Shown here one piece after another: positions 1 through 64,000 of a stretch of 64,000 nucleotides of DNA. Position 1 is the stretch's first letter; the number at the start of each line of letters is the position of its first letter. Under the pieces are notes generated by a model. The model saw only the letters and a program-made list of their open reading frames with translations, was not told the origin of the DNA and made no database searches. The position numbers and the translations under genes were made by a program. The stretch is from Cetorhinus maximus (taxonomy: Eukaryota). The DNA lies in contig NC_135901.1 in NCBI RefSeq assembly GCF_964194155.1, positions 28,024,001-28,088,000 of the forward strand. The letters are read 5' to 3'.

Positions 1-640
1 AGAGTCTGAAACCTCCTGGATTCACTTCCTTTCCCTTCAGTTCCTGCAAGTCAACAATTTGCCCCCAGAATGAGAAAAGAAATGGAAAGGGGGAGAAAAG
101 AGTGTTTTACTCACAGATGTTGGACACAGGAGGATGTTTTAGTCTGTGTAACGCTCGGTCTTCATTCACACCAAGCCCGCGCTCTGGTTGGCTGGAGGAC
201 CAGGTCCTTTTTGTCCTCCAACTCTCCCCATTGGTCACTCCCTCAACGTGAAGGTTACGGGGGGGTGGGGTGGGGGCTGTCACCCGCACATGCACAGCTT
301 TCCCTCTCCCTTGAACATTCGCAGTCCCGGGACGCCCGTCCGCGCAGCAGATAGAGTGCTTTCCCCAGCGCGGGACATTGTGGAAGCTGCGGCCGCCATT
401 ACCCATCCGGAGCCCAGTCTCCAAACCCCTGACACTGAGATGGAAAGTGGGGGTGGGGGGGTGCAGTGACCTCACCCTGACACAAAGTACATGTGGGTAG
501 TCACTGGATTTGATTGTGACGCTCCCTTCACAAAAACAGTTTGTTAACTTCATGTGTAAAGATTTAGACACCTGGGTGACATATTGGGGAGGGCAATAGG
601 CGAGTGTGAAACTGAACCCGAGAGTCAGCACCTTGAGGAG
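1..640. promoter_or_regulatory. Bidirectional ZNF promoter core 1: leftward type-A exon 1/intron arm plus rightward type-C exon
   Basis: 1-210 matches the arm repeated at 31130-31480 and 51340-51700, with a minus-strand donor (actcac 109-114). 300-640 is the reverse complement of 20260-20600 and 58860-59200. YY1-like gccgccatt near 392. Confidence 0.6.
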
Positions 641-1279
641 AGGAGAATTAGATAAAAGGCAAGAGGGGTAGGATGAATATGGGTGAGACAAAAATGAAAA
701 TAGAAAGCGCTGGAGACACTCAACAGGGATGGAATCATGTGTGGAGAGAGAAACGGAGTTAACATTTCGAGTAGAATATGACTCTCCTTCTGTAACGGTG
801 TAGACTCCTGGGTGACATATTGGGGAGGGCAATAGGTAATGGAGGAGGTCTTATGGAGCAGTGGGTGGTGCCCCTGCCTCTGAGCCAGAAGCTTCTGGTT
901 CAAGTCCGACTCCAGGACTTGATGGCCAAGGAAAGTGTCTTCAAAATGCAGACAAACAGGTTTAGTATCAACTTGTAAAACCTTCGAACACACACCAATG
1001 GCAAGCAGTAAGAGGAGTGGGAGGGCGGGGGAGATTCCTGCTCAGCCGCACGATGGAAAGAAATTGGAACCTCAGCTATCACTATCAGAGCAACTCCCAC
1101 TCCTCGGGGGGCTGGTTGGCTCAGTCGCCTGGAAGGTGGGTATATATCAGATTGGTGCCAACAACCTGTTCTGGCTGGGGTGGATTCGGGATCTGCCTCC
1201 TTGCCCTACCTCTGGTGGAGGTCGTGGCGCAGTGGGTCAGGCCTGTCTGCGCAGAGAACTCAAGAAGGAGGAAAAGGAT

Positions 1280-1620
1280 TCACTCTCTCATCGAGCTCGA
1301 TTACATACCAGGGAGAGGCCGTTCACCTACTCCATATGTGGGAATGGATTGACTCAGTCCTACTGGCATGTTCAGACTGGAGATAGGCTGATTAAATGTT
1401 CCAAGTGTGAGAGGGGATTCATTTGCTCATCCCACTTCCTAACACACAAATGAGTACATGTTTGATTGCAGGGGCTGGATTCTGCTGTTACTGCTGCTGC
1501 TCATCACATCCAGGACTGAACCATGTTTATTCTGACAATTGGGGTCTGTTTCTGCTGATGTTAATAACCCCTGTAACTGGGTTGCAGTTTAATATTCTGG
1601 ATAAATGTCAAATAAATCAG
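1280..1620 (+). pseudogene. Decayed C2H2 ZNF 3' remnant with family 3' UTR
   Basis: Translates as [13 protein letters not shown]...KCSKCERGFICSSHFLTHK*, followed by ggattctgctgtt...cacatccaggactgaaccatg and AATAAA near 1611. Confidence 0.65.
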
Positions 1621-2454
1621 CTTTGTTTTGGACACACAGTTTCTCAAGTGCTTGATGTCTCTGAGAGAAGAAAACGTAGGTTTTAAGCAGAGTCTTAAAG
1701 GAGGAGAGAGAAGTGGAGGGGTTAAGGGAGGGAATTCCAGAGTTTGGAACTTGGCAGCTGAAGACTGGAAGAGTGTCAGCCCTGGATTATGGGGGACTCG
1801 AGTCTCTGGAGTGGGGACTTGAACCCACGACCTTCAGACTCAGAGGCGAGTGTATGAGACTGACTGAGCCCTGGTATTCGGGGAAGTGATGTGAAGTCTC
1901 AGTTGCCTCATCCTTTCTCTGTCCTTTTCCCCTTTCCAGGATCAGCACATCGAGCTGAGAAACTGGGCAACAATTAAAAGGGGCAAGAAGAAAGTTAAGA
2001 GAATAAATTTCTTCACCCAGAGAATGTGGAACTCTCTGCCACAGGGAGTGGTTAAGGGGAATAGTATAGATATCTGTAAAGGTAAGCTGGATAAACACAT
2101 GAGGAAGAAAGGTGGGAGGAGGCTCGTGTACAGTATGAATGACCTGGACTGAATGTTTCTGTGCTGTACATTGTGTATGAAGAACTTGTATCATGCAACA
2201 TCCTCCAGCCCCTCAGCCAATGAAATACTTTTTTAAGATGAGGCATTTCAGCCTCTTTTAGTGAAGGTCAAGTCGAGCATTTTTAACATATGAACCATTC
2301 TCAAGTTTAGGTTAAGGATCTTACTGCACAAACAGCCACACTTATAAATATAGAACTAGCTCAGAATCAGAGGAGAGTGGGCAAAGACCAGGAAATGGTC
2401 AAACTAAAACCTACCCAGAATGCAGCAAGATGGACTGAGAAAGGTGACGCTGAG

Positions 2455-2740
2455 CTGAAAGGGGCCAGGGTACACACAGACTCTGATCATAAGAGGTTTG
2501 TGTACACACAGACTCTGACTGAAAGGGGATTGCGTACACACAGACTCTGACCGAAAGGGGTCTGCGTACACAGACCCTGACCGAGAGGGGTCTGTGTAGA
2601 CACAGACACTGACTGAAAGGGGTCTGCGTAGACACAGACTCTGATTGAAAGAGTTTTGTGTACACATACACACAGCCACTGATCGAACAGCGTTTGTGTA
2701 CACATACACACAACCACTGAACTAAAAGGGTTTGTGTAAG
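2455..2740. repeat. ~30-bp minisatellite (gtacacacagactctgactgaaaggggtctgc-like)
   Basis: About 8-9 imperfect tandem units are visible. Confidence 0.85.
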
Positions 2741-3789
2741 CTGAAGGAGTTGCATAAGTATGGACAATGTGTCTGCTGCCCATGTCATCTGAGGTGGTAG
2801 AGGTTGTATTTGGAAGGTGCTGTCAAAGGATCGTGGCAAGTTGCTACAGTGTATCTTGTAGATGGTACACACTGCAACCACAGTGTATCAATGGTAGAGG
2901 GAGCGCATGTTTAAGGTGGTCGGTGGGGTGCCAATCAAGTGGGCTGCTTTGTCCTGGATGAAACAAACTCTCCAATGTGAAAAGACTGGCTGATAAATCA
3001 TCAGTGTTTTGGGAAGGCACTGGGACCCAGCAAATAATTTCAGTCCGTTTGCTCTTCAAAGTTATATTGGAACCAATCACATGAGATGTTTGTCATTGAA
3101 TTGAATGCCTTGGCTCCTCACTCGGACACCTGAATGACAAGGGGCAGTGATCGGACAATATCTGGAAGCAATGAGCTGAAATGTTCTTCTGTGAGTGAAA
3201 CTGTTTCCCTTTAACCCGGAATGGACAATGTCATAGTTAATAGCAATACCGGGCTCAATTACGTTGAATATACAGCACAGAATAAGGCCATTCAGCCCAC
3301 CCAAACCATGCCAGTTTCACTTGAGAATCCTCCCATCCTTTCTCATCTCACTCTATCAGTGAATCCTTCTGTTCATTTCTCCCCCATGTGTTTACCCAGC
3401 TTCCCTTCAAATGTATCTATGTTATTCACCTCCACCACTCCCTGTGGTAGCGAGTTCCACATTCTCACCACTCTCTGGTAAAGAAGTTTCTCCCGAATTT
3501 CTGATTAGATTTATCAGTCACTATCTTATGTTGATGGCCCCTAGTTTTGCTCTTCCCCCTACAAGAGGAAACATTCTCTGTGTCTATCAAAACCTTTCAG
3601 AATTATAAAAACCTCCATTAGCCCTCAGCCTTGTCTTTCCAAGAGAGAAGTGACCCAGCCTATTCATCATCTCCGGATCAGTTATTCCTATGCTATAAAC
3701 TTCTGTGTCCCAGACATCCCCTCCCACTATTAATTTTAACCCTTATTCATCCTACTATCCTCCTCCTGCCTTTTATCTAATTCTCCTCT

Positions 3790-4100
3790 CCTCAAGGTGC
3801 TGACTCTCGGGTTCAGTTCCATACTCACCTATTACCCTCCCCAATATGTCACCCAGGTGTCTAAATCTTTACACCTGAAGTTAACAAACTGTTTTGCTAA
3901 GGGGACGTCACAGTCAAATCCAGTCACTACCCACATGTACTTTGTGTCAGGGTGGGGTCACTGCGGCCTCCACCCCTACTTTTCATCCCAGTCCCAGGAG
4001 TTTGGAGACTCGGCTCCAGATGAGTAATGGCAGCCATAGCTCCCACAATGCCCCGCGCTGAGAAACAGCACTATCCACCACGCGGGCGGGCGGTCCAGGT
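3790..4100 (-). promoter_or_regulatory. Orphan type-C exon 1/promoter half
   Basis: Colinear with 20260-20580 and 58860-59180. Minus-strand donor (ctcacctatt) near 3825. Confidence 0.5.
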
Positions 4101-4859
4101 CTATATATATCCATTCGGCCCATCATAGCCCTGGCATCTCTTTGAAAGGACTCTCTGATTCATCCAACTGCTCTGCTCTTTCCCCACAGCCCTGAAAATT
4201 CTTCCCTTTCAAGTATTTACCCTTTGGAACGGTACGATTGAATCTGCTTTCAGGCAGATCAGAACAAGTCACTGTGTCAAAAAATAAAATCTCATCTCCC
4301 CCACTGGCTCTTTTGCCAATTACCTTAGAGGGACTCACTTTCTGTTAAAGAGCCTGCCAACCCCTCTCACCTACTTTCCCTAAAGTGCAGAAATCTAATC
4401 ATGAAAAGTCCAGAAAAATCAAATATTTTTACTAACAAAAGTTTATTAATGAAACAGAACATGGTTAGAAAACATAAAATTACTTGAGGATCAAAGACAA
4501 CCAGAGTTAAAGGATGTGCACAATGTTCTGGACCCAAATGGTTTCTTTGCGGCTCCCCTGTACTCTGTTCCCGTGACTCCCCACTTTGGACACAGGGGCA
4601 CTGAACCCCGGGGGTCCCATCGGCCCCTCCTGAGCCCCGAGGTGCAAGATTTCCTGGGCATCCTTCCATTCGCTTTTGTATAATTGAGCTGTCAAAATTT
4701 CTTTAAATCTCACGACTGTGGATTCCTCAGCTCAAGCTTGAGTCTCACTGCCTTCTTGCTCTGACTGTGACCAGACAGACTGCATTCCTCCAGCCTGCTC
4801 CCACAGCTTCCTGACCGCTCTTTCCAAGGTAACTGTTCAAGCTGACCAACTTGGCTGCT

Positions 4860-5945
4860 GAAATACTCGATGCATTGACTGGAATGGCTTTTGAGACAGT
4901 AGGTGCATTGGTTGCAATTTTGCAAAATTCCCCAGATTCTGGAAATGTCTGGAAAGGCAACTCAAGTATTCAAGAAAGGAGGGACAAAGGAGGAAACTTA
5001 GTTAGCCTCATATCTGTCATAGGGAAAATGTTATATTATATTAATAAGGAGGTTATAGCTGGGCAGTAAGAAAATCAGAATACAATCAGGCAGAGTCAAC
5101 ATGGTTTTGTGAAAGAGAAATTGTGTTCAGCTCATGTATTAGCGTTCTTTGAGGAAGTAAGAAGGAAGGTGGATAAAGGGGAACATGCAGATGCAGTGTA
5201 CTTGGATTTCCAAAAGGCATCTGATATGGGTGCAACACCAAATGTTACTACACAAAATAAGAGTTTCTGGTACTGGGGATAAGATATTAGCTTGGGCAGA
5301 GGATTGGTTAGATAACAGGAAGCAGAGTAGGGACAAATGGGTCATTTCTGGGTTGGTAAGCTCTAACCAGTGGATTGCCACAGGGTTCAGTGCTGGTCTC
5401 TCAACTATTTACAATCTATCTCATTGGCTTGGATGAAGGGGCTGACTCACAAAGATAGGTAGGAGTGTAAGCTGTAAAGAGGACACGAATCTACAAGGGG
5501 ATACAGAAAGGTTAAGTGAGTGGGAAAACTTTTGGCAGATGGAGTACAATGTGGGAAAATGTGAACTTGTCCACTTTAGCAGGAAGAATAGAAAAGCTGG
5601 AGAGAGATTACAGAACTGTGTGGTACAGAGGGATCTGGGTGCCCTGAATCTCAAACGTTATGATGCAGGTACAGCAAGTGATTAGGAAGGCCAATGGAAT
5701 GTTGTTTTTTATTGCACAGAGAATGGAATATAAAAGTAGGGACAGTTTGCTACTGCTGGACAGGTCCTTGGTGAGACCACATCTGGAATACTGTGTACAG
5801 TTTTGGTCTCCTTACTTAAGAAAGGGTATAATTGGATGAGAAGTAGTTCAGAGGGTTCACTTGACTGATTCCTGGGTTGTCTCATGAGGAAAGGTTAAAC
5901 GGGTTGGGTCTGTATCCATTGGAGTTTAGAAGAATGAGATGGATG
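4860..5945 (+). mobile_element. Degenerate CR1 LINE ORF2 fragment
   Basis: Remnants of SQHGF, YLDFQKA, QMEYNVGKC and [13 protein letters not shown] motifs, with frameshifts. Confidence 0.85.
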
Positions 5946-5986
5946 TGATTGACAGCAGCACTAACAACACAAATCCAACCCCGTAA

Positions 5987-7100
5987 TCACTTGTGAACTC
6001 ACTGGTGTGTGAACAGATGGGATAACCGAGTGAATCCCTTCCCACACTCAGAGCAGGTGAATGGCCTCTCCCCAGTGTGAACTCGCTCGTGCATCAGCAG
6101 GTTGGATGAGTGAGTGAATCCCTTCCCACACTTGGAGCAGATGAACGGCCTCTCCCCAATGTGAACTCGCTGGTGTGACAGGAGGTTGGATGAATCAGTA
6201 AATCCCTTCCCACACTCAGAGCAGGTGAATGGCCTCTCCCCAGTGTGAACTCGCTCGTGCATCAGCAGGTTGGATGAGTGAGTGAATCCCTTCCCACACT
6301 TGGAGCAGATGAACGGTCTCTCCCCAATGTGAACTCGCTGGTGTGACAGGAGGTTGGATAAATCAGTAAATCCCTTCCCACACTCAGAGCAGGTGAATGG
6401 TTTCTCCCCAGTGTGAACACGCTGGTTTCTCTGCAGGTTGGGTAACTGAGTGAATCCCTACCCACATGCAGAGCAGGTGAATGGCCTCTCCCCGGTGTGA
6501 ACTCGCAAGTGTTTCTGCAGGGTGGATGAATCAGTGAATCCCTTCCCACACTCGGAGCAGGTGAAGGGCTTCTCCCTGGTGTGAACACGCAAGTGTTTCA
6601 GAAGGGTGGATGAATCAGTGAATCCCTTCCCACACTCGGAGCAGGTGAAGGGCTTCTCCCTGGTGTGAACACGCAAGTGTTTCAGAAGGGTAGATGAATC
6701 AGTGAATCCCTTCCCACACTCGGAGCAGGTGAATGGCCTCTCCCCGGTGTGACTGCGTCGATGAGTTTCCAGCTGACATGGGTAACTGACTTCCTTCCCA
6801 CAATCCCCACATTTCCACGGTTTCTCCATGCTGTGGGTATCCTTGTGTCTCTCCAGGATCGACGATCAGTAGAACCCTCCTCCACACACAGAACACATGT
6901 ACGGTCTCTCCCTGCTGTGAATGGTGTGATTTTTTTTTAGACTGTCTAACTGGTTGAAGCTCCTTCCACAGTCAGTGCACTGGAACACTCTCACTTGGGT
7001 GTGTGTGTCTCAGTGCGTTTCCAGTCACACTGATGTTTGAGGCAAACAAAACAAACATTTCTCCTTCTAGATTCAAAGGCTGATAATATTCATGTCCCGG
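5987..7100 (-). pseudogene. C2H2 ZNF paralogue A (about 10 finger repeats; TAG after finger 4; exon 1 lost)
   Basis: ORFs 6458..6829 ([12 protein letters not shown]) and 5999..6262. TAG at 6458-6460 and TGA at 5999-6001. Leader cut by a Penelope-like element; 3' UTR cut by CR1. Confidence 0.85.
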
Positions 7101-7124
7101 TGAATCGAATGACAGGGAGGTTTT

Positions 7125-8240
7125 GGTCACCCAGTTTATGCTTGGTCTCTCCAATGTAGAGGAGACCGCATTGGGAGCAACGAGTGCAGTAGACTAAGGG
7201 GAAATGCAAGTGAAATGCTGCTTCACTTGAAAGGAGTTTTGGGCCCTTGGACGGTGAGGAGAGGGGAAGTGAAGGGGCAGGTGTTGCATCTTCTGCGTGG
7301 GCGTGGGGAGGTGCCATAGGTGGGGGTTGAGGAGTAGGGGGTGATGGAGGAGTGGACCAGGGTGTCCTGGAGGGTACGATCCCTACGGAATGCCGCCGGG
7401 GGGGGGTGAAGGGAAGATGTGTTTGGTGGTGGCATCATGCTGGAGTTGGCGAAAATGGCGGAGGATGATCCTTTGAATGCGGAGGCTGGTGGGGTGATAA
7501 ATGAGGACAAGGGGGACCCTATCATGTTTCTGGGAGGGAGGAGAAGGCGTGAGGGCGGATACGCGGGAGATGGGCCGGACACGGTTGAGGGCCCTGTCAA
7601 CGACCGTGGGTGGAAAACCTCGGTTAAGGAAGAAGCAGGACATGTCAGAGGAACTGTTTTTGAAGGTAGCATCATCAGAACAGATGCGACGGAGGTGAAG
7701 GAACTGAGAGAATGGGATGGAGTCCTTACAGGAAGCGGGGTGTGAGGAGCTGTAGTTTTTTGTTTTTTCCAATAATTTATATATATTTTTCTTTTCCCAC
7801 CTATTTCCAATATTTTTAAATCTATCCCTGTGATGCCCTGTCAGTCTTTCCACCCCACCCCCACTAGAGCTGTACCTTGAGTGTCCTGCCATCCATTCTT
7901 AATTAGCACATTCTCTTCGATAATATCACCACCTTTAACACCTCTTTGTTCCTTTGTCTGTGACATCTTTTGATTATCTGCTCCTATCACTGCTTGCTTG
8001 TTCCTACAACCACCCCCCCCAACCCCCCAACTTCTTCTCCCCCCCCACCCCCCCTCCCCCACACCTTAAACCAGCTTATATTTCACCCCTCTCCTAATTT
8101 TACTCAGTTCTGTTGAAGGGTCATGAGGACTCGAAACGTCAACTGTTTTCTTCTCCGCCGATGCTGCCAGACTTGCTGAGTTTTTCCAGGTTATTCTGTT
8201 TTTGTTTTGGATTTCCAGCATCTGCAGTAGTTTTTTGTTT
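7125..8240 (-). mobile_element. Penelope-like element fragment (RT C-terminus/linker plus GIY-YIG) with an oppositely oriented terminal repeat at 7770-8240
   Basis: SSSHPASCKDSIPFSQFLHLRRICS, AFRRDRTLQDTLVHS, RRCNTCP, VYCTRCSQCGLLYIGETK. Hammerhead-like motif at 8110-8143. Confidence 0.9.
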
Positions 8241-8249
8241 TTATCGCCG

Positions 8250-8760
8250 TCATCCGGTTGCCTGGAAACCTTGACTCGAGGAGGTGGAGGGGGAGGGGGA
8301 GGGGAAACGGGAACAATGGGTGGGGGCGGGGGCGGGGCTCCCGTGTCCGCGCGCCTAGCCTACAGACTGGAACCCGAGGACGTCACCGCGGAGTAGAGTG
8401 ATTCCTATTGGCTGATTCAGGCAGGGGTCCTTTCTAGACGTCACAATGCGGAAGTTGGACAATGAGCTTCAGACTAAAACTTCCTCCTCTGGGCAACATC
8501 TGTGAGGAAATCAATGTTTCCCCTTTCCATTTCTTTTCTCATTCTGGGGGCAAATTGTTGACTTGCAGGAACTGAAGGGAAAGGAAGTGAATCCAGGGAG
8601 GGTGCAGACTTTGGTAAGGCTGGCCCAGGTCTCTCTCTCTCTCTTAAAGACACTTTGCTCCCTCAGCTTGACACATTTATTTGTCTGGCTAAAATGATGG
8701 CCTCTTTCCTCATGTTCACAATTAAAGGGGTGGTTTCCCCAGGAGATGGCTGACATTCCC
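8250..8760 (+). promoter_or_regulatory. Promoter core 2, type-B exon 1 and intron start of ZNF paralogue B
   Basis: GC boxes (ggggcgggg), two gacgtca sites, attgg, gcggaagt, donor gtgagg at 8502. Matches 31620-32120. Confidence 0.7.
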
Positions 8761-9270
8761 TTGAACAATTTCAGCCTGATTTACTGGCCTGTATTTTAAG
8801 GGATTTCTCCTGATTTTACCTTTTGTCCCATATTTCTAGGACAATCTGTGGGAACCTGATCTTGAGAGTCTCCAGGGTGAGTTTGAGTGATTCGAGTGGG
8901 ACGGTAAGTGAACAAGTCGGCCAGCAGAGAGACGATGATGTTGCAACAGAACAAGATAAGTTGTAAGTTTTAGTTGATTTTAAACTCTATCCACTTTCTC
9001 TATTATTGTCTCAGGACCCCTCCTCCCCACCCCCTCTCATATTGAAACACAATGCCCTCCCTCAACCCTCTCTCATGGTCACCCGCATCGCACCACCACC
9101 CTCCCCCGGCCCCACGGTTGAAGTGTCCCTTAATTTATTTCCTATGAGTTCTGCCCCCGGACAATTCAGTAATAGAGAACATAGATATGTCTAATGTTGT
9201 GATAGGGGACATTTTAGCATGTTATTTATGGTTCTATAATTAAGTTAATTTATTCTTGTTTCTAGTTTTG

Positions 9271-9509
9271 CTGAAAAAAGAGCCACGTCAAAGCTTTTCA
9301 TCCTGCACTCATCAGGACACTTCGCAAGAACATCTCTACCAATCAGAGTCCACTTGCCAACCAATCCGCACTCTCTTTACATACAGTATAAGTTGTTCTT
9401 TTCCCTATATATTTGTCTTTTTGCAAAGTGTCCTGATGAATGCAAAACAAAAAGCTTCAACATGTCTCTTTTTTCAGCAATACTCAAGTTCTGTACTATC
9501 AAACGACTA
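9271..9509. mobile_element. Short inserted element with ~60-bp inverted ends, each carrying a hammerhead-like core
   Basis: Flanked by the direct repeat tttctagttttg (9259-9270, 9510-9521). Absent from paralogous introns (near 52440 and 59820). Confidence 0.7.
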
Positions 9510-9974
9510 TTTCTAGTTTTGTAATATAGTACTGTAACTATGTTGTATATTTCTAGTCATATATTCATTACGACATAGAAGGAGTCAGTTCAGCAACTCA
9601 AGTCCCTGCCGACTCTGTAGAGTAATCCAGTCAGTCCCATTCCCCCTCTATATCCCCATTCCTGTGCAAGTTTAGTTCTTTCAAGTGCCCTTCCAATTTC
9701 ATTTTGAAATCATTGATCATCTCTGCTTCCACCACCCTCGTACACAGTGAGTTTCAGGTCTTCACAACTCGCTGCTGAAATACAGTTCTCCCTCACAGCC
9801 CCATGTGTCTCCAAACATGTAATAGAGTACCGTACATTTTAAGTGCAGTATGATTGGGTGTACGCTGGGTAGATTAGATTTATAATGGAGAGAGTGTAGC
9901 AGAGTGAGAATACAGGGACTGTGTGTGGGATGGAGATTTACAGCTTTTGGGGAACGAGAGAGGGTACAGTGTGC

Positions 9975-11712
9975 TATAAGCTGGAAGACGTAGGTAGGGT
10001 TCTAAATGTATACTTTATGTCGTTGTTTACAAGTGATAGGGGCGACGTGGGTTTGGAAATCAGGCAGAAGAACTGTGATATAATTAAAGAAATTAGCATT
10101 GAAAGGGAGGAGGTTCTAAGTGGTCTGACAGGATTAAGAGTAGATAAATCTCCAGGCCCGGATGAAATGTATCCCAGACTGTTGAGTGAGGCAAGGGAGG
10201 AGATAGCAGGGGCACTGGTAATAATTTTCAATACCTCTCTGGCCACAGGAGAGGTGCCAGAGGATTGGAGGACAGCCAATGGGGTACCGTTATTCAAGAA
10301 GGGAGGAAGGGATAAACCAGGGAACTACAGGCCAGTTAGTCTAACCTCAGTGGTGGGGAAACTATTGGAAGCAATTCTGAGGGACAGAATTAATCCACAC
10401 TTGGAGAGGCAGGGATCAATCAAGGACAGTCAGCATGGTTTTGTTCAGGGGAAGTCATGTCTGACCAATTTGATTGAATTTTTCGAAGAGGTGACCAGGT
10501 GTGTAGATGAGGGCAATGCATTTGACATAGTCTACTTGGACTTCAGCAAGGCTTTTGATAAGGTACCGCATGGGGGACTGATAATGAAGGTAAGAGCCCA
10601 TGGGATCCAAGGCAATTTGGCAAATTGGATCCAGAATTGGTTGAGCGTCAGGAAGCAGAGGGTGATGGTTGAGGGGTGTTTTTGTGACTGGATACCTGTG
10701 TCCAGTGGGGATCCATAGGGATTGGTGCTGGGTCCCTTGCTGTTTGTGGTGTATATAAACGATTTAGGCTTGAATGGAGGAGGGCTGATCAGTAAGTTCG
10801 TGGATGACACGAAAATTGTTGGGGTGGTAAATAGTGAGGAGGATAGCCTTAGATTACAGGAGGATATGGACGGGCTGGTCAGATGGGCTGATCAGTGGCA
10901 AATGGAATTTAATCCGGATAAGTGTGAGACGATGCACTTGAGCAGGACAAACAATGCACGGGAATACACGATGAATGGTAGGACCCTGGGAAGTACCAAG
11001 GATCAGAGGGACCTTGGTGTGCATGTCCACCGATCCCTTAACGTAGCGGGACAGGTAGATAAGGTGGGTAAAAAGCCATATGGGATCCTTGCCCTTATTA
11101 GCCAAGGCATAGAATATAAGAGCAGGGAGGTTATGCTGGAACTGTATAAAACGCTGGTTAGGCCACAGCTAGAGTATTGCATGCAGTTCTGGAATCTGCA
11201 TTGTAGGAAGAATGCGATTGCACGAGAGAGAGTGCAGAAGAGATTTACCAGGATGTTGCCTGGGCTGGAGAGTTTTAGTTGTGAGGAGAGATTGGATAAA
11301 CTGGGGTTATTTTCCCTGGAGCAGAGGAGATTGAGGGGGCACATGATTGAGGTGTATAAAATTATGAGGGGCATAGATAGGGTAGACAGGAAGGAACTTT
11401 TCTCCTTGGTGGATGGATCAATAACTAGGGGGCATAGATTTAAGGTAAGGGGCAGGTGGTTTAGAGGGGATGTGAGGAAGAATTTTTTCACCCAGAGGGT
11501 GGTGGGAATCTGGAACTCACTGCCTGAAAGTGTGGTAGAGGCAGAAACCCTCATAACATTTAAGAAGTATTTGAAGAGCACTTGCAATGCCACGGCATAC
11601 AAGGCTATGGGCTTAGTGCTGGAAAATGGGATTAAAATAGTTAGGTACTTGTTTGACTGGCGCAGACGCGATGGGCTGAAGGGCCTTTTTCTGTGCTCTA
11701 TGACTCTATGAG
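9975..11712 (+). mobile_element. 5'-truncated CR1 LINE (reverse transcriptase region), relatively young, in the intron of paralogue B
   Basis: ORFs 9921..10718 and 10722..11711 are in one frame, split by a single TAG. KSPGPD, NYRPVSLTS, YLDFSKAFD, FVDD motifs; tctatga tandem tail. Confidence 0.95.
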
Positions 11713-11783
11713 AAATTAGAATTGCCTGCTCTGAATTTCTATCCTGTACTGACAGTGATGATTTTTGTAAACACTCTTTACAG

Positions 11784-13610
11784 GATATGTGTATTTACAG
11801 TGGAAGATTTGCAGACATAAATCTCAAACCAAACGTCACATCAAGATCTGCCAAACTCATTTGATTAAATGGGACCTGAATATCATTGGTTCTTTGAACC
11901 AAGCAGGGGAAATGTTTGTCTGTTCTGTCTGCTTCAAAAGGTTTTAAGCCTCAGTGTGACTGGAAAAACACCGAGACACACATACCCAAGTGAGAGTGTT
12001 CCAGTGCACTGACTGTGGAAAGAGCTTTGACCGGTTACACAGCCTGAAAAAACATCACCATTCACAGCGAGGAGAGACTTATACATGTTCTGTGTGTGGA
12101 CAAGGCTTCAACTGATCGTCGGACCTGGAGAGACACAAGGGCACGAGCACCATGGATAAACCGTGGGAATGTGGGGACTGTGGGAAGGGATTCTGTTCCC
12201 CATCTCAGCTGGAAACTCATCGACGCAGTCACACCGGGGAGAGGCCGTTCATCTGTTCTGACTGTGGGAAGGGATTCACAGCCCCATATCAGCTGGAAAC
12301 TCATCGACGCAGTCACACTGGGGAGAGGCTGTTGACCTGCCCTGACTATGGGAAGAGTTTCACTCAGTTCTCCCGCCTGCAGAGGCACCAGTGAGTTCTC
12401 ACCGGGAAGTGGCCATTCACCTGCACTGAGTATGGCAAGATATTCAGACAGTTACCCAGCCTGCAGTCACACCATCGATTTCACACTGGGGAGAAGATGC
12501 CATTCCTCTGCTCTGTATGTGCAAAGGGATTCCCCCACTCATCCAGCCTGCTGACACACCAGCGAATTCACACTGGGGAGAGGCCATTCACCTACTCTGA
12601 ATGTGGGAAGGGATTCGGTAATTCATCTGACCTGCAGACACACAAAGGAGTTCACACTGGGGAGAGACCGTTCACCTGCTTTGAGTGCGGAAAAGGATTC
12701 AGTGATTCATTCAACCTGCTGCGACACCAGAGAATTCACATTGGGGAGAGGCCGTTCACCTGTTCCGAGTGTGGCAAGGGATTCACTCAATTATCCAATC
12801 TGCAATCACACCAGCGAGTTCACACCGGGGAGAGACCATTCACCTGCTTTGAATGTGGGAAGAGATTCAGTAATTCATCCGACCTGCAAAAACACAAACG
12901 AGTTCACACCAGGGAGAGGCAGTTCCGCTGCTCTGACTGTGGAAAGGGATTCAGCCATTCATTGAACCTGCTAACCCACCAGCGAGTTCACACCAGGGAG
13001 AGGCCGTTCACCTGCTCTGAATGTGGGAAGGGATTCACTCAGTTATCCAACCTGCTGACCCACCAGCGAGTTCACACCAGGGAGAGGCTGTTCACCTGCT
13101 CTGAGTGTGGGAAAGGATTCAGTGATTCATCCAACCTGCTGCGACATCAGCAAGTTAACACCGGGGAGAGGCCATTCACCTGCTCTGAGTGTGGGAAGAG
13201 ATCCAATCATTCATCCAGCCTGCAAAAACACCAGCGAGTTCACACTGGGCAGAGGCCATCCACCTGCTCCCTGTGTGGGAGGTGATTCACTCATTCATCC
13301 CACTAGCTAAGACACCAGCGAGTTCACAAGTGATTACAGGGGTTGGATTCTGCTGTTGTTGCTGCTGTTAATCACATCCAGGACTGAACCATGTTCATTG
13401 TGACACTTGGTGAAGTGGGAGGGTTGGAGGGTTCCTTCCTGCTGGACTGGCCGGTCTCATGACTTTGCTTCCAGTGGGCTGATGCTCTTTGAGCCTAGAA
13501 GTGCACATTTCCACTGAAATGATCCACAAAAGCTGATGAAGGACATTTATTTTGTTCTGGACAGTAAATAGTGTTTTTCCTACCACAACAGGTAGATCTG
13601 AAATAAATAC
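11784..13610 (+). pseudogene. C2H2 ZNF paralogue B exon 2 (about 14 finger repeats, disrupted)
   Basis: Acceptor tttacag at 11783; ATG at 12152; TGA at 12392-12394 and degenerate fingers; ORF 12497..13285 with about 9 fingers; family 3' UTR follows. Confidence 0.8.
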
Positions 13611-13614
13611 AGGA

Positions 13615-14215
13615 AGTTTAGGAAAACTCAGCAGGTCTGGCAACATCTGTGAAGAGAGAGAAACAGCTAACTTTTCGAGTCCAATATGACTCTTCTTCAG
13701 AACTAAGAAGAGGGGGAAATGTGATGGGGTTAATACTTTGGAGAAAGGGAGGAGGGTTAGATAGAACAAAAGGGAAAGTCAGGGATTGATTATAGGGCGG
13801 GCAAGATTAAATGACAAAAATATCATGGAACAAAAGGCAAAGGGAGAGGTAATGGTTGTGGTAAAGAAACAAAGCATTGGTCTAGAGTGAGTGTTAATGA
13901 CAGAATAAAAGACAGCTCTGTCTGAAAGCAAAAACATGAAAGCAAGATGCAGACTGGCACTTGGTAAAAAAGAATCAAAACATAGAACAGAGTTGACAGT
14001 CTGAAGTTGTTGAACTCAATGTTGAGTCCAGTAGGCTGTAAAATGCCTCATCGGACGATGAGGTGCTGTTCATCCAGCTTGTGTTGGGCTTCTCGGGAAC
14101 ATTGCAGCAGGCCGAGGACAGAAATGTGAGCATGAGAGCAAGGTGGTGAATTATAATGGCAGCAACTGGAAGGTCAGGGTCATGCTTGTGGACTGAGCGG
14201 AGGTGTTCCACAAAG
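13615..14215 (-). mobile_element. Penelope-like element 3' fragment
   Basis: EHLRSVHKHDPDLPVAA (GIY-YIG C-terminal part) and hammerhead core CTGAAGA-AGAGTC..GACTC-GAAA at 13668-13704. Confidence 0.75.
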
Positions 14216-14999
14216 AGGACAGCAAACAGGAGACAGATGAATTAAAGAGAAACCATTTGGGTCCAGAGCATTGTGCACATCCTTTTACTCAGGTTGTCTT
14301 TGATCCTCAAGTAATTTTCTGTTTTTAACCATGTTCTGTTTCATTAACAAACTTTTATCAGTAAAAATATTTGATTTTGCTGGACTTTTCATGATTACAT
14401 TACTGCGCTTTAGGGAAAGTGGGTGAGAGGGGTTGGCAGGCTCTTTTACAGAAAGTGAGTCCATCTAAGGTCATTAACAAAGGAGCCAGAAGGGGAGATG
14501 AGATTTTATTTTTTGATGCAGCAAGTTGTTCTGATTGGCCTGAAAGCAGATTCAATACTATCTTTCCAAAGGGTAAATATTTGAAAGGGAAGAATTTTCA
14601 GGGCTATGGGGAAAGAGCAGAGCAGTTGGATGAATCAGAGAGTCCTTTCAAAGAGATGGCAGGGGCACGATGGGCTGAATTGACTCCTGCTGCAGCCTGG
14701 GAATCTGAGCCTCCTGCTTTTGTGCAGGTTAAAAGGAACAGATTTCATTTCAGCCTCTACCCTGTATCTGTATTTAAAGAGACGGGTTTCTGTTCAGCTC
14801 TGAGTGACCCCGATATAACAATGTCTCCACTCCTCTGTATATTTAAACATGGAACAAAGCCTTGCATGGCTGATTATAGTCAACAGTCTTCCTGTAGCTC
14901 TCTCTGGACACAGCAAGAAAGTGTTTTACTGCTTAACAATAGCGGTGTCCCATAAAAATAATTCAAACACCACAACAAAAACAACCTACATTTACATAG

Positions 15000-15560
15000 C
15001 ACCTTTAAACATCCCAGAGAGATTCACAGGTGCGATAACCAAACAGAAGATGACACCGAGCCACATAAAAAGATATTAGCTCAGATGACAAGTCGTTTAG
15101 TCAGAGAGGCAGGTTTTAAGGAATGTCCTAAAGGTGCAAAAAAGATCGAGGGGCAGAGAGGTTCAGGGAGGGAATTACAGAGCGTGGGGCCCAGGCAGCT
15201 GAAGACACGGCCCCCAGTGGTTGTGCAGTTGAAACGGGGGATACTGAAGAGGCCAGAATTAGTTGTCCACAGATATCTCAGAGGGTTGTAGGGATGGAGA
15301 AGATTGCAGAGATGGGGAGAGTGTGCGTGACCACGCGGTGATATGAAAAAAAGGAGGCCGTGGAGGGATTTGAAAAGAATCAGCCTGAATTTAGCTCAAT
15401 CAACATCCCATTCACTTTTACAGAGGTAAATTGGGCACAAGGAGGAGAATTTTAAAATTGAGGCATTGCTTGAGTGGGAGCCAATGTTGGTAGTGAGCAC
15501 AGGGGGTGATAGGTGAACGGGACCGAGTGTGAGTTGGGAGACGGGCAGCAGAGTTTCTCT
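15000..15560 (-). mobile_element. L2/CR1-type LINE 3' fragment
   Basis: gggagggaattacagagc...ggcagctgaag motif, also present at 1725-1765. Family assigned from recall only. Confidence 0.45.
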
Positions 15561-16469
15561 ATTGAAGAAAACTGGTCCAGTTCTGTACATTTCCCATCAC
15601 ACTGCCTGTGTCTTGCTTCTGTATTTGATGGGCTCAGATTTCGCGTGAAGGGATCAGAACTGTATCAAAAGCTCAGACAGAGATAGACGAATAACCCAGA
15701 AAGAAATATCGGAGGCAAAAGATAACAGAGGGAGCAGTCGGCAAAATCTGTAAATAACAGAAAAGGAGCACGGGGGCAAATTGAGTCACCTCCAAATCTG
15801 GTTTAGAAAATCCTCTCAGGCGCCATCTTGGGAGCTCATTGACCTGAGGAGCCATCCTGGAAAAGATAAATTTTACCAGACTTAAACTTCCCTGCGGTGA
15901 GAAAGGCGTTCTGTGTTTGAAATCCCATCACTGTGTTTTCTATCGAACCCCTGGACACTGTCAGAGGCCCTCAGCTCCAGACTTGTGGGGCTTTGTAGAG
16001 ATCTCACACTGTGAACTCTTCAGGTGCACCTATGTGGACAAAGTGGGTATGTTGAAGCTGTGGAGCGGGTGAGATGAGCTGTTATCATCTGTCTCTCCTG
16101 CTCATCAGTCTCTTCAGGATGTTTCTCACCCTCTGGACCTTTCCCATGTACAAACGCTTCTTTAATATCTTCTCTCACCTGTAATCCCCTCAGCCCGTCC
16201 GATATTTATTCCAAAAGGGATTTATTCTCATGCCACACTCCCCAGGTTTTCCTGCCACCCTGCTTTCCATTCAGGAACTAACGTGTCAATCTCACACTCA
16301 CCTCCCCGCAAGTATTGAGGTGCCTGCCTGGTACACATGTGTGTGTGTGTGTGTGCGTGTGTGTGATCCGTGTTATCAGCAAACTAGACTCACACAATTA
16401 CTTCGCCTCAAGTACTTCAATGATTCTATATGGGCGGAAGAACAGAGAGATAATTGATAATAAAGGGTC

Positions 16470-17200
16470 CAATTCTAAAGCGAGTGCAGGAGCCGAGGGA
16501 GCTATGGGTATAGGTGCATAAATCACTCAAGATGACAGGACAGGTAGAGAGCATGGTTAATAAAGCAAAAGGGATGCTGGGGGTTTATAAACAGCGGCTT
16601 CGAATACAAAACCAGGGAAGTTATGAGAAACCTGTATAAAGTCGTGATTCGGCCTCCAGCATTGTGTCCAGTTCTAGGCGCCACAGATTAGGAAGGATGT
16701 GAAGGCTTTACAGAGGGTGTGGAAAAGATTCACGAGAATGGTCCCAGGGATGAGGAACTTCAGTGACGTGGATCGATTGGAGAAGCTGGGGCTGTTCTCC
16801 TTGGAGAAGAGAAAATTGGAAGGAGATTTGATCGAGGTATTAAAATCATGAGGGGTCTGGACAGAGCAGATAGAGAGAAACTGTTCCCATAGGTGGAAGG
16901 AGCAAGACCCGGGTGACATTGGTTTAAGATGATCAGAAAAAGAAGCAATGGCAACAGGAGGAGAAACTTTATTCCACAGCGAGTGGTTCAGATCCAGAAT
17001 ACAGTGTCTGAGGGGCTGGTGGAGGTAGATTCACTCATGGTTTTCAGCAGAGAATTGGATCATTATCTGAAGAGCAGAAATTGACAGGGTTATGGGGAAA
17101 AGGTGGGGAAGTGGCTCTGGGTAAGTTGCTCTTGCAGAGAGCTGGCACAGAAACAATGGGCTGAATGACCCTTTTTCAGTGTTGTAACCATTCCATGATT
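16470..17200 (+). mobile_element. CR1 LINE 3' fragment
   Basis: Colinear with 11000-11700 (RFTRMVPG, LEKLGLFSLE, DLIEV). Confidence 0.85.
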
Positions 17201-17239
17201 CTAGAACACCAGCTCGCTGATTCTATGCAACACGGCATG

Positions 17240-17700
17240 ACGGTGAGTAGCACTCTCGTCTCTGAGTCAGGAGGTGGGGGGTTTGAATCCCCACTCCAGA
17301 GACTCGAGCCCCCATAATCCAGGGGCTACATTCCCGGTGCCAGTACTGAGGGAGAACCGTCCTGTCAGAGGGACCATCTTTCGAGTGAAACATTAAACCG
17401 ATGGCCCTGTCTGTCCTCTCAGGTGGATGTACAAGACTGAATGTTCACAATTGTAAGGAGAGCAGGAGGAGAGGAGTTCACCCCCGGTGTCCTGGGGCCC
17501 GATATTTATCCCTCAACCAACATCAGTAAAAACAAATGATCTGGTCATCATCACATTGCTGTCTGTGGGATCTTGCTATGCACAAATTGGCTGCCAGTTT
17601 CTGACAGTGACTAAGCTTCAGAAAGATCTTCATCAACAGTGAAACGCATTGAGAAACCCTGAGGTGGTGAAAGGCACTATATAAATGCAGCTTTCTTTTT
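17240..17700 (+). mobile_element. tRNA-derived SINE with Deu-type core (other copies 18235-18435 -, 24150-24580 -, 37070-37310 +, 56850-57305 -)
   Basis: B-box-like ggtttgaatcc near 17280; core atcacattgctgtctgtgggatcttgc...aaattggctgcc; tail ggcactatataaatgc. Confidence 0.75.
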
Positions 17701-18968
17701 ATTCCGACACTGGAAGGAAAGGGATAAAATTCTGAAACGTAAAAAAGGGAATTCCAGACATTATTGACATCACTGTACATATTACAGACACATATTTATT
17801 TATCTGTGATCACAGAATCTCACAGCACAGAAGGAGGCTATTCGGTCCATCGTGCCTGTGCTGGCTCTTTGAAAGAGCGACTCAATTAGTCCCCTTATGC
17901 TGTCCTTTCCCAATGAGCCCTGCAAACTAGTCCCCTTCCAGTTTACTGTTAGACAAAGAGAACAAAATAAATCACTTTCAGTATATTGAGCAGCCCCGAT
18001 GTCTATTCTCAGCCAGCATTACACAGGGGGGGAAAGGGCTGGATTCTCAGACCAGCAAGTCCAGGCACCCTCTTTAAATGGCCACTTCCCACAATGGATT
18101 CAGTGGCCTCTGAAGGGAAGCAGCCTCGGTCCACACTGGGAGTTCCTGCCCCCACCCGTCAGCTGGCTCGTGCTGGCTCATGCTCCTGTTGGATGATCTG
18201 TCTGTAAGGATAGGAGCGTGTCAGTTTAAAATGAAACCTGCATTTATATAGCGCCTTTCATCACCTCAGGGCATCTCAATGCATTTCACTGCCAATGAAG
18301 CTCTTTCTGAAGTGTAGTCACTGCAGGAAATGTGGCAGCCAATTTGTGCACAGCAAGATCCCATAGTTGGCAATGTGATGATGACCATGTCACCTGTTTG
18401 TACTGATATTGATTCAGGGATAAATATTAGGCCACAGGACTAGTCCCCTTCAAGTATTTATTCAATTCCCTTTGTTGAATCTGCTTTCACCAGCCTTTCA
18501 GGCCGTGCATTCTGGATCACAACACCTCACTGTGTAAAGATTTATCTTCTTCATTTCCCCTCTGGTTTTTATGTCAATCACCTTCAATCTGTTTCCTCTG
18601 GTTAACAACCATTTTGTCAGTGGAAACAGTTTCTCTTTATTTACTCGATGCAAACCGTTCATGATCTTGATCACCTCTATCAAATCTCCTCTTAGCCTTC
18701 ACAGCTCTAAGGGGAAAAACTGCGGCCTCTCCAGTGTTTTCGCATCACTGAAGTTCCTCATTCCTGTCCACGTACTAAATCCCTGCACCCTTTCCAAGGC
18801 CTTGACATCCTTCCTGAATTATGGGGCCCGTATATGGGGTTCATTTCTTGAGAAATAGCATTGAAAAGCAGAGAGATTATGTTAAACTTGAATCAGGCCT
18901 TGGTTAGACCACACTTGGAATAGTGTGAGCAGTTCTGGGTCCCTATAATTGTAAAAGGGATAGAGAGG

Positions 18969-19904
18969 TGTAAGCTGATCTGGACTGTAGTTTGTAGATA
19001 ACTCAACCATCCTAAGGGAGATTTTACATGATATTCACTGTATTAAACTAACAGGGTCAAGATGGCATTTTATACTAACACTGGGCTAAAAAAGCCGTGT
19101 ATTCGGTATCATCCTTTACATGTAATTAATCAAGAATTACTGTGGAATTACTAACAAGCCAGAAACATACTGAAATAAGCAGTGAGACTCAATGTATAAT
19201 TGAAGAATAAGTAATTAATCAAGTAGTTGTTAAGACTTGACAGGATACTAATGTTTGAAGTTTAAAATATTAATTTGCTGCTGTAAACACTGTCCGTGGC
19301 AACAGAGATCACTCCACTACTGTCCATGGCCGTCTCGGGCACCTGTAAGAGAATGAATGGAGACTTGTCTAAACTCAGATAAAATAAAGATTCTGGACAG
19401 TCCCATTGTTCTGCTCCATGGAACAATGTACGGAAATGGTTAAATACAAGCAAATTAACCCAGTAACAACAATGACCAATTGTCTAATGAGGACAAACCT
19501 GATTCCAGATGAGGTGATGTTAATTCAAGGGTTAAAAGTTGCTTTTAAGAACCATCTTGGCCTTGCGAGTTGGACTCTAGCTGTGGACGAACTGAGTGAC
19601 CCCTGGGGCAGGATTGTGGGAAGTCGCTGTTGGTTCAGGAACCTGAGGAAGATTCACACTCCGACCTGGGGTGGGCACCCAATTGAGGTGGGGAAAGTCA
19701 CTCATGTATTTCATGAGTATACCTTTTTCTTTCAAATAAACATTGATATTATTTGTTATTTCAGAATCTGGTCTTGCCTGATGGTTAAGTCTCTTTCAAA
19801 TTAAAGCATTTGAGAGGGCCGATTTGAAATTTAGGGGTTCAATTTGGAACCTAGTAATTAGGTGCCTGTAACCAATTTTATTTACATAACCTTGAACATT
19901 GACA
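18969..19904 (+). mobile_element. Solo LTR inserted in a CR1 fragment
   Basis: TG...CA ends; flanks agagg/ggagg (5-bp target duplication, one mismatch); AATAAA near 19735; the CR1 sequence reads through when it is removed. Confidence 0.75.
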
Positions 19905-20259
19905 GGAGGCCTCGAGAAAGTGCAAGAAAGATTCACAAGGATGATACCACAACTGAGAGTGTTTCAGTTACACGATAGATTGAACAGGCTGGGAATATTT
20001 TCTCTAAAAAAGAGAAGGCTGAGGGCAGACCTGTTAGAGGAATTGAAGGTTGTGAATGGATGCGATCGGGTTGAAGTCATCAAGTAAACACTATCAGTGC
20101 AGGATAGAAATTGGGAACTGACTATTCTAGTTCTCATGAAACATGTTTCTCCCACTTAATCTATAAATCTCTGTCCCACGCAATCACCCACGTTCTTATT
20201 GATTGTAACAGTAACTTATCCAATGATTCTCCTCCAGCTTTTCCCCCAAGTTATCCTCC

Positions 20260-21210
20260 CCTGAAGCTACTGACTTTCGGGTTCAGTTTCACACTCACCT
20301 GTTGCCCTCCCCAATATGTCACCCAGGTGTCTAAGTCTTTACACCTTAAGTTAACAAACTGTTTTGCAAGGGTGGCGTCACAGTTAAATCCAGTGACAAC
20401 CCACATGTAATTTGTGTCAGGGTGGGGTCACTGCACCCCCCACCCTCACTTTTCACCTCAGTTCCGTGGGTTTGGAAACTGGGCTCCGGATGAGTAATGG
20501 CGGCCACAGCTCCCACAATAATCCGCGCTGGAGAAACCGCTCTATCCGCCGCGCTGTCGGGCGGCCCGGGACTGCACATGTCCGAGGAAGAGGGGAAGCA
20601 TGTGCTAGGGAGACGATGGACTGCGCATGTGAGCCTGCGGGTTTTTGGCATGAATGCGCATGTGCGGTGGTGAGGTGACCACAAATCCCGCGCTCTGATT
20701 GACCGGGAGATCATTGTCTATTCCATCTTCCAGCATTTCCCATTGGACAACAGCTCAGCGCAGCTGGCTAGCAAAATCTCTCCCACGTGGGGTTCCGCCT
20801 CTCATAGTCTTCAGGTGGGGAGTTGACCAATGGGAAGTCTGGAGAACCGGAAGAACGCTGGTCCTCCAGCCAATCAGAGCGCGGGCTTTGTGTGAATGAA
20901 GATTGAGTTTCACACAGACTAAAACTTCCTCCTGTGTCCAACATCTGTGAGTAAAACACTTTCTTTTCTCCCCCTTTCCATTTCTTTTCTCATTCTGGGG
21001 GGAAATTGTTGACTTGAAGAAAAAGGAAGTGAATCCAGGGAGGGAGCAGACTCTGGAAAGGTTGGCCCAGGTCTTTCTCTCTCTCTTAAAGATATTGACA
21101 TCCTTTGCTCCCTCAGCTTGACACTTTTATTTGTCTGGCTAAAAGGATGGTCTCTTTCCTCACGTTCACAATTAAAGGGGTGGTTTCCCCAGGAGATGGC
21201 TGACATTTAA
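20260..21210. promoter_or_regulatory. Bidirectional promoter core 3 (type C left, type A right)
   Basis: tgcgcatg NRF1-like sites, aatggcggc YY1-like site, several CCAAT boxes; donors near 20293 (-) and at 20947 (+). Confidence 0.7.
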
Positions 21211-21803
21211 GGGCACAGTAAATTAATATTGGACAGAGATATGTAGTGTATGTTATTTATGGTTCTTTAGTAACAGAGATAGAGTCATTACAGCACAGAA
21301 GGAGCTGACTAGCAATTCGAGTCCATGTTGACTCTCTACAGAGCAACCTAGTCAGTCCCATCCCCCCTCTATATCCCCCATCCCCTGCAAGTTTATTTCC
21401 TTCAAGTGCCCATCCAATTTCAATTTAAAATCATGAATCGCCTCCACTTCCACCACCCTCGTAGGAAGCAAGTTCCTGATCATGAAAAATCACTGCCTAA
21501 AAAAAATCTTCTTCAGATTTTCCCGATATCTCTGATCAGGAAATATGCTTATATGATGATTTTCACATCATGAACAGGAAGCAATGAATTTGCATCTGTC
21601 GATCAGCATGAATCAGCCCCTTCAGGAGAATTGGGAGGGTGTTAATTAGGTACAGCAGAGTGAGAATGGAGGAAGAGTGTGTGGGACGGAGGTTTAAACA
21701 TGTTGGGAACAAGTGAGGGATGAATGTTCCATAGAAACTGGAATTGTTTGATCTGGATTTCTATCCTGTCCTGACAGATGATTTTTGTAAACACTTTTTA
21801 CAG

Positions 21804-23120
<1,317 letters not shown>

Positions 23121-23354
23121 CTCTGTTCCATTAAGTCTCGAGGCTGGAGTGCGGATTTATGAGAATGACACGAGTCATCAGTCAAATGGTGCATTCTCCA
23201 TGGCAATGCATCCACCAATTACAGCCCATTTGCCAACCAATCAGCACTCTCCTCTCATGAAGTATAAATTATTGTTCCCTTTACATTTGGTTTTCTTGCA
23301 AATGTTCTGGTGAGTGCAAGATGAAAAACTTCGACATCTCTTGTTTCCGCACTT

Positions 23355-24130
23355 ACTGTTTAATTAACAAACAGTAACAAAGGATTAAATAAGTAGTGAG
23401 CCTTAATTGAGTTACAGTTAATGAATCAATAATGAATCAGTAGTTATAGTAAAAGACTGAGCTTTATTTGCTGTAAAAATGTAAAAGCTTAATTGCTGCA
23501 CATGTAAAGAATGTGCAATGAAGATAAATGTATTGGCAAGAGAGACCTTCAAGCTCTGATTAGCCTCAACATTTGAAACTGTATGAATAAGGGATGGTAT
23601 AGAATTAGATAAAGGGATATTATTCTTTTCCTGTCTCAGATAATGAGAGAAGGTGGTGAAATTAATTGGGCATCCAATTAATTAATCTAGTAACCAAATT
23701 GTCATGTTACAACAGGCCCAACTCTGACATGAGGTAATGGTCACTTTGGGGATAAAAGTAGAGGTTCTGAAGGTCTCCCTTGCTAGCCAAGTACTAAAGA
23801 CTCCCGAGGCCGAGTTCCAAGGAAATTACTGTCAGAGAAGGAGCCAGACTCCTGAGGGTGAATTCCACAAGAATTACTGTCAAAGAAGGAGACAGAGAGG
23901 GTTACGCTTCTTCAGACAGATAACCCACATGAAGTTGTAAAAGTCAATGTCTTAAAGTTGTTAAGTGCACATTTTTACTTTAATAAACTTCTTTCAAAAG
24001 TTACTATCCAGAGAATTCTGCCTTTGCCTTAATTGGGTAAAGTCTTGTCTGAAGCAAAGTGAATTTATTAAATGGCAAGTTGGGGGCGGCTGAAATCAAT
24101 TAAGTTACAGATAACAAGATCAGGTAACAT
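23355..24130 (+). mobile_element. LTR-like element with an internal 48-bp duplication (copies 56038-56835 and partial 37320-37555 -)
   Basis: Starts tgtt, ends taaca, AATAAA near 23982; shares short motifs with the solo LTR at 18969. Confidence 0.45.
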
Positions 24131-27100
24131 CAATCTTAAATTTAAAAATGTGCATTTATATAACGTCTTTCACAACCACAGGATGTCCCAAAGTGCTTCA
24201 CAGCCAATGAAGTACTTTCAAAGTGTAGTTACTGTTGTAATGTAGGAAACCTGGCAGCCAATTTACACACAGCAAGTTCCCACAAATAGCAATGTGATAA
24301 TGATCAGATGATCTGTTTTTAGTGATGTTGATTGATAAATATTGGCCAGGACACCAGGGACAACTCCCCTTCTCTTCAAATTAGTGGCCATGGAAATTTC
24401 TCAGTCCACCTGAAGGAGCAGACAGGGCTGTTGGGTTAGCATCTCATCCAAAAGACAGCAGCTCAGTGCTTAACTTTGGATGTTCGATTTTTGTCCTTAG
24501 GTCCCTGGACTGGATTTAAACCAATAACTTTCTGATTCAGAGGTGAGAGTGGGATCCACTGAGCCATGGCTGACACTATAGACAAGAGTTAGAAAGGGAA
24601 AGTTACCCTTTAAAAGCCCCACCCTTAGCCTCCAGTGCCTAAAGCTAATATTAAATTCCCCTGTATAAATGACATGTATTTGACTGACAAATGTCAGTGT
24701 TGGTTTCGAGCCACAAGTTTCAACTTCCCATTTGCGCCTCCAGCGCCTTTCTGTCTCTCTATTGCTCGTGTCAATGACAGCCAGGCGACGGAGCTGAGGG
24801 CTGAATTTAGCTGAGAATAACGGGGCCTGCGCCCCAGTTGGGAAACTGCCATGGGCGTCGCACTAATAGAGAGACAGGAAGGTGCTGGAGGACTGACTGG
24901 GAAATGGGCCTCCAACCAATCGGAACACAGGAGGGGGTGACTGGGGCTGATGGTGACCCAACCCCCAGGGGTTTAGTGCCCCTGTGTCCAAAGCAGGAAT
25001 CACAGGAACAGGGTACAGTGAAGCCGTAGAGAAACCATTTGGGTGCAGAACATTGAGTGCATCCTTTTACTCTGGTCATCAAGTGATTTTTTTTAACCAT
25101 GTTCATTCCATGAAAAAACTTTTGACAGGATAATTATTTAATTTTTCTGGACTTTTCATGATTAGATATCTGCACTTTAGGGAAAGTGGGTGAGAGGGGT
25201 TGGCAGGCTCTTTAACAGAAAGTGAGTCCCTCTAAGGTAATTGGCAAAGGAGCCAGAGGGGGAGATGAGATTTTAATTTTGACTCAGCGATATAAGAAAC
25301 ATTGGGTTCAGGGAGTTAATTAACCCTTTATCCCCCTTTCCCAAACTCTGAAATGATTCACAGTGATAACCCTTATTGGTGACAGTGGTTAGATTTTATT
25401 CAGTATAAATAAGACCTGACACATGCTCATGTCTGAGCAGTAGTATCAAAGTGCAGCAGCATTACCATTACACTCTGGGTAGAAGCACCATCTCCACGTA
25501 AATGCTCCCTGCTCTGCCCCAGATGTCATGGCACCAGTCAATGCAATATGTAAAACCTCTACAAATCTCTGTGCTCGGGGAATCCCTTCTGATACTTTTT
25601 TACATCACAAAGTCTATGGAGACTGATTTAACCCAACCATTGCTGAGCTAACATTTGAATGGACCAATTACAAAACCTGTCATTGAACCAGCTGTACCTG
25701 CCCAAGCCACGTCAAACTCTCAAACAATTGGCTTCCCACGCTCTGTCCCTGGTACAGGGAGTCAGCATTCCCATGCCAAGCAGTGAAAACATGGTGGCCT
25801 TGACACCCAGGTGTCGTCTAGGATTCAAGGCACTCTTGTTTTCTCTGTCCTCTGGGAGCTGTTCACCTCCCTGTTCCCACATAGCAAGTCGTCTGTTCTC
25901 AGTTCTGCCAGATTTCTGCTGAAATTTGGCCCCTTTTATACCTTTCGGGTCAATGAAACATTTGACCAATGAAGACCCAAACCACAATTTCCTTTCCTGT
26001 CACCTGCCAACCATCCTCACCCAAAGAGTAATCACAACAGGAATAAAAACAGGAGAAGTGTAACAATCAAATTAAAAATAAATGCACAGCCAGTCATAGT
26101 TTTTAATTCAGTGTTCACTAATTAGCAAGAAAACCCGAAGTAGGGGGTCCCCCAGGATCCTTACAGTCCACACCTTCAAGGGGAGGAGAACTCTCTCTCC
26201 GACGCCTCACTCAATTTCACTCTCTTACTTTCCTAGTAAGTTCTGTTCCTACCCTGCCTAGGGTAACATCTACTCAATCTTTTCTTCTTCTGAAGGGGCA
26301 CCATGAGTTCTAGGTTACTAGTACATAAGGACATATGCTTCAAGCAACAGATCAAGCATGGATGTAAAAGATTCTCCAGCTCTCCCCTTACCCCTGTCCA
26401 ACTTGTGGACAGTTCTCACTCAGTATTATTTCTCCCAAGCCCTTAATTGTTCCAATCCAAATGTTTATCTCTGTTACTTCAATTTTACTCATTTTGTGAC
26501 CATGACCAGTGTGTTTAGTACTATACTGATTGTTTTAAAGTCAGTTTCTCTCTGGAGTATGTGTCAATACCTTGATAATGTCAAAATATTTTGTCTCATT
26601 CTCCTGGTCACATTGACCATTTGATGTCAGGCTGTTTGTTCAGTAGCTGTACATGTTTGGGACCCAGACTTCAGTCCACTTCACCATGAATTTAGGCGTG
26701 CTATTGTCTTCACATGTAACAAATCACATCTGCACACTCACACCGGTATCCCAATGTCAGGCCACATATTCTGAACTTTCAGGTGCGCTTATCAAAAGAT
26801 CAAAGTGAGTGTCTGTCTTTGGTTATCTCCCCCTGTTGTCGTCCTGATATTTCAGGTGGTGGCCAGGCTGTCAAATGTGGTTTTCTTTAAAACAAAATTC
26901 ATAGATAAGGATGTAAATATCTCCCAGAGAAATCGATCAACTTATTCATCTCATCTATACCTCCCTGACTTTCACTAGAATGTAGGTGGATACCAGATTG
27001 ATACATTCCACTGATCACCCGGGTGAGTTACTCCAATTCCTTTACTGTCCAAGACAATATATTCATCATATTTTTAAAACAGAAATCAAACATTCCCAAT

Positions 27101-28169
27101 TGATTTCAGGCTTTAACATCTTTTGTTTGCTCTTTGTTGTAGACGTCAGGCTGGGGTTGTTCTCCTTGGAGCAAAGGAGGTTGAGGGGAGATTTGATAGA
27201 GGTGTACAAGACTATGACAGGTTTCAATAAGGTGGAGAAAGAAAAGCTGTTCCCATCAGCTGATGGTACAGAGATGAGAGGGACACAGATTTAAGGTTTT
27301 AGTCAGAAGATGCAGGGGGGAATGTGAGGAGGAATATTTTTACACAGCAAGTGGTAATGACCTGGAAGTCGCTACCGATGAGGAGGGTGGAAGTAGAGAT
27401 GATGAACAAAAGGCAATTGGATGGGCACTTGAGGGAAATATGGACTTGATGGGCTGAATAACCTCCTTGTGTGTTCTAATGACTCCATGTTCCAAAGACA
27501 GAAATTTCAGTTGCTCCAGTCTCTCCAACTAACTGAAGTCCCACATCCCTGGTGCCATTCTCGTAAATCTCCTCTGCTCCCTCTCTAAGAACTTCACATC
27601 TTTCCTAAAGTGTGGGGCCCAGATATAGGGTTCCATTCTAGAGGGATAGAAGTGAAAAGCAGGGAGGTTATGTTCAACTTGTTTTGAACCATGGTTAGAC
27701 GACACTGGGAGTACTGTCAACATATGTGATCTCCATTTGGAAAAAGGAAATAGAGGCACTGGAGAAGGGGTAACAAAGATTCACAAGAATAATACCAGAA
27801 CTGAGAAAGTTTAACCCTCGGGAAAGGCTGGGACTGCTTTTCTCTAGAAAAGAGAAGACTGAAGGGTGACCTGATGGAAGTGTTTAAAAATATGAAGGGG
27901 TTCAAAACCCAATAGGCATTTCATGAGAAACGTCTTTACCCAGTGGGTGGTGAGAATGTGGAACTCACTACCACAGCGAGTGGTTGAGGTGAACAGCATG
28001 AATACATTTAAGGAGAAGCTGGATACATACATGTGGGAGAAAGGAATAGAAGGATATGCTGAAGGGGGGAGATGAAGAGGGGTGGGTGGAGGCTCATGTG
28101 GAGCATAAATACTGACAGAGACCAATTGAGCTGACTGGCCTGGCCCTGTGCTGTAGACTCAATGGAACA

Positions 28170-28400
28170 GAGACAAATCTATTTATTTTAGATCTACCTG
28201 TAGTGGTAGGAAAAACACTATTTACTATCCAGGATTAAATAAATGTCGTTCACCAGCTTTTGTGGATCATTTCAGTGGAAATGTGCACTCCCAGGCTCAA
28301 AAAGCATCAGCCACTGGAAGCAAAGTCATGAGACCAGCCAGTCCAGCAGAAAGAAACCCTCCGACCCTCCCACTTCACCAAGTGTCAGAATGAACATTAT
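28170..28400 (-). other. Orphan ZNF-family 3' UTR without its gene
   Basis: Reverse complement of 34150-34385. Confidence 0.8.
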
Positions 28401-29178
28401 CAATTGTAAGCTTAATGATGAAAAGTCTTCAAGTGCCTGTCTCTTTAAGTTCCAGATAATGTGATGTAGCTTTATGGAAAAAAAACTGGTGTTAAGGTCA
28501 GGAAGGGGTCAGAGCACCAGGTGTTCCAGGACACCCTGTTTAGATACAAGTTATAGTTCAGCTGATTGGTTCAATTTGTTGTGGGGAAACGAGGAACATT
28601 TCTTCAATTAATTCCAGATTTTTACTGATTGAATTCAAATTGCACCATCTGCCATGGTGAGATTCGAACCCACAACCCCAGAGCATTACCCTGTGTCACT
28701 GGATTACTAGTGCCAGTGACAATACCACTAAGCCACTGCCTCTGCATTCCTTAAATTGTCTGTCTAGCATCAAAACTTTTAATGTGGTTTCCCAACCTAC
28801 CACAGGCAGCTTAGACTGGTACCTTTGTAGTTTCCTTCTGTGAGAAACACCCGGAAAAAATAAACAAAAGAACCTTCCAACCAGCACAGCCCATCTCCAT
28901 GGCAACCCAGCATGCTCTGGGGAGTTCCAAACAGTTTCAAACTAAATATCTTTTCCATTCCAAACACCCTTTCATTCTGTAATTCATATGAAATATGAAA
29001 CTAGATATTTGCAACAAGTCTCAAAGAGCATCAGCCACTGGAAGCAAAGTCGTGAGACCGGCCAGTCCAGCAGAAAGAAACCCTCCGACCCTCCCACTTC
29101 ACCAAGTGTCAGAATGAAGACGGTTCAGTCCTGGATGAGATTAACAGCAGTGATAAAAGCAAAAACCAAAGTCTGTAA

Positions 29179-29433
29179 TCAGTTGAAAAGTTTCTGATGT
29201 CTCCGCAGGCTGGATGACTCAGTGAATCTCTTCCCACACACGGAGCAGATGAACGGCCTCTCCCCAGTGTGAACTCGCTTGTGTGTCAGCAGGTTCGATG
29301 ACTTAGTGAATCCCTTCCCACACACAGAGCAGATGAACGGCCTCTCCCCGGTGTGAATGCGTCGATGGGTGTCCAGTGCAGATGGGGATTTGAATCCCTT
29401 CCCACAGTCCCCACATTTCCATGGTTTCTCCAT
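29179..29433 (-). CDS. Short C2H2 ZNF paralogue D (2 intact fingers plus 1 truncated); may be non-functional
   Basis: [17 protein letters not shown] of 84 aa. Acceptor near 29800 and donor at 31390-31395 are intact. Confidence 0.55.
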
Positions 29434-29924
29434 GGTGCGGGTGTCCTTGTGTCTCTCCAGGGCCGATGATCAGTTGAAGCTTCGCCCACACTGAGAACGC
29501 GTGTACAGTTGCCCCCCGTTGTGAACGTGGTGATGTTTTTTCAGTCTGTGTAACTGGTTAAAGCACTTTCCACAGTCAGTGCACTGGAAACACTCTCACT
29601 CGGGTGTGTGTGTGTGTGTGTCTCGGTGTTTTTCCAGTCACATTGATGTTTGAAATCTTATGAAGGAGACAGAACAAACATTTCTCCCAAATACAAAGGC
29701 TGATGATATTCAGAACTTGATGAATTGAGTGACCCTGTCAGAACTTGATGTGAAGTTTGGTTTCAGATTTATGTTTGCAAATCCTCCTCTTCTAATATCC
29801 TGTAAAAAGAATTTACAAAATCATCACTGTCAGTACAGGATAGAAATTCAGAACAGACAATTCTCTTTATTGTGGAACATTCTTTGCATTTTTTTTAATT
29901 CATTCATGGGGATGGGGGTGTTGC

Positions 29925-30460
29925 TGGCCGGACCAGCATTTGTTGTCCACCCCTAGTTGCCCTTGAGAAGGTGGTGGTGAGCTGCTTTCTTGAACCGCTG
30001 CCGATACACCCACATTGCTGTGAGGAAGGAAGTTCCAGGATTTTGACCTTGTGACAGTGAAGGAATGCTGATATAGTTCTGAGTCAGGATGGTGTGTGGC
30101 TTGGAGGGGAACTTCCAGGTGGTGATGTTCCCATGTGTCTGCTGCTCTTGTCCTTCCACATGTTAGAGGTCACGGTTTTGAAAGGTGCAGTCAAAGAAGC
30201 CTTGGTGAGTTCCTGCAGTGCATCTAGTAGATGGGACACACTGTTGCTACTGTGTGTCGGTGGGGGAGGGAGTGAATGTTTGTCGATGCGGTGCCAATCA
30301 AGCGGGCTGCTCTGTCCTGGATAGTGTCGAGCTTTGAGTGTTGTTGGAGCTGCCCTCATCCAGGCATGTGGGGAGTATTCCATCTCACTCCTGACTTGTG
30401 CCTTGTAGTTGGCGGACAGGCTTTGGAGAGTCAGAAGGTGAGTCACTCTCCACAGAATTC
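29925..30460 (-). mobile_element. CR1/L2-type LINE 3' fragment in the intron of D (related pieces 2790-2960, 42245-42350, 44055-44225)
   Basis: YKAQVRSEMEYSPHAW in ORF 30084..30596; shared tail cagcggttcaagaaggcagctcaccaccac. Confidence 0.7.
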
Positions 30461-31129
30461 CCATTCTTGTAGCCACAAAAGCTGTAAATCTCCATCCCAC
30501 ACACACTCCCTCCATTCTCACTCTGCCGTACCTGATACACGCCCCCCAATTCTCCTGAAGGTGCCGACTCATGCTGACCAACAGATCCATGCTCACTGTT
30601 TCCTATCCTGGAAACAAAGAGATCTGAAGAACTTCATGCAGGCTGCCAGGCATATATATGACTGGACTAAAACTGTGGGTAATAAACAGTGCGTATCACT
30701 TGATTAGAGATACAGTGGGGGAAGTGAGGAAGAGATTTTATTAGGAAGCAAGTGGACATGACCTGGAACTAGCTGCCTATGAGGGTGTTGGAAGGGCAGA
30801 CGATTAATAATTTCAAAACAAAATTGGATGGATGAATGAAATCGATTTGAAGGAAATAAACTTGCAGGGGAACAGGGATATAGAGGAGAAATGGGACTGA
30901 CTGGATTGTTCTACAGAGAGTCAGCGTGGACTCGAATTGCTGAATGGACTCCTATTGTATCGTAATGACTCTTTTACTGGAAATATATAACGAAGCTACA
31001 GTGCTATATTATCAGACTAGTACTAATAATAAACATACTTTATTACAGAACCATAAATATTATATCTAATGTGTAACACATAACAACATTGGACATATCT
31101 CTGTCCTATATTAATTTACTGTCCCCTTA

Positions 31130-32120
31130 AATGTCATCCATCTCCTGGGGAAACCACCCCTTTAATTGTGAACATTAGGAAAGGGACCATCCTTTTAGCC
31201 AGACAAATAAATGTGTCAAGCTGAAGGAGCAAAGGATGTCAATGTCTTTAAGAGAGAGAGAGAGAGAGAGACCTGGGCCAACCTTTCCAGAGTCTGCACC
31301 CTCCCTGGATTCACTTCAGCTCCTGCAAGTCAACAATTTCCCCCCAGAATGAGAAAAGAAATGGAAAGGGGGAGAAAAGAAAGTGTTTTACTCACAGATG
31401 TTGGACACAGGAGGAAGTTTTAGTCTGTGTGAAGCTCAATCATCATTCACACAAAGCCCGCGCTCTGATTGGCTGGAGGGCCAGAGTCCTTCCGGTCCTC
31501 CGACTCTTCCCAATGATCAATCGCTCCGCATGCAGAAGGAAAGCGGGCGGGCTCTCCCCCGCACATGCGCAGTTTCCCCGTCCCGAGTTCTCTGAGTGGC
31601 TTCTCGCTCTGGCCGGAGCCGTCAGCCGGTTGCCTGGAAACCTTGGCTCGAGGTGGTGGAGGGGGAAGGGGAACAATGGGTTGGGGCGGGGCTCCCGTGT
31701 CCGCGCACCTGGCCTGCAGACTGGAACCTGAGGACGTCACCGCGGAGCAGAGTGATTCCTATTGGCTGATTCAGGCAGGGTTCCATTGTGGACGTCACAA
31801 TGCGGAGGTTGGACAATGAGCATCAGACCAAAACTTCCTCCTGTGTCCAACATCGGTGAGTAAATCAATATTTCCCCCTTTCCATTTCTTTTCTCATTCT
31901 GGCGGCAAATTGTTGACTTGCAGGAACTGAGGGGAAAGGAAGTGAATCCAGGGAGGTTGCAGACTCTGGAAAGATTGGCCCAGGTCTCTCTCTCTGTCTT
32001 AAATACATTGACATCCTTTGCTCCCGCAGCTTGACACATTTATTTGTCTGGCTAAAAGAATGGTCTCTTTCCTAATGTTCACAATTAAAGGGGTAGTTTC
32101 CCCAGGAGATGGCTGACATT
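31130..32120. promoter_or_regulatory. Bidirectional promoter core 4 flanked by ~300-bp inverted arms (type A left, type B right)
   Basis: 31130-31427 is the reverse complement of 31825-32120. Outward-facing GTGAGT donors at 31390-31395 (-) and 31856 (+). CCAAT, GC box, gacgtca and cacatgcgca motifs between them. Confidence 0.8.
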
Positions 32121-33177
32121 TAAGGGGGAAGTAAATGAATATAAGACAGGGGTATGTCTAGTTGTTATGTGATGCCTTGTCCATAGACTATTTAAGGCTT
32201 TATATAGTTCATTTATTCTTAGTTGTTGGCTTATAATATCGTATTGTAGCTACAGTTATATATTTCCAGTCAGAGTCATTATTGCAGGGATAGAGAATAT
32301 TCAGCAACTCTAGTCCATGCTGTAGAGAAATCTCGTCAGTGCCATTCCCTTCAACATCCCAGTTTATTTCCTTCAAGGGCCCCATCCAGTTTAATTTTGG
32401 AATCATTCATTGGCTCTGCTTCTGCCACCCTCATAGGCAGCGAGTTCCAGGCCATAAGCACTTGCTGCAGAATTAAAGTTTCACCTCATCCTCTCTGTAT
32501 TGCTAATCAGTAAATATACATATATATTTCTACACATAGATATTTAGGTTAGCAGCCTGCCTAAGATTTTCAGGTCTATGTGTCCAGGACAGGAAAAAAT
32601 GACCATGGATCTGTCGATCAGCATGAATCGGCACCTTCAGGAGAATTGGGAGGGTGTGCATTAGGTACAGCAGAATGAGAATGGAGGGCAAGTGTATGGG
32701 ACGGAGATTTATATTTGGGGAGCAAGAGAGGAAAGAATATCCCATATAAACTTGAATTGTCTCTTAATTTCTATCCTGTACTGACAGTGATGATTTTTGT
32801 AAATTCCTTCCACAGGATATTAGAAGGGGAAGATTTGCAGACAGAAATTTCAAATCAAGCTTCACTTCAAGATCTGACAGAGTCATTTGATTAATTGGGT
32901 CTTGAATATCACTGGCCCTTTGAACTGAGCAGGAGAAATGTTTGTCTGTTCTGTCTGCTTCAGAAGGTTTTAAGCTTCAGTGTGACTGGAAAAGAACCGA
33001 GAGAGACGCACCCGAGTGAGTGTTCCAGTGCACTGACTGTGGAAAGAGCTTTAACCAGACACACAGGCTGAAAAATCATTGCCCCATTCACAGTGGGGAG
33101 AGACCACAGTGTGTTTTGTGTGTGGATGAAGCTGCCTTTGATCATTGAATCTGGAGAGACACAAGGACACACGCACC

Positions 33178-34104
33178 ATGGAGAAACCGTGGAAATGTTG
33201 GGACTGTGGGAAGGGATTCAAAGCCCCGTCTGAGCTGGAGATTCATCGACGCAGTCACACTGGGGAGAGGCCATTCACCTGCCCCGAGTGTGGGAAGCGA
33301 TTCAGTGATTCATCCAACCTGTTGATGCACCAGCGAGTTCACACTGGGGAAAGACCCTACACCTGCTCTGCGTGCGGGAAGGGATTCACTCGGTTATCCA
33401 ATTTGCAGACACACCAGCGAGTTCACAACGGGGAGCGGCCATTCAACTGCCCTGAGTGTGGGAAGGCATTCGCTCTGTTATCCCATTTGCAGACACACCA
33501 ACGAGTTCACATCGGGGAGAGACCATTTATCTGTTCTGAGTGTAAGAAGGGATTTACTAATTCATCCAATCTGCAGAAACACAAGCGAGTTCACACCGGG
33601 GAGAGGCCATTCAGCTGCTCTGAGTGTGGCAAGGCATTTAATCAGTTATCCCACCTGCTGACACACCAGCCAGTTCACAACGGCGAGAGACCATTCACTT
33701 GCTCTGAGTGTGGAAAGGGATTCGTTCAGTTATCCAAGTTGCTGCTACACCAGCGAGTTCACACTGGCGAGAGGCCATTCACCTGCTCTGTGTGTGGGAA
33801 AGGATTCACACAGTCATCCACCCTGCTTTCTCACCAGCGAGTTCACAGTGGGGAGAAGCTGTTCATCTGTTGTGTGTGTGGGAAGGGATTCAGAGATACA
33901 TCCAGCCTGCTGCTACACCAGCGAGTTCACACCGGGGAGAGGCCTTTCACATGCTCCACATGTGGGAAGGGATTCACTCAGTCATCCAGTCTGCTGACAC
34001 ATCAGCGAGTTCATACCGGGGAGAAGCCATTCATCTGTTCTGTGTGTAGGAAGGGATTCACTCAGTCATCCAACCTGCTGACACACCAGCGAGTTCACAA
34101 GTGA
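33178..34104 (+). CDS. Tandem C2H2 zinc-finger protein E, 11 fingers, no KRAB/SCAN/BTB domain seen
   Basis: Intact ORF from accATGg; TGERP-type linkers; acceptor at 32815; 3' UTR with AATAAA near 34372. Confidence 0.9.
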
Positions 34105-37100
34105 TTGCAGACTTGGATTCTGCTGTTATTGATGCTGTTAATCACATCCAGGACTGAACCATGTTCATTCTGACAGTTGGTGAAGTGGGAGCGTCGGAGG
34201 GTTTCTTTCTGCTGGACTGGCTGGTCTCACGACTTTGATTCCAGTGGCTGATTCTCTTTGAGCCTGGGAGTGCACATTTCCACTGAAATGATCCACAAAA
34301 GCTGATTAAGTACATTTATTTTATCCTGGACAGTAAATAGTGTTTTTCCTACCACTACAGGTAGATCTAAAATAAATACATTTGTCTCATTTCCATTGAG
34401 TTGACAGCACAGGGCCAGGCCAGTGAGCTCAATTGGTCTCTGTCAGTATTTATGCTCCACATGAGCCTCCACCCACCCCTCTTCATCTCCCCCCACCATC
34501 AGCATATCCTTCTATTCCTTTCTCCCTCACGTATGTATCTAGCTTCACCTTAAATATATTCATGCTATTCACCTCAACCGCTCGCTGTGGTATTGAGTTC
34601 CACATTCTCACCACTCGCTGGGTAGAGGTTTCTCATGAAATCCCCTTCATCATCTTAAAGTCTTCCATCAGGTCACCCTTCCGTCTTCTCTTTTCTAGAG
34701 CAAAGCAGCCCCACCATTTCCTGAGGGTTAAATGCTTTCAGTTCTGGTTTTATTCTTGTGAATCTTTGTTGCCCCTTCTCCAGTGCTGCTATTTCCTTTT
34801 TCTAAATTGAAATCACTAATGTTGACATTGCTCCCAGTGTTATCTAACCATGATTCAAAATATGTTGAACATAACCTCTCTGCTTTTCAATTCTATCCCT
34901 CTAGAATGGAACCCTATATCTGGGCCCCACACTTTAGGAAAGATGTGATATTCTAAGAGAGGGAGCAGAGGAAATTGATGAGAATGGCACCAGGGATGAG
35001 GGACTTCAGTTAGTTGGAGAGATCGGAGCGGCTGAAATTTCTGTCTTTGGAACATGGAGTCATTAGGACACACAAGAAGGCCATTCAGCCCATTAAGTCC
35101 ATATTTCCCTCAAATGCCCATCCAATTGGCTTTTGACATTGTTCATCGTCTCTGCTTCCACCCCCCTCATAGGCAGCGAGTTCCAGGTTATTACCACTCA
35201 CTGTGTAAAAATATTCTTCCTCACATTTCCCCCTGCATCTCCTGTCCACAACCTTAAATCTGTGTCCCCCTCAATCTTGTACCATCAGCGAATGGGAACA
35301 GCTTTTCTTTGCCCATCTTCTCTCCACCTGTCAGAATCTATCAAATCTCCCCTCAACCTCCTTTGCTCCAAGGAGATCAACCCCAGCCTGACGTCTTCAA
35401 TAAAGAGCAAACCAAAGATGTTAATGCCTGAAATCAATTGGGAATGTTTGATTTCTGTTTTAAAGATATGATGAATATATTGTATTGGACAGTAAAGGAA
35501 TTGATGTAACTCACCAGAGTGACCAGTGGAATGTATCAATGTGGTATCCACCGACATTCTAGTGAAAGTCAGGGAGGTGTAGATGAGATGAATAAGTTGA
35601 TAGATTTCTCTGGAAGATATTTCTATCATTTGCCTCTGAACCTTTTTTTTTTAAGGAAAATCACATTTGAAAACCGAAAGTTGTAAAAGGGGCCAAACCT
35701 CAGCAGAAATCTGGCAGAGCTGAGATCAGACGACTTGCTATGTGGGAACAGGGAGATGAACAGCTCCCAGAGGACAGAGAAAACAAGAGTGCCTTGAATC
35801 CTAGATGACACCTGGGTGTCAAGGCCACCATGTTTTCACTGCTTGGCATGGGAATGCTGACTCCCTGTACTGGGGACGGAGCATGGGAAGCCAATTGTTT
35901 GAGAGTTTGACGTGGCTTGGCCGGGTACAGATGTTTCAATGGCAGGTTTTGTAATTGGTCCGTTCAAATGTTAGCTCAGCAATGATTGGGTTAAATCAGT
36001 CTCCATAGACTTTGTGATGTAAAAAAGTATCAGAAGGGATTCCCCGAGCACAGAGATTTGTAGAGGTTTTACATATTGCATTGACTGGTGCCATGGCATA
36101 TGGGGCAGAGCAGGGAGCATTTACGTGGAGATGGTGCTTCTACCCAGAGTGTAATGGTAATGCTGCTGCACCTTGATACTACTGCTCAGACATGAGCATG
36201 TGTCAGGTCTTATTTATACTGAGTAAAATCTAACCACTGTCACCAATAAGGGTTATCACTGTGAATCATTTCAGAGTTTGGGAAAAGGGGATAAAGGGTT
36301 AATTGACTCCCTGACCCCCATTTTCGAACATCGCTGTGTGAAAAATAAAATCTCATCTCTCCCTCTGGCTCCTTTGCCAATTACCTTAGAGGGACTCACT
36401 TTCTGTAAAAGAGCCTGCCAACCCCTCTCACCCACTTTCCCTGAAGTGCAGAAATCCAATCATGAAAAGCCCAGAAAAATCAAATATTTTTACTGATAAA
36501 AGTTTATTAATGAAATTGAACATGGTTAAAAAAAAACGGAAAATTACTTGAGGATCAAAGACAACCAGAGTAAAAGGCTGTGCACAATGTTCTGGACCCA
36601 AATGGTTTCTATTCGCCTCCTCTGTACCCTGTTCCCGTGACTCCCCGCTTTGGATGCAGGGGCACTGAACCCTGGGGGCCAGGTCACTATCAGCCCCGGT
36701 CACTCCCTCCTGTGCCCTGATTGGTTGGAGGCCTATTTCCCGGTCAGCCCTCCAGAACCTTCCTGTCTCTCGATCAGTGCAATTCCCATGGCAGTTTCCC
36801 AACTGGGGCGCAGGCCCTGTTATTCTCAGCTAAATTCAGCCCTCAGCTCCGTCACCTGGCTGTCATTGACACAGGCAATGGAGAGACAGAAAGGTGCTGG
36901 AGGCTCATATGGGAACTCAAAACGTGTGGCTCTGAAACTCTTCAACATTTGTCTATCAAATGCTTGTTATTTAAACTGGGGTTTTTATTATGAGATTCAA
37001 GCGCTGGAGGCATAGGGTGGGGGATTTTAAATGATAACTTTCCCCTTCTAGCATTATATTATGTATTGTGTCAGCCGTGGCTCAGTGGGTCACACTCTCA

Positions 37101-38824
37101 TCTCTGGGTCAGAAGGTTGTGGGTTCAAGTTCCAGTCCGGGGACCTGAGGACAAAAATCACATTCAACATTCTGAGTGCCAGCACTGAGGGAGTGCAGCA
37201 CTGTCAGAGCTGCTGTCTTTGGACCCAAGGGCCCTGTCTGCTGCTTAAGGTGGACTTTGAACTTTCCGCAGCCACCAATTTTTAGAAGAGCAGGGGAGTT
37301 ATCCCCAGTCTGATTTTATACAATCCCTTATTCATACAGTTTCAAATGTTGAGGCTAATCAGAGCTTGAAGGTCTCTCTTGCCGGTACATTTCTCTTCAT
37401 TGCACATTCTTTACAAACACAGCAATTAAGGTTTTATATTTTTACAGAAAATGAAATTCAGTCTTTTAATATAATTACTGATTAATAATTGTAACTCAGT
37501 TAAGGCTCACTACTTATTCAATCATCTAATACCGACTGGTAGCTAATTAATACAGTAATTTTGAATTAACACATTTGGTTAATACAAGGTACATTGGTTC
37601 AAAAAGACAGCTTGTGGAAGACAATAGCTTTCTTTCTTACTGATTTTGATTGTATTGAAAAATGAGCTTTATTCTTGAGCTGGACTTTGACAGAATATGA
37701 AGTCCTGTAGCTTATCAAAATTAGAAAAGAATGTCTTTGTTTAAACAATTACTGCTAGCTCTGCAGTGTCGAGAAACATTTAGGTTTATACAGTGTTAAT
37801 TTTTAAAATAAAGATCCAGCCTTTACAAAGTAATTATCTATTATATTGCAAGGTTCATAACTGAATAATCATTTCTTTCATGACTGCCTTTCGATATGAA
37901 ATCAATATATATTTATTTAAGTTACAGAATGTGAAATGGCTGCAGCAAGCCACATGTTAGGGTTTAAAATGGCTTCCTTGACCTTGTTACTCATAACAGT
38001 GAATATGGTATGAAAGTGATTGAATTTTAAAAGTAAATTTGATTACCCAACCTACATACAGTTTCCTACATTACAACAGTGACTATACTTCAAATGTACT
38101 TTGTTGACTGTAAAACATTTTAGGAGGTCCTGTGGTCATGAGAGGTGCTATAGAAATGCAATTTATTTCTAATTGTCCGCATACTTGGATATTTAAACTC
38201 AGCCCCTTCATCAAAATCATTGATAACGATGAGCTTTAATTTTGTGTAATAACCATGTCATTGACACGATTTTGAATACTCTGTGAAAATCAAAACACAG
38301 AATATCCTGAATTACTTGAATGAAAACACAGCGAGTTGTTGTGATGTGGAATGCACTGCCTGAAAATGGTGTGAGGAGCAGATTTGAATTTATCTTTGAA
38401 AAGGGAACAGGACAGATCCTTGAAAGGAAAACAAAACTATAGGACAATGGAATGAATTGGATAGCTCTTTCAAAGAGCCAGCATGGGCATGATGGGCCAA
38501 ATAGCCTCCTACTGTGCTCTATGAGCCTCGTGTGCGGTTAAAATGAGTGGTAATGACCTGGAAATCACTTCCTATGAATGTGGTAGAAGCAGAGATGATG
38601 GAATGTTTTTGAAACGAGATTGGATGGGCACTTGAGGGAAATAAACTTCCAGCGATACGGGGATAGAACAGGGCAATGGGACTGACTGGTTTGCTCTACA
38701 GGGAGCCGGCATGGACTCAATGGGCTGAATGGCCCCATTCCCAACCCTAATGACTCTATGATCTGCAGAGAGAAATTTCAGTTGCTCCAGTCTCCCCATA
38801 TTAGACCAGCTTTATCTGTTACCA

Positions 38825-39006
38825 TGTTCTAATCCTGACAGCCTTAGGGTGGAGTCAATCATTATTTTGGTATAGATTTATTCACAGAGTGAAACATTAC
38901 AGGTATATTCCTCCTGACTCCACACTATGTCAGTAAGTCTCTATTGATGTGTACTCATGTAAATATACAATCAATATCTACTTAACCTGAATAGATACAG
39001 TTAACA
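38825..39006 (-). mobile_element. Copia LTR with primer-binding site (38815-38824); internal region deleted
   Basis: Colinear with 47901-48111; TGT...ACA ends; followed on the minus strand by tggtaacaga. Confidence 0.75.
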
Positions 39007-40069
<1,063 letters not shown>

Positions 40070-40534
40070 CTGTAAAAGGAGTTTACAAAAGTCAGTGCAG
40101 AGTAGAAATTCAGAACAGACAATTTGAGTTTTTCTGGAACATTATTTTCTCTCTCATTCTCCAGAAGTTGTAAATCTCCATCCCACACACTCTCCCTCTG
40201 TTCTCACTCTGTGTACCTGATATTCACCCTCCCAATTGTCCTGAAGGTGCCGGTTTATGCTGATCGACAGATCCATGCTCAGCACTTGCTGTCCTGTACA
40301 CAGAGACCCTAAAATCTTCATGCAGGCTGCTCGCCATATATCTGTCTATATTACTGGACTAAAATTGTGTGCAATATTCAATAATGTCAGACTTATTAGA
40401 GATATAGTGGTGGGGGGAGTGAGGGAGAATTTTATTCAGGGAGCAAGTGGACATGACCAACAACAACACGAGACCTAGAAATTCAGAACAGACAATTCTA
40501 GTTGCTTTGATCCCTGTGACTTGAAATATAGAAG

Positions 40535-40630
40535 ATATATATCTATATATATGTGTGTGTGTGTGTGTGTGTATATATGTGTGTGTGTAGATATATATAT
40601 GTGTGTGTCTATATTTTTCTATATATATAT
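40535..40630. repeat. Compound (TA)n/(TG)n microsatellite
   Basis: Seen directly. Confidence 0.9.
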
Positions 40631-40699
40631 GTTACATCGCTACAATACTATGGGACCAGTAATATTATCTCACGTAGTTTATGACAGACCTCGAAATAA

Positions 40700-41090
40700 T
40701 TTTTAAAATGTATTTCCATCCATTGTTTTATCTCTACCTTTTAGCTTATTTCGATCCCTTCCCCCCACCCCACCCCCACTAGGGCTATCTCTACCTTGCT
40801 TGTCCTGCTTTCTAACCTTAATGATCACATTCCTTTAGATAATATCACCACCTTCAACACCTCTTTGCCCTTTTGTCTGTGACATCTTTTGGTTTTCTCC
40901 ACCTATCACTGACCCTCTATCCAGCTCTACCTGTCCCACCCCCCCTTAAACCAGCTTATGTTTCGCCTCTTTTCTATTTTTCCTTAGTTCTGTTGAAGAG
41001 TCATGCGGACACGAAACGTTAACTGTTCCTCTCCGCAGATGCTATCAGAGCTGCTGAGTTTTTCCAGGTATTTTTATTTTTGTTTCAGAA
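40700..41090 (+). mobile_element. Penelope-like terminal-repeat fragment
   Basis: Colinear with 7810-8220; hammerhead-like motif at 40990-41022. Confidence 0.75.
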
Positions 41091-41149
41091 ATAATTTGGG
41101 CTCCACGACCTCGTCTGGTCGAACAGGGATTGACCAATGGAGAGAGATG

Positions 41150-41750
41150 ACAGACCGCAGGCCAGGCGCGCGGACACGGGAGCACCGCCCCCACCCATTG
41201 TTCCCCCTCCCCCTCCACCTCCTCGAGTCAAGGTTTCCAGGCAACCGGCTGACGGCTCCGGCCAGAGCGAGAAGCCGTTCGGGGAACTGGGGAGAGGGGA
41301 AGCTGCACATTTTGCGGGGGAGAGCCCGCCCCTTCCCTTCATGTTTAAAGATTGACCAATGGGAAGAGTTGGAGGACCTGAAGGATTCTGGTCCTCCAGC
41401 CAATCAGAGCGCGATCTTTGTGTGAATGAAGATTGAGCTTCACACAGACTAAAACTTCCTCCTGTGTCCAACATCTGTGAGTAAAACACTTTATTTTCTC
41501 CCCCTTTCCATTTCTTTTCTCATTCTGGGGGGAAATTGTTGACTTGCAGGAACTGAAGGGAAAGGAAGTGAATCCAGGGAGGGTGCAGACTCTGGAAAGG
41601 TTGGCCCAGGTCTCTCTCTCTCTCTTAAAGACATTGACATCCTTTGCTCCCTCAGCTTGACACATTTATTTGTCTGGCTAAAAGGATGGGCCCTTTCCTA
41701 ATGTTCACAGTTAAAGGGGTGGTTTCCCCAGGAGATGGCTGACATTTAAT
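41150..41750. promoter_or_regulatory. Promoter core 5 (inverted relative to core 4; type-B side truncated) with type-A exon 1
   Basis: Reverse complement of 31130-31720; donor gtgagt at 41477. Confidence 0.7.
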
Positions 41751-41933
41751 GGGACAGTAAATTGATATATGACTCGTGTCGTTACAAGATGCATATTTTA
41801 TATTTGTGTGGGACGGAGAATGACAGTTTTTACGGAACAAAAAAGGAAATAATGTTCCACAGTAATCAGAAATGCCTGCTCTGAATTTCTATCCTATACT
41901 GACAGTGATGCATTTTGTAAACTCCTTTTACAG

Positions 41934-43100
41934 GATATTAGAAGAGGAGGGTTTACAGACAGAAATCAAACGTCATGTCAAGATCTGACAGAGTCAATCG
42001 ATTGATCAGAACCTGAATATCATCAGTCATTGAATCTTGAAGGAGAAATGTTTGTCTGTTCTGTCTGCTTCAAAAGATTTGAAACGTCAGGTGAAAAGCA
42101 CTGAGACACACACACCCGAGTGAGAGTGTTCCAGTGGACTGACTGTGGAAAGAGCTTTCACCAACTACACAGACTGAAAAATCATCACACCATTCACAGC
42201 AGGGAGAGACCATACACATGTTTTGTGTGTGGATGATTCTTCAGCTTCAGCAGTTCAAGAAGGCAGCTCACCACCACGTTGTGAAGGGCAACGAGGGATG
42301 GGCAATAAATGCTGGCCAAGGCAGCGACGCCCACAGCCCATCAATGAATTTTTTAAAATTGTCTAACCTGGAGAGATACAAAGGGCATCTGCACCATAGT
42401 GAAACCGTGGAAATGTGTGAACTGTGGGAAGGGGTTCAGATTCCCGTCTCAGCTGGGAATTCACCAACACAATCACTATGGGGAGAGGCTATTCACCTGC
42501 TTAGAGTGTGGGAAGGGATTCACTCATTCATCCTCCCTGCTGAGACACCAGCGCATCCACACCGGGGAGAGGCCGTTCACTTGCTCTGAGTGTGGGAAGA
42601 GATTCACTCAGTTATGTAACCTGCAGACACACCAACGGGTTCACACTGGAGAAAGGCCAGTCACCTGCTCTCAGTGTGGGAAGAGATACACTCAGTCATC
42701 CACCCTGCTGACACACCAGCGAATTCACACTGGGGAGAGGCCATTCATCTGTTCTGAATGTGGGCAGGGATTCACTCGGTCAACCTACCTGCTGAGACAC
42801 CAGCGAGTTCACAAATGATTCCAGGGGTCAGATTCTGCTGTGATAGCTGCTGTTAATCACATGCAGGACTGAACCATGTTCATTCTGACACTTGGTGAAG
42901 TGGGAGGGTCGGTGGGTTTCTTTCTGCTGGACTGGCCGGTCTTACGAGTTTGCTTTCAGTGGGCTGATGCTCTTTGAGCCTCGGAGTGCACATTTCCACT
43001 GAAATGATCCACAAAAGCTAATAAAGTACATTTATTTTATCCTGGACAGTAAATAGTGTTTTTCCTACCACTACTGGTAGATCCAAAATAAATACATTTG
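41934..43100 (+). pseudogene. C2H2 ZNF paralogue G (5 fingers; ATG changed to ATA; LINE fragment in leader)
   Basis: ORF 42399..42818 starts at GTG; insertion at 42245-42350. Confidence 0.7.
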
Positions 43101-44234
43101 TCTCAGTTCCATTGAGTCTACAGCACAGGGCCAGGCCAGCCGGCTCAATTGGTCTGTGTCAGTATTTAAGCTCCACATTAGCCTCCACTCACCCCTCTTC
43201 ATTTCCCCCCACCAGCATATCCTTCTATTCCTTTCTCCCTCATGTATGTATTTAGCTTCCCCTTAAATGTATTCATGCTGTTCACCTCAACCACTCGCTG
43301 TGGGAGCGAGTTCCCCACACTCACCATTCGCTGGGTAAAGAGGTTTCTCATGAAATCCCGATTGGATTATTGAACCCCTTCATCATCTTAAAGACTTCCA
43401 TCAGGTCACCCTTCAGTCTTCTCTTTTCTAGATAAAAGCAGCCCCAGCCTTTCCTAAGGGTTAAATGCTCTCATTTCTGGTATTATTCTTGTGAATCTTT
43501 GTTGCTTCTTCTCCAGTGCCTCTATTCCCTTTTTCTAAATGGAGATCAAAGATGTTGACAGTACTCCCAGTGTAGTCTAACCATGGTTCAAAAAAAAAGT
43601 TGGACATAACCTCCCTGCTTTTCAACTCTATCCCTCAAGAATGGAATCCAATATCTGGGCCCCACACTTTAGGAAAGATGTGAAGTTCTTAGAGAGGGTG
43701 CAGAGGAGATTTACGAGAATGGCACCAGGGATGAGGGACTTCAGTTAGTTGGAGAGACTGGAGCAGCTGAAATTGTTCTTTTTAGATCACAGAGTCATTA
43801 GGGTAGAGAAGGAGTCCATTCAGCCCATCGTGTCCATGCCAGCTCACTGCAGAGCAAACCAGTCAGTCCCATTGCCTCGTTCTATCCCTGTCCCCCTGAA
43901 AATTTATTTTCTTCAACTGCCCATCCAATTTCTTTTTGAAACCGTTCATTGTCTCTGCTTCCACCCCCCTCGTAGACAGCGAGTTCCAGGTCATTACCAC
44001 TCACTGTGTAAAAATGTTCCTCCTCAAATCACCCCCATACCTTTTCATTTTCATTCTTTCATGGATTTGGGTGTCACTGGCTGGGCCAGCATTTATTGCC
44101 CATCCCTAATTGCCCTTAAGAAGGTGGTGCTGAGCTGCCTTCTTGAACCGCTGCAGTCCATGTGGTGTAAGTACACCCACAGTGCTGTAGGGGAGGAATT
44201 CCAGGATTTGACCCAGCGACAGTGAAGAAATACC

Positions 44235-44810
44235 CACAGTGATGTAGATATATCTCCTGTACAAAACTTTAAATCTGTGTCCGCCTCGTCCTTGTACCAT
44301 CAGCGAATGGGAACAGCTTTTCTCTGTCCTCCTTATCTAAATCTGTCATAATCTTGTACACCTCTATCAAATCTCCCCTCAACCTCCTTTGCTCCAAGGA
44401 GAACAACCCCAGCTTCTCCAACCTAACCTTGTGGTTAAAATCCCTCATCCCTGGAACCATTCTGGTAAATCTCCTCTCCACCCTCTCAGGGACCCTCACA
44501 TCCTTCCTAAAGTGTGGTGACCAGAACTGGACTCAATACTCTAGCTGTGGCCTAACCAGAGCTTTATAAAGGTTCAGCAAAACTTCCCTGCTTTTGTTCT
44601 CAATCCCTCTACTTCTGAAGCCCAAGATCCCATGTGCTTTGCTAATTCCTTTCTCACTCTGTCCTGCCACCTTCAATGACCTCTGCACATGAATCCCCTG
44701 CTCAGTCTTTAGAACTGTTCTATTTACATCTAAATTTCCTCTCCCTTTCCCCTCTGCGAAATCACATCGCCTCAGTCTTCTCAGTATTAAATTCCATCTG
44801 CCACTTCAGA
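44235..44810 (-). mobile_element. CR1 LINE fragment
   Basis: ORF 44269..44499 RRFTRMVPG...LGLFSLEQRRLRGDLIEVYK. Confidence 0.85.
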
Positions 44811-45784
44811 GAATGTTCAGTGTTAAACTAAACATTCAGAGAAGAGGAGGCACTGCTTCCTTTAATATGTCACCCACAATTGAAGATGATCCCCTCCCTT
44901 TCAATGTATACAAGGCTCATAGAGCATGGAAGGAAGCCATTCGGCCCATCATGCCGGCTGCTGCAAATATCTAAGTTCATAATTCATACGTTTTCAAAAA
45001 TAACTTTGGGGATTGAAATGTAGCTCGATGGAAACTCTGGGTTGAGAAACTGTTGAACACAACTCTGATGGAAATACAAATCAAACAAGCCTGGGCTAAT
45101 TACATTAAAATGTGACCTTTGTTTATTCAGTAAGGTCAGTGTTGATAGTGAGAACACTTAAACAATGGATGATCCATTGTGGATTTTTCTTTTTATTTTC
45201 CAGCTGTGGGACGAGAAGCCAAGAGGGTCATTAGGAACCAGCGTGTTCCTCATGTTTAAATCCCTCAGCAAGAAGGTAGTGAAACTTCCACTTGAACTGA
45301 GAAGTCCACAGCTTTGAGGCCTTAAGGGAAAATTGCAGTGTTTCTTAGCCTAAAGCTGATGGAAGGACCCCCATAAAGTCTTGGAGCTTGGAGAATAGCT
45401 GGAATACTGAGGAGAATTAAAGTGAATTCTGGAGAGCTTTGACATCCATTTGGGATGGTCCCAGGAACAGAAGCGAATGAACCTTCAAGATACCTTTAAA
45501 TATAAGTTCTCTTGTGGAGAAGTTGAAAAGTAGAACTGGGTTAAATCTTTATAAACTATAGCGTTAAGTTCGTAGTGCTGGTTTTTAATATTCTTTTGTT
45601 TTATATATACAGTAAATTTTGGTTTTCTTTGTAAATGTGGTGTAATTCTTTCAGTTATCACTGGGTGTTCGAATTTCTCTTTAAACGTTAACGGTCCTGA
45701 CCGGGATTGTAACAATCGGCACAAACAATATTTCAAAACAAACCAAAGAGGACAAAATATGATTTTCCTTATTTTGCACAAAGC

Positions 45785-48111
45785 ATTATTACATTTTAAG
45801 ACATCCCTCTTCTAAGATCCCCAGTAATTTCTTAGTTCGAGCACTTCTTTTTATGAAACAATCCGATAATTGATGACTAAAAATGGAACGAATTGTAGTC
45901 CCTTCGAAAGCAGGAGGACTATCACCCAGCACAGAGGTTAATTTGGGATTTCTCCTGTAGACCAATTGAAATGGACTTTTCACTCCAACCATCTGAAGTA
46001 AATTCCTTACATGAATCGTCCATGTCAGTGCAGTTGTCAACTTGCAGTTTGGCTGATCAGCTAAGATTTTCTGCAGCATTTCATTGATCACAGCGTGATT
46101 CCTTTCACAGAGTCCATTGCTGAAAGGATTTTCAGCTGCGGTGTTCATGACCATAATGTTCATGTTTTCACACACATCTCTAAACTCGTCATTAGCAAAT
46201 TTCCCCTCCATTATCAGTCAGAAACTTAGCTGGTAACCCAGGTCCAGTCCCTATCCATTTCTCCATGACTTGGTCTATAATCTCCCTTTTGCCCTTGCCA
46301 TGTATTATTGAGAAAGACTAAATCGGTTACCATGTCTATAAAGTGTAGAATGAAAATATTTCTGTCTTTGTCCCATTCCTTTAGATCCATGGCAACTACC
46401 TGGTTAAAGTCACATGCCAAGGGAAGGTTTACAAAAGGATGTGACGGCATCCTCCCATACTTTTTACACATTTCACACTTTGCTCTAATCTCCTCTGAGC
46501 CCCGTATACTCTTCACCAACCACCCCTGCATCTTTTAGCAGGATTTGTTATCTTGACGGGAAGGGTGAGCAAATTGTCTTTAGTTTTAAAATAATTTATT
46601 TTTTTCTCTCTGATTCTTATCATTGATGCCATTAATCCTTCTAAAACACTCTGATGAGAAACATCAGGTATTGTTAAGGGGAGACGATAATGTCCTGATT
46701 GAGTAAACTGCAGATTCACTGACTTTCCAAAAACAGTTGCCTTATCTTGCTCCATGTCCAGTTGCATTTATGCCTTTTTTGTGGAAGGTTTACTCAACAG
46801 TAAGGGTATCACACTGGAGACTACACGTCCTGATAAAGTAGCTGACTCCAGCTATTTTGCAAAAATCCCCACTCTTTTTAGTGACGTCAATGTGTTCACA
46901 TCACCAAACAAAAACAAGTAGAACTTTCATACTCCTTGTGTCAATCCTCATTACGAGGTGAATTTGGATAACATCTTTACCAACTGATCCACATACTGTC
47001 GAGGTGCAGCCACTGTCTAACACAGCACGGTTGAATGAGACTGTGATGAACACAATCATCACTGGACCAAAGCTCCTTGTGACTAGTACAATTCCTTCAG
47101 AGTGATCATCATCATCATCTTCAGCCTCAGAATTCTCTGTGTCATGTGTCACTTCGAAGACCCTGATTTTACACTTTGGGCAGTTCATCACATAATGATA
47201 TTTTGAGTCAGACCTGAAACACCTGTTAATTGTTCCTTGGTCATTCCTGGGGTTCATTCACCTATTAATGCTGTTCCAATCCTGTCTTTTGTTCAGATAT
47301 CCAGATCTGCTAAAGATGCTTTCACCCTCATTTGAAACCTGTCAAAGTCCATCTATGCTTCATAGGCATCCAATAGATCATCTTTCTTGTAAATCTCATC
47401 AATGAACCTGAATAGAAGATCCAAACCTTCTTCAGTGACGGGCATCCAGCTCACTAAATAGTTTGCTTCTCATTTTACTTTTGTTGGGAAGTGACAATCC
47501 CAAGACCAGACCTTCTTTCCTCCTTGGAGGGACATAACCCGTGTCTACATCTCCACTTCATTCTTCCACTGGTCGTGTGGCTCAGACTCCGAGAACATCA
47601 GCGGGTAATTAGACCCTGACAATTTCCATAATATAAAAGCAAATTATTGCAGATGCTGGAAATCTGACACAAAAACAGAAAGGGTTGGAAAAACTCAGCA
47701 GGTCTAGCAGCATCTGTGGAGAGAAAAACAGAGTTAACGTTTCGAGTCCGTATGACCCTTCTTCAGAGCAATTCCCTGACAATTTCCGCATGTTTTCAGC
47801 CATTTCTCACAAAAGCTACTCGGATTGTAAGCTTCTGTCTGAAATTTTATTTTCCTTCAGTTTCCAACCTCCAACATTAGACAAGTATTCTCTGTTACTA
47901 TGTTATAATCCTGACAGCCTGATGGTGAAGGAAGAAACTGGAGCCAGTCTTTGCTTTGTATAGATTTATTCACAGTGTGAAACATTACAGGTATATACCT
48001 CCTGAATACACCCCACTATGTGCCAGTAGTGTCTCTTTATATGTGCTCAAGTAACCATCCAATAAATGTCCTGCACCTGTGTATATTTTACCTCAATTGA
48101 CACAATTAACT
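45785..48111 (-). mobile_element. Degenerate Ty1/copia LTR retrotransposon, GalEa-like: 5' LTR (47901-48111), PBS, gag, protease, integrase; RT and 3' LTR missing
   Basis: Gag ATG at 47803; knuckle CFRSDSKYHYVMNC; protease AVLDSGCTSTVCG followed directly by integrase (CEMC...VAMDL...FID; DNG..F; NPFSNGLCERNH); PBS tagtaacaga at 47891-47900. Confidence 0.85.
47628..47773 (-). mobile_element. Short Penelope-type terminal fragment inserted in the copia gag
   Basis: 14-bp target duplication ccctgacaatttcc (47614-47627, 47774-47787); hammerhead core at 47733-47766. Confidence 0.85.
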
Positions 48112-50621
48112 CCCACAGTCCGAGCAGGCTGGTTAACCGAGTGAATCCCTTCCTACACTCAGAGCAGGCAAACGGCCTCGCCCCGGTGTGACCCTGTTGA
48201 TGTGTCAGCAGGTAGGATGAAAGAGTGAATCCCTTCCCACACATGGAGCAAATGAAGGGCCTCTCTCCAGTGTGAACTTGCCGGTGTGTCTGCAGATGGG
48301 ACGACCGAGCGAATCCTTCCCACATCGAGAGCGGGTGAATGGTCTTTTCCAGTGTGAACCTGTTGGTGTGTCAGCAGGTGGGATAACTGAGTGAATCCCT
48401 TCCCGCACTCAGTGCAGGTGAACGGCCTGTCCCCGGTGTGAACTACCTGGTGTGCCACTAGGTAGGATGACTGAGTGAATCCTTTCCCACACTCAGACCA
48501 GGTGAACGGCCTCTCCCCGGTGTGAAATACTTGGTGTGCCACTAGGTGGGATGACTGAGTGAATCCCTTCCCACACACAGAGCAGGTGAATGGCTTCTCC
48601 CTGGTGTGAGTTACCTGGTGTGCCACTAGGTGTGTAGACTGAGTGAATGCCTTCCCACAATCAGAGCAGGTGAATGGCCTCTCCTTGGTGTGAGCTACCT
48701 GGTGTGCCATTAGGTGGGATGACAGAGTGAATCCCTTCCCACACACAGAGCAGGTGAATGGCTTCTCCCTGGCGTGAGTTACCTGGTGTGCCACTAGGTG
48801 TGTAGACTGAGTGAATGCCTTCCCACAATCAGAGCAGGTGAATGGCCTCTCCTTGGTGTGAGCTACCTGGTGTGCCATTAGGTGGGATGACAGAGTGAAT
48901 CCCTTCCCACACACACAGCAGGTGAAAGGCCTCTCCCTGGTGTGAACTGCCTGGTGTGCCACGAGATGGGATGACTGAGTGAGTGAATCCCTTCCCACAC
49001 TCGGAGCAGGTGAATGGCTTCTACTTGGTGTGAACTATCTGGTGTGCCACTTGGTGGAATCACTGAATGAATCCCTTCCCACACTCAGAGCAGATGAATA
49101 GCTTCTCCATGGTGTGAACTGCCTGGTGTGCCACAAGGTGGGATGACTGAGTGAATCCCTTCCCACAAACAGAGCAGGTGAACGGCCTCTCCTCAGTGTG
49201 AACTACCTGGTGTGCCACTAGGTGCACAGACTGAGTGAATCCCTTCCCACACACAGAGCAGGTGAACGACCTCTCCCAGGTGTGAACTGCCTGGTGTGCC
49301 ACTTGGTGGGATGACTGAGTGAATCCCTTCCCACACTCAGAGCAGGAGAACAGCCTCTCCCCAGTGTGGACTACCTGGTGTACCAGTAGGTGGGATGACT
49401 GAGTGAATTCTTTCCCACATTCAGAGCAGATGAATGGCTTCTCCCTGGTGTTAACTACCTGGTGTGCCACTAGGTGGGATGAATGCGTGAATCCTTTCCC
49501 ACACACAGAGCAGGTGAGCAGCCTCTCCCTGGTGTGAGCTATCTGGTGTGCCAGTAAGTGTAATGGATTACTGAATCCCTTCCCACACACAGAGCAGATG
49601 TGCGGCCTCTCCCTGGTGTGAGCTATCTGGTGTGCCACTAGGTGGGATGACTGAGTGAATACTTTCTCACACACAGAGCAGGTGAGCGGCCTCTCCCTGG
49701 TGTGAGTGATCTGGTGTGCCACTAGGTGTGAGTAATGAGTGAATCCCTTCCCACACACAGGGCAGGTGAATGGCCTCTCCCCGGTGTGAATGTGTTGATG
49801 AGTTTCCAGCACAGATGTGGTTTGGAATCCCTTCCCACCGTCCCCACATTTCCAGTTTCTCCATGATGCGTGTGCCCTTGTGTATCTCCATGTCTGTTGA
49901 TCAATTGGTGCCTTGTCCACACACAACACATATGTGGTGTCTCCCCTTTGTGAATGGTGTGATGTTTTTTCAGTCTGTTTAACTGATGACAGCTGTTTCC
50001 ACAGTCGGTGCACTGGAACACTCTCACTCGGGTGTGTATGTCTCGGTGCTTTTCCAATCACACTGATGTTTGAAACATTTTGAACCAGACAAAACAGACA
50101 ATCATCTCTCCTTCTAGATTCAAAGGCCAATGATATTCAGGTCCTGATGAATCAAGTAACTCTGGCAGATGCTAACATGAATTTTGGTTTGAGAATTTCT
50201 AGCACAGACGGATTCTGGAATCCCTTCCCACAGTCCCCACATTTCCATGGTTTCTCCATGGTGTGGGTGTCCTTATGTCTTCTCTGTGTTTGATAATCAG
50301 TTGAAGCCTCATACATGCACAGAACACATGTACAGTCTCTCCCCGCTGTGAATGGTGTGATTTTTTTTTCAGGCTGTGTAACTGGTTAAAACTCTTTCCA
50401 TAGTCAGTGCACTGGAACACTCTCACTCGGGTGTGTGTGTCTCAGTGCCTTTCCAATCACACCAATGTTTAGAATCTTTCCCCACAGACAGAACAGCCAA
50501 ACGTTTCTCCACATTCAAAGGTCAATTATGTTCAGGCCCTGATGAATTGAATGACACTGTGAGAGCTTGATGTGATTTTTGGTTTGAGATTTTTGTCTGC
50601 AAATCCTCCCCCTCTAATATC
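48112..50621 (-). pseudogene. Long C2H2 ZNF paralogue H (about 20 finger repeats, duplicated leader, frameshifted)
   Basis: ORFs 49060..50130, 48159..48998 and 48047..48325; repeated QSSHLVAHQ helices; indels near 49855, 48980 and 48345. Confidence 0.85.
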
Positions 50622-51339
50622 CTGCAAAAGGAGTTTACTGTCAGTACAGGATAGAAATTCAGAATCGATAATTCTAGTTTCTATGAAACATTCTTTCCTC
50701 TCCTGTTCCCCAAAACCTGTAAATCTCTGTCCCACACACTCTCCCTCCAATCTCACTCTGCTGTACCCAATATACAACCTCCCAATTCTCTTGAAAGTGC
50801 AAATTCATCCCGATTGGCAGATCCATGTTCAGCACTGTTAGTCCAGCAAACAGAGCTGTGAGCCATATGGATGAACACATTAGAGGAGTTCAAATGTTGT
50901 AATGTAATATAACATGCATTGCATGATTAGAGGTATGGGGGGATGCAAGAAACAACATTATTTAGGAGTGAGTGATCATGACCTGAAATTCAGTGTGTCT
51001 GTGGATGGTGGAACTGGAGATGATCATTGATTTCAGAATGAAATTCGATGGACACTTGATGGAAATACACTTGCAGGGGAACGGGGATATCAAAGGGGAA
51101 TGGGACTGACTGGATTCTTCCACAGAGAGTTGGCATGAACTTGAGTTGTCGAATTAACTCCTTCTGTGCAGTAATGACCCTCTGACTGGAAATATATACA
51201 CAGCTACAGTCTTATACTACAAAACTGGAAAGGATAATAAATGAATTTAATTACAGGACTACAAATAATATATCTAAACTGTTCCCTATCATAACATTAG
51301 ACATATCTCTGTCCTTTATTAATTTACTGGCCCCTTAAA

Positions 51340-52340
51340 TGTCAGCCATCTCCTGGGGAAACCACTCCTTTAATTGTGAACATTAGGAAAGAGACCATTC
51401 TTTTAGCCAGACAAATAAATGTGTCAATCTGAGGGAGCAAAGGATGTCAATGTCTTTAAGAGAGAGAGAGAGAGAGACCTGGGCCAACCTTTCCAGAGTC
51501 TGCACCCTCCCTGGATTCACTTCCTTTCCCTTCAATTCCTGCAAGTTAACAATTTCCCCCCAGAATGAAACAAGAAATGGAAAGGGGGAGAAAAGAAAGT
51601 GTTTTACTCACAGATGTTGGTCACAGGAGTAAGTTTTAGTCTGTGTGAAGCTCAATCTTCATTCACACAAAGCCCGCACTCTGATTGGCTGGAGGACCAG
51701 GGGCCTTCCTCTTCTTCAACCCTTTTCATTGGTCAACCTCTCAGCATGATGGGAAGGGGGCGGGCTAAACGCCACACATGCGCAGCTTCTCCTCTCCCGT
51801 GTTCTCTGTGCGGCTTTTCGCTCTGGCCGGAGCCGCCAGCCAGTTGCCTGGAAACCTTGGCTCGAGGAGGTGGAGGGGGAAAAATGGATGGGGGCGGGGC
51901 TCCCGTGTCCGCGCGCCTGGCCTGCAGACTGGAACCCGAGGACGTCACCGCGGAGCAGAGTGATTCCTATTGGCTGATTCAGGCAGGGTTCCATTGTGGA
52001 CGTCACAATGCGGAAGTTGGACAATGAGCTTCAGACTAAAACTTCCTCCTTTGGCCAACATCTGTGAGGAAATCAATGTTTCCCCCTTTCTATTTCTTTT
52101 CTCATTCTGGGGGCAAATTATTGACTTGCAAGAACTGACAGGAAAGGAAGTGAATCCAGGGAGGGTGCAGACTCTGGAAAGGTTGGCCCAGGTCTCTCTC
52201 TCTCTCTCTCTCTTAAAGACATTGATATCCTTTGCTCCTTCAGCTTGACACATTTATTTGTCTGGCTAAAAGGATGGTCTCTTTCCTAATGTTCACAATT
52301 AAAGGGGTGGTTTCCCCAGGAGACGGCTGACATTTAAGGG
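51340..52340. promoter_or_regulatory. Bidirectional promoter core 6 with inverted arms (type A left, type B right)
   Basis: Direct copy of 31130-32120; donors at 51606-51611 (-) and 52064 (+). Confidence 0.8.
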
Positions 52341-53297
52341 GACAGTAAAATAATACAGGGCAGAGATTTGTCTAGTGTTGTTTTATGGTACATATTAAAT
52401 GTTCTATTTCCACTTCTCTAATAAAATATATGTGTTATTATTTCTAGCCCTGTAATATAGTGCCACAGCTATGTTACATATTTCCAGTCATAGAGTCATT
52501 ACAGCCCTGAAGGAATCCATTTGGCAATTCAAGTCCTTGTCCACTCTCTGTAGAGCAATCTGGTCAGTCCTGTTCCCTATCTATATCCCTGTTCCCCTGC
52601 AGGTTTAATTCCTTCAAGTTCATTTTGAAACCACTGATTGTCTCCACTTCCACCAGTCAATGAGTTCTCGGTCTAGCGGCCTGCACGAAGATTTTCAGGA
52701 CTCTGTGTTCTGCACAAGAACCACTATTTGTGGATCAGCATGAATCGGCACCTTCAGGAGAATTGGGAGGGTGTATATTAGGTACAGCAGAGCGAGAATG
52801 GAGGGAGAGTGTGTGGGGCAGAGATTTACAGCTTTTGGTCAATGAGAGAGGAAAGAATGTGCCATAGAAACTAGAATTGTCTGTTCTGAATTTCTATCCT
52901 GTACTGACAATGATGACTTTTGTAAACTTCTTTTATAGGATATTAGAAGGGGAAGATTTGCAAACAGAAATCTCAAACCAAACATCACGTCAAGATCTGA
53001 CCGAGTTGGTCAATTCATCGGGAGCTGAATATCAATGGTCTTTGAAGCTAGAAGGAGAAATGTTTGTCTGTTCTGTCTGCTTCAGAAGGTTTAAAAATCA
53101 ATGTTATTGAAAAAGCACTGAGACACACACACCCGAATGAGAGTGTTCCAGTGTACTGACTTTGGAAGGAGCTTTAACCAGTTACGCAGCCTGAAAAAGC
53201 ATCCCCATTTACTGCAGCGGGAGGGGCTGTACACATGCTCTGTGTGTGGACCACTCAGTTGATCATGAATCTTAAGAGACCCAAGGACACCTGCAGC

Positions 53298-54167
53298 ATG
53301 GAGAAACAATGGACATGTGGAGACTGTGGGAAGGGATTCATATCCCCATCAAAGCTGGAAATTCATCAACGCAGTCACACTGGGGAGCGGCCGTTCACCT
53401 GCCCTGTGTGTGGGAAGGGATTCACTCAGTCATCCCACTTGCAGTCACACCAGCGAGTTCACACCAGGGAGAGACCGTTCACTTGCTCTGAGTGTGGGAA
53501 GGGATTCACTCGGTCATCCCACCTGCTGAGACACCAGCGAGTTAACACCGGGGAAAGTCTGTTCACCTGCTCCATGTGTGGGAAACGGTTCACTGAGTCA
53601 TCCAGCCTGCTGAGGCATCATATTACTCACACCAATGAGAGACCCTTTAAATGCCCTGACTGTGGGAGTGGCTTCAAAAGTTCTCAGGACCTGATGTTTC
53701 ACCAGCGCATTCACACCGAGGAGAGACCATTCAGATGCCCTCACTGCACAAAGAGATTTAGAAGGTCATCCAACCTGTGGGAACACCAGCAGGTCCACAC
53801 CAGTGAGAGGCCATTCACCTGCTCTGAGTGTGGGAAAGGATTCATTCACTTGTCCAAATTGCAGATGCACCAGCGAGTTCACACGGGGGAGAGGCCGTTC
53901 ACCTGCTCTGATTGTGGAAAGGGATTCAAGGATTCATCCACCCTGCTGAGACACCAGCGAGTTCACACTGGGGAGAGGCCATTCACCTGCCCCATGTGTG
54001 GGAAGGGATTTGCTTATTTATCCAGCCAGCTGAGACACCAGCGAGCTCACAGTGGGGAGAGGCCATTCACTTGCTCTGAGTGTGGGAAGGGATTCTGTGA
54101 TTCATCGAACCTGCTGACACACCAGCATGTTCACACCAGGGAGAGGCTGCTCACCTGCTTTGAGTGA
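53298..54167 (+). CDS. Tandem C2H2 zinc-finger protein I, 10 fingers (one His to Asn); 11th cut by TGA
   Basis: ORF from [14 protein letters not shown]; acceptor at 52938; ancestral stop near 54222; family 3' UTR. Confidence 0.85.
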
Positions 54168-57100
54168 GGGAAGGGATTCACTCAGTCATCCAGCCTACTG
54201 AGACACCAGCGAGTTCACAAGTGATTCCAGGGGTTGGATTATGCTGTTATTGCTGCTGTTAATTACATCCAGGACTGAACCATGTTCATTCTGACACTTG
54301 GTGAAGTGGGAGGGTTGGAGGGTTTCTTTCTGCTGGACTGGCCGGTCTCACGTCTTTGCTTCCAGTGGCTGATGCTCTTTGAGCCTGGGAGTGCACATTT
54401 CCACTGAAATGATCCACAAAAACTGATGAAGGACATTTATTTTATCCTGGATAGTAAATAGTGTTTTTCCTACCACTACAGGTAGATCTAAAATAAATAC
54501 ATTTGTCTCTGTTCCATTGAGTCTCAGGGCTGGAGAGAGGATTTATGAGAATGGAACCAGGGATGATGGACTTCAGTTAATTGGAGAGACTGGAGCAGCT
54601 GAAATTTCTGTCTTTAGATCATAGAATCATTAGGTTGGACACGGGACCATCATGTTCCTGACTGTAGAAGTCCTGTAGAGCAAACCAGTCAGTCTCATTG
54701 CCCTGCTGTATCCCCGTAACTCTGTAGGTCTATCTCCCTCATGTGGTCATCCAGCTTCCTTTAGAAACCATTCCCTCATCTCTGCTTCTACCACCCTCAT
54801 AGGAAGTGGGTTCCAGGTCATTACCACCCGCTTGAAATGTACACGCATCTCATAGACACAGAAGGAGGCTATTCTGCCAGTCTTGCTCCTTTGAAATAAA
54901 TACCCAATTAATCCCATTGCTCTGCAATTTTCTTTTCCTTTCAAGATTCTGTCCAGTTCCCTTTTGAAAGATACAGTCAAAACTGCTTCTCGCACTGTTT
55001 TCAGGCAGTACATTCCAAATCACGACAACTCGCTGTGTTTTCAAACAAATCATTCAGGATATAGTGTGTGTGGATTTTCACGGAGTATACGAAAACGTGT
55101 CAAAGGCATGTTATTTCCACTAGTAATTACAGAGTCTTAATTTTATGATTTTGATGAGGGGACCGAGTGTCATGTATCATATTCGTGGACAACTGAAAAA
55201 AATTCCATTTCTCTAGCACCTCTCGCTAGCACAAGAACCCCGAAGCATCTTACAGCTGATGCAGTGCCTTTGAAGTGGAGTCACTGTTGTCATGTAAGAA
55301 ACTGTAGGTGTGCCTGTGAAGTTGAATTTTGTTTTAAAACTCAATCACTTTCATACTGTATTCACTGTTATAAGTAACAAAGTCAAGGAAACCGTCTTAA
55401 TTTAACATCTGGCTTCTTGCTTGGTTTAACAGTCTGTAACTTTTCTTCCTTAACTATATATTGATCTTGGATTAAAAGCTAGTTATGAAACATCTAATTA
55501 TTAAGTAATCAACCCCTTGATTATTTGATCCTGAGTTCTGTAAAACACAAAGCACGGTACGCAACATTAGATGTGATTCTGCGATTGGACATTTGCTAAA
55601 CAATGCTGACAACTAATTTAGGATTATCAGTTGAGCTCACAGTGTAGTGCACTTATGTGTTCTAAAAGCTACGCATATTAATACGCAGAGCCCTCTTATT
55701 TGCAGACAAGAAGAACATGTACACACATTCACCTGTTTCAACTGAATAAAATAGGCAACAGCCATACTCTGGTTCATTCACCATGGCAATTCCTTGACCA
55801 AACAGAGTCAATCTGCCTGGTTTGAATTTAAACAACTCTTGGCAGTTGGCTATCAGTCATCAGTCCAATGGTGCATTCTCCCTGTCAATTCCTCTACCAA
55901 TCAAAGTCCATTTCGCCAACCAATCAGCACTTTCTTCTCATGAAGTATTAATTGTTGTTCCCTTTGCATTTGGCATTCTTGCAAATGCTCTGATGAGTGC
56001 AAGATGAAAAGCTTCAACATGTCTCTTCTGCAATTACTGTTATAAATAACTACCAGCCAGGAACAAATGACTGAATAAGTAGTGAGCCTTAATTGAGTTA
56101 CAATTAATGAATCAATAATGAATCAGTAGTTATAGTAAAGACAGAGTTTTATTTGCTGTAAGAATGTAAAAGCTTAATTGCTGTGTATGTAAAGAATGTG
56201 CAATTGAAGATAAATGTACTGGCAAGAGAGACCTTCAAGCTCTCATTATCCTCAAAGTTTGAATCTCTATGAATAAGGGATGGTATAGAATAAGATAAAG
56301 GCATAATAGGAAACAGTTCTGTTGTATTCTTGTCTAAGATAATGAGAGAAGGTGGTATAAGTAATTGGGGAACCAATTTAAATTAATCTAGTAACCAACT
56401 GACCAATTGTCATGTTACAACTGGCCCAACTCTGACGTGAGGTAATGGTTACTTTGGGGATAAAAGTAGAGGTTCTGAAGGTCTTCCTTGCTAGCCAAGT
56501 ACTGACTCCCGAGGCCGAGTTCCAAGGAAATTACTGTCAAAGAAGGAGCCAGACTCCCGAGGGTGAATTCCACAACAATTACTGTCAAAGAAGGAGCCAG
56601 AGAGGGTTACGCTTCTACAGACTGATCACCTGCATGAAGTTGTAAAAATCAATGTCTTAAAGTTGTTAAGTAAACCTTTTTCTTTTAATAAACTTCTTTT
56701 AAATTTACTACCAGACAATTTTGCCTTTGCCTTAACTGGTTAAAGTCTTGTCTAAATCAAAGTTAATTCATTAAATGGCAAGTGTAGGTGACTGAAATCA
56801 ATTATGTAACAGAGAACAAGATCAGATAATATCAATCTTAAATTTTAGTAATTGCATTTATATAGCGTCTTTCACGACCACATGATGTCCCAAAGTGCTT
56901 TACAGTCAATGAGGTAATTTCAAAGTGCAGTCACTGTTGTAATGTGGGAAACGTGGCAGATTTACACACAGCAAGATCCCACAAACAGCAATGTGACACT
57001 GACCAGATAATCTGTTCTTAGTGATGTTAATTGATAAAAATCGGCCAGGACACTGGGGATAACTCCCCTGCTCAACTTCGAAATAGTGGCCCCGGGAAGT

Positions 57101-57769
57101 TCTAAGTCCACCCGAAGCAGCAGACAGGGCCCTTGGGTTAGCATCTCATTCAAAAGACAGCAGCCTGACAGTGCAGCACTCCCTCAATGCTGGCACTCAG
57201 AATGTTGGATACAACTTTTGTCCTCAGGTCCCTGGACTGGGACGTGAACCAACAATCGTCTAACCCAGAGGTGAGAGTGTGATCCACTGAGCCACAGCTG
57301 ACACTATAGACAATACAAAGTTAGAAAGGGAAAGCAATTCTTTAAAATCCCCCACCCGTTGCCTTTAGTGCCTAAAGCTAATAATAAAAACCCCGAATAA
57401 CAAACAGCTATTTGATGGACAAATGTTGAAGTGTTGGTTTAAAGTCACAAGTTTCAACTTCCCAGTTGAACTTCGGACATCTTCCTGTCTCTCTATTGCT
57501 GGTGTCAATGACAGCCAGGCGACGGAGCTGAGGGCTGAATTTAACTGAGAATAACGGGGCCTGCACCCCAGTTGGGAAACTGCCATGGGTGTCACACTAA
57601 CAGAAAGACAGGAAGGTGCTGGAAGACTGACTGGGAAATGGGCCTCCAACCAAGGAGGAGGGGTGTCCCGATAGAGGTCTTTAAGATTATGATGGGGTTG
57701 ATGTCAGGAAAATGTTTTCAGTTGTTTGGGGAGACCGGAACTGGGGGCCATAAAGATCAGGCCGTCACT

Positions 57770-58200
57770 GTATTGTGTACAGTTCTGTGCACCACACTTT
57801 TGGAAAGATGTGAACACATTGGAGAGAGTACGGAAGAGGTTTACAAGGATGGTTCCAGGGATGAGAAACTTCAGCTATGAAGATAGATTGGTGAAGTTGG
57901 GACTGTTATCCTTGGAGTGGAGAAGGCTAAGAAGAGATTTGATTGAAGTGTTAATGAGGGGTGTCATGAGGGGTCTGGACAGAGTAGATAGGGAGAAACT
58001 GTCCCTGCTCATAAAAGGATCGAGAACAAGAGGGCACAGATTGAAAGTGATTTGCAAAAGAAGCAAATGTGATGTGAGAAAAAAGCTTTTTCACACAATG
58101 AGTGGTACAGGTCTGGAATGCTCTGTCTGGAAGTGTGATGGAGGCAGGTTCAATCGAGACATTCAAGAGGGCATTAAATGATTATTTGAACAGAAACAGT
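57770..58200 (+). mobile_element. CR1 LINE 3' fragment
   Basis: ORF 57726..58181 YCVQFCAPHF...RFTRMVPG. Confidence 0.85.
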
Positions 58201-58720
58201 GTGAAGTCGCTGATGGGTCAGTCAGCTGATTGAATCTGTAAACCACTTTCCACATGGAACGGGTGAATGGCCTCTCCCTCTCCTCAGTGTGAAGTCACTG
58301 ATGGGTCAGTCAGCTGATAGAACCTGTAAACCGCTTCCCACCTGGAGCAGGTGAATGGCTGTTCCTCAGTGTGAACACGTATCCAACTCAGATGGGGATC
58401 AGAATCCCTTTGCACTGTCCCAATATTGCCACGGTTTTTCTGGAATAGATGTGTCCTTGAGTCTGTCCAGTTGGATGATCAGTTTAAGCCTTGACAAGAC
58501 ACCAACCATGGATCATTGATATCTTTTCCAACAGACAGAAGAGTGAACTATTTCTCTTTCTAGGTTCAAAAACCAATGATATTCAGAAACTGATGAATCG
58601 AGTGACTGTCAGATTTTGATGTATTATCTGTTTTGAGTTTCCTGTCTCTAAATCCTCCCTCTCCAATACACTGTAAGGGGAGTTTACAAAGAAATCACTC
58701 TAACGACAGGATCGAAATTC
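58200..58720 (-). pseudogene. Heavily decayed ZNF paralogue (left partner of J)
   Basis: Reverse-complement matches to the exon-2 leader (58545-58670) and finger remnants (gagcaggtgaatggc). Confidence 0.6.
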
Positions 58721-58859
58721 AGAACTGACAATCCTGGTTATCAACAAACATCCTTCTCCCATTCAAACTATGAATCTCTGCCCGACACACTCCTTCCTCT
58801 CTATTGATTGAAATACTAGTTCATCCTACTATCCTCCTCCCACTTTCCCCCAATTCTCC

Positions 58860-59715
58860 TCCTCTGAAGGTGCAGACTCTCGGGTTCAGTTTCACACTCA
58901 CCTATTGCCCTCCCCAATATGTCACCCAGGTGTCCAAATCTTTACACCTGAAGTTAACAAACTGTTTTGCTAAGGGGGCGTCACAATCAAATCCAGTGAC
59001 TACCAACATGTACTTTGTGTCAGGGCGGGGTCACTCCGGCCCCCGACCCCACTTTCCATCCCAGTCCCAGGAGTTTGGAGACTGGGCTCCGGATGAGTAA
59101 TGGCGGCCGAAGATCCCACAATCCACAGCGTTGGGGAAACCGCTCTATCCGCCGCGGCAGCGGGAGGCCCGGGACTGCGCATGTCCAGGAAAGAGGGGAC
59201 AACTGCGCATGTGCGGAGAGTGGCGTTTGGCCTGCCGCTCAACTCACCGTGGGGGGTCAGAGGGTCTCCCGCGTCCGCGAAGGCTTCCGCTGCCCCATTG
59301 TCTTTATGCGGGAGATTGACCAATGGGGAGAACTGGAGGGCAGGAAGGACTCTGGTCCTCCAGCCAATCAGAGCGCGGGCTTTGTGTGAATGAAGAGTGA
59401 GCTTCACACAGTCTAAAATTTCCTCCTGTGTCCAACATCTGTGAGTAAAACACTTTCTTTTCTTCCCCTTTCCATTTCTTTTCTCATTCTGGGGGGAAAT
59501 TGTTAACTTGCAGGAACTGAAGGGAAAGGAAGTGAATCCAGGGAGGGTGCAGACTCTGGAAAGGTTGGCCCAGGTCTCTCTCTCTCTCTCTTAAAGACAT
59601 TGACATCCTTTGCTCCCTCAGCTTGACACATTTATTTGTCTGGCTAAAAGGATGGTCTCTTTCCTAATGTTCACAGTTAAAGGGGTGGTTTCCCCAGGAG
59701 ATGGCTGACATTTAA
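58860..59715. promoter_or_regulatory. Bidirectional promoter core 7 (type C left, type A right)
   Basis: CpG-rich; two tgcgcatg sites, aatggcggc, two CCAAT boxes; donors near 58897 (-) and at 59441 (+). Confidence 0.75.
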
Positions 59716-59947
59716 AGGAACAATAAATTAGTATTGGACATAGCTCTGTCTAGTGTTGTTTTATGGTACATATTAGATATATTATTGATGGTTCTAGAAT
59801 TAAATACATTTATTATTATTTCTAGTCTTATAATATAGCAATGTAACTACGTTATATATTTCCAGTTGTAGAGTCATTACGGCACTGATTGAGTCCATTC
59901 GGAAACTTGAGTCCATGCCGACTCTCTGTAGAGTACGCCAGTCAGTC

Positions 59948-60665
59948 TAGTAAACCTTCTCTGAACTGCTTCCAATGGAAGTATATACCCCCTTAAAGAA
60001 GGAGGCCAGAACTGCACACAGTACTCTAGGTGTGGTCTCACCGATATCCTGTGCAGCTACAGGAAGACTTCCCTACTTTTATACTCCATCTCCCTTGCAA
60101 TAACGGCCGACATTCCAGTTGCCTTTCTCATTACTTGCTGTACCTGCAGACTGACTTTTTGTGATTAGTGTCCAAGGACACCCAGATCCCTCTGTACTGC
60201 AGCATTCTGCAGTCTCCCTCAATTAAATAATGCTCTACTTTTCTATTCTTCCTGCCAAAGTGGACAATCTCACATTTTCACACATTATATTCCATCTTCC
60301 AATATTTTTCTCCCTCACTAAACCTATTGCTATCCCTTTATGGACTCTTTGTATCCTCCTCACAACTTGCTTTCCTATCTATCGTTGTATCATTGGCAAA
60401 TTTGGCTACAATACAGTCAATTCCTTCATCCAAGTCATTGATATGAATTGTAAATAGATGGGGCCCCAGGACTGATCCCTGCAGGACTGTGGAGCCTCAG
60501 TCATTAAATATATTCAAGACAGAGAGTGATATATTTCTAGATATTGAAGATATCAAGGGATATTTGGGATAGTGCGAGAAAATGGTGCCGAGGTAGATCA
60601 GCCTTGATCTCATTGAATGGCCGAGCAGGCTCAATGGGCCGACTGGTCTACTCCTGTTCCTATTT
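59948..60665. mobile_element. CR1 fragments in the intron of J (59948-60482 minus, then a plus-strand 3' end)
   Basis: Reverse complement resembles 5400-5850; the second piece is a CR1-type 3' tail. Confidence 0.7.
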
Positions 60666-61268
60666 CTTATGATATCTGTGTCCTGGACAGGAAGCAGTGA
60701 GAGTAGATCTGTCGATCAGCATGAACCTTCAGGAGAATTGGGAGGGTGTATGTTAGGTACAGCAGAGTGAGAATGTAGAGAGAGAGAGTGTCTTTGGAGA
60801 AATGAGAGAGGAAAGAATGCTCCATACAAACGAGAATTGTCTGTTCTGAACTTCTATCCTGTACTGACAATGATGCCTGTTGTGAATTCCTTTTACAGGA
60901 TACGAGAAGGGGAGAAGATTTACAGACAGAAATCTGAAATCAAAGGTTAAGATCTCACATAGTCACTCAATTTATCAGAACCTGAATATGATCAGCTTTT
61001 GAATTTAGAAGGAGAAATGTTTGTCTGTTCTGTCTGCTTGAAAAGATTTTAAACATCAGTGTGACTGGAAAAGCACCGAGACACACACACCCAAGTGAGA
61101 GTGTCCAAGTGCACTGACTGTGGAAAGCACTGTGGAAAGAGCTTTAACCAGTTACACAGCCTGAAAAAACATCACCATTCACAGCGGAGAGAGACCGTAC
61201 ATGTGTTCTGTGTGAGGACAAGGCTTCAACTGATCATCAAACCTGGAGAGACACAAGGACACCGAACC

Positions 61269-62444
61269 ATGGAGAAACCGTGGAAATGTGGGGACTGTGG
61301 GAAGGGATTCAAAGCCCCCTCTGAGGTGGAAACTCATCGGCGCAGTCACAATGGAGAGAGACCATTCATCTGCTCTAAGTGTGGGAAGGGATTTGCTCGG
61401 TTACAACACCTACAGTCACACCAGCGGGTTCACAATGGGGAGAGGCCATTCACCTGCTCCGTGTGTGGGAAGGGATTCACTCGGTTAACCAGCCTGAAGA
61501 CACACCAACGAGTTCACACTGGGGAGAGGCCGTTCACTTGCACCGTGTGTGGGAAGGGATTCACTCGGTTGAACAACTTGCAAACACACCAGCGAATTCA
61601 CACTGGGGAAAGGCCCTTCACCTGCTCTCACTGTGGGAAGGGATTCACTCACTTATACAACCTGCAAACACATCAGCGAATTCACAGCGGGGAGAAGCCG
61701 TTCACCTGCTCCGTGTGTGGGAAGAGATTCACTCGGTTAAACAACTTGCAGACGCACCAGCGAATTCACACTGGGGAGAAGCCATTCACCTGCTCCGTGT
61801 GTGGGAAGGGATTCACTCGGTTAACCAGCCTGCAGACACATGAGCAAATTCATACTGGGGAGAAGCTGTTCACCTGCTCTCAGTGTGGGAAGGGATTTAC
61901 TCGGTTACCCAACCTACTCACTCATCAGCGAGTTCACACCGGGGAAAGACCATTCACCTGCTCCGTGTGTGGGAAGGGATTCACTCGGTCATCCAGCCTG
62001 CTGACACACCAGCGGGTTCACACTGAGAGGCCGGTCACCTGCTCTGAGTGTGGGAAAGGATTCACTGAGTTCTGCAGACTGCAGGCACACCAGCGAATTC
62101 ACACCGGGGAGAGGCTGTTCACCTGTTCTGATTGTGGGAAGGGATTCACTTGGTTATCCCAGCTGCGGACACACCAGCGAACTCACACTGGGGAGAGGCC
62201 GTTCACTTGCTCTGACTGTGGAAAGGGATTCACTCAGTCATTCAACCTGTTGCTGCACCAGCGACTTCACACTGGGGCGAGGCCGTTTACCTGCCCTCAA
62301 TGTGCGATTGGATTCACTCAGTCATCCCACCTGCTGAGGCACCAGCGAGTTCACACTGGGGAGAGGCCATTCACCTGCTCTGAGTGTGGGAAGAGTTTCA
62401 CTCAGTCATCCCACCTGCAGACACACCAGCGAGTTCACAGATGA
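61269..62444 (+). CDS. Tandem C2H2 zinc-finger protein J, 14 fingers, no effector domain seen
   Basis: Intact ORF from accATGg ([14 protein letters not shown]); acceptor at 60898. Confidence 0.92.
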   Translation: MEKPWKCGDCGKGFKAPSEVETHRRSHNGERPFICSKCGKGFARLQHLQSHQRVHNGERPFTCSVCGKGFTRLTSLKTHQRVHTGERPFTCTVCGKGFTRLNNLQTHQRIHTGERPFTCSHCGKGFTHLYNLQTHQRIHSGEKPFTCSVCGKRFTRLNNLQTHQRIHTGEKPFTCSVCGKGFTRLTSLQTHEQIHTGEKLFTCSQCGKGFTRLPNLLTHQRVHTGERPFTCSVCGKGFTRSSSLLTHQRVHTERPVTCSECGKGFTEFCRLQAHQRIHTGERLFTCSDCGKGFTWLSQLRTHQRTHTGERPFTCSDCGKGFTQSFNLLLHQRLHTGARPFTCPQCAIGFTQSSHLLRHQRVHTGERPFTCSECGKSFTQSSHLQTHQRVHR

Positions 62445-62879
62445 TTGCAGGGTTTGGATTCTGCTGTTGTTGCTGCTGTTAATCACATCCAGGACTGAAC
62501 CATATTCATTCTGACACTTGGTGAAGTGGGAGGGTCGGAGGGTTTCTTTCTGCTGGACTGACCAGTCCCACGACTTTGCCCCAGTGGCTGATGCTCTTTG
62601 AGCCTTGTTGCGAATATCTAGTTTCATATTTCACAAAGATCACAGAATGAAAGGGTGTTTGGAATGTAAAATATATTTGGTTTGCATTTCTTTTTGGAAC
62701 CACCCAAAGCATGCCAGGTTGCCATGGAGACGGGTTGTGCTGGTTGGATGATTCTTTTCTATAATTTATCTGGGTGCTCCTCACAGAAGAAAACTATCAC
62801 AGTGTGAGGGTCAAGCTGGCTGTGGTAGATTGGGAAATTACATGAAAAGTTATGACGGTAGACAGGCAATAGCTAACAT

Positions 62880-64000
62880 TGAAGGAATTATTACACATTT
62901 ACAACAAATATAGATTCCTTTAGGGAACAAAAATGAAAAATGATGCAACTGTGCCTAACAGCCGAACAAAGAAAATATAAAGATTGAATTAGATCAAAGG
63001 AAGAGGCTCCTAAAGTGACCAAAAAAAAGTAGTAAGCCTGAGGATTGAAGCTTTTTATAGAATTCAGGAAAGGAGGACCAAGAAACTGATAAAGAAAGAG
63101 AAAACCGAACATCAGAGCAAACTGGCGAGAAACATGAAAAGCGAATGTAAAAGCTTCTATAGGTATGTGAAAAGGAAAAGATTAGCAAAGAGAAATGTGG
63201 GTCCATTCCAGGCAGAGACAGGAGAATTTATAATGGGGAATAAAGAATTGGAAGAGAAACTAAACAATGTGTGTCTGTCTTCACAGAGGAAGATACAGAA
63301 ATCATCCCAAAAATACTAGAGAACCAAGGGACTAGTGAGCATGAGGAACAGATAGAGATTAGTATTGGTAAAAAAGTAGTACTGGAGAAATGAATGGGGT
63401 TGAAAGTTGTTAAATCCCCTGGACCTGGTGATCTCCATCCCAGAGTGTTGAAGGAGGTGGCTGTAGAGATAGTGGATGCATTGGTGATCATCCACCAAAA
63501 TTCTATAGATTCTGGAATGGTTCCTGCAGATTGGAAGGTGGCAAATGTCACCCACTATTTAAGGAGGGAGAGGGAAAACGAGGAACTACAGACCTGTTAG
63601 CCTGGCATCAGTAGTAGGGAAAATGCTAGAATCTATTATAAAGGATGTGATAACATAGGAACATATGAATTAGGAGCAGGAGTAGGCCATTCGGCCCCTC
63701 GAGCCTGCTCCACCATTCAATAAGTTCATGGCAGATCTGATTGTAACCTCAGCTCCACATTCCCACCTACCCCCCAATAACCTTTTACTTCTTGTTTATC
63801 AAGAACCTATCTCGCTCTACCTCAAAAATATTCAAAGACTCTGCTTCCTCCGCCCTTTGAGGAAGAGAGTTCCAAAGTCTCACTGAGAGAAAAAAACTCT
63901 CCTCTGTCTTAAAGGGGCGACCCATTACTTTTAAACCGTGATCCCAATTTCCAGATTCTCCCACAAGAGGAAACATCTTCTCCACATCCACCTGGTTGAG
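62880..64000. mobile_element. CR1 ORF2 fragment (+, to ~63655) abutting an inverted CR1 3' end (-)
   Basis: KSFYRYVK, KSPGPGDLHPRVLKE, VPADWKVANV; minus-strand EKMFPL...RLWNSLP. Confidence 0.85.

Follow-up and report, generated by a model that had tools for sequence, protein, structure and literature searches.

A multi-megabase array of finger-only C2H2 genes, likely from a shark, arranged head to head around a near-identical promoter module

The window, by which we mean the whole 64,000-nucleotide stretch of DNA analysed, covers part of a multi-megabase array of finger-only C2H2 zinc-finger (ZNF) genes that likely belong to a shark. The array is likely a lineage-specific one of cartilaginous fishes, with its genes head to head around a shared CpG-rich promoter. 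We think it probable that it grew by segmental duplication together with ectopic recombination centred on a module of promoter plus adjoining intronic arm, register being kept while the partners were reshuffled. Array statistics were taken from a 1.264-Mb sample of the same contig as the window, which holds 109 cores and 171 finger arrays, with ~10 kb between cores (median spacing 10.4 kb, CV 0.46). Neighbouring finger arrays alternate in strand in 127 of 166 cases (binomial p 2e-12); a stretch of 140 kb carrying the same gene family without promoter modules alternates in 8 of 16 (Fisher p 0.033 between the two). By extrapolation, some 4.6 Mb of the genome would carry about 400 cores and 620 arrays, with about 220 of the finger-only genes intact. 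The C2H2 paralogs are clustered in tandem, have 3-18 fingers in the 60 intact ORFs, and show the birth and death that a first-pass annotation of the window had proposed (60 of the 164 ORFs in the sample are intact). With three or more tandem fingers of the form C-x2-C-x12-H-x3-H, joined by a conserved linker, the array belongs with the clustered lineage-specific poly-C2H2 expansions.

Seven CpG-rich cores lie where the first-pass annotation had placed them, with GC of 0.55-0.60 and CpG observed/expected ratios of 0.52-0.73, the window as a whole having 0.45 and 0.32; we number them c1 to c7 from left to right (Table 1). Minus-strand fingers or remnants lie to the left of the cores and plus-strand ones to the right, as annotated, and the strand alternation puts this beyond chance. 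The annotation had treated the cores as one related set; they are indeed periodic and head to head, but they are not equivalent, falling into two types that have one half in common. The left gene of c1 had been presumed off-window and lies just outside, broken; at c3, where survival of a left exon and intron was claimed, the first exon and an acceptor remnant are kept, the finger array having been deleted. Only 2 of the 10 window genes with a detected acceptor have an intact ORF, the right-hand genes of c4 and c7, and none of the seven window cores has two intact genes. No Pfam family matched the repeat insertion at c2. A reverse-transcriptase remnant (9900-11708) lies inside the intron of the c2 right gene.

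Table 1. Features of the window, in window coordinates
Core	Feature	Position	Strand
c1	Type B: left arm, exon-1 donor 114, shared CCAAT half; its gene just off-window, broken	1..310	-
c1	B-side first exon (301-680), decayed ZNF remnant, 3' UTR piece	301..1542	+
	Orphan B-side module without a promoter half of its own	3693..4102	-
c2	Left ZNF exon: one stop follows finger 4, another interrupts the last finger; insertion removed promoter, exon 1 and acceptor	5940..7113	-
c2	Repeat insertion in place of left half; part recurs beside c5 at 40765-41085	7115..8245	.
c2	Right half of type A core, donor 8502, arm	8246..8757	+
c2	Right ZNF exon: ATG 12152, ORF ends after 2 fingers, 3' UTR module	11784..13611	+
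c3	First exon of the B side with an acceptor remnant; its finger array is deleted	20082..20605	-
c3	Type B core, mirrored copy of CCAAT half, donor 20947, arm	20606..21236	+
c3	ZNF exon: ACG in place of the start codon; has a stop, a frameshift and a 3' UTR module	21804..23135	+
c4	Left ZNF exon: ATG 29433, 84 aa, 2 complete in-frame fingers	29017..29799	-
c4	Complete type A core with donors 31395 (-) and 31856 (+); its inverted arms are 86% alike, the right one being a left/right mosaic	31101..32149	.
c4	Right ZNF exon: intact ORF 33178-34104, 308 aa, 11 fingers, 3' UTR module	32816..34400	+
c5	Left ZNF exon: frameshift after finger 1; arm lost	39053..40069	-
c5	Type A core, truncated and reversed, with donor 41477 and arm	41151..41773	+
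c5	Right ZNF exon: ATA in place of the start codon, 5 fingers, 3' UTR module	41934..43116	+
c6	Left ZNF exon: duplicated leader, ORF broken after 35 aa	48123..50621	-
c6	Complete type A core with donors 51611 (-) and 52064 (+); a 5' UTR exon, likely optional, ends at 52344	51309..52363	.
c6	Right ZNF exon: ATG 53298, 289 aa, 9 canonical fingers, stop in last finger	52939..54521	+
c7	B-side first exon and degenerate ZNF remnant	58197..59216	-
c7	Type B: shared CCAAT half, donor 59441, arm	59306..59740	+
c7	ZNF exon: intact ORF 61269-62444, 391 aa, 14 fingers, 3' UTR module	60899..62605	+

Full type A cores are found at c4 and c6, while c2 and c5 are type A cores with one side replaced by a repeat insertion; c1, c3 and c7 are type B, with another second half and a decayed partner. 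In the 1.264-Mb sample, type A cores are flanked by finger arrays left and right in 44 of 52 cases, and for these the annotated pairing of ZNFs holds; it fails for type B, where 0 of 35 are two-sided because the partner is dead and a single array faces it. A mirrored copy of the half, i.e. a palindromic origin, is still visible in 5 of 36 type B cores, and 20 of the 36 keep a donor-like site on the B side. Words were counted in 47 type A and 36 type B cores, leaving out those with large insertions. From the list of promoter motifs first suggested, CCAAT words (47/47 type A, 36/36 type B) and an NRF1-like word (38/47, 31/36) are common to both types, but the YY1-like word is nearly limited to type B (23/36, against 1/47 in type A); a CRE-like word is found in 44/47 type A and 9/36 type B cores. 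The motif names attached to core words (YY1-, CRE-, NRF1-, CCAAT, GC-box, ETS and ZNF143-like) are those we take to apply.

Each gene starts with a short non-coding exon 1. A conserved arm of ~280 bp forms the beginning of the intron, and all coding sequence is in a single exon, which has a decayed leader of ~360 bases, its ATG at MEKPWKC, between 3 and 18 fingers, and a 3' UTR module. At the full type A cores the divergent first exons are less than 1 kb apart in CpG-rich DNA: the donors are separated by 461 bp at c4 and 453 bp at c6, and CpG observed/expected is 0.69 and 0.57. Splicing was looked at in contigs of relatives, which are guessed to be RNA, unstranded, derived from the relatives' paralogs and not locus-specific. 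Within those bounds, joints from both first exons of type A cores point to splicing on both sides: 52063->52940 in runs X1 and X3, and 51611->acceptor in X1 and X8 (zero in run X21), both fitting GT-AG sites. Exon 1 is spliced straight to exon 2 in these contigs. The layout of exons and splice sites supports a predicted bidirectional arrangement of type A cores, with divergent first exons. Leaders have a median of 3 upstream ATGs, so that translation start at MEKPWKC is only inferred.

The intact proteins consist of fingers only, in agreement with the effector-less ZNFs first described. Both intact window proteins match Pfam zf-C2H2, and KRAB is absent from their best 25 Pfam families. Six residues precede finger 1 in 56 of the 60 intact ORFs, and 0 of 164 leaders is open to the acceptor, which speaks against a hidden in-frame N-terminal domain. 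Scoring 150 of 152 candidates across the genome gave a single KRAB match, on another contig and in a PRDM9-like gene, whose finger array is homogeneous and varies at contact sites, and which has an exon that we take, by eye, to be SSXRD-like. The same first finger as in the array recurs in proteins of sawshark, catshark, sevengill shark and skate. The 60 intact ORFs comprise 59 distinct fingerprint arrays. The finger scaffold is under purifying selection (dN/dS 0.11 in the core, 0.39 in the linker), while the contact residues (-1, 2, 3 and 6) evolve near neutrality: their pairwise dN/dS is 0.92 over 17 intact pairs with CpG sites removed, an interval (0.47-1.33) that spans 1, and 0.64 (0.32-0.92) over 8 pairs with CpG sites kept. 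The intact products are predicted to be DNA-binding regulators that differ widely in specificity. Without a known effector, their action would be through occupancy or a partner, for which the atypical first finger is the best candidate surface.

The promoter and its 280-bp arm are ~95% alike irrespective of the distance between gene bodies: across all eight bins arm distance stays at 0.038-0.055, as flank distance goes from 0.03 to 0.28. Close pairs have 0.8 non-consensus alleles in common in the arm (25 pairs) versus 25 in mid-intron (24 pairs). Left-type tracts were found in 12 of 46 right arms and, at 13 diagnostic columns, right-type tracts in 0 of 95 left arms, and c4 and a close paralog carry opposite mosaic tracts. 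Some of the 12 mosaic arms share descent. The constant arm identity and the mosaic tracts point to ectopic recombination. That purifying selection alone keeps promoter and arm alike, as a shared control element and optional exon, with recombination incidental, we judge unlikely. At a constant rate it predicts arm distance proportional to flank distance and alleles in common within close pairs, neither of which is seen, and the mosaic tracts need recombination. It does draw on real signs of constraint: both acceptor AGs are present in 106 of 109 arms and the arm ATGs in 95-105 of 109, relatives' contigs align on the arm and hardly on mid-intron, and an intronic element of human ZNF genes offers a precedent (PMC9122532). 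Arm columns are also overdispersed (55 of 236 invariant, 18 expected) and intact genes are slightly nearer the arm consensus than broken ones (4.9 versus 5.8 changes, p 0.033), from which we conclude that selection contributes to arm likeness, although broken genes are nearly as near consensus as intact ones. Most arm alleles are rare, 164 of 287 being singletons; this pattern is more in line with a sweep or with strong selection in the past than with neutral conversion at a steady pace. There is no support for hairpin conversion within a cassette, from one arm to the other, arms within a cassette being as distant as arms between cassettes (0.049 versus 0.050, p 0.38).

The first-pass annotation took a fixed two-gene cassette as the unit of expansion, a reading that the duplications do not support and that we hold to be quite improbable. 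Among 703 cassette pairs, 43 have a close gene in common: in 9 of these neither partner has changed or moved to the other side, as a fixed cassette would have it (c6 and two paralogous cassettes are among them), whereas 34 keep one partner (26 on the same side, 8 with sides switched). Clean promoter flips, with both partners swapped, were found in 0 cassette pairs. A Mantel test over 38 cassettes was not significant (r 0.12, p 0.08), left and right genes are intermixed in the gene tree, and type B partners are dead. Of 185 duplicated blocks, 10 do hold a head-to-head pair, but these are outnumbered by blocks of one whole array (107) and of a tail-to-tail pair (14). Block ends fall in promoter modules in 37 of 173 cases, a 2.6-fold enrichment (p 1e-7) given that modules make up 8.3% of the DNA; about half (88/173) lie outside any module. 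An early pairwise phase of cassette duplication could have been erased by later recombination. That the core is instead a transposon-like element that carried or seeded ZNF genes is very hard to credit: its arms are inverted and its copies, several hundred in number, form a star-like set, but among the matches listed (100 of 312 in one search) the copies are on one contig and unplaced contigs only, the arms have a constant position within genes, whose splice sites they contain, and the mirrored half in some type B cores tells of palindromic origin.

Growth by segmental duplication and module-centred recombination probably proceeded as follows. An old inverted duplication would have made the two arms; hundreds of near-identical copies would then have let crossovers and conversions end inside the module, homogenising it and swapping gene bodies up to the last duplication burst, whose sister copies differ by about 4-5%. 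Selection on promoter motifs and splice signals would have helped to keep the module alike. With near-identical start regions as likely swap points, partners would be reshuffled rather than copied as fixed pairs. Recombination defaulting to promoters under a partial PRDM9, an idea taken from PMC5519329, is not supported here, as the PRDM9-like gene carries its KRAB match, SET-like exons and a homogeneous finger array.

Perhaps the standardised module is a selected exchange socket into which sharks can fit any finger array, under a common bidirectional promoter, thereby shuffling co-expressed pairs, and the finger-only proteins silence transposons, KRAB-free, by recruiting a co-repressor through the conserved atypical first finger; we regard this as a speculative and rather unlikely reading, which, if true, would be a KRAB-free route to an adaptive zinc-finger repertoire. 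The shark array offers a testable case of large ZNF repertoires that function with no known effector, and it illustrates clearly how promoters of one family evolve in concert even as their genes diverge. Since the promoter is shared, a single reporter or CRISPRi design could address the whole family.

No account of the shark array was found in a literature search, though sharks may be among the species for which PMC10547256 gives supplementary ZNF counts; its main text contains none of the words head-to-head, bidirectional and shark. The cyprinid FiNZ-ZNF genes of zebrafish Chr 4q treated there are likewise a lineage-specific expansion in one chromosome region with a single finger-array exon. 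They have a 28-residue acidic N-terminal domain on an upstream exon; the shark genes, with a non-coding exon 1 spliced straight to exon 2, six leading residues (56/60) and no open leader (0/164), lack it. MER57E3 (PMC9122532), which lies in intron 1 of human ZNF genes, is similarly an element that many paralogs have in common shortly after the start site, but is an LTR relic with tested enhancer-like function, whereas the shark arm holds the splice sites of a likely optional exon. Bidirectional CpG-island promoters of vertebrates, among them those of KRAB-ZNF genes bound by ZNF143 (PMC3627581), also have CpG-rich DNA and first exons <1 kb apart, and share with the shark cores the CCAAT, NRF1, GC-box, ETS, YY1 and ZNF143-like words; the shark array differs in that several hundred copies of a single promoter family stand between paralogs, a large share facing a dead partner. 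Mouse V1R genes (PMC1955453) form ~10-kb blocks with promoter islands >500 bp more alike between paralogs than expected, for which gene conversion has been proposed; these are receptors in blocks described as single-gene, unlike the back-to-back pairs and probable partner swapping of the shark array. Cartilaginous fishes are reported to be depleted of KRAB-domain families (PMC8455134). Mammalian KRAB-ZNF clusters (PMC11952569, PMC2604467) share clustered tandem C2H2 genes, segmental duplication, non-allelic recombination and variable finger number with the shark array, which, however, is without a KRAB exon, has head-to-head genes only a few kb long, and appears to have its recombination centred on the promoter module rather than on retroviral insertions.

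The seven cores proposed in the first-pass annotation (c1 to c7, numbered left to right) were all confirmed in place, as was their strand layout, with a minus-strand ZNF gene or remnant to the left and a plus-strand one to the right; all seven are CpG-rich. Self-comparison recovered shared modules across the window: an arm of ~330 bp, the conserved opening of the intron after the non-coding first exon, forms an inverted pair flanking full cores (86% alike at c4); the second half of the core comes in two alternative forms, and the genes share one block of acceptor plus leader and another in the 3' UTR. Words in the cores resemble NF-Y, NRF1, Sp1, CRE, ETS, YY1 and ZNF143 motifs. Full type A cores, which face two finger arrays, are c4 and c6; c2 and c5 have one side replaced through repeat insertion, while c1, c3 and c7 are type B, with a different second half (the B-side) and a decayed partner. 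Despite the dead ZNF partner, the B-side first exon is ~85% alike between copies, and could be part of the promoter or an exon of a non-coding RNA. A mirrored CCAAT half, present in 5 of 36 type B cores including c3, suggests an ancestral promoter that was palindromic and later trimmed.

Features mapped in the window, with window coordinates
Feature	Positions	Remarks
Mirrored CCAAT-half copy	20606-20830	in c3
B-side first exons	301-680; 20251-20605; 58820-59216	
3' UTR block, 280 bp	13331-13611; 22834-23135; 34101-34400; 42831-43116; 54221-54521	paralogs ~90% alike
Likely optional 5' UTR exon	52245-52344	c6; counterpart in all arms; contig joint from 52344
Reverse-transcriptase remnant	9900-11708	inside the c2 right intron
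Repeat, ~2.8 kb	23173-25948	partial copies at 35674-37305 and 55855-57653

The window lies at 28.02-28.09 Mb of its contig (C24) in a genome of 3.99 Gb. The best 40 of 721 candidate matches to the c4 core all fall within C24:26.95-31.33 Mb, the closest non-self match among them being 91% identical. Exact matches to a 25-letter word from the arm number 312; among the 100 listed, 99 are at or beyond 26.75 Mb. The coding-exon start motif has 173, the 100 listed spanning C24 from 0.75 to 29.1 Mb; thus the gene family is wider than the family of these promoters. Five C24 stretches (1.264 Mb) yielded 109 cores, of which 9 near stretch ends were dropped. Among the 100 retained, 52 are type A (arrays on both sides in 44), 35 are type B (arrays on both sides in none, a remnant kept in 14) and 13 are partial or mixed. 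Adjacent arrays alternate in strand in 127/166 cases; in a 140-kb control stretch at 25.5 Mb, where these genes occur but none of the promoter modules do, the figure is 8/16.

At the right edge (C24:31.35-31.43 Mb) the arms vanish, and the genes are divergent, branching deep in the tree, with a first finger (NYPSQLE) resembling sevengill and sawshark proteins. Several similar cassettes (two-sided cores with their left and right genes) lie in a unit of at least 78 kb that recurs on C24 near 0.39, 11.0, 12.96 and 15.74 Mb and on contigs C565, C633 and C1475; the copies, 96-99.7% identical, are very recent segmental duplications or partly assembly duplicates.

Splice joints were sought in contigs from sequencing runs of relatives, presumed to be RNA, and their positions agree with GT and AG in the window. 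Among the joints listed, the right first exon is joined to the coding exon (52063 to 52940) in runs X1 and X3, and the left one (51611) to an acceptor in runs X1 and X8, with zero in X21. Since these contigs carry no strand information and derive from paralogs, they show that first exons of both types are spliced in the relatives, not that the window copies are active. One joint marks an optional exon inside the arm; this region holds three ATGs conserved in 95-105 of 109 arms, plus short upstream ORFs, and may tune translation. The coding exon opens with a ~360-base leader, a decayed extension bearing stops and frameshifts.

ORFs start at MEKPWKC (ATG kept in 145/164, purine at -3 plus G at +4 in 137), and 60/164 in the sampled stretches are intact, one broken locus being counted twice. 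At type A cores, left genes are intact more often than right (29/57 vs 11/38, p 0.037), and both are intact in 5/38 cassettes. The predicted proteins consist of fingers only; finger 1, with an invariant proline at helix +1, is unlike later fingers and recurs in proteins from sawshark, catshark, sevengill shark and skate, which makes a cartilaginous-fish lineage likely for the family. The dN/dS comparison suggested by the first-pass annotation used 116 finger pairs drawn from 17 independent pairs of intact genes, leaving out CpG sites; the filter applied makes the zinc ligands invariant. Contact positions had a ratio of 0.92 (0.47-1.33), compared with 0.39 for linkers and 0.11 for the hydrophobic core, which fits specificity diversifying over a conserved scaffold, though positive selection is not demonstrated. 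Only 6/17 pairs retain equal finger number.

Elsewhere, at C34:9.11-9.12 Mb (minus strand), lies a PRDM9-like gene with KRAB, SET-like and SSXRD-like exons, the last recognised by eye. Its finger array is homogeneous with variable contact sites, and two early fingers have the second cysteine changed to serine. For some cartilaginous fish, PMC5519329 reports a lack of SSXRD.

Arm distance is flat (0.038-0.055) across flank distances of 0.03 to 0.28, and both promoter halves are as flat, while mid-intron, finger 1 and 3' UTR distances follow the flanks; in close pairs the 280-bp 3' UTR block, unlike the arm, follows the gene tree. In close pairs 0.8 non-consensus arm alleles are shared and each copy has 5.2 of its own, resembling distant pairs; in the mid-intron close pairs have 25 in common. 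Left-type tracts occur in 12/46 right arms and the reverse in 0/95; the tracts at c4 are the opposite of those in its close paralog. The arm star radius (~2.3%) matches the youngest duplicate wave, nearest-neighbour distances of duplicates clustering at 3-6%. Too many singletons and invariant columns, together with arms that are a little better conserved in intact genes, run counter to pure conversion, and we read the likeness of arms and promoters as recombination plus selection.

Left and right genes are intermixed in the gene tree, and partner distances showed no significant correlation across 38 cassettes (Mantel r 0.12, p 0.08). A close gene is common to 43/703 cassette pairs, of which 9 share both partners, 26 one, and 8 a single partner that has changed sides. 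Close gene pairs number 161; under patchy sampling, 5 of them are no more than 30 kb apart and 78 share a strand. There are 185 duplicated blocks that contain genes (identity 87-95%, floor set at 87%; median span 5.7 kb; 92 inverted); they hold one whole array (107), none (44), a tail-to-tail pair (14), a head-to-head pair (10) or three arrays (10). Among 173 non-redundant ends, 37 fall inside promoter modules (8.3% of DNA), 31 in finger arrays (12%) and 88 outside modules. Duplication ending within homologous modules would keep the back-to-back register, and because block ends often lie there, we infer that it has been preserved.

A literature search of titles and passages found no description of this array. 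KRAB-ZNF and FiNZ-ZNF clusters are alike in expansion and turnover, but the shark array does not qualify as a member of either. For promoter homogenisation, mouse V1R blocks are an earlier example.

What the first reader, a model, noticed from the sequence alone, without database searches (positions are those of the whole stretch)
60899..61268. 5' leader made of three fossil zinc fingers with TGA stops shared across paralogues
Seen: upstream of each MEKPWKC start, exon 2 has the consensus MFVCSVCFKRF.TSV*LEKHRDTH...[23 protein letters not shown]...[21 protein letters not shown]. The first TGA (gtgTGActgg-like) is present in A, B, C, D, E, both H leaders and J. The second (ttcaacTGAtc-like) is present in nearly all. 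They fall at helix positions +3 and -1. Inference: an ancestor lost three N-terminal fingers (probably CGA to TGA), restarted at an ATG in a linker, and the family expanded afterwards. The old ATG (ggagaaATGttt) persists in most copies as an 11-15 codon uORF that could limit translation.
Basis: partly seen in the sequence, partly recalled or inferred. Interest (0 to 1): 0.7.

Follow-up and report, generated by a model that had tools for sequence, protein, structure and literature searches.

The report
Dead zinc fingers in shark leaders
Hundreds of shark zinc-finger genes carry three broken fingers in the untranslated front of their RNA; the shared stop codons are likely inherited from a single ancestral gene and the stretch now drifts freely, so it is an ordinary fossil rather than a preserved control switch.

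Summary
Observation confirmed. The consensus of 129 neighbouring copies reads as a 40-codon acidic stretch plus three C2H2 fingers, closed by two family-wide TGAs and a younger, local TAA, ahead of an optimal-Kozak MEKPW start. Exact matches genome-wide: first TGA 514 vs CGA 8 vs TGG 7; second TGA 103 vs CGA 0. Spliced contigs join exon 1 to this exon, so it is in the mRNA. Named shark proteins end exactly at these stops (sawshark and horn shark at the first, white shark at the second), so the first likely predates living sharks' radiation. A sister subfamily keeps CGA and an open third finger. The regulatory idea fails its own test: leader omega 0.96 (0.87-1.06); the upstream ATG survives in 87 of 124 copies, lost 20 times vs about 20 expected; the leader diverges faster than intron and 3'UTR; the TGAs are kept no better than out-of-frame or intronic TGAs. 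The 'old ATG' is probably an internal Met, since the frame is open from the acceptor. Verdict: neutral coding-to-UTR fossil amplified with the family. This scan reported the same on other windows.

The parts
59390..59440 (+). 3' part of exon 1 of gene J (5' end not mapped); holds an out-of-frame 8-codon uORF, 59390-59416
   Evidence: donor CT|GTGAGT; spliced join to the leader exon seen on paralogue L041; translation
59441..60898 (+). intron; first ~290 bases are a block far more alike among local paralogues than the rest of the gene; LINE-like pieces further on
60899..61016 (+). start of last exon: fossil acidic, Ser-rich 40-codon stretch, open and in finger frame in the consensus (frameshifted in J)
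61017..61088 (+). fossil finger 1; ATG 61017 opens an 11-codon uORF ending at TAA 61050-61052; TGA 61062-61064 at helix +3
61104..61182 (+). fossil finger 2 (12-base duplication and 2-base deletion in J)
61198..61268 (+). fossil finger 3; TGA 61231-61233 at helix -1; last His absent
61269..62444 (+). present [10 protein letters not shown] start in ACCATGG context, 391 aa, 14 C2H2 fingers, no other domain seen
6830..7113 (-). paralogous leader A (5' part replaced)
11784..12151 (+). paralogous leader B
21804..22164 (+). paralogous leader C (main ATG mutated to ACG)
29434..29799 (-). paralogous leader D
32816..33177 (+). paralogous leader E
39709..40069 (-). paralogous leader F (TGG at first stop site)
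41934..42246 (+). paralogous leader G (interrupted in finger 3)
49865..50621 (-). tandem double leader H (50621-50260 and 50196-49865)
52939..53297 (+). paralogous leader I (TTA at first stop site; type-2 exon 1 with in-frame ATG)

Best explanation
The leader is a dead piece of former coding sequence that sits in the spliced mRNA and drifts without measurable constraint; it was likely killed once, in an ancestor of living sharks, and then copied with the family. Inferred steps: a gene whose last exon began with an acidic 40-codon stretch and three fingers, and whose start lay in an upstream exon, acquired two TGAs (the second from CGA) and an optimal-Kozak ATG in the linker after finger 3; ribosomes would reach that ATG by leaky scanning or reinitiation past a few short uORFs. 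Shown: after expansion each copy gathered substitutions and frameshifts at the local neutral rate, so the stops look 'conserved' only because they are ancestral and TGA is a slowly mutating triplet here. A sister lineage solved the same loss differently: fingers 1-2 deleted, finger 3 open, new ATG in front of it.
For: Tree-based omega for the leader 0.96 (0.87-1.06; 725 synonymous, 1941 nonsynonymous events, 119 copies) against 0.52 (0.40-0.78) for the first 14 CDS codons; consensus-based 0.91 and 0.43. Frame kept across the fingers in only 53 of 119. uATG kept in 87 of 124 (35th percentile of 316 background triplets), 26 of 39 in genes with six or more fingers; lost 20 times vs 19.8 expected, background median 15. 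The two TGAs lost 13 and 9 times, six out-of-frame TGAs 7-11 times; intronic TGAs kept at 0.84-0.89 in 4 of 5 sites. Divergence from consensus: leader 0.118, adjacent intron 0.096 (63 of 107 genes with alignable intron, leader higher in 46), 3'UTR 0.062 (83 copies). Exon 1 joined to the acceptor in 12 contigs of run X7 and one joint in X3. P0125 (Pristiophorus japonicus) and P0131 (Heterodontus francisci) end at ...FQTSV, P0133 (Carcharodon carcharias) at ...GQGFN. Sister subfamily CGA. None of 35 library hits to the acidic stretch shows it running open through three fingers into an array (29 inspected, 3 are repeat-type hits).
Against: No open-leader ancestor was found, so the coding past rests on the open consensus frame and the sister subfamily. 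On the tree the MEKPW ATG itself was lost 12 times (30th percentile), so with many pseudogenes in the sample the test for a single kept codon is weak. Genes with six or more fingers have fewer out-of-frame uORFs overlapping the start (9 of 36 vs 32 of 70, Fisher p 0.057, copies not independent). One subset (31 loosely defined type-2 genes) gave omega 0.69 (0.53-0.93) over the fingers, one of many comparisons and not corrected for shared ancestry. The intron comparison kept only well-aligning introns, which favours low intron divergence. The RNA runs are only guessed to be RNA, come from coded organisms and are contigs; no ribosome data.
Confidence: 0.85

Rival explanations
1. Distributed translational throttle: no single codon matters, but the long leader with several short uORFs holds output of these many DNA-binding proteins low, and selection keeps only the property (short uORFs, none overlapping the start).
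For: Mean 3.3-3.6 ATGs in the leader exon, only 1 of 106 copies has none; an ATG within 70 bases of the exon-1 donor in 109 of 115; trend against overlapping uORFs in intact genes, p 0.057. Translating tandem fingers causes ribosome collisions and mRNA decay in zebrafish (PMC11620358, passages read), which gives a possible reason.
Against: Intact and broken copies have similar uATG numbers (3.3 vs 3.6); the finger-1 uATG is lost at the neutral rate; no null simulation of uATG counts was run; the sister subfamily has no such fossil fingers.
Confidence: 0.1
2. The stops are recoded (readthrough, selenocysteine or A-to-I editing to Trp), giving N-terminally extended proteins.
For: First TGA is followed by CTG; TGG occurs at that site in 7 genomic copies and in P0123, P0132.
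Against: Frameshifts in 66 of 119 copies, a TAA in 79 of 120, zinc ligands lost in 13-49% of copies, omega near 1; stops lie at base-contact positions, not Cys positions, apart from a lineage-specific one.
Confidence: 0.02
3. A long uORF from the in-frame ATG of type-2 exon 1 (about 70 codons, acidic peptide) is the surviving N-terminal product and works in trans.
For: 22 of 27 type-2 exons have the ATG at -56 in frame with the leader; a Scyliorhinus torazame model, P0127, starts the same way.
Against: Only 8 of 22 reach 70 codons; frame kept 14 of 31 vs 24 of 49 in type 1, omega 0.75 (0.48-1.13); this exon was found near only one small group of the leaders sampled elsewhere in the genome (10 hits in 5 of 60 loci); start of transcription unmapped.
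Confidence: 0.03

Closest known systems
Lineage-specific tandem C2H2 ZNF expansions, e.g. cyprinid FiNZ-ZNFs (PMC10547256; abstract and two passages read)
   Same: Hundreds of clustered paralogues, all fingers in one exon, many broken copies, among retroelements.
   Different: No N-terminal accessory domain is translated from the predicted start; what lies in front is dead. The paper does not mention sharks (0 hits).
Human ZNF252 and other ZNFs with degenerate domains in untranslated parts (PMC2865497; passages read)
   Same: Broken KRAB exons in the 5' region, translation from within the last exon, degenerate fingers left in a UTR after a stop.
   Different: There it is a single gene and the dead fingers are 3'; here the dead fingers are 5' and were amplified into a whole subfamily present across shark orders.
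Conserved regulatory uORFs (ATF4/GCN4 type; recalled, not from a call)
   Same: Short ATG-stop frames some 200 bases ahead of the main start, a spacing that allows reinitiation.
   Different: Those keep their ATG and spacing across species; here the ATG is lost at the neutral rate.
Sister 'MEGKST' shark ZNF subfamily (seen here; Heterodontus P0020, P0030, P0035)
   Same: Same exon start and acidic stretch, same finger 3 and following finger.
   Different: Fingers 1-2 absent (144 bases shorter, a 10-base piece matching finger 1 left), finger 3 open with CGA and its last His, start ATG before finger 3, unrelated intron.

Membership tests
Tandem C2H2 (Kruppel-type) ZNF gene family | Array of CxxC-x12-HxxxH fingers with TGE(R/K)P-type linkers in one exon | tested here: met
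   14 fingers in 61269-62444; Pfam zf-C2H2 on the fossil fingers
Tandem C2H2 (Kruppel-type) ZNF gene family | Clustered paralogues in birth and death | tested here: met
   127 leaders in 864 kb; 39 of 127 with six or more fingers after an intact ATG, some cut by tile edges
KRAB / SCAN / FiNZ-ZNF | N-terminal effector domain encoded ahead of the fingers | tested here: not met
   Read-through leader gives only zinc-finger-type Pfam matches at useful E-values; exon 1 was translated but not scanned against Pfam
Degenerate (fossil) coding sequence in a UTR | Recognisable domains with stops and frameshifts, no codon-level constraint | tested here: met
Degenerate (fossil) coding sequence in a UTR | Present in the spliced transcript ahead of the start | tested here: met
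   exon 1-leader join in contigs of two runs guessed to be RNA
Degenerate (fossil) coding sequence in a UTR | An intact relative in which the same stretch is coding | tested here: inconclusive
   finger 3 is open in the sister subfamily; no record with all three fingers open
Conserved regulatory uORF | uATG kept above the neutral rate | tested here: not met
   87 of 124; 20 losses vs 19.8 expected
Conserved regulatory uORF | uORF is translated and lowers main-ORF output | not testable with these tools
   needs ribosome profiling and reporters
Programmed stop readthrough / recoding | Frame and amino acids conserved on both sides of the stop | tested here: not met
   frame kept in 53 of 119; omega 0.94 over fingers

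The most novel reading that the evidence does not exclude
A single truncation in the ancestor of living sharks turned the front of a zinc-finger gene into a 360-base, uORF-laden leader, and that leader works as a shared translational brake that made the mass expansion of bare DNA-binding finger proteins tolerable; selection acts on the count and placing of uORFs, not on any codon.
Probability: 0.1. Interest if true: 0.6.

Novelty: new variant of a known kind. Interest (0 to 1): 0.27.

Why it matters
As a fossil it is a dating mark: the shared stops tie at least 514 copies here, and genes in sawshark, horn shark, white shark and catshark, to one truncated ancestor, and split shark ZNFs into two subfamilies that lost their front end in different ways. 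It explains why automated shark gene models wander through this stretch in shifting frames. It also suggests that a large vertebrate ZNF expansion arose from a gene that had already lost its N-terminal part. It is not evidence of a new control device; it would matter more only if the leader proved to be a selected brake.

Tried and rejected
Homologue search with the whole read-through leader was swamped by long finger arrays (useful only for a few Heterodontus hits). The same search with the acidic stretch found 2 unnamed fragments; finger 1-2 region found 1 protein among 18 candidates. ESM Atlas gave no usable hit (no evidence either way). Run search listed no holder on record as RNA; depth tables were not used, as contigs cannot rank parts; one search showed no splice joint among listed rows because finger repeats filled the table; the DNA-type run X20 showed no such join among listed rows, but the tables are cut. 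Raw Nei-Gojobori pN/pS of 0.65 in the leader looked like constraint but rose to about 1 after correcting for the mutation spectrum. High TGA retention as a sign of selection: rejected by out-of-frame and intronic TGAs. CGA and TGG copies as basal survivors: none of 15 is open and CGA copies scatter on a weakly supported tree. Exon-1 in-frame ATG as the family's original start: not shown. P0142 may come from the window's own genome and was not counted as independent. Rows dropped: 2 of 129 very divergent hits; 8 more lacking an end; 24 loci picked by similarity or by stop allele were kept out of the unbiased counts. The 41 leaders from other regions were partly picked by TGA- or CGA-bearing patterns, so their stop counts are biased. 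Paper searches (listings and abstract starts) found no description of this leader; the library lacks most subscription papers and no supplements were read.

Full report
Setting. The window is G000:C24:28024001-28088000 of a 4.0-Gb genome; its closest named protein relatives are from sharks. It holds a run of C2H2 zinc-finger genes in alternating orientation among LINE-like repeats. The finding is the first 370 bases of the last exon of gene J.

Check of the observation. The acceptor, uATG (61017), TGA (61062), TGA (61231) and MEKPW ATG (61269) are where stated. To avoid picking by similarity I took four 200-kb blocks and the window: 129 leaders, 127 after dropping two very divergent hits. Their consensus, from the acceptor on, reads as 40 open codons (ILEGEDLQ...PLNLEGE), then MFVCSVCFKRF*TSV*LEKH..., finger 2, and ...[24 protein letters not shown]. 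So there are three stops, not two, and the frame is open well before the 'old ATG'. First TGA 101 of 125, second 102 of 118, TAA 79 of 120. No copy of 119 is open and in frame. Genome-wide exact matches: first site TGA 514, CGA 8, TGG 7; second site TGA 57 vs CGA 0 and, with a shorter pattern, 103 vs 0; reversed-pattern controls 0. Most listed matches lie along the 65-Mb contig C24. A DNA search met 3358 first-look candidates, of which 40 were scored, so the family may run to thousands, but only the counts above are shown.

It is in the mRNA. Laid on paralogue L041, 12 contigs of run X7 carry the exon-1 end directly before the acceptor, and run X3 has a joint from the donor to the exon. These runs are guessed to be RNA and come from coded organisms. 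Loose-end consensus lines in X3, X7 and X14 contain the second TGA and in X7 the first.

History. In 41 leaders from other regions (partly picked by stop allele) finger 1 mostly has CAA (28) where the local cluster has TAA, while both TGAs dominate (31 and 35), and 24 carry another TGA at the first Cys of finger 2: the two TGAs are family-wide, the others younger. The same genome holds a sister subfamily with the same exon start but beginning MEGKST..., lacking fingers 1-2, with finger 3 open; at the second stop it has CGA in 5 of 9, and CGG, TGA, CAA, TAC once each. This supports CGA>TGA there. For the first stop neither CGA nor TGG can be chosen. A profile of the acidic stretch found 35 of 1.84 billion representatives; 20 were looked up, 16 are named and all 16 are sharks. 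P0125 (Pristiophorus japonicus) and P0131 (Heterodontus francisci) end at FQTSV, P0133 (Carcharodon carcharias) at GQGFN, i.e. at the two stops; the stop letters themselves were not seen. Heterodontus P0063 and P0035 read through the second site in a shifted frame as QLI, which spells the TGA. Sawsharks and horn sharks fall in the two main shark divisions (own knowledge), so the first stop likely predates crown sharks; the second is shown only in galeomorph records. Against: Heterodontus P0020 has FNRSS and Scyliorhinus P0123 has W at the first site, single copies that may be reversions or survivors.

Selection. After correcting for the mutation spectrum, omega in finger frame is 0.91 (0.77-1.08) against the consensus and 0.96 (0.87-1.06) on a tree, the same on inner and tip branches, while the first 14 coding codons give 0.52 (0.40-0.78). 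Frame is kept in 53 of 119; zinc ligands survive in 51-87% of copies vs 92-94% for the first two coding Cys. The uATG is kept in 87 of 124, no better in genes with six or more fingers (26 of 39), and was lost 20 times against 19.8 expected. The TGAs are kept somewhat above average, but so are the six out-of-frame TGAs and 4 of 5 intronic TGAs. The leader differs from its consensus by 0.118, the adjacent intron by 0.096 (63 of 107 genes), the 3'UTR by 0.062 and the first-intron block by 0.031. Results against neutrality: fewer overlapping out-of-frame uORFs in intact genes (9 of 36 vs 32 of 70, p 0.057) and omega 0.69 in one subset; and the MEKPW ATG, kept in 108 of 120 (96th percentile by count), is not distinguished on the tree (12 losses), which shows the limited power of single-codon tests among pseudogenes.

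How it likely works. Shown: J's spliced leader would hold four ATGs ahead of the start, giving frames of 8, 4, 11 and 4 codons; the MEKPW ATG has optimal context in nearly all copies, the finger-1 ATG has G at -3 but T at +4. Inferred from general knowledge of scanning: ribosomes pass or translate these short frames and reinitiate at MEKPW; the stops lie in the last exon, so junction-dependent decay would not be triggered by them. Any damping is a by-product. The original start is unknown: type-2 exon 1 has an in-frame ATG in 22 of 27 genes, also in a catshark model (P0127), but only 8 reach finger 1's stops, and that exon was found in only 5 of 60 loci from other regions.

Comparison. Tandem ZNF expansions are well known (PMC10547256, abstract and passages). 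Dead domains in ZNF UTRs are known, e.g. ZNF252 (PMC2865497, passages). The whale shark genome paper mentions C2H2 enrichment only generally (PMC8455134, passages); PMC10208646 adds nothing on this (passages). Six searches found no account of this leader. Earlier notes of this scan reached the same reading on other windows; my reading was formed before that call.

Verdict. Real, family-wide and old, but passive: a new variant of a known kind, interest 0.27.

Noticed in passing
window 59441-59730 and paralogues (41349-41763, 51293-51761, 31082-31531, 20803-21254): A ~290-base block at the start of the first intron differs from its consensus by only 0.031 among 115 local paralogues, far less than leader or 3'UTR; it holds splice-like signals, and Scyliorhinus model P0126 uses part of it as an exon. 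Found in only 5 of 60 loci from other regions. Selection or gene conversion.
   Followed up: partly
window 31082-32162 and 51293-52382: Head-to-head gene pairs with two kinds of exon 1/promoter (about 75 vs 38 of 115 copies) around a shared GC-rich stretch.
   Followed up: partly
window exon 1 of genes I (donor 52064) and B (donor 8502); L041:2287-2342: Type-2 exon 1 has an ATG 56 bases before the donor, in frame with the fossil leader (22 of 27); candidate older start or long uORF, not conserved in length.
   Followed up: yes
window 49865-50621 (-); also L046, L077, L093, L102: A lineage with two leaders in tandem; the first MEKPW ATG becomes a strong upstream start and is mutated in 2 of 5 copies, including L077 with a 735-aa ORF.
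   Followed up: partly
L124, L128, L144, L145, L147, L165: Sister MEGKST subfamily: same exon start, fingers 1-2 missing, a 10-base piece matching finger 1 at the junction; some copies (L121, L122, L131) lack finger 3 too.
   Followed up: yes
window 58197-58728 (-): A twelfth, much more decayed leader and finger remnant (about 71-78% alike to J), with most of fingers 1-3 deleted.
   Followed up: partly
L162, L164, L166, L167, L169, L171, L172, L174, L175: Near-identical gene blocks repeated at many places along C24:0.9-17 Mb: very recent large duplications or assembly repeats.
   Followed up: no
window 9900-11711 (+): Long reverse-transcriptase-like frames of a LINE, broken by one stop, inside the intron of gene B.
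   Followed up: no
P0035, P0063, P0123, P0030, P0005: Public shark gene models run through this leader in shifted frames or fuse neighbouring genes; many are probably annotation artefacts.
   Followed up: partly
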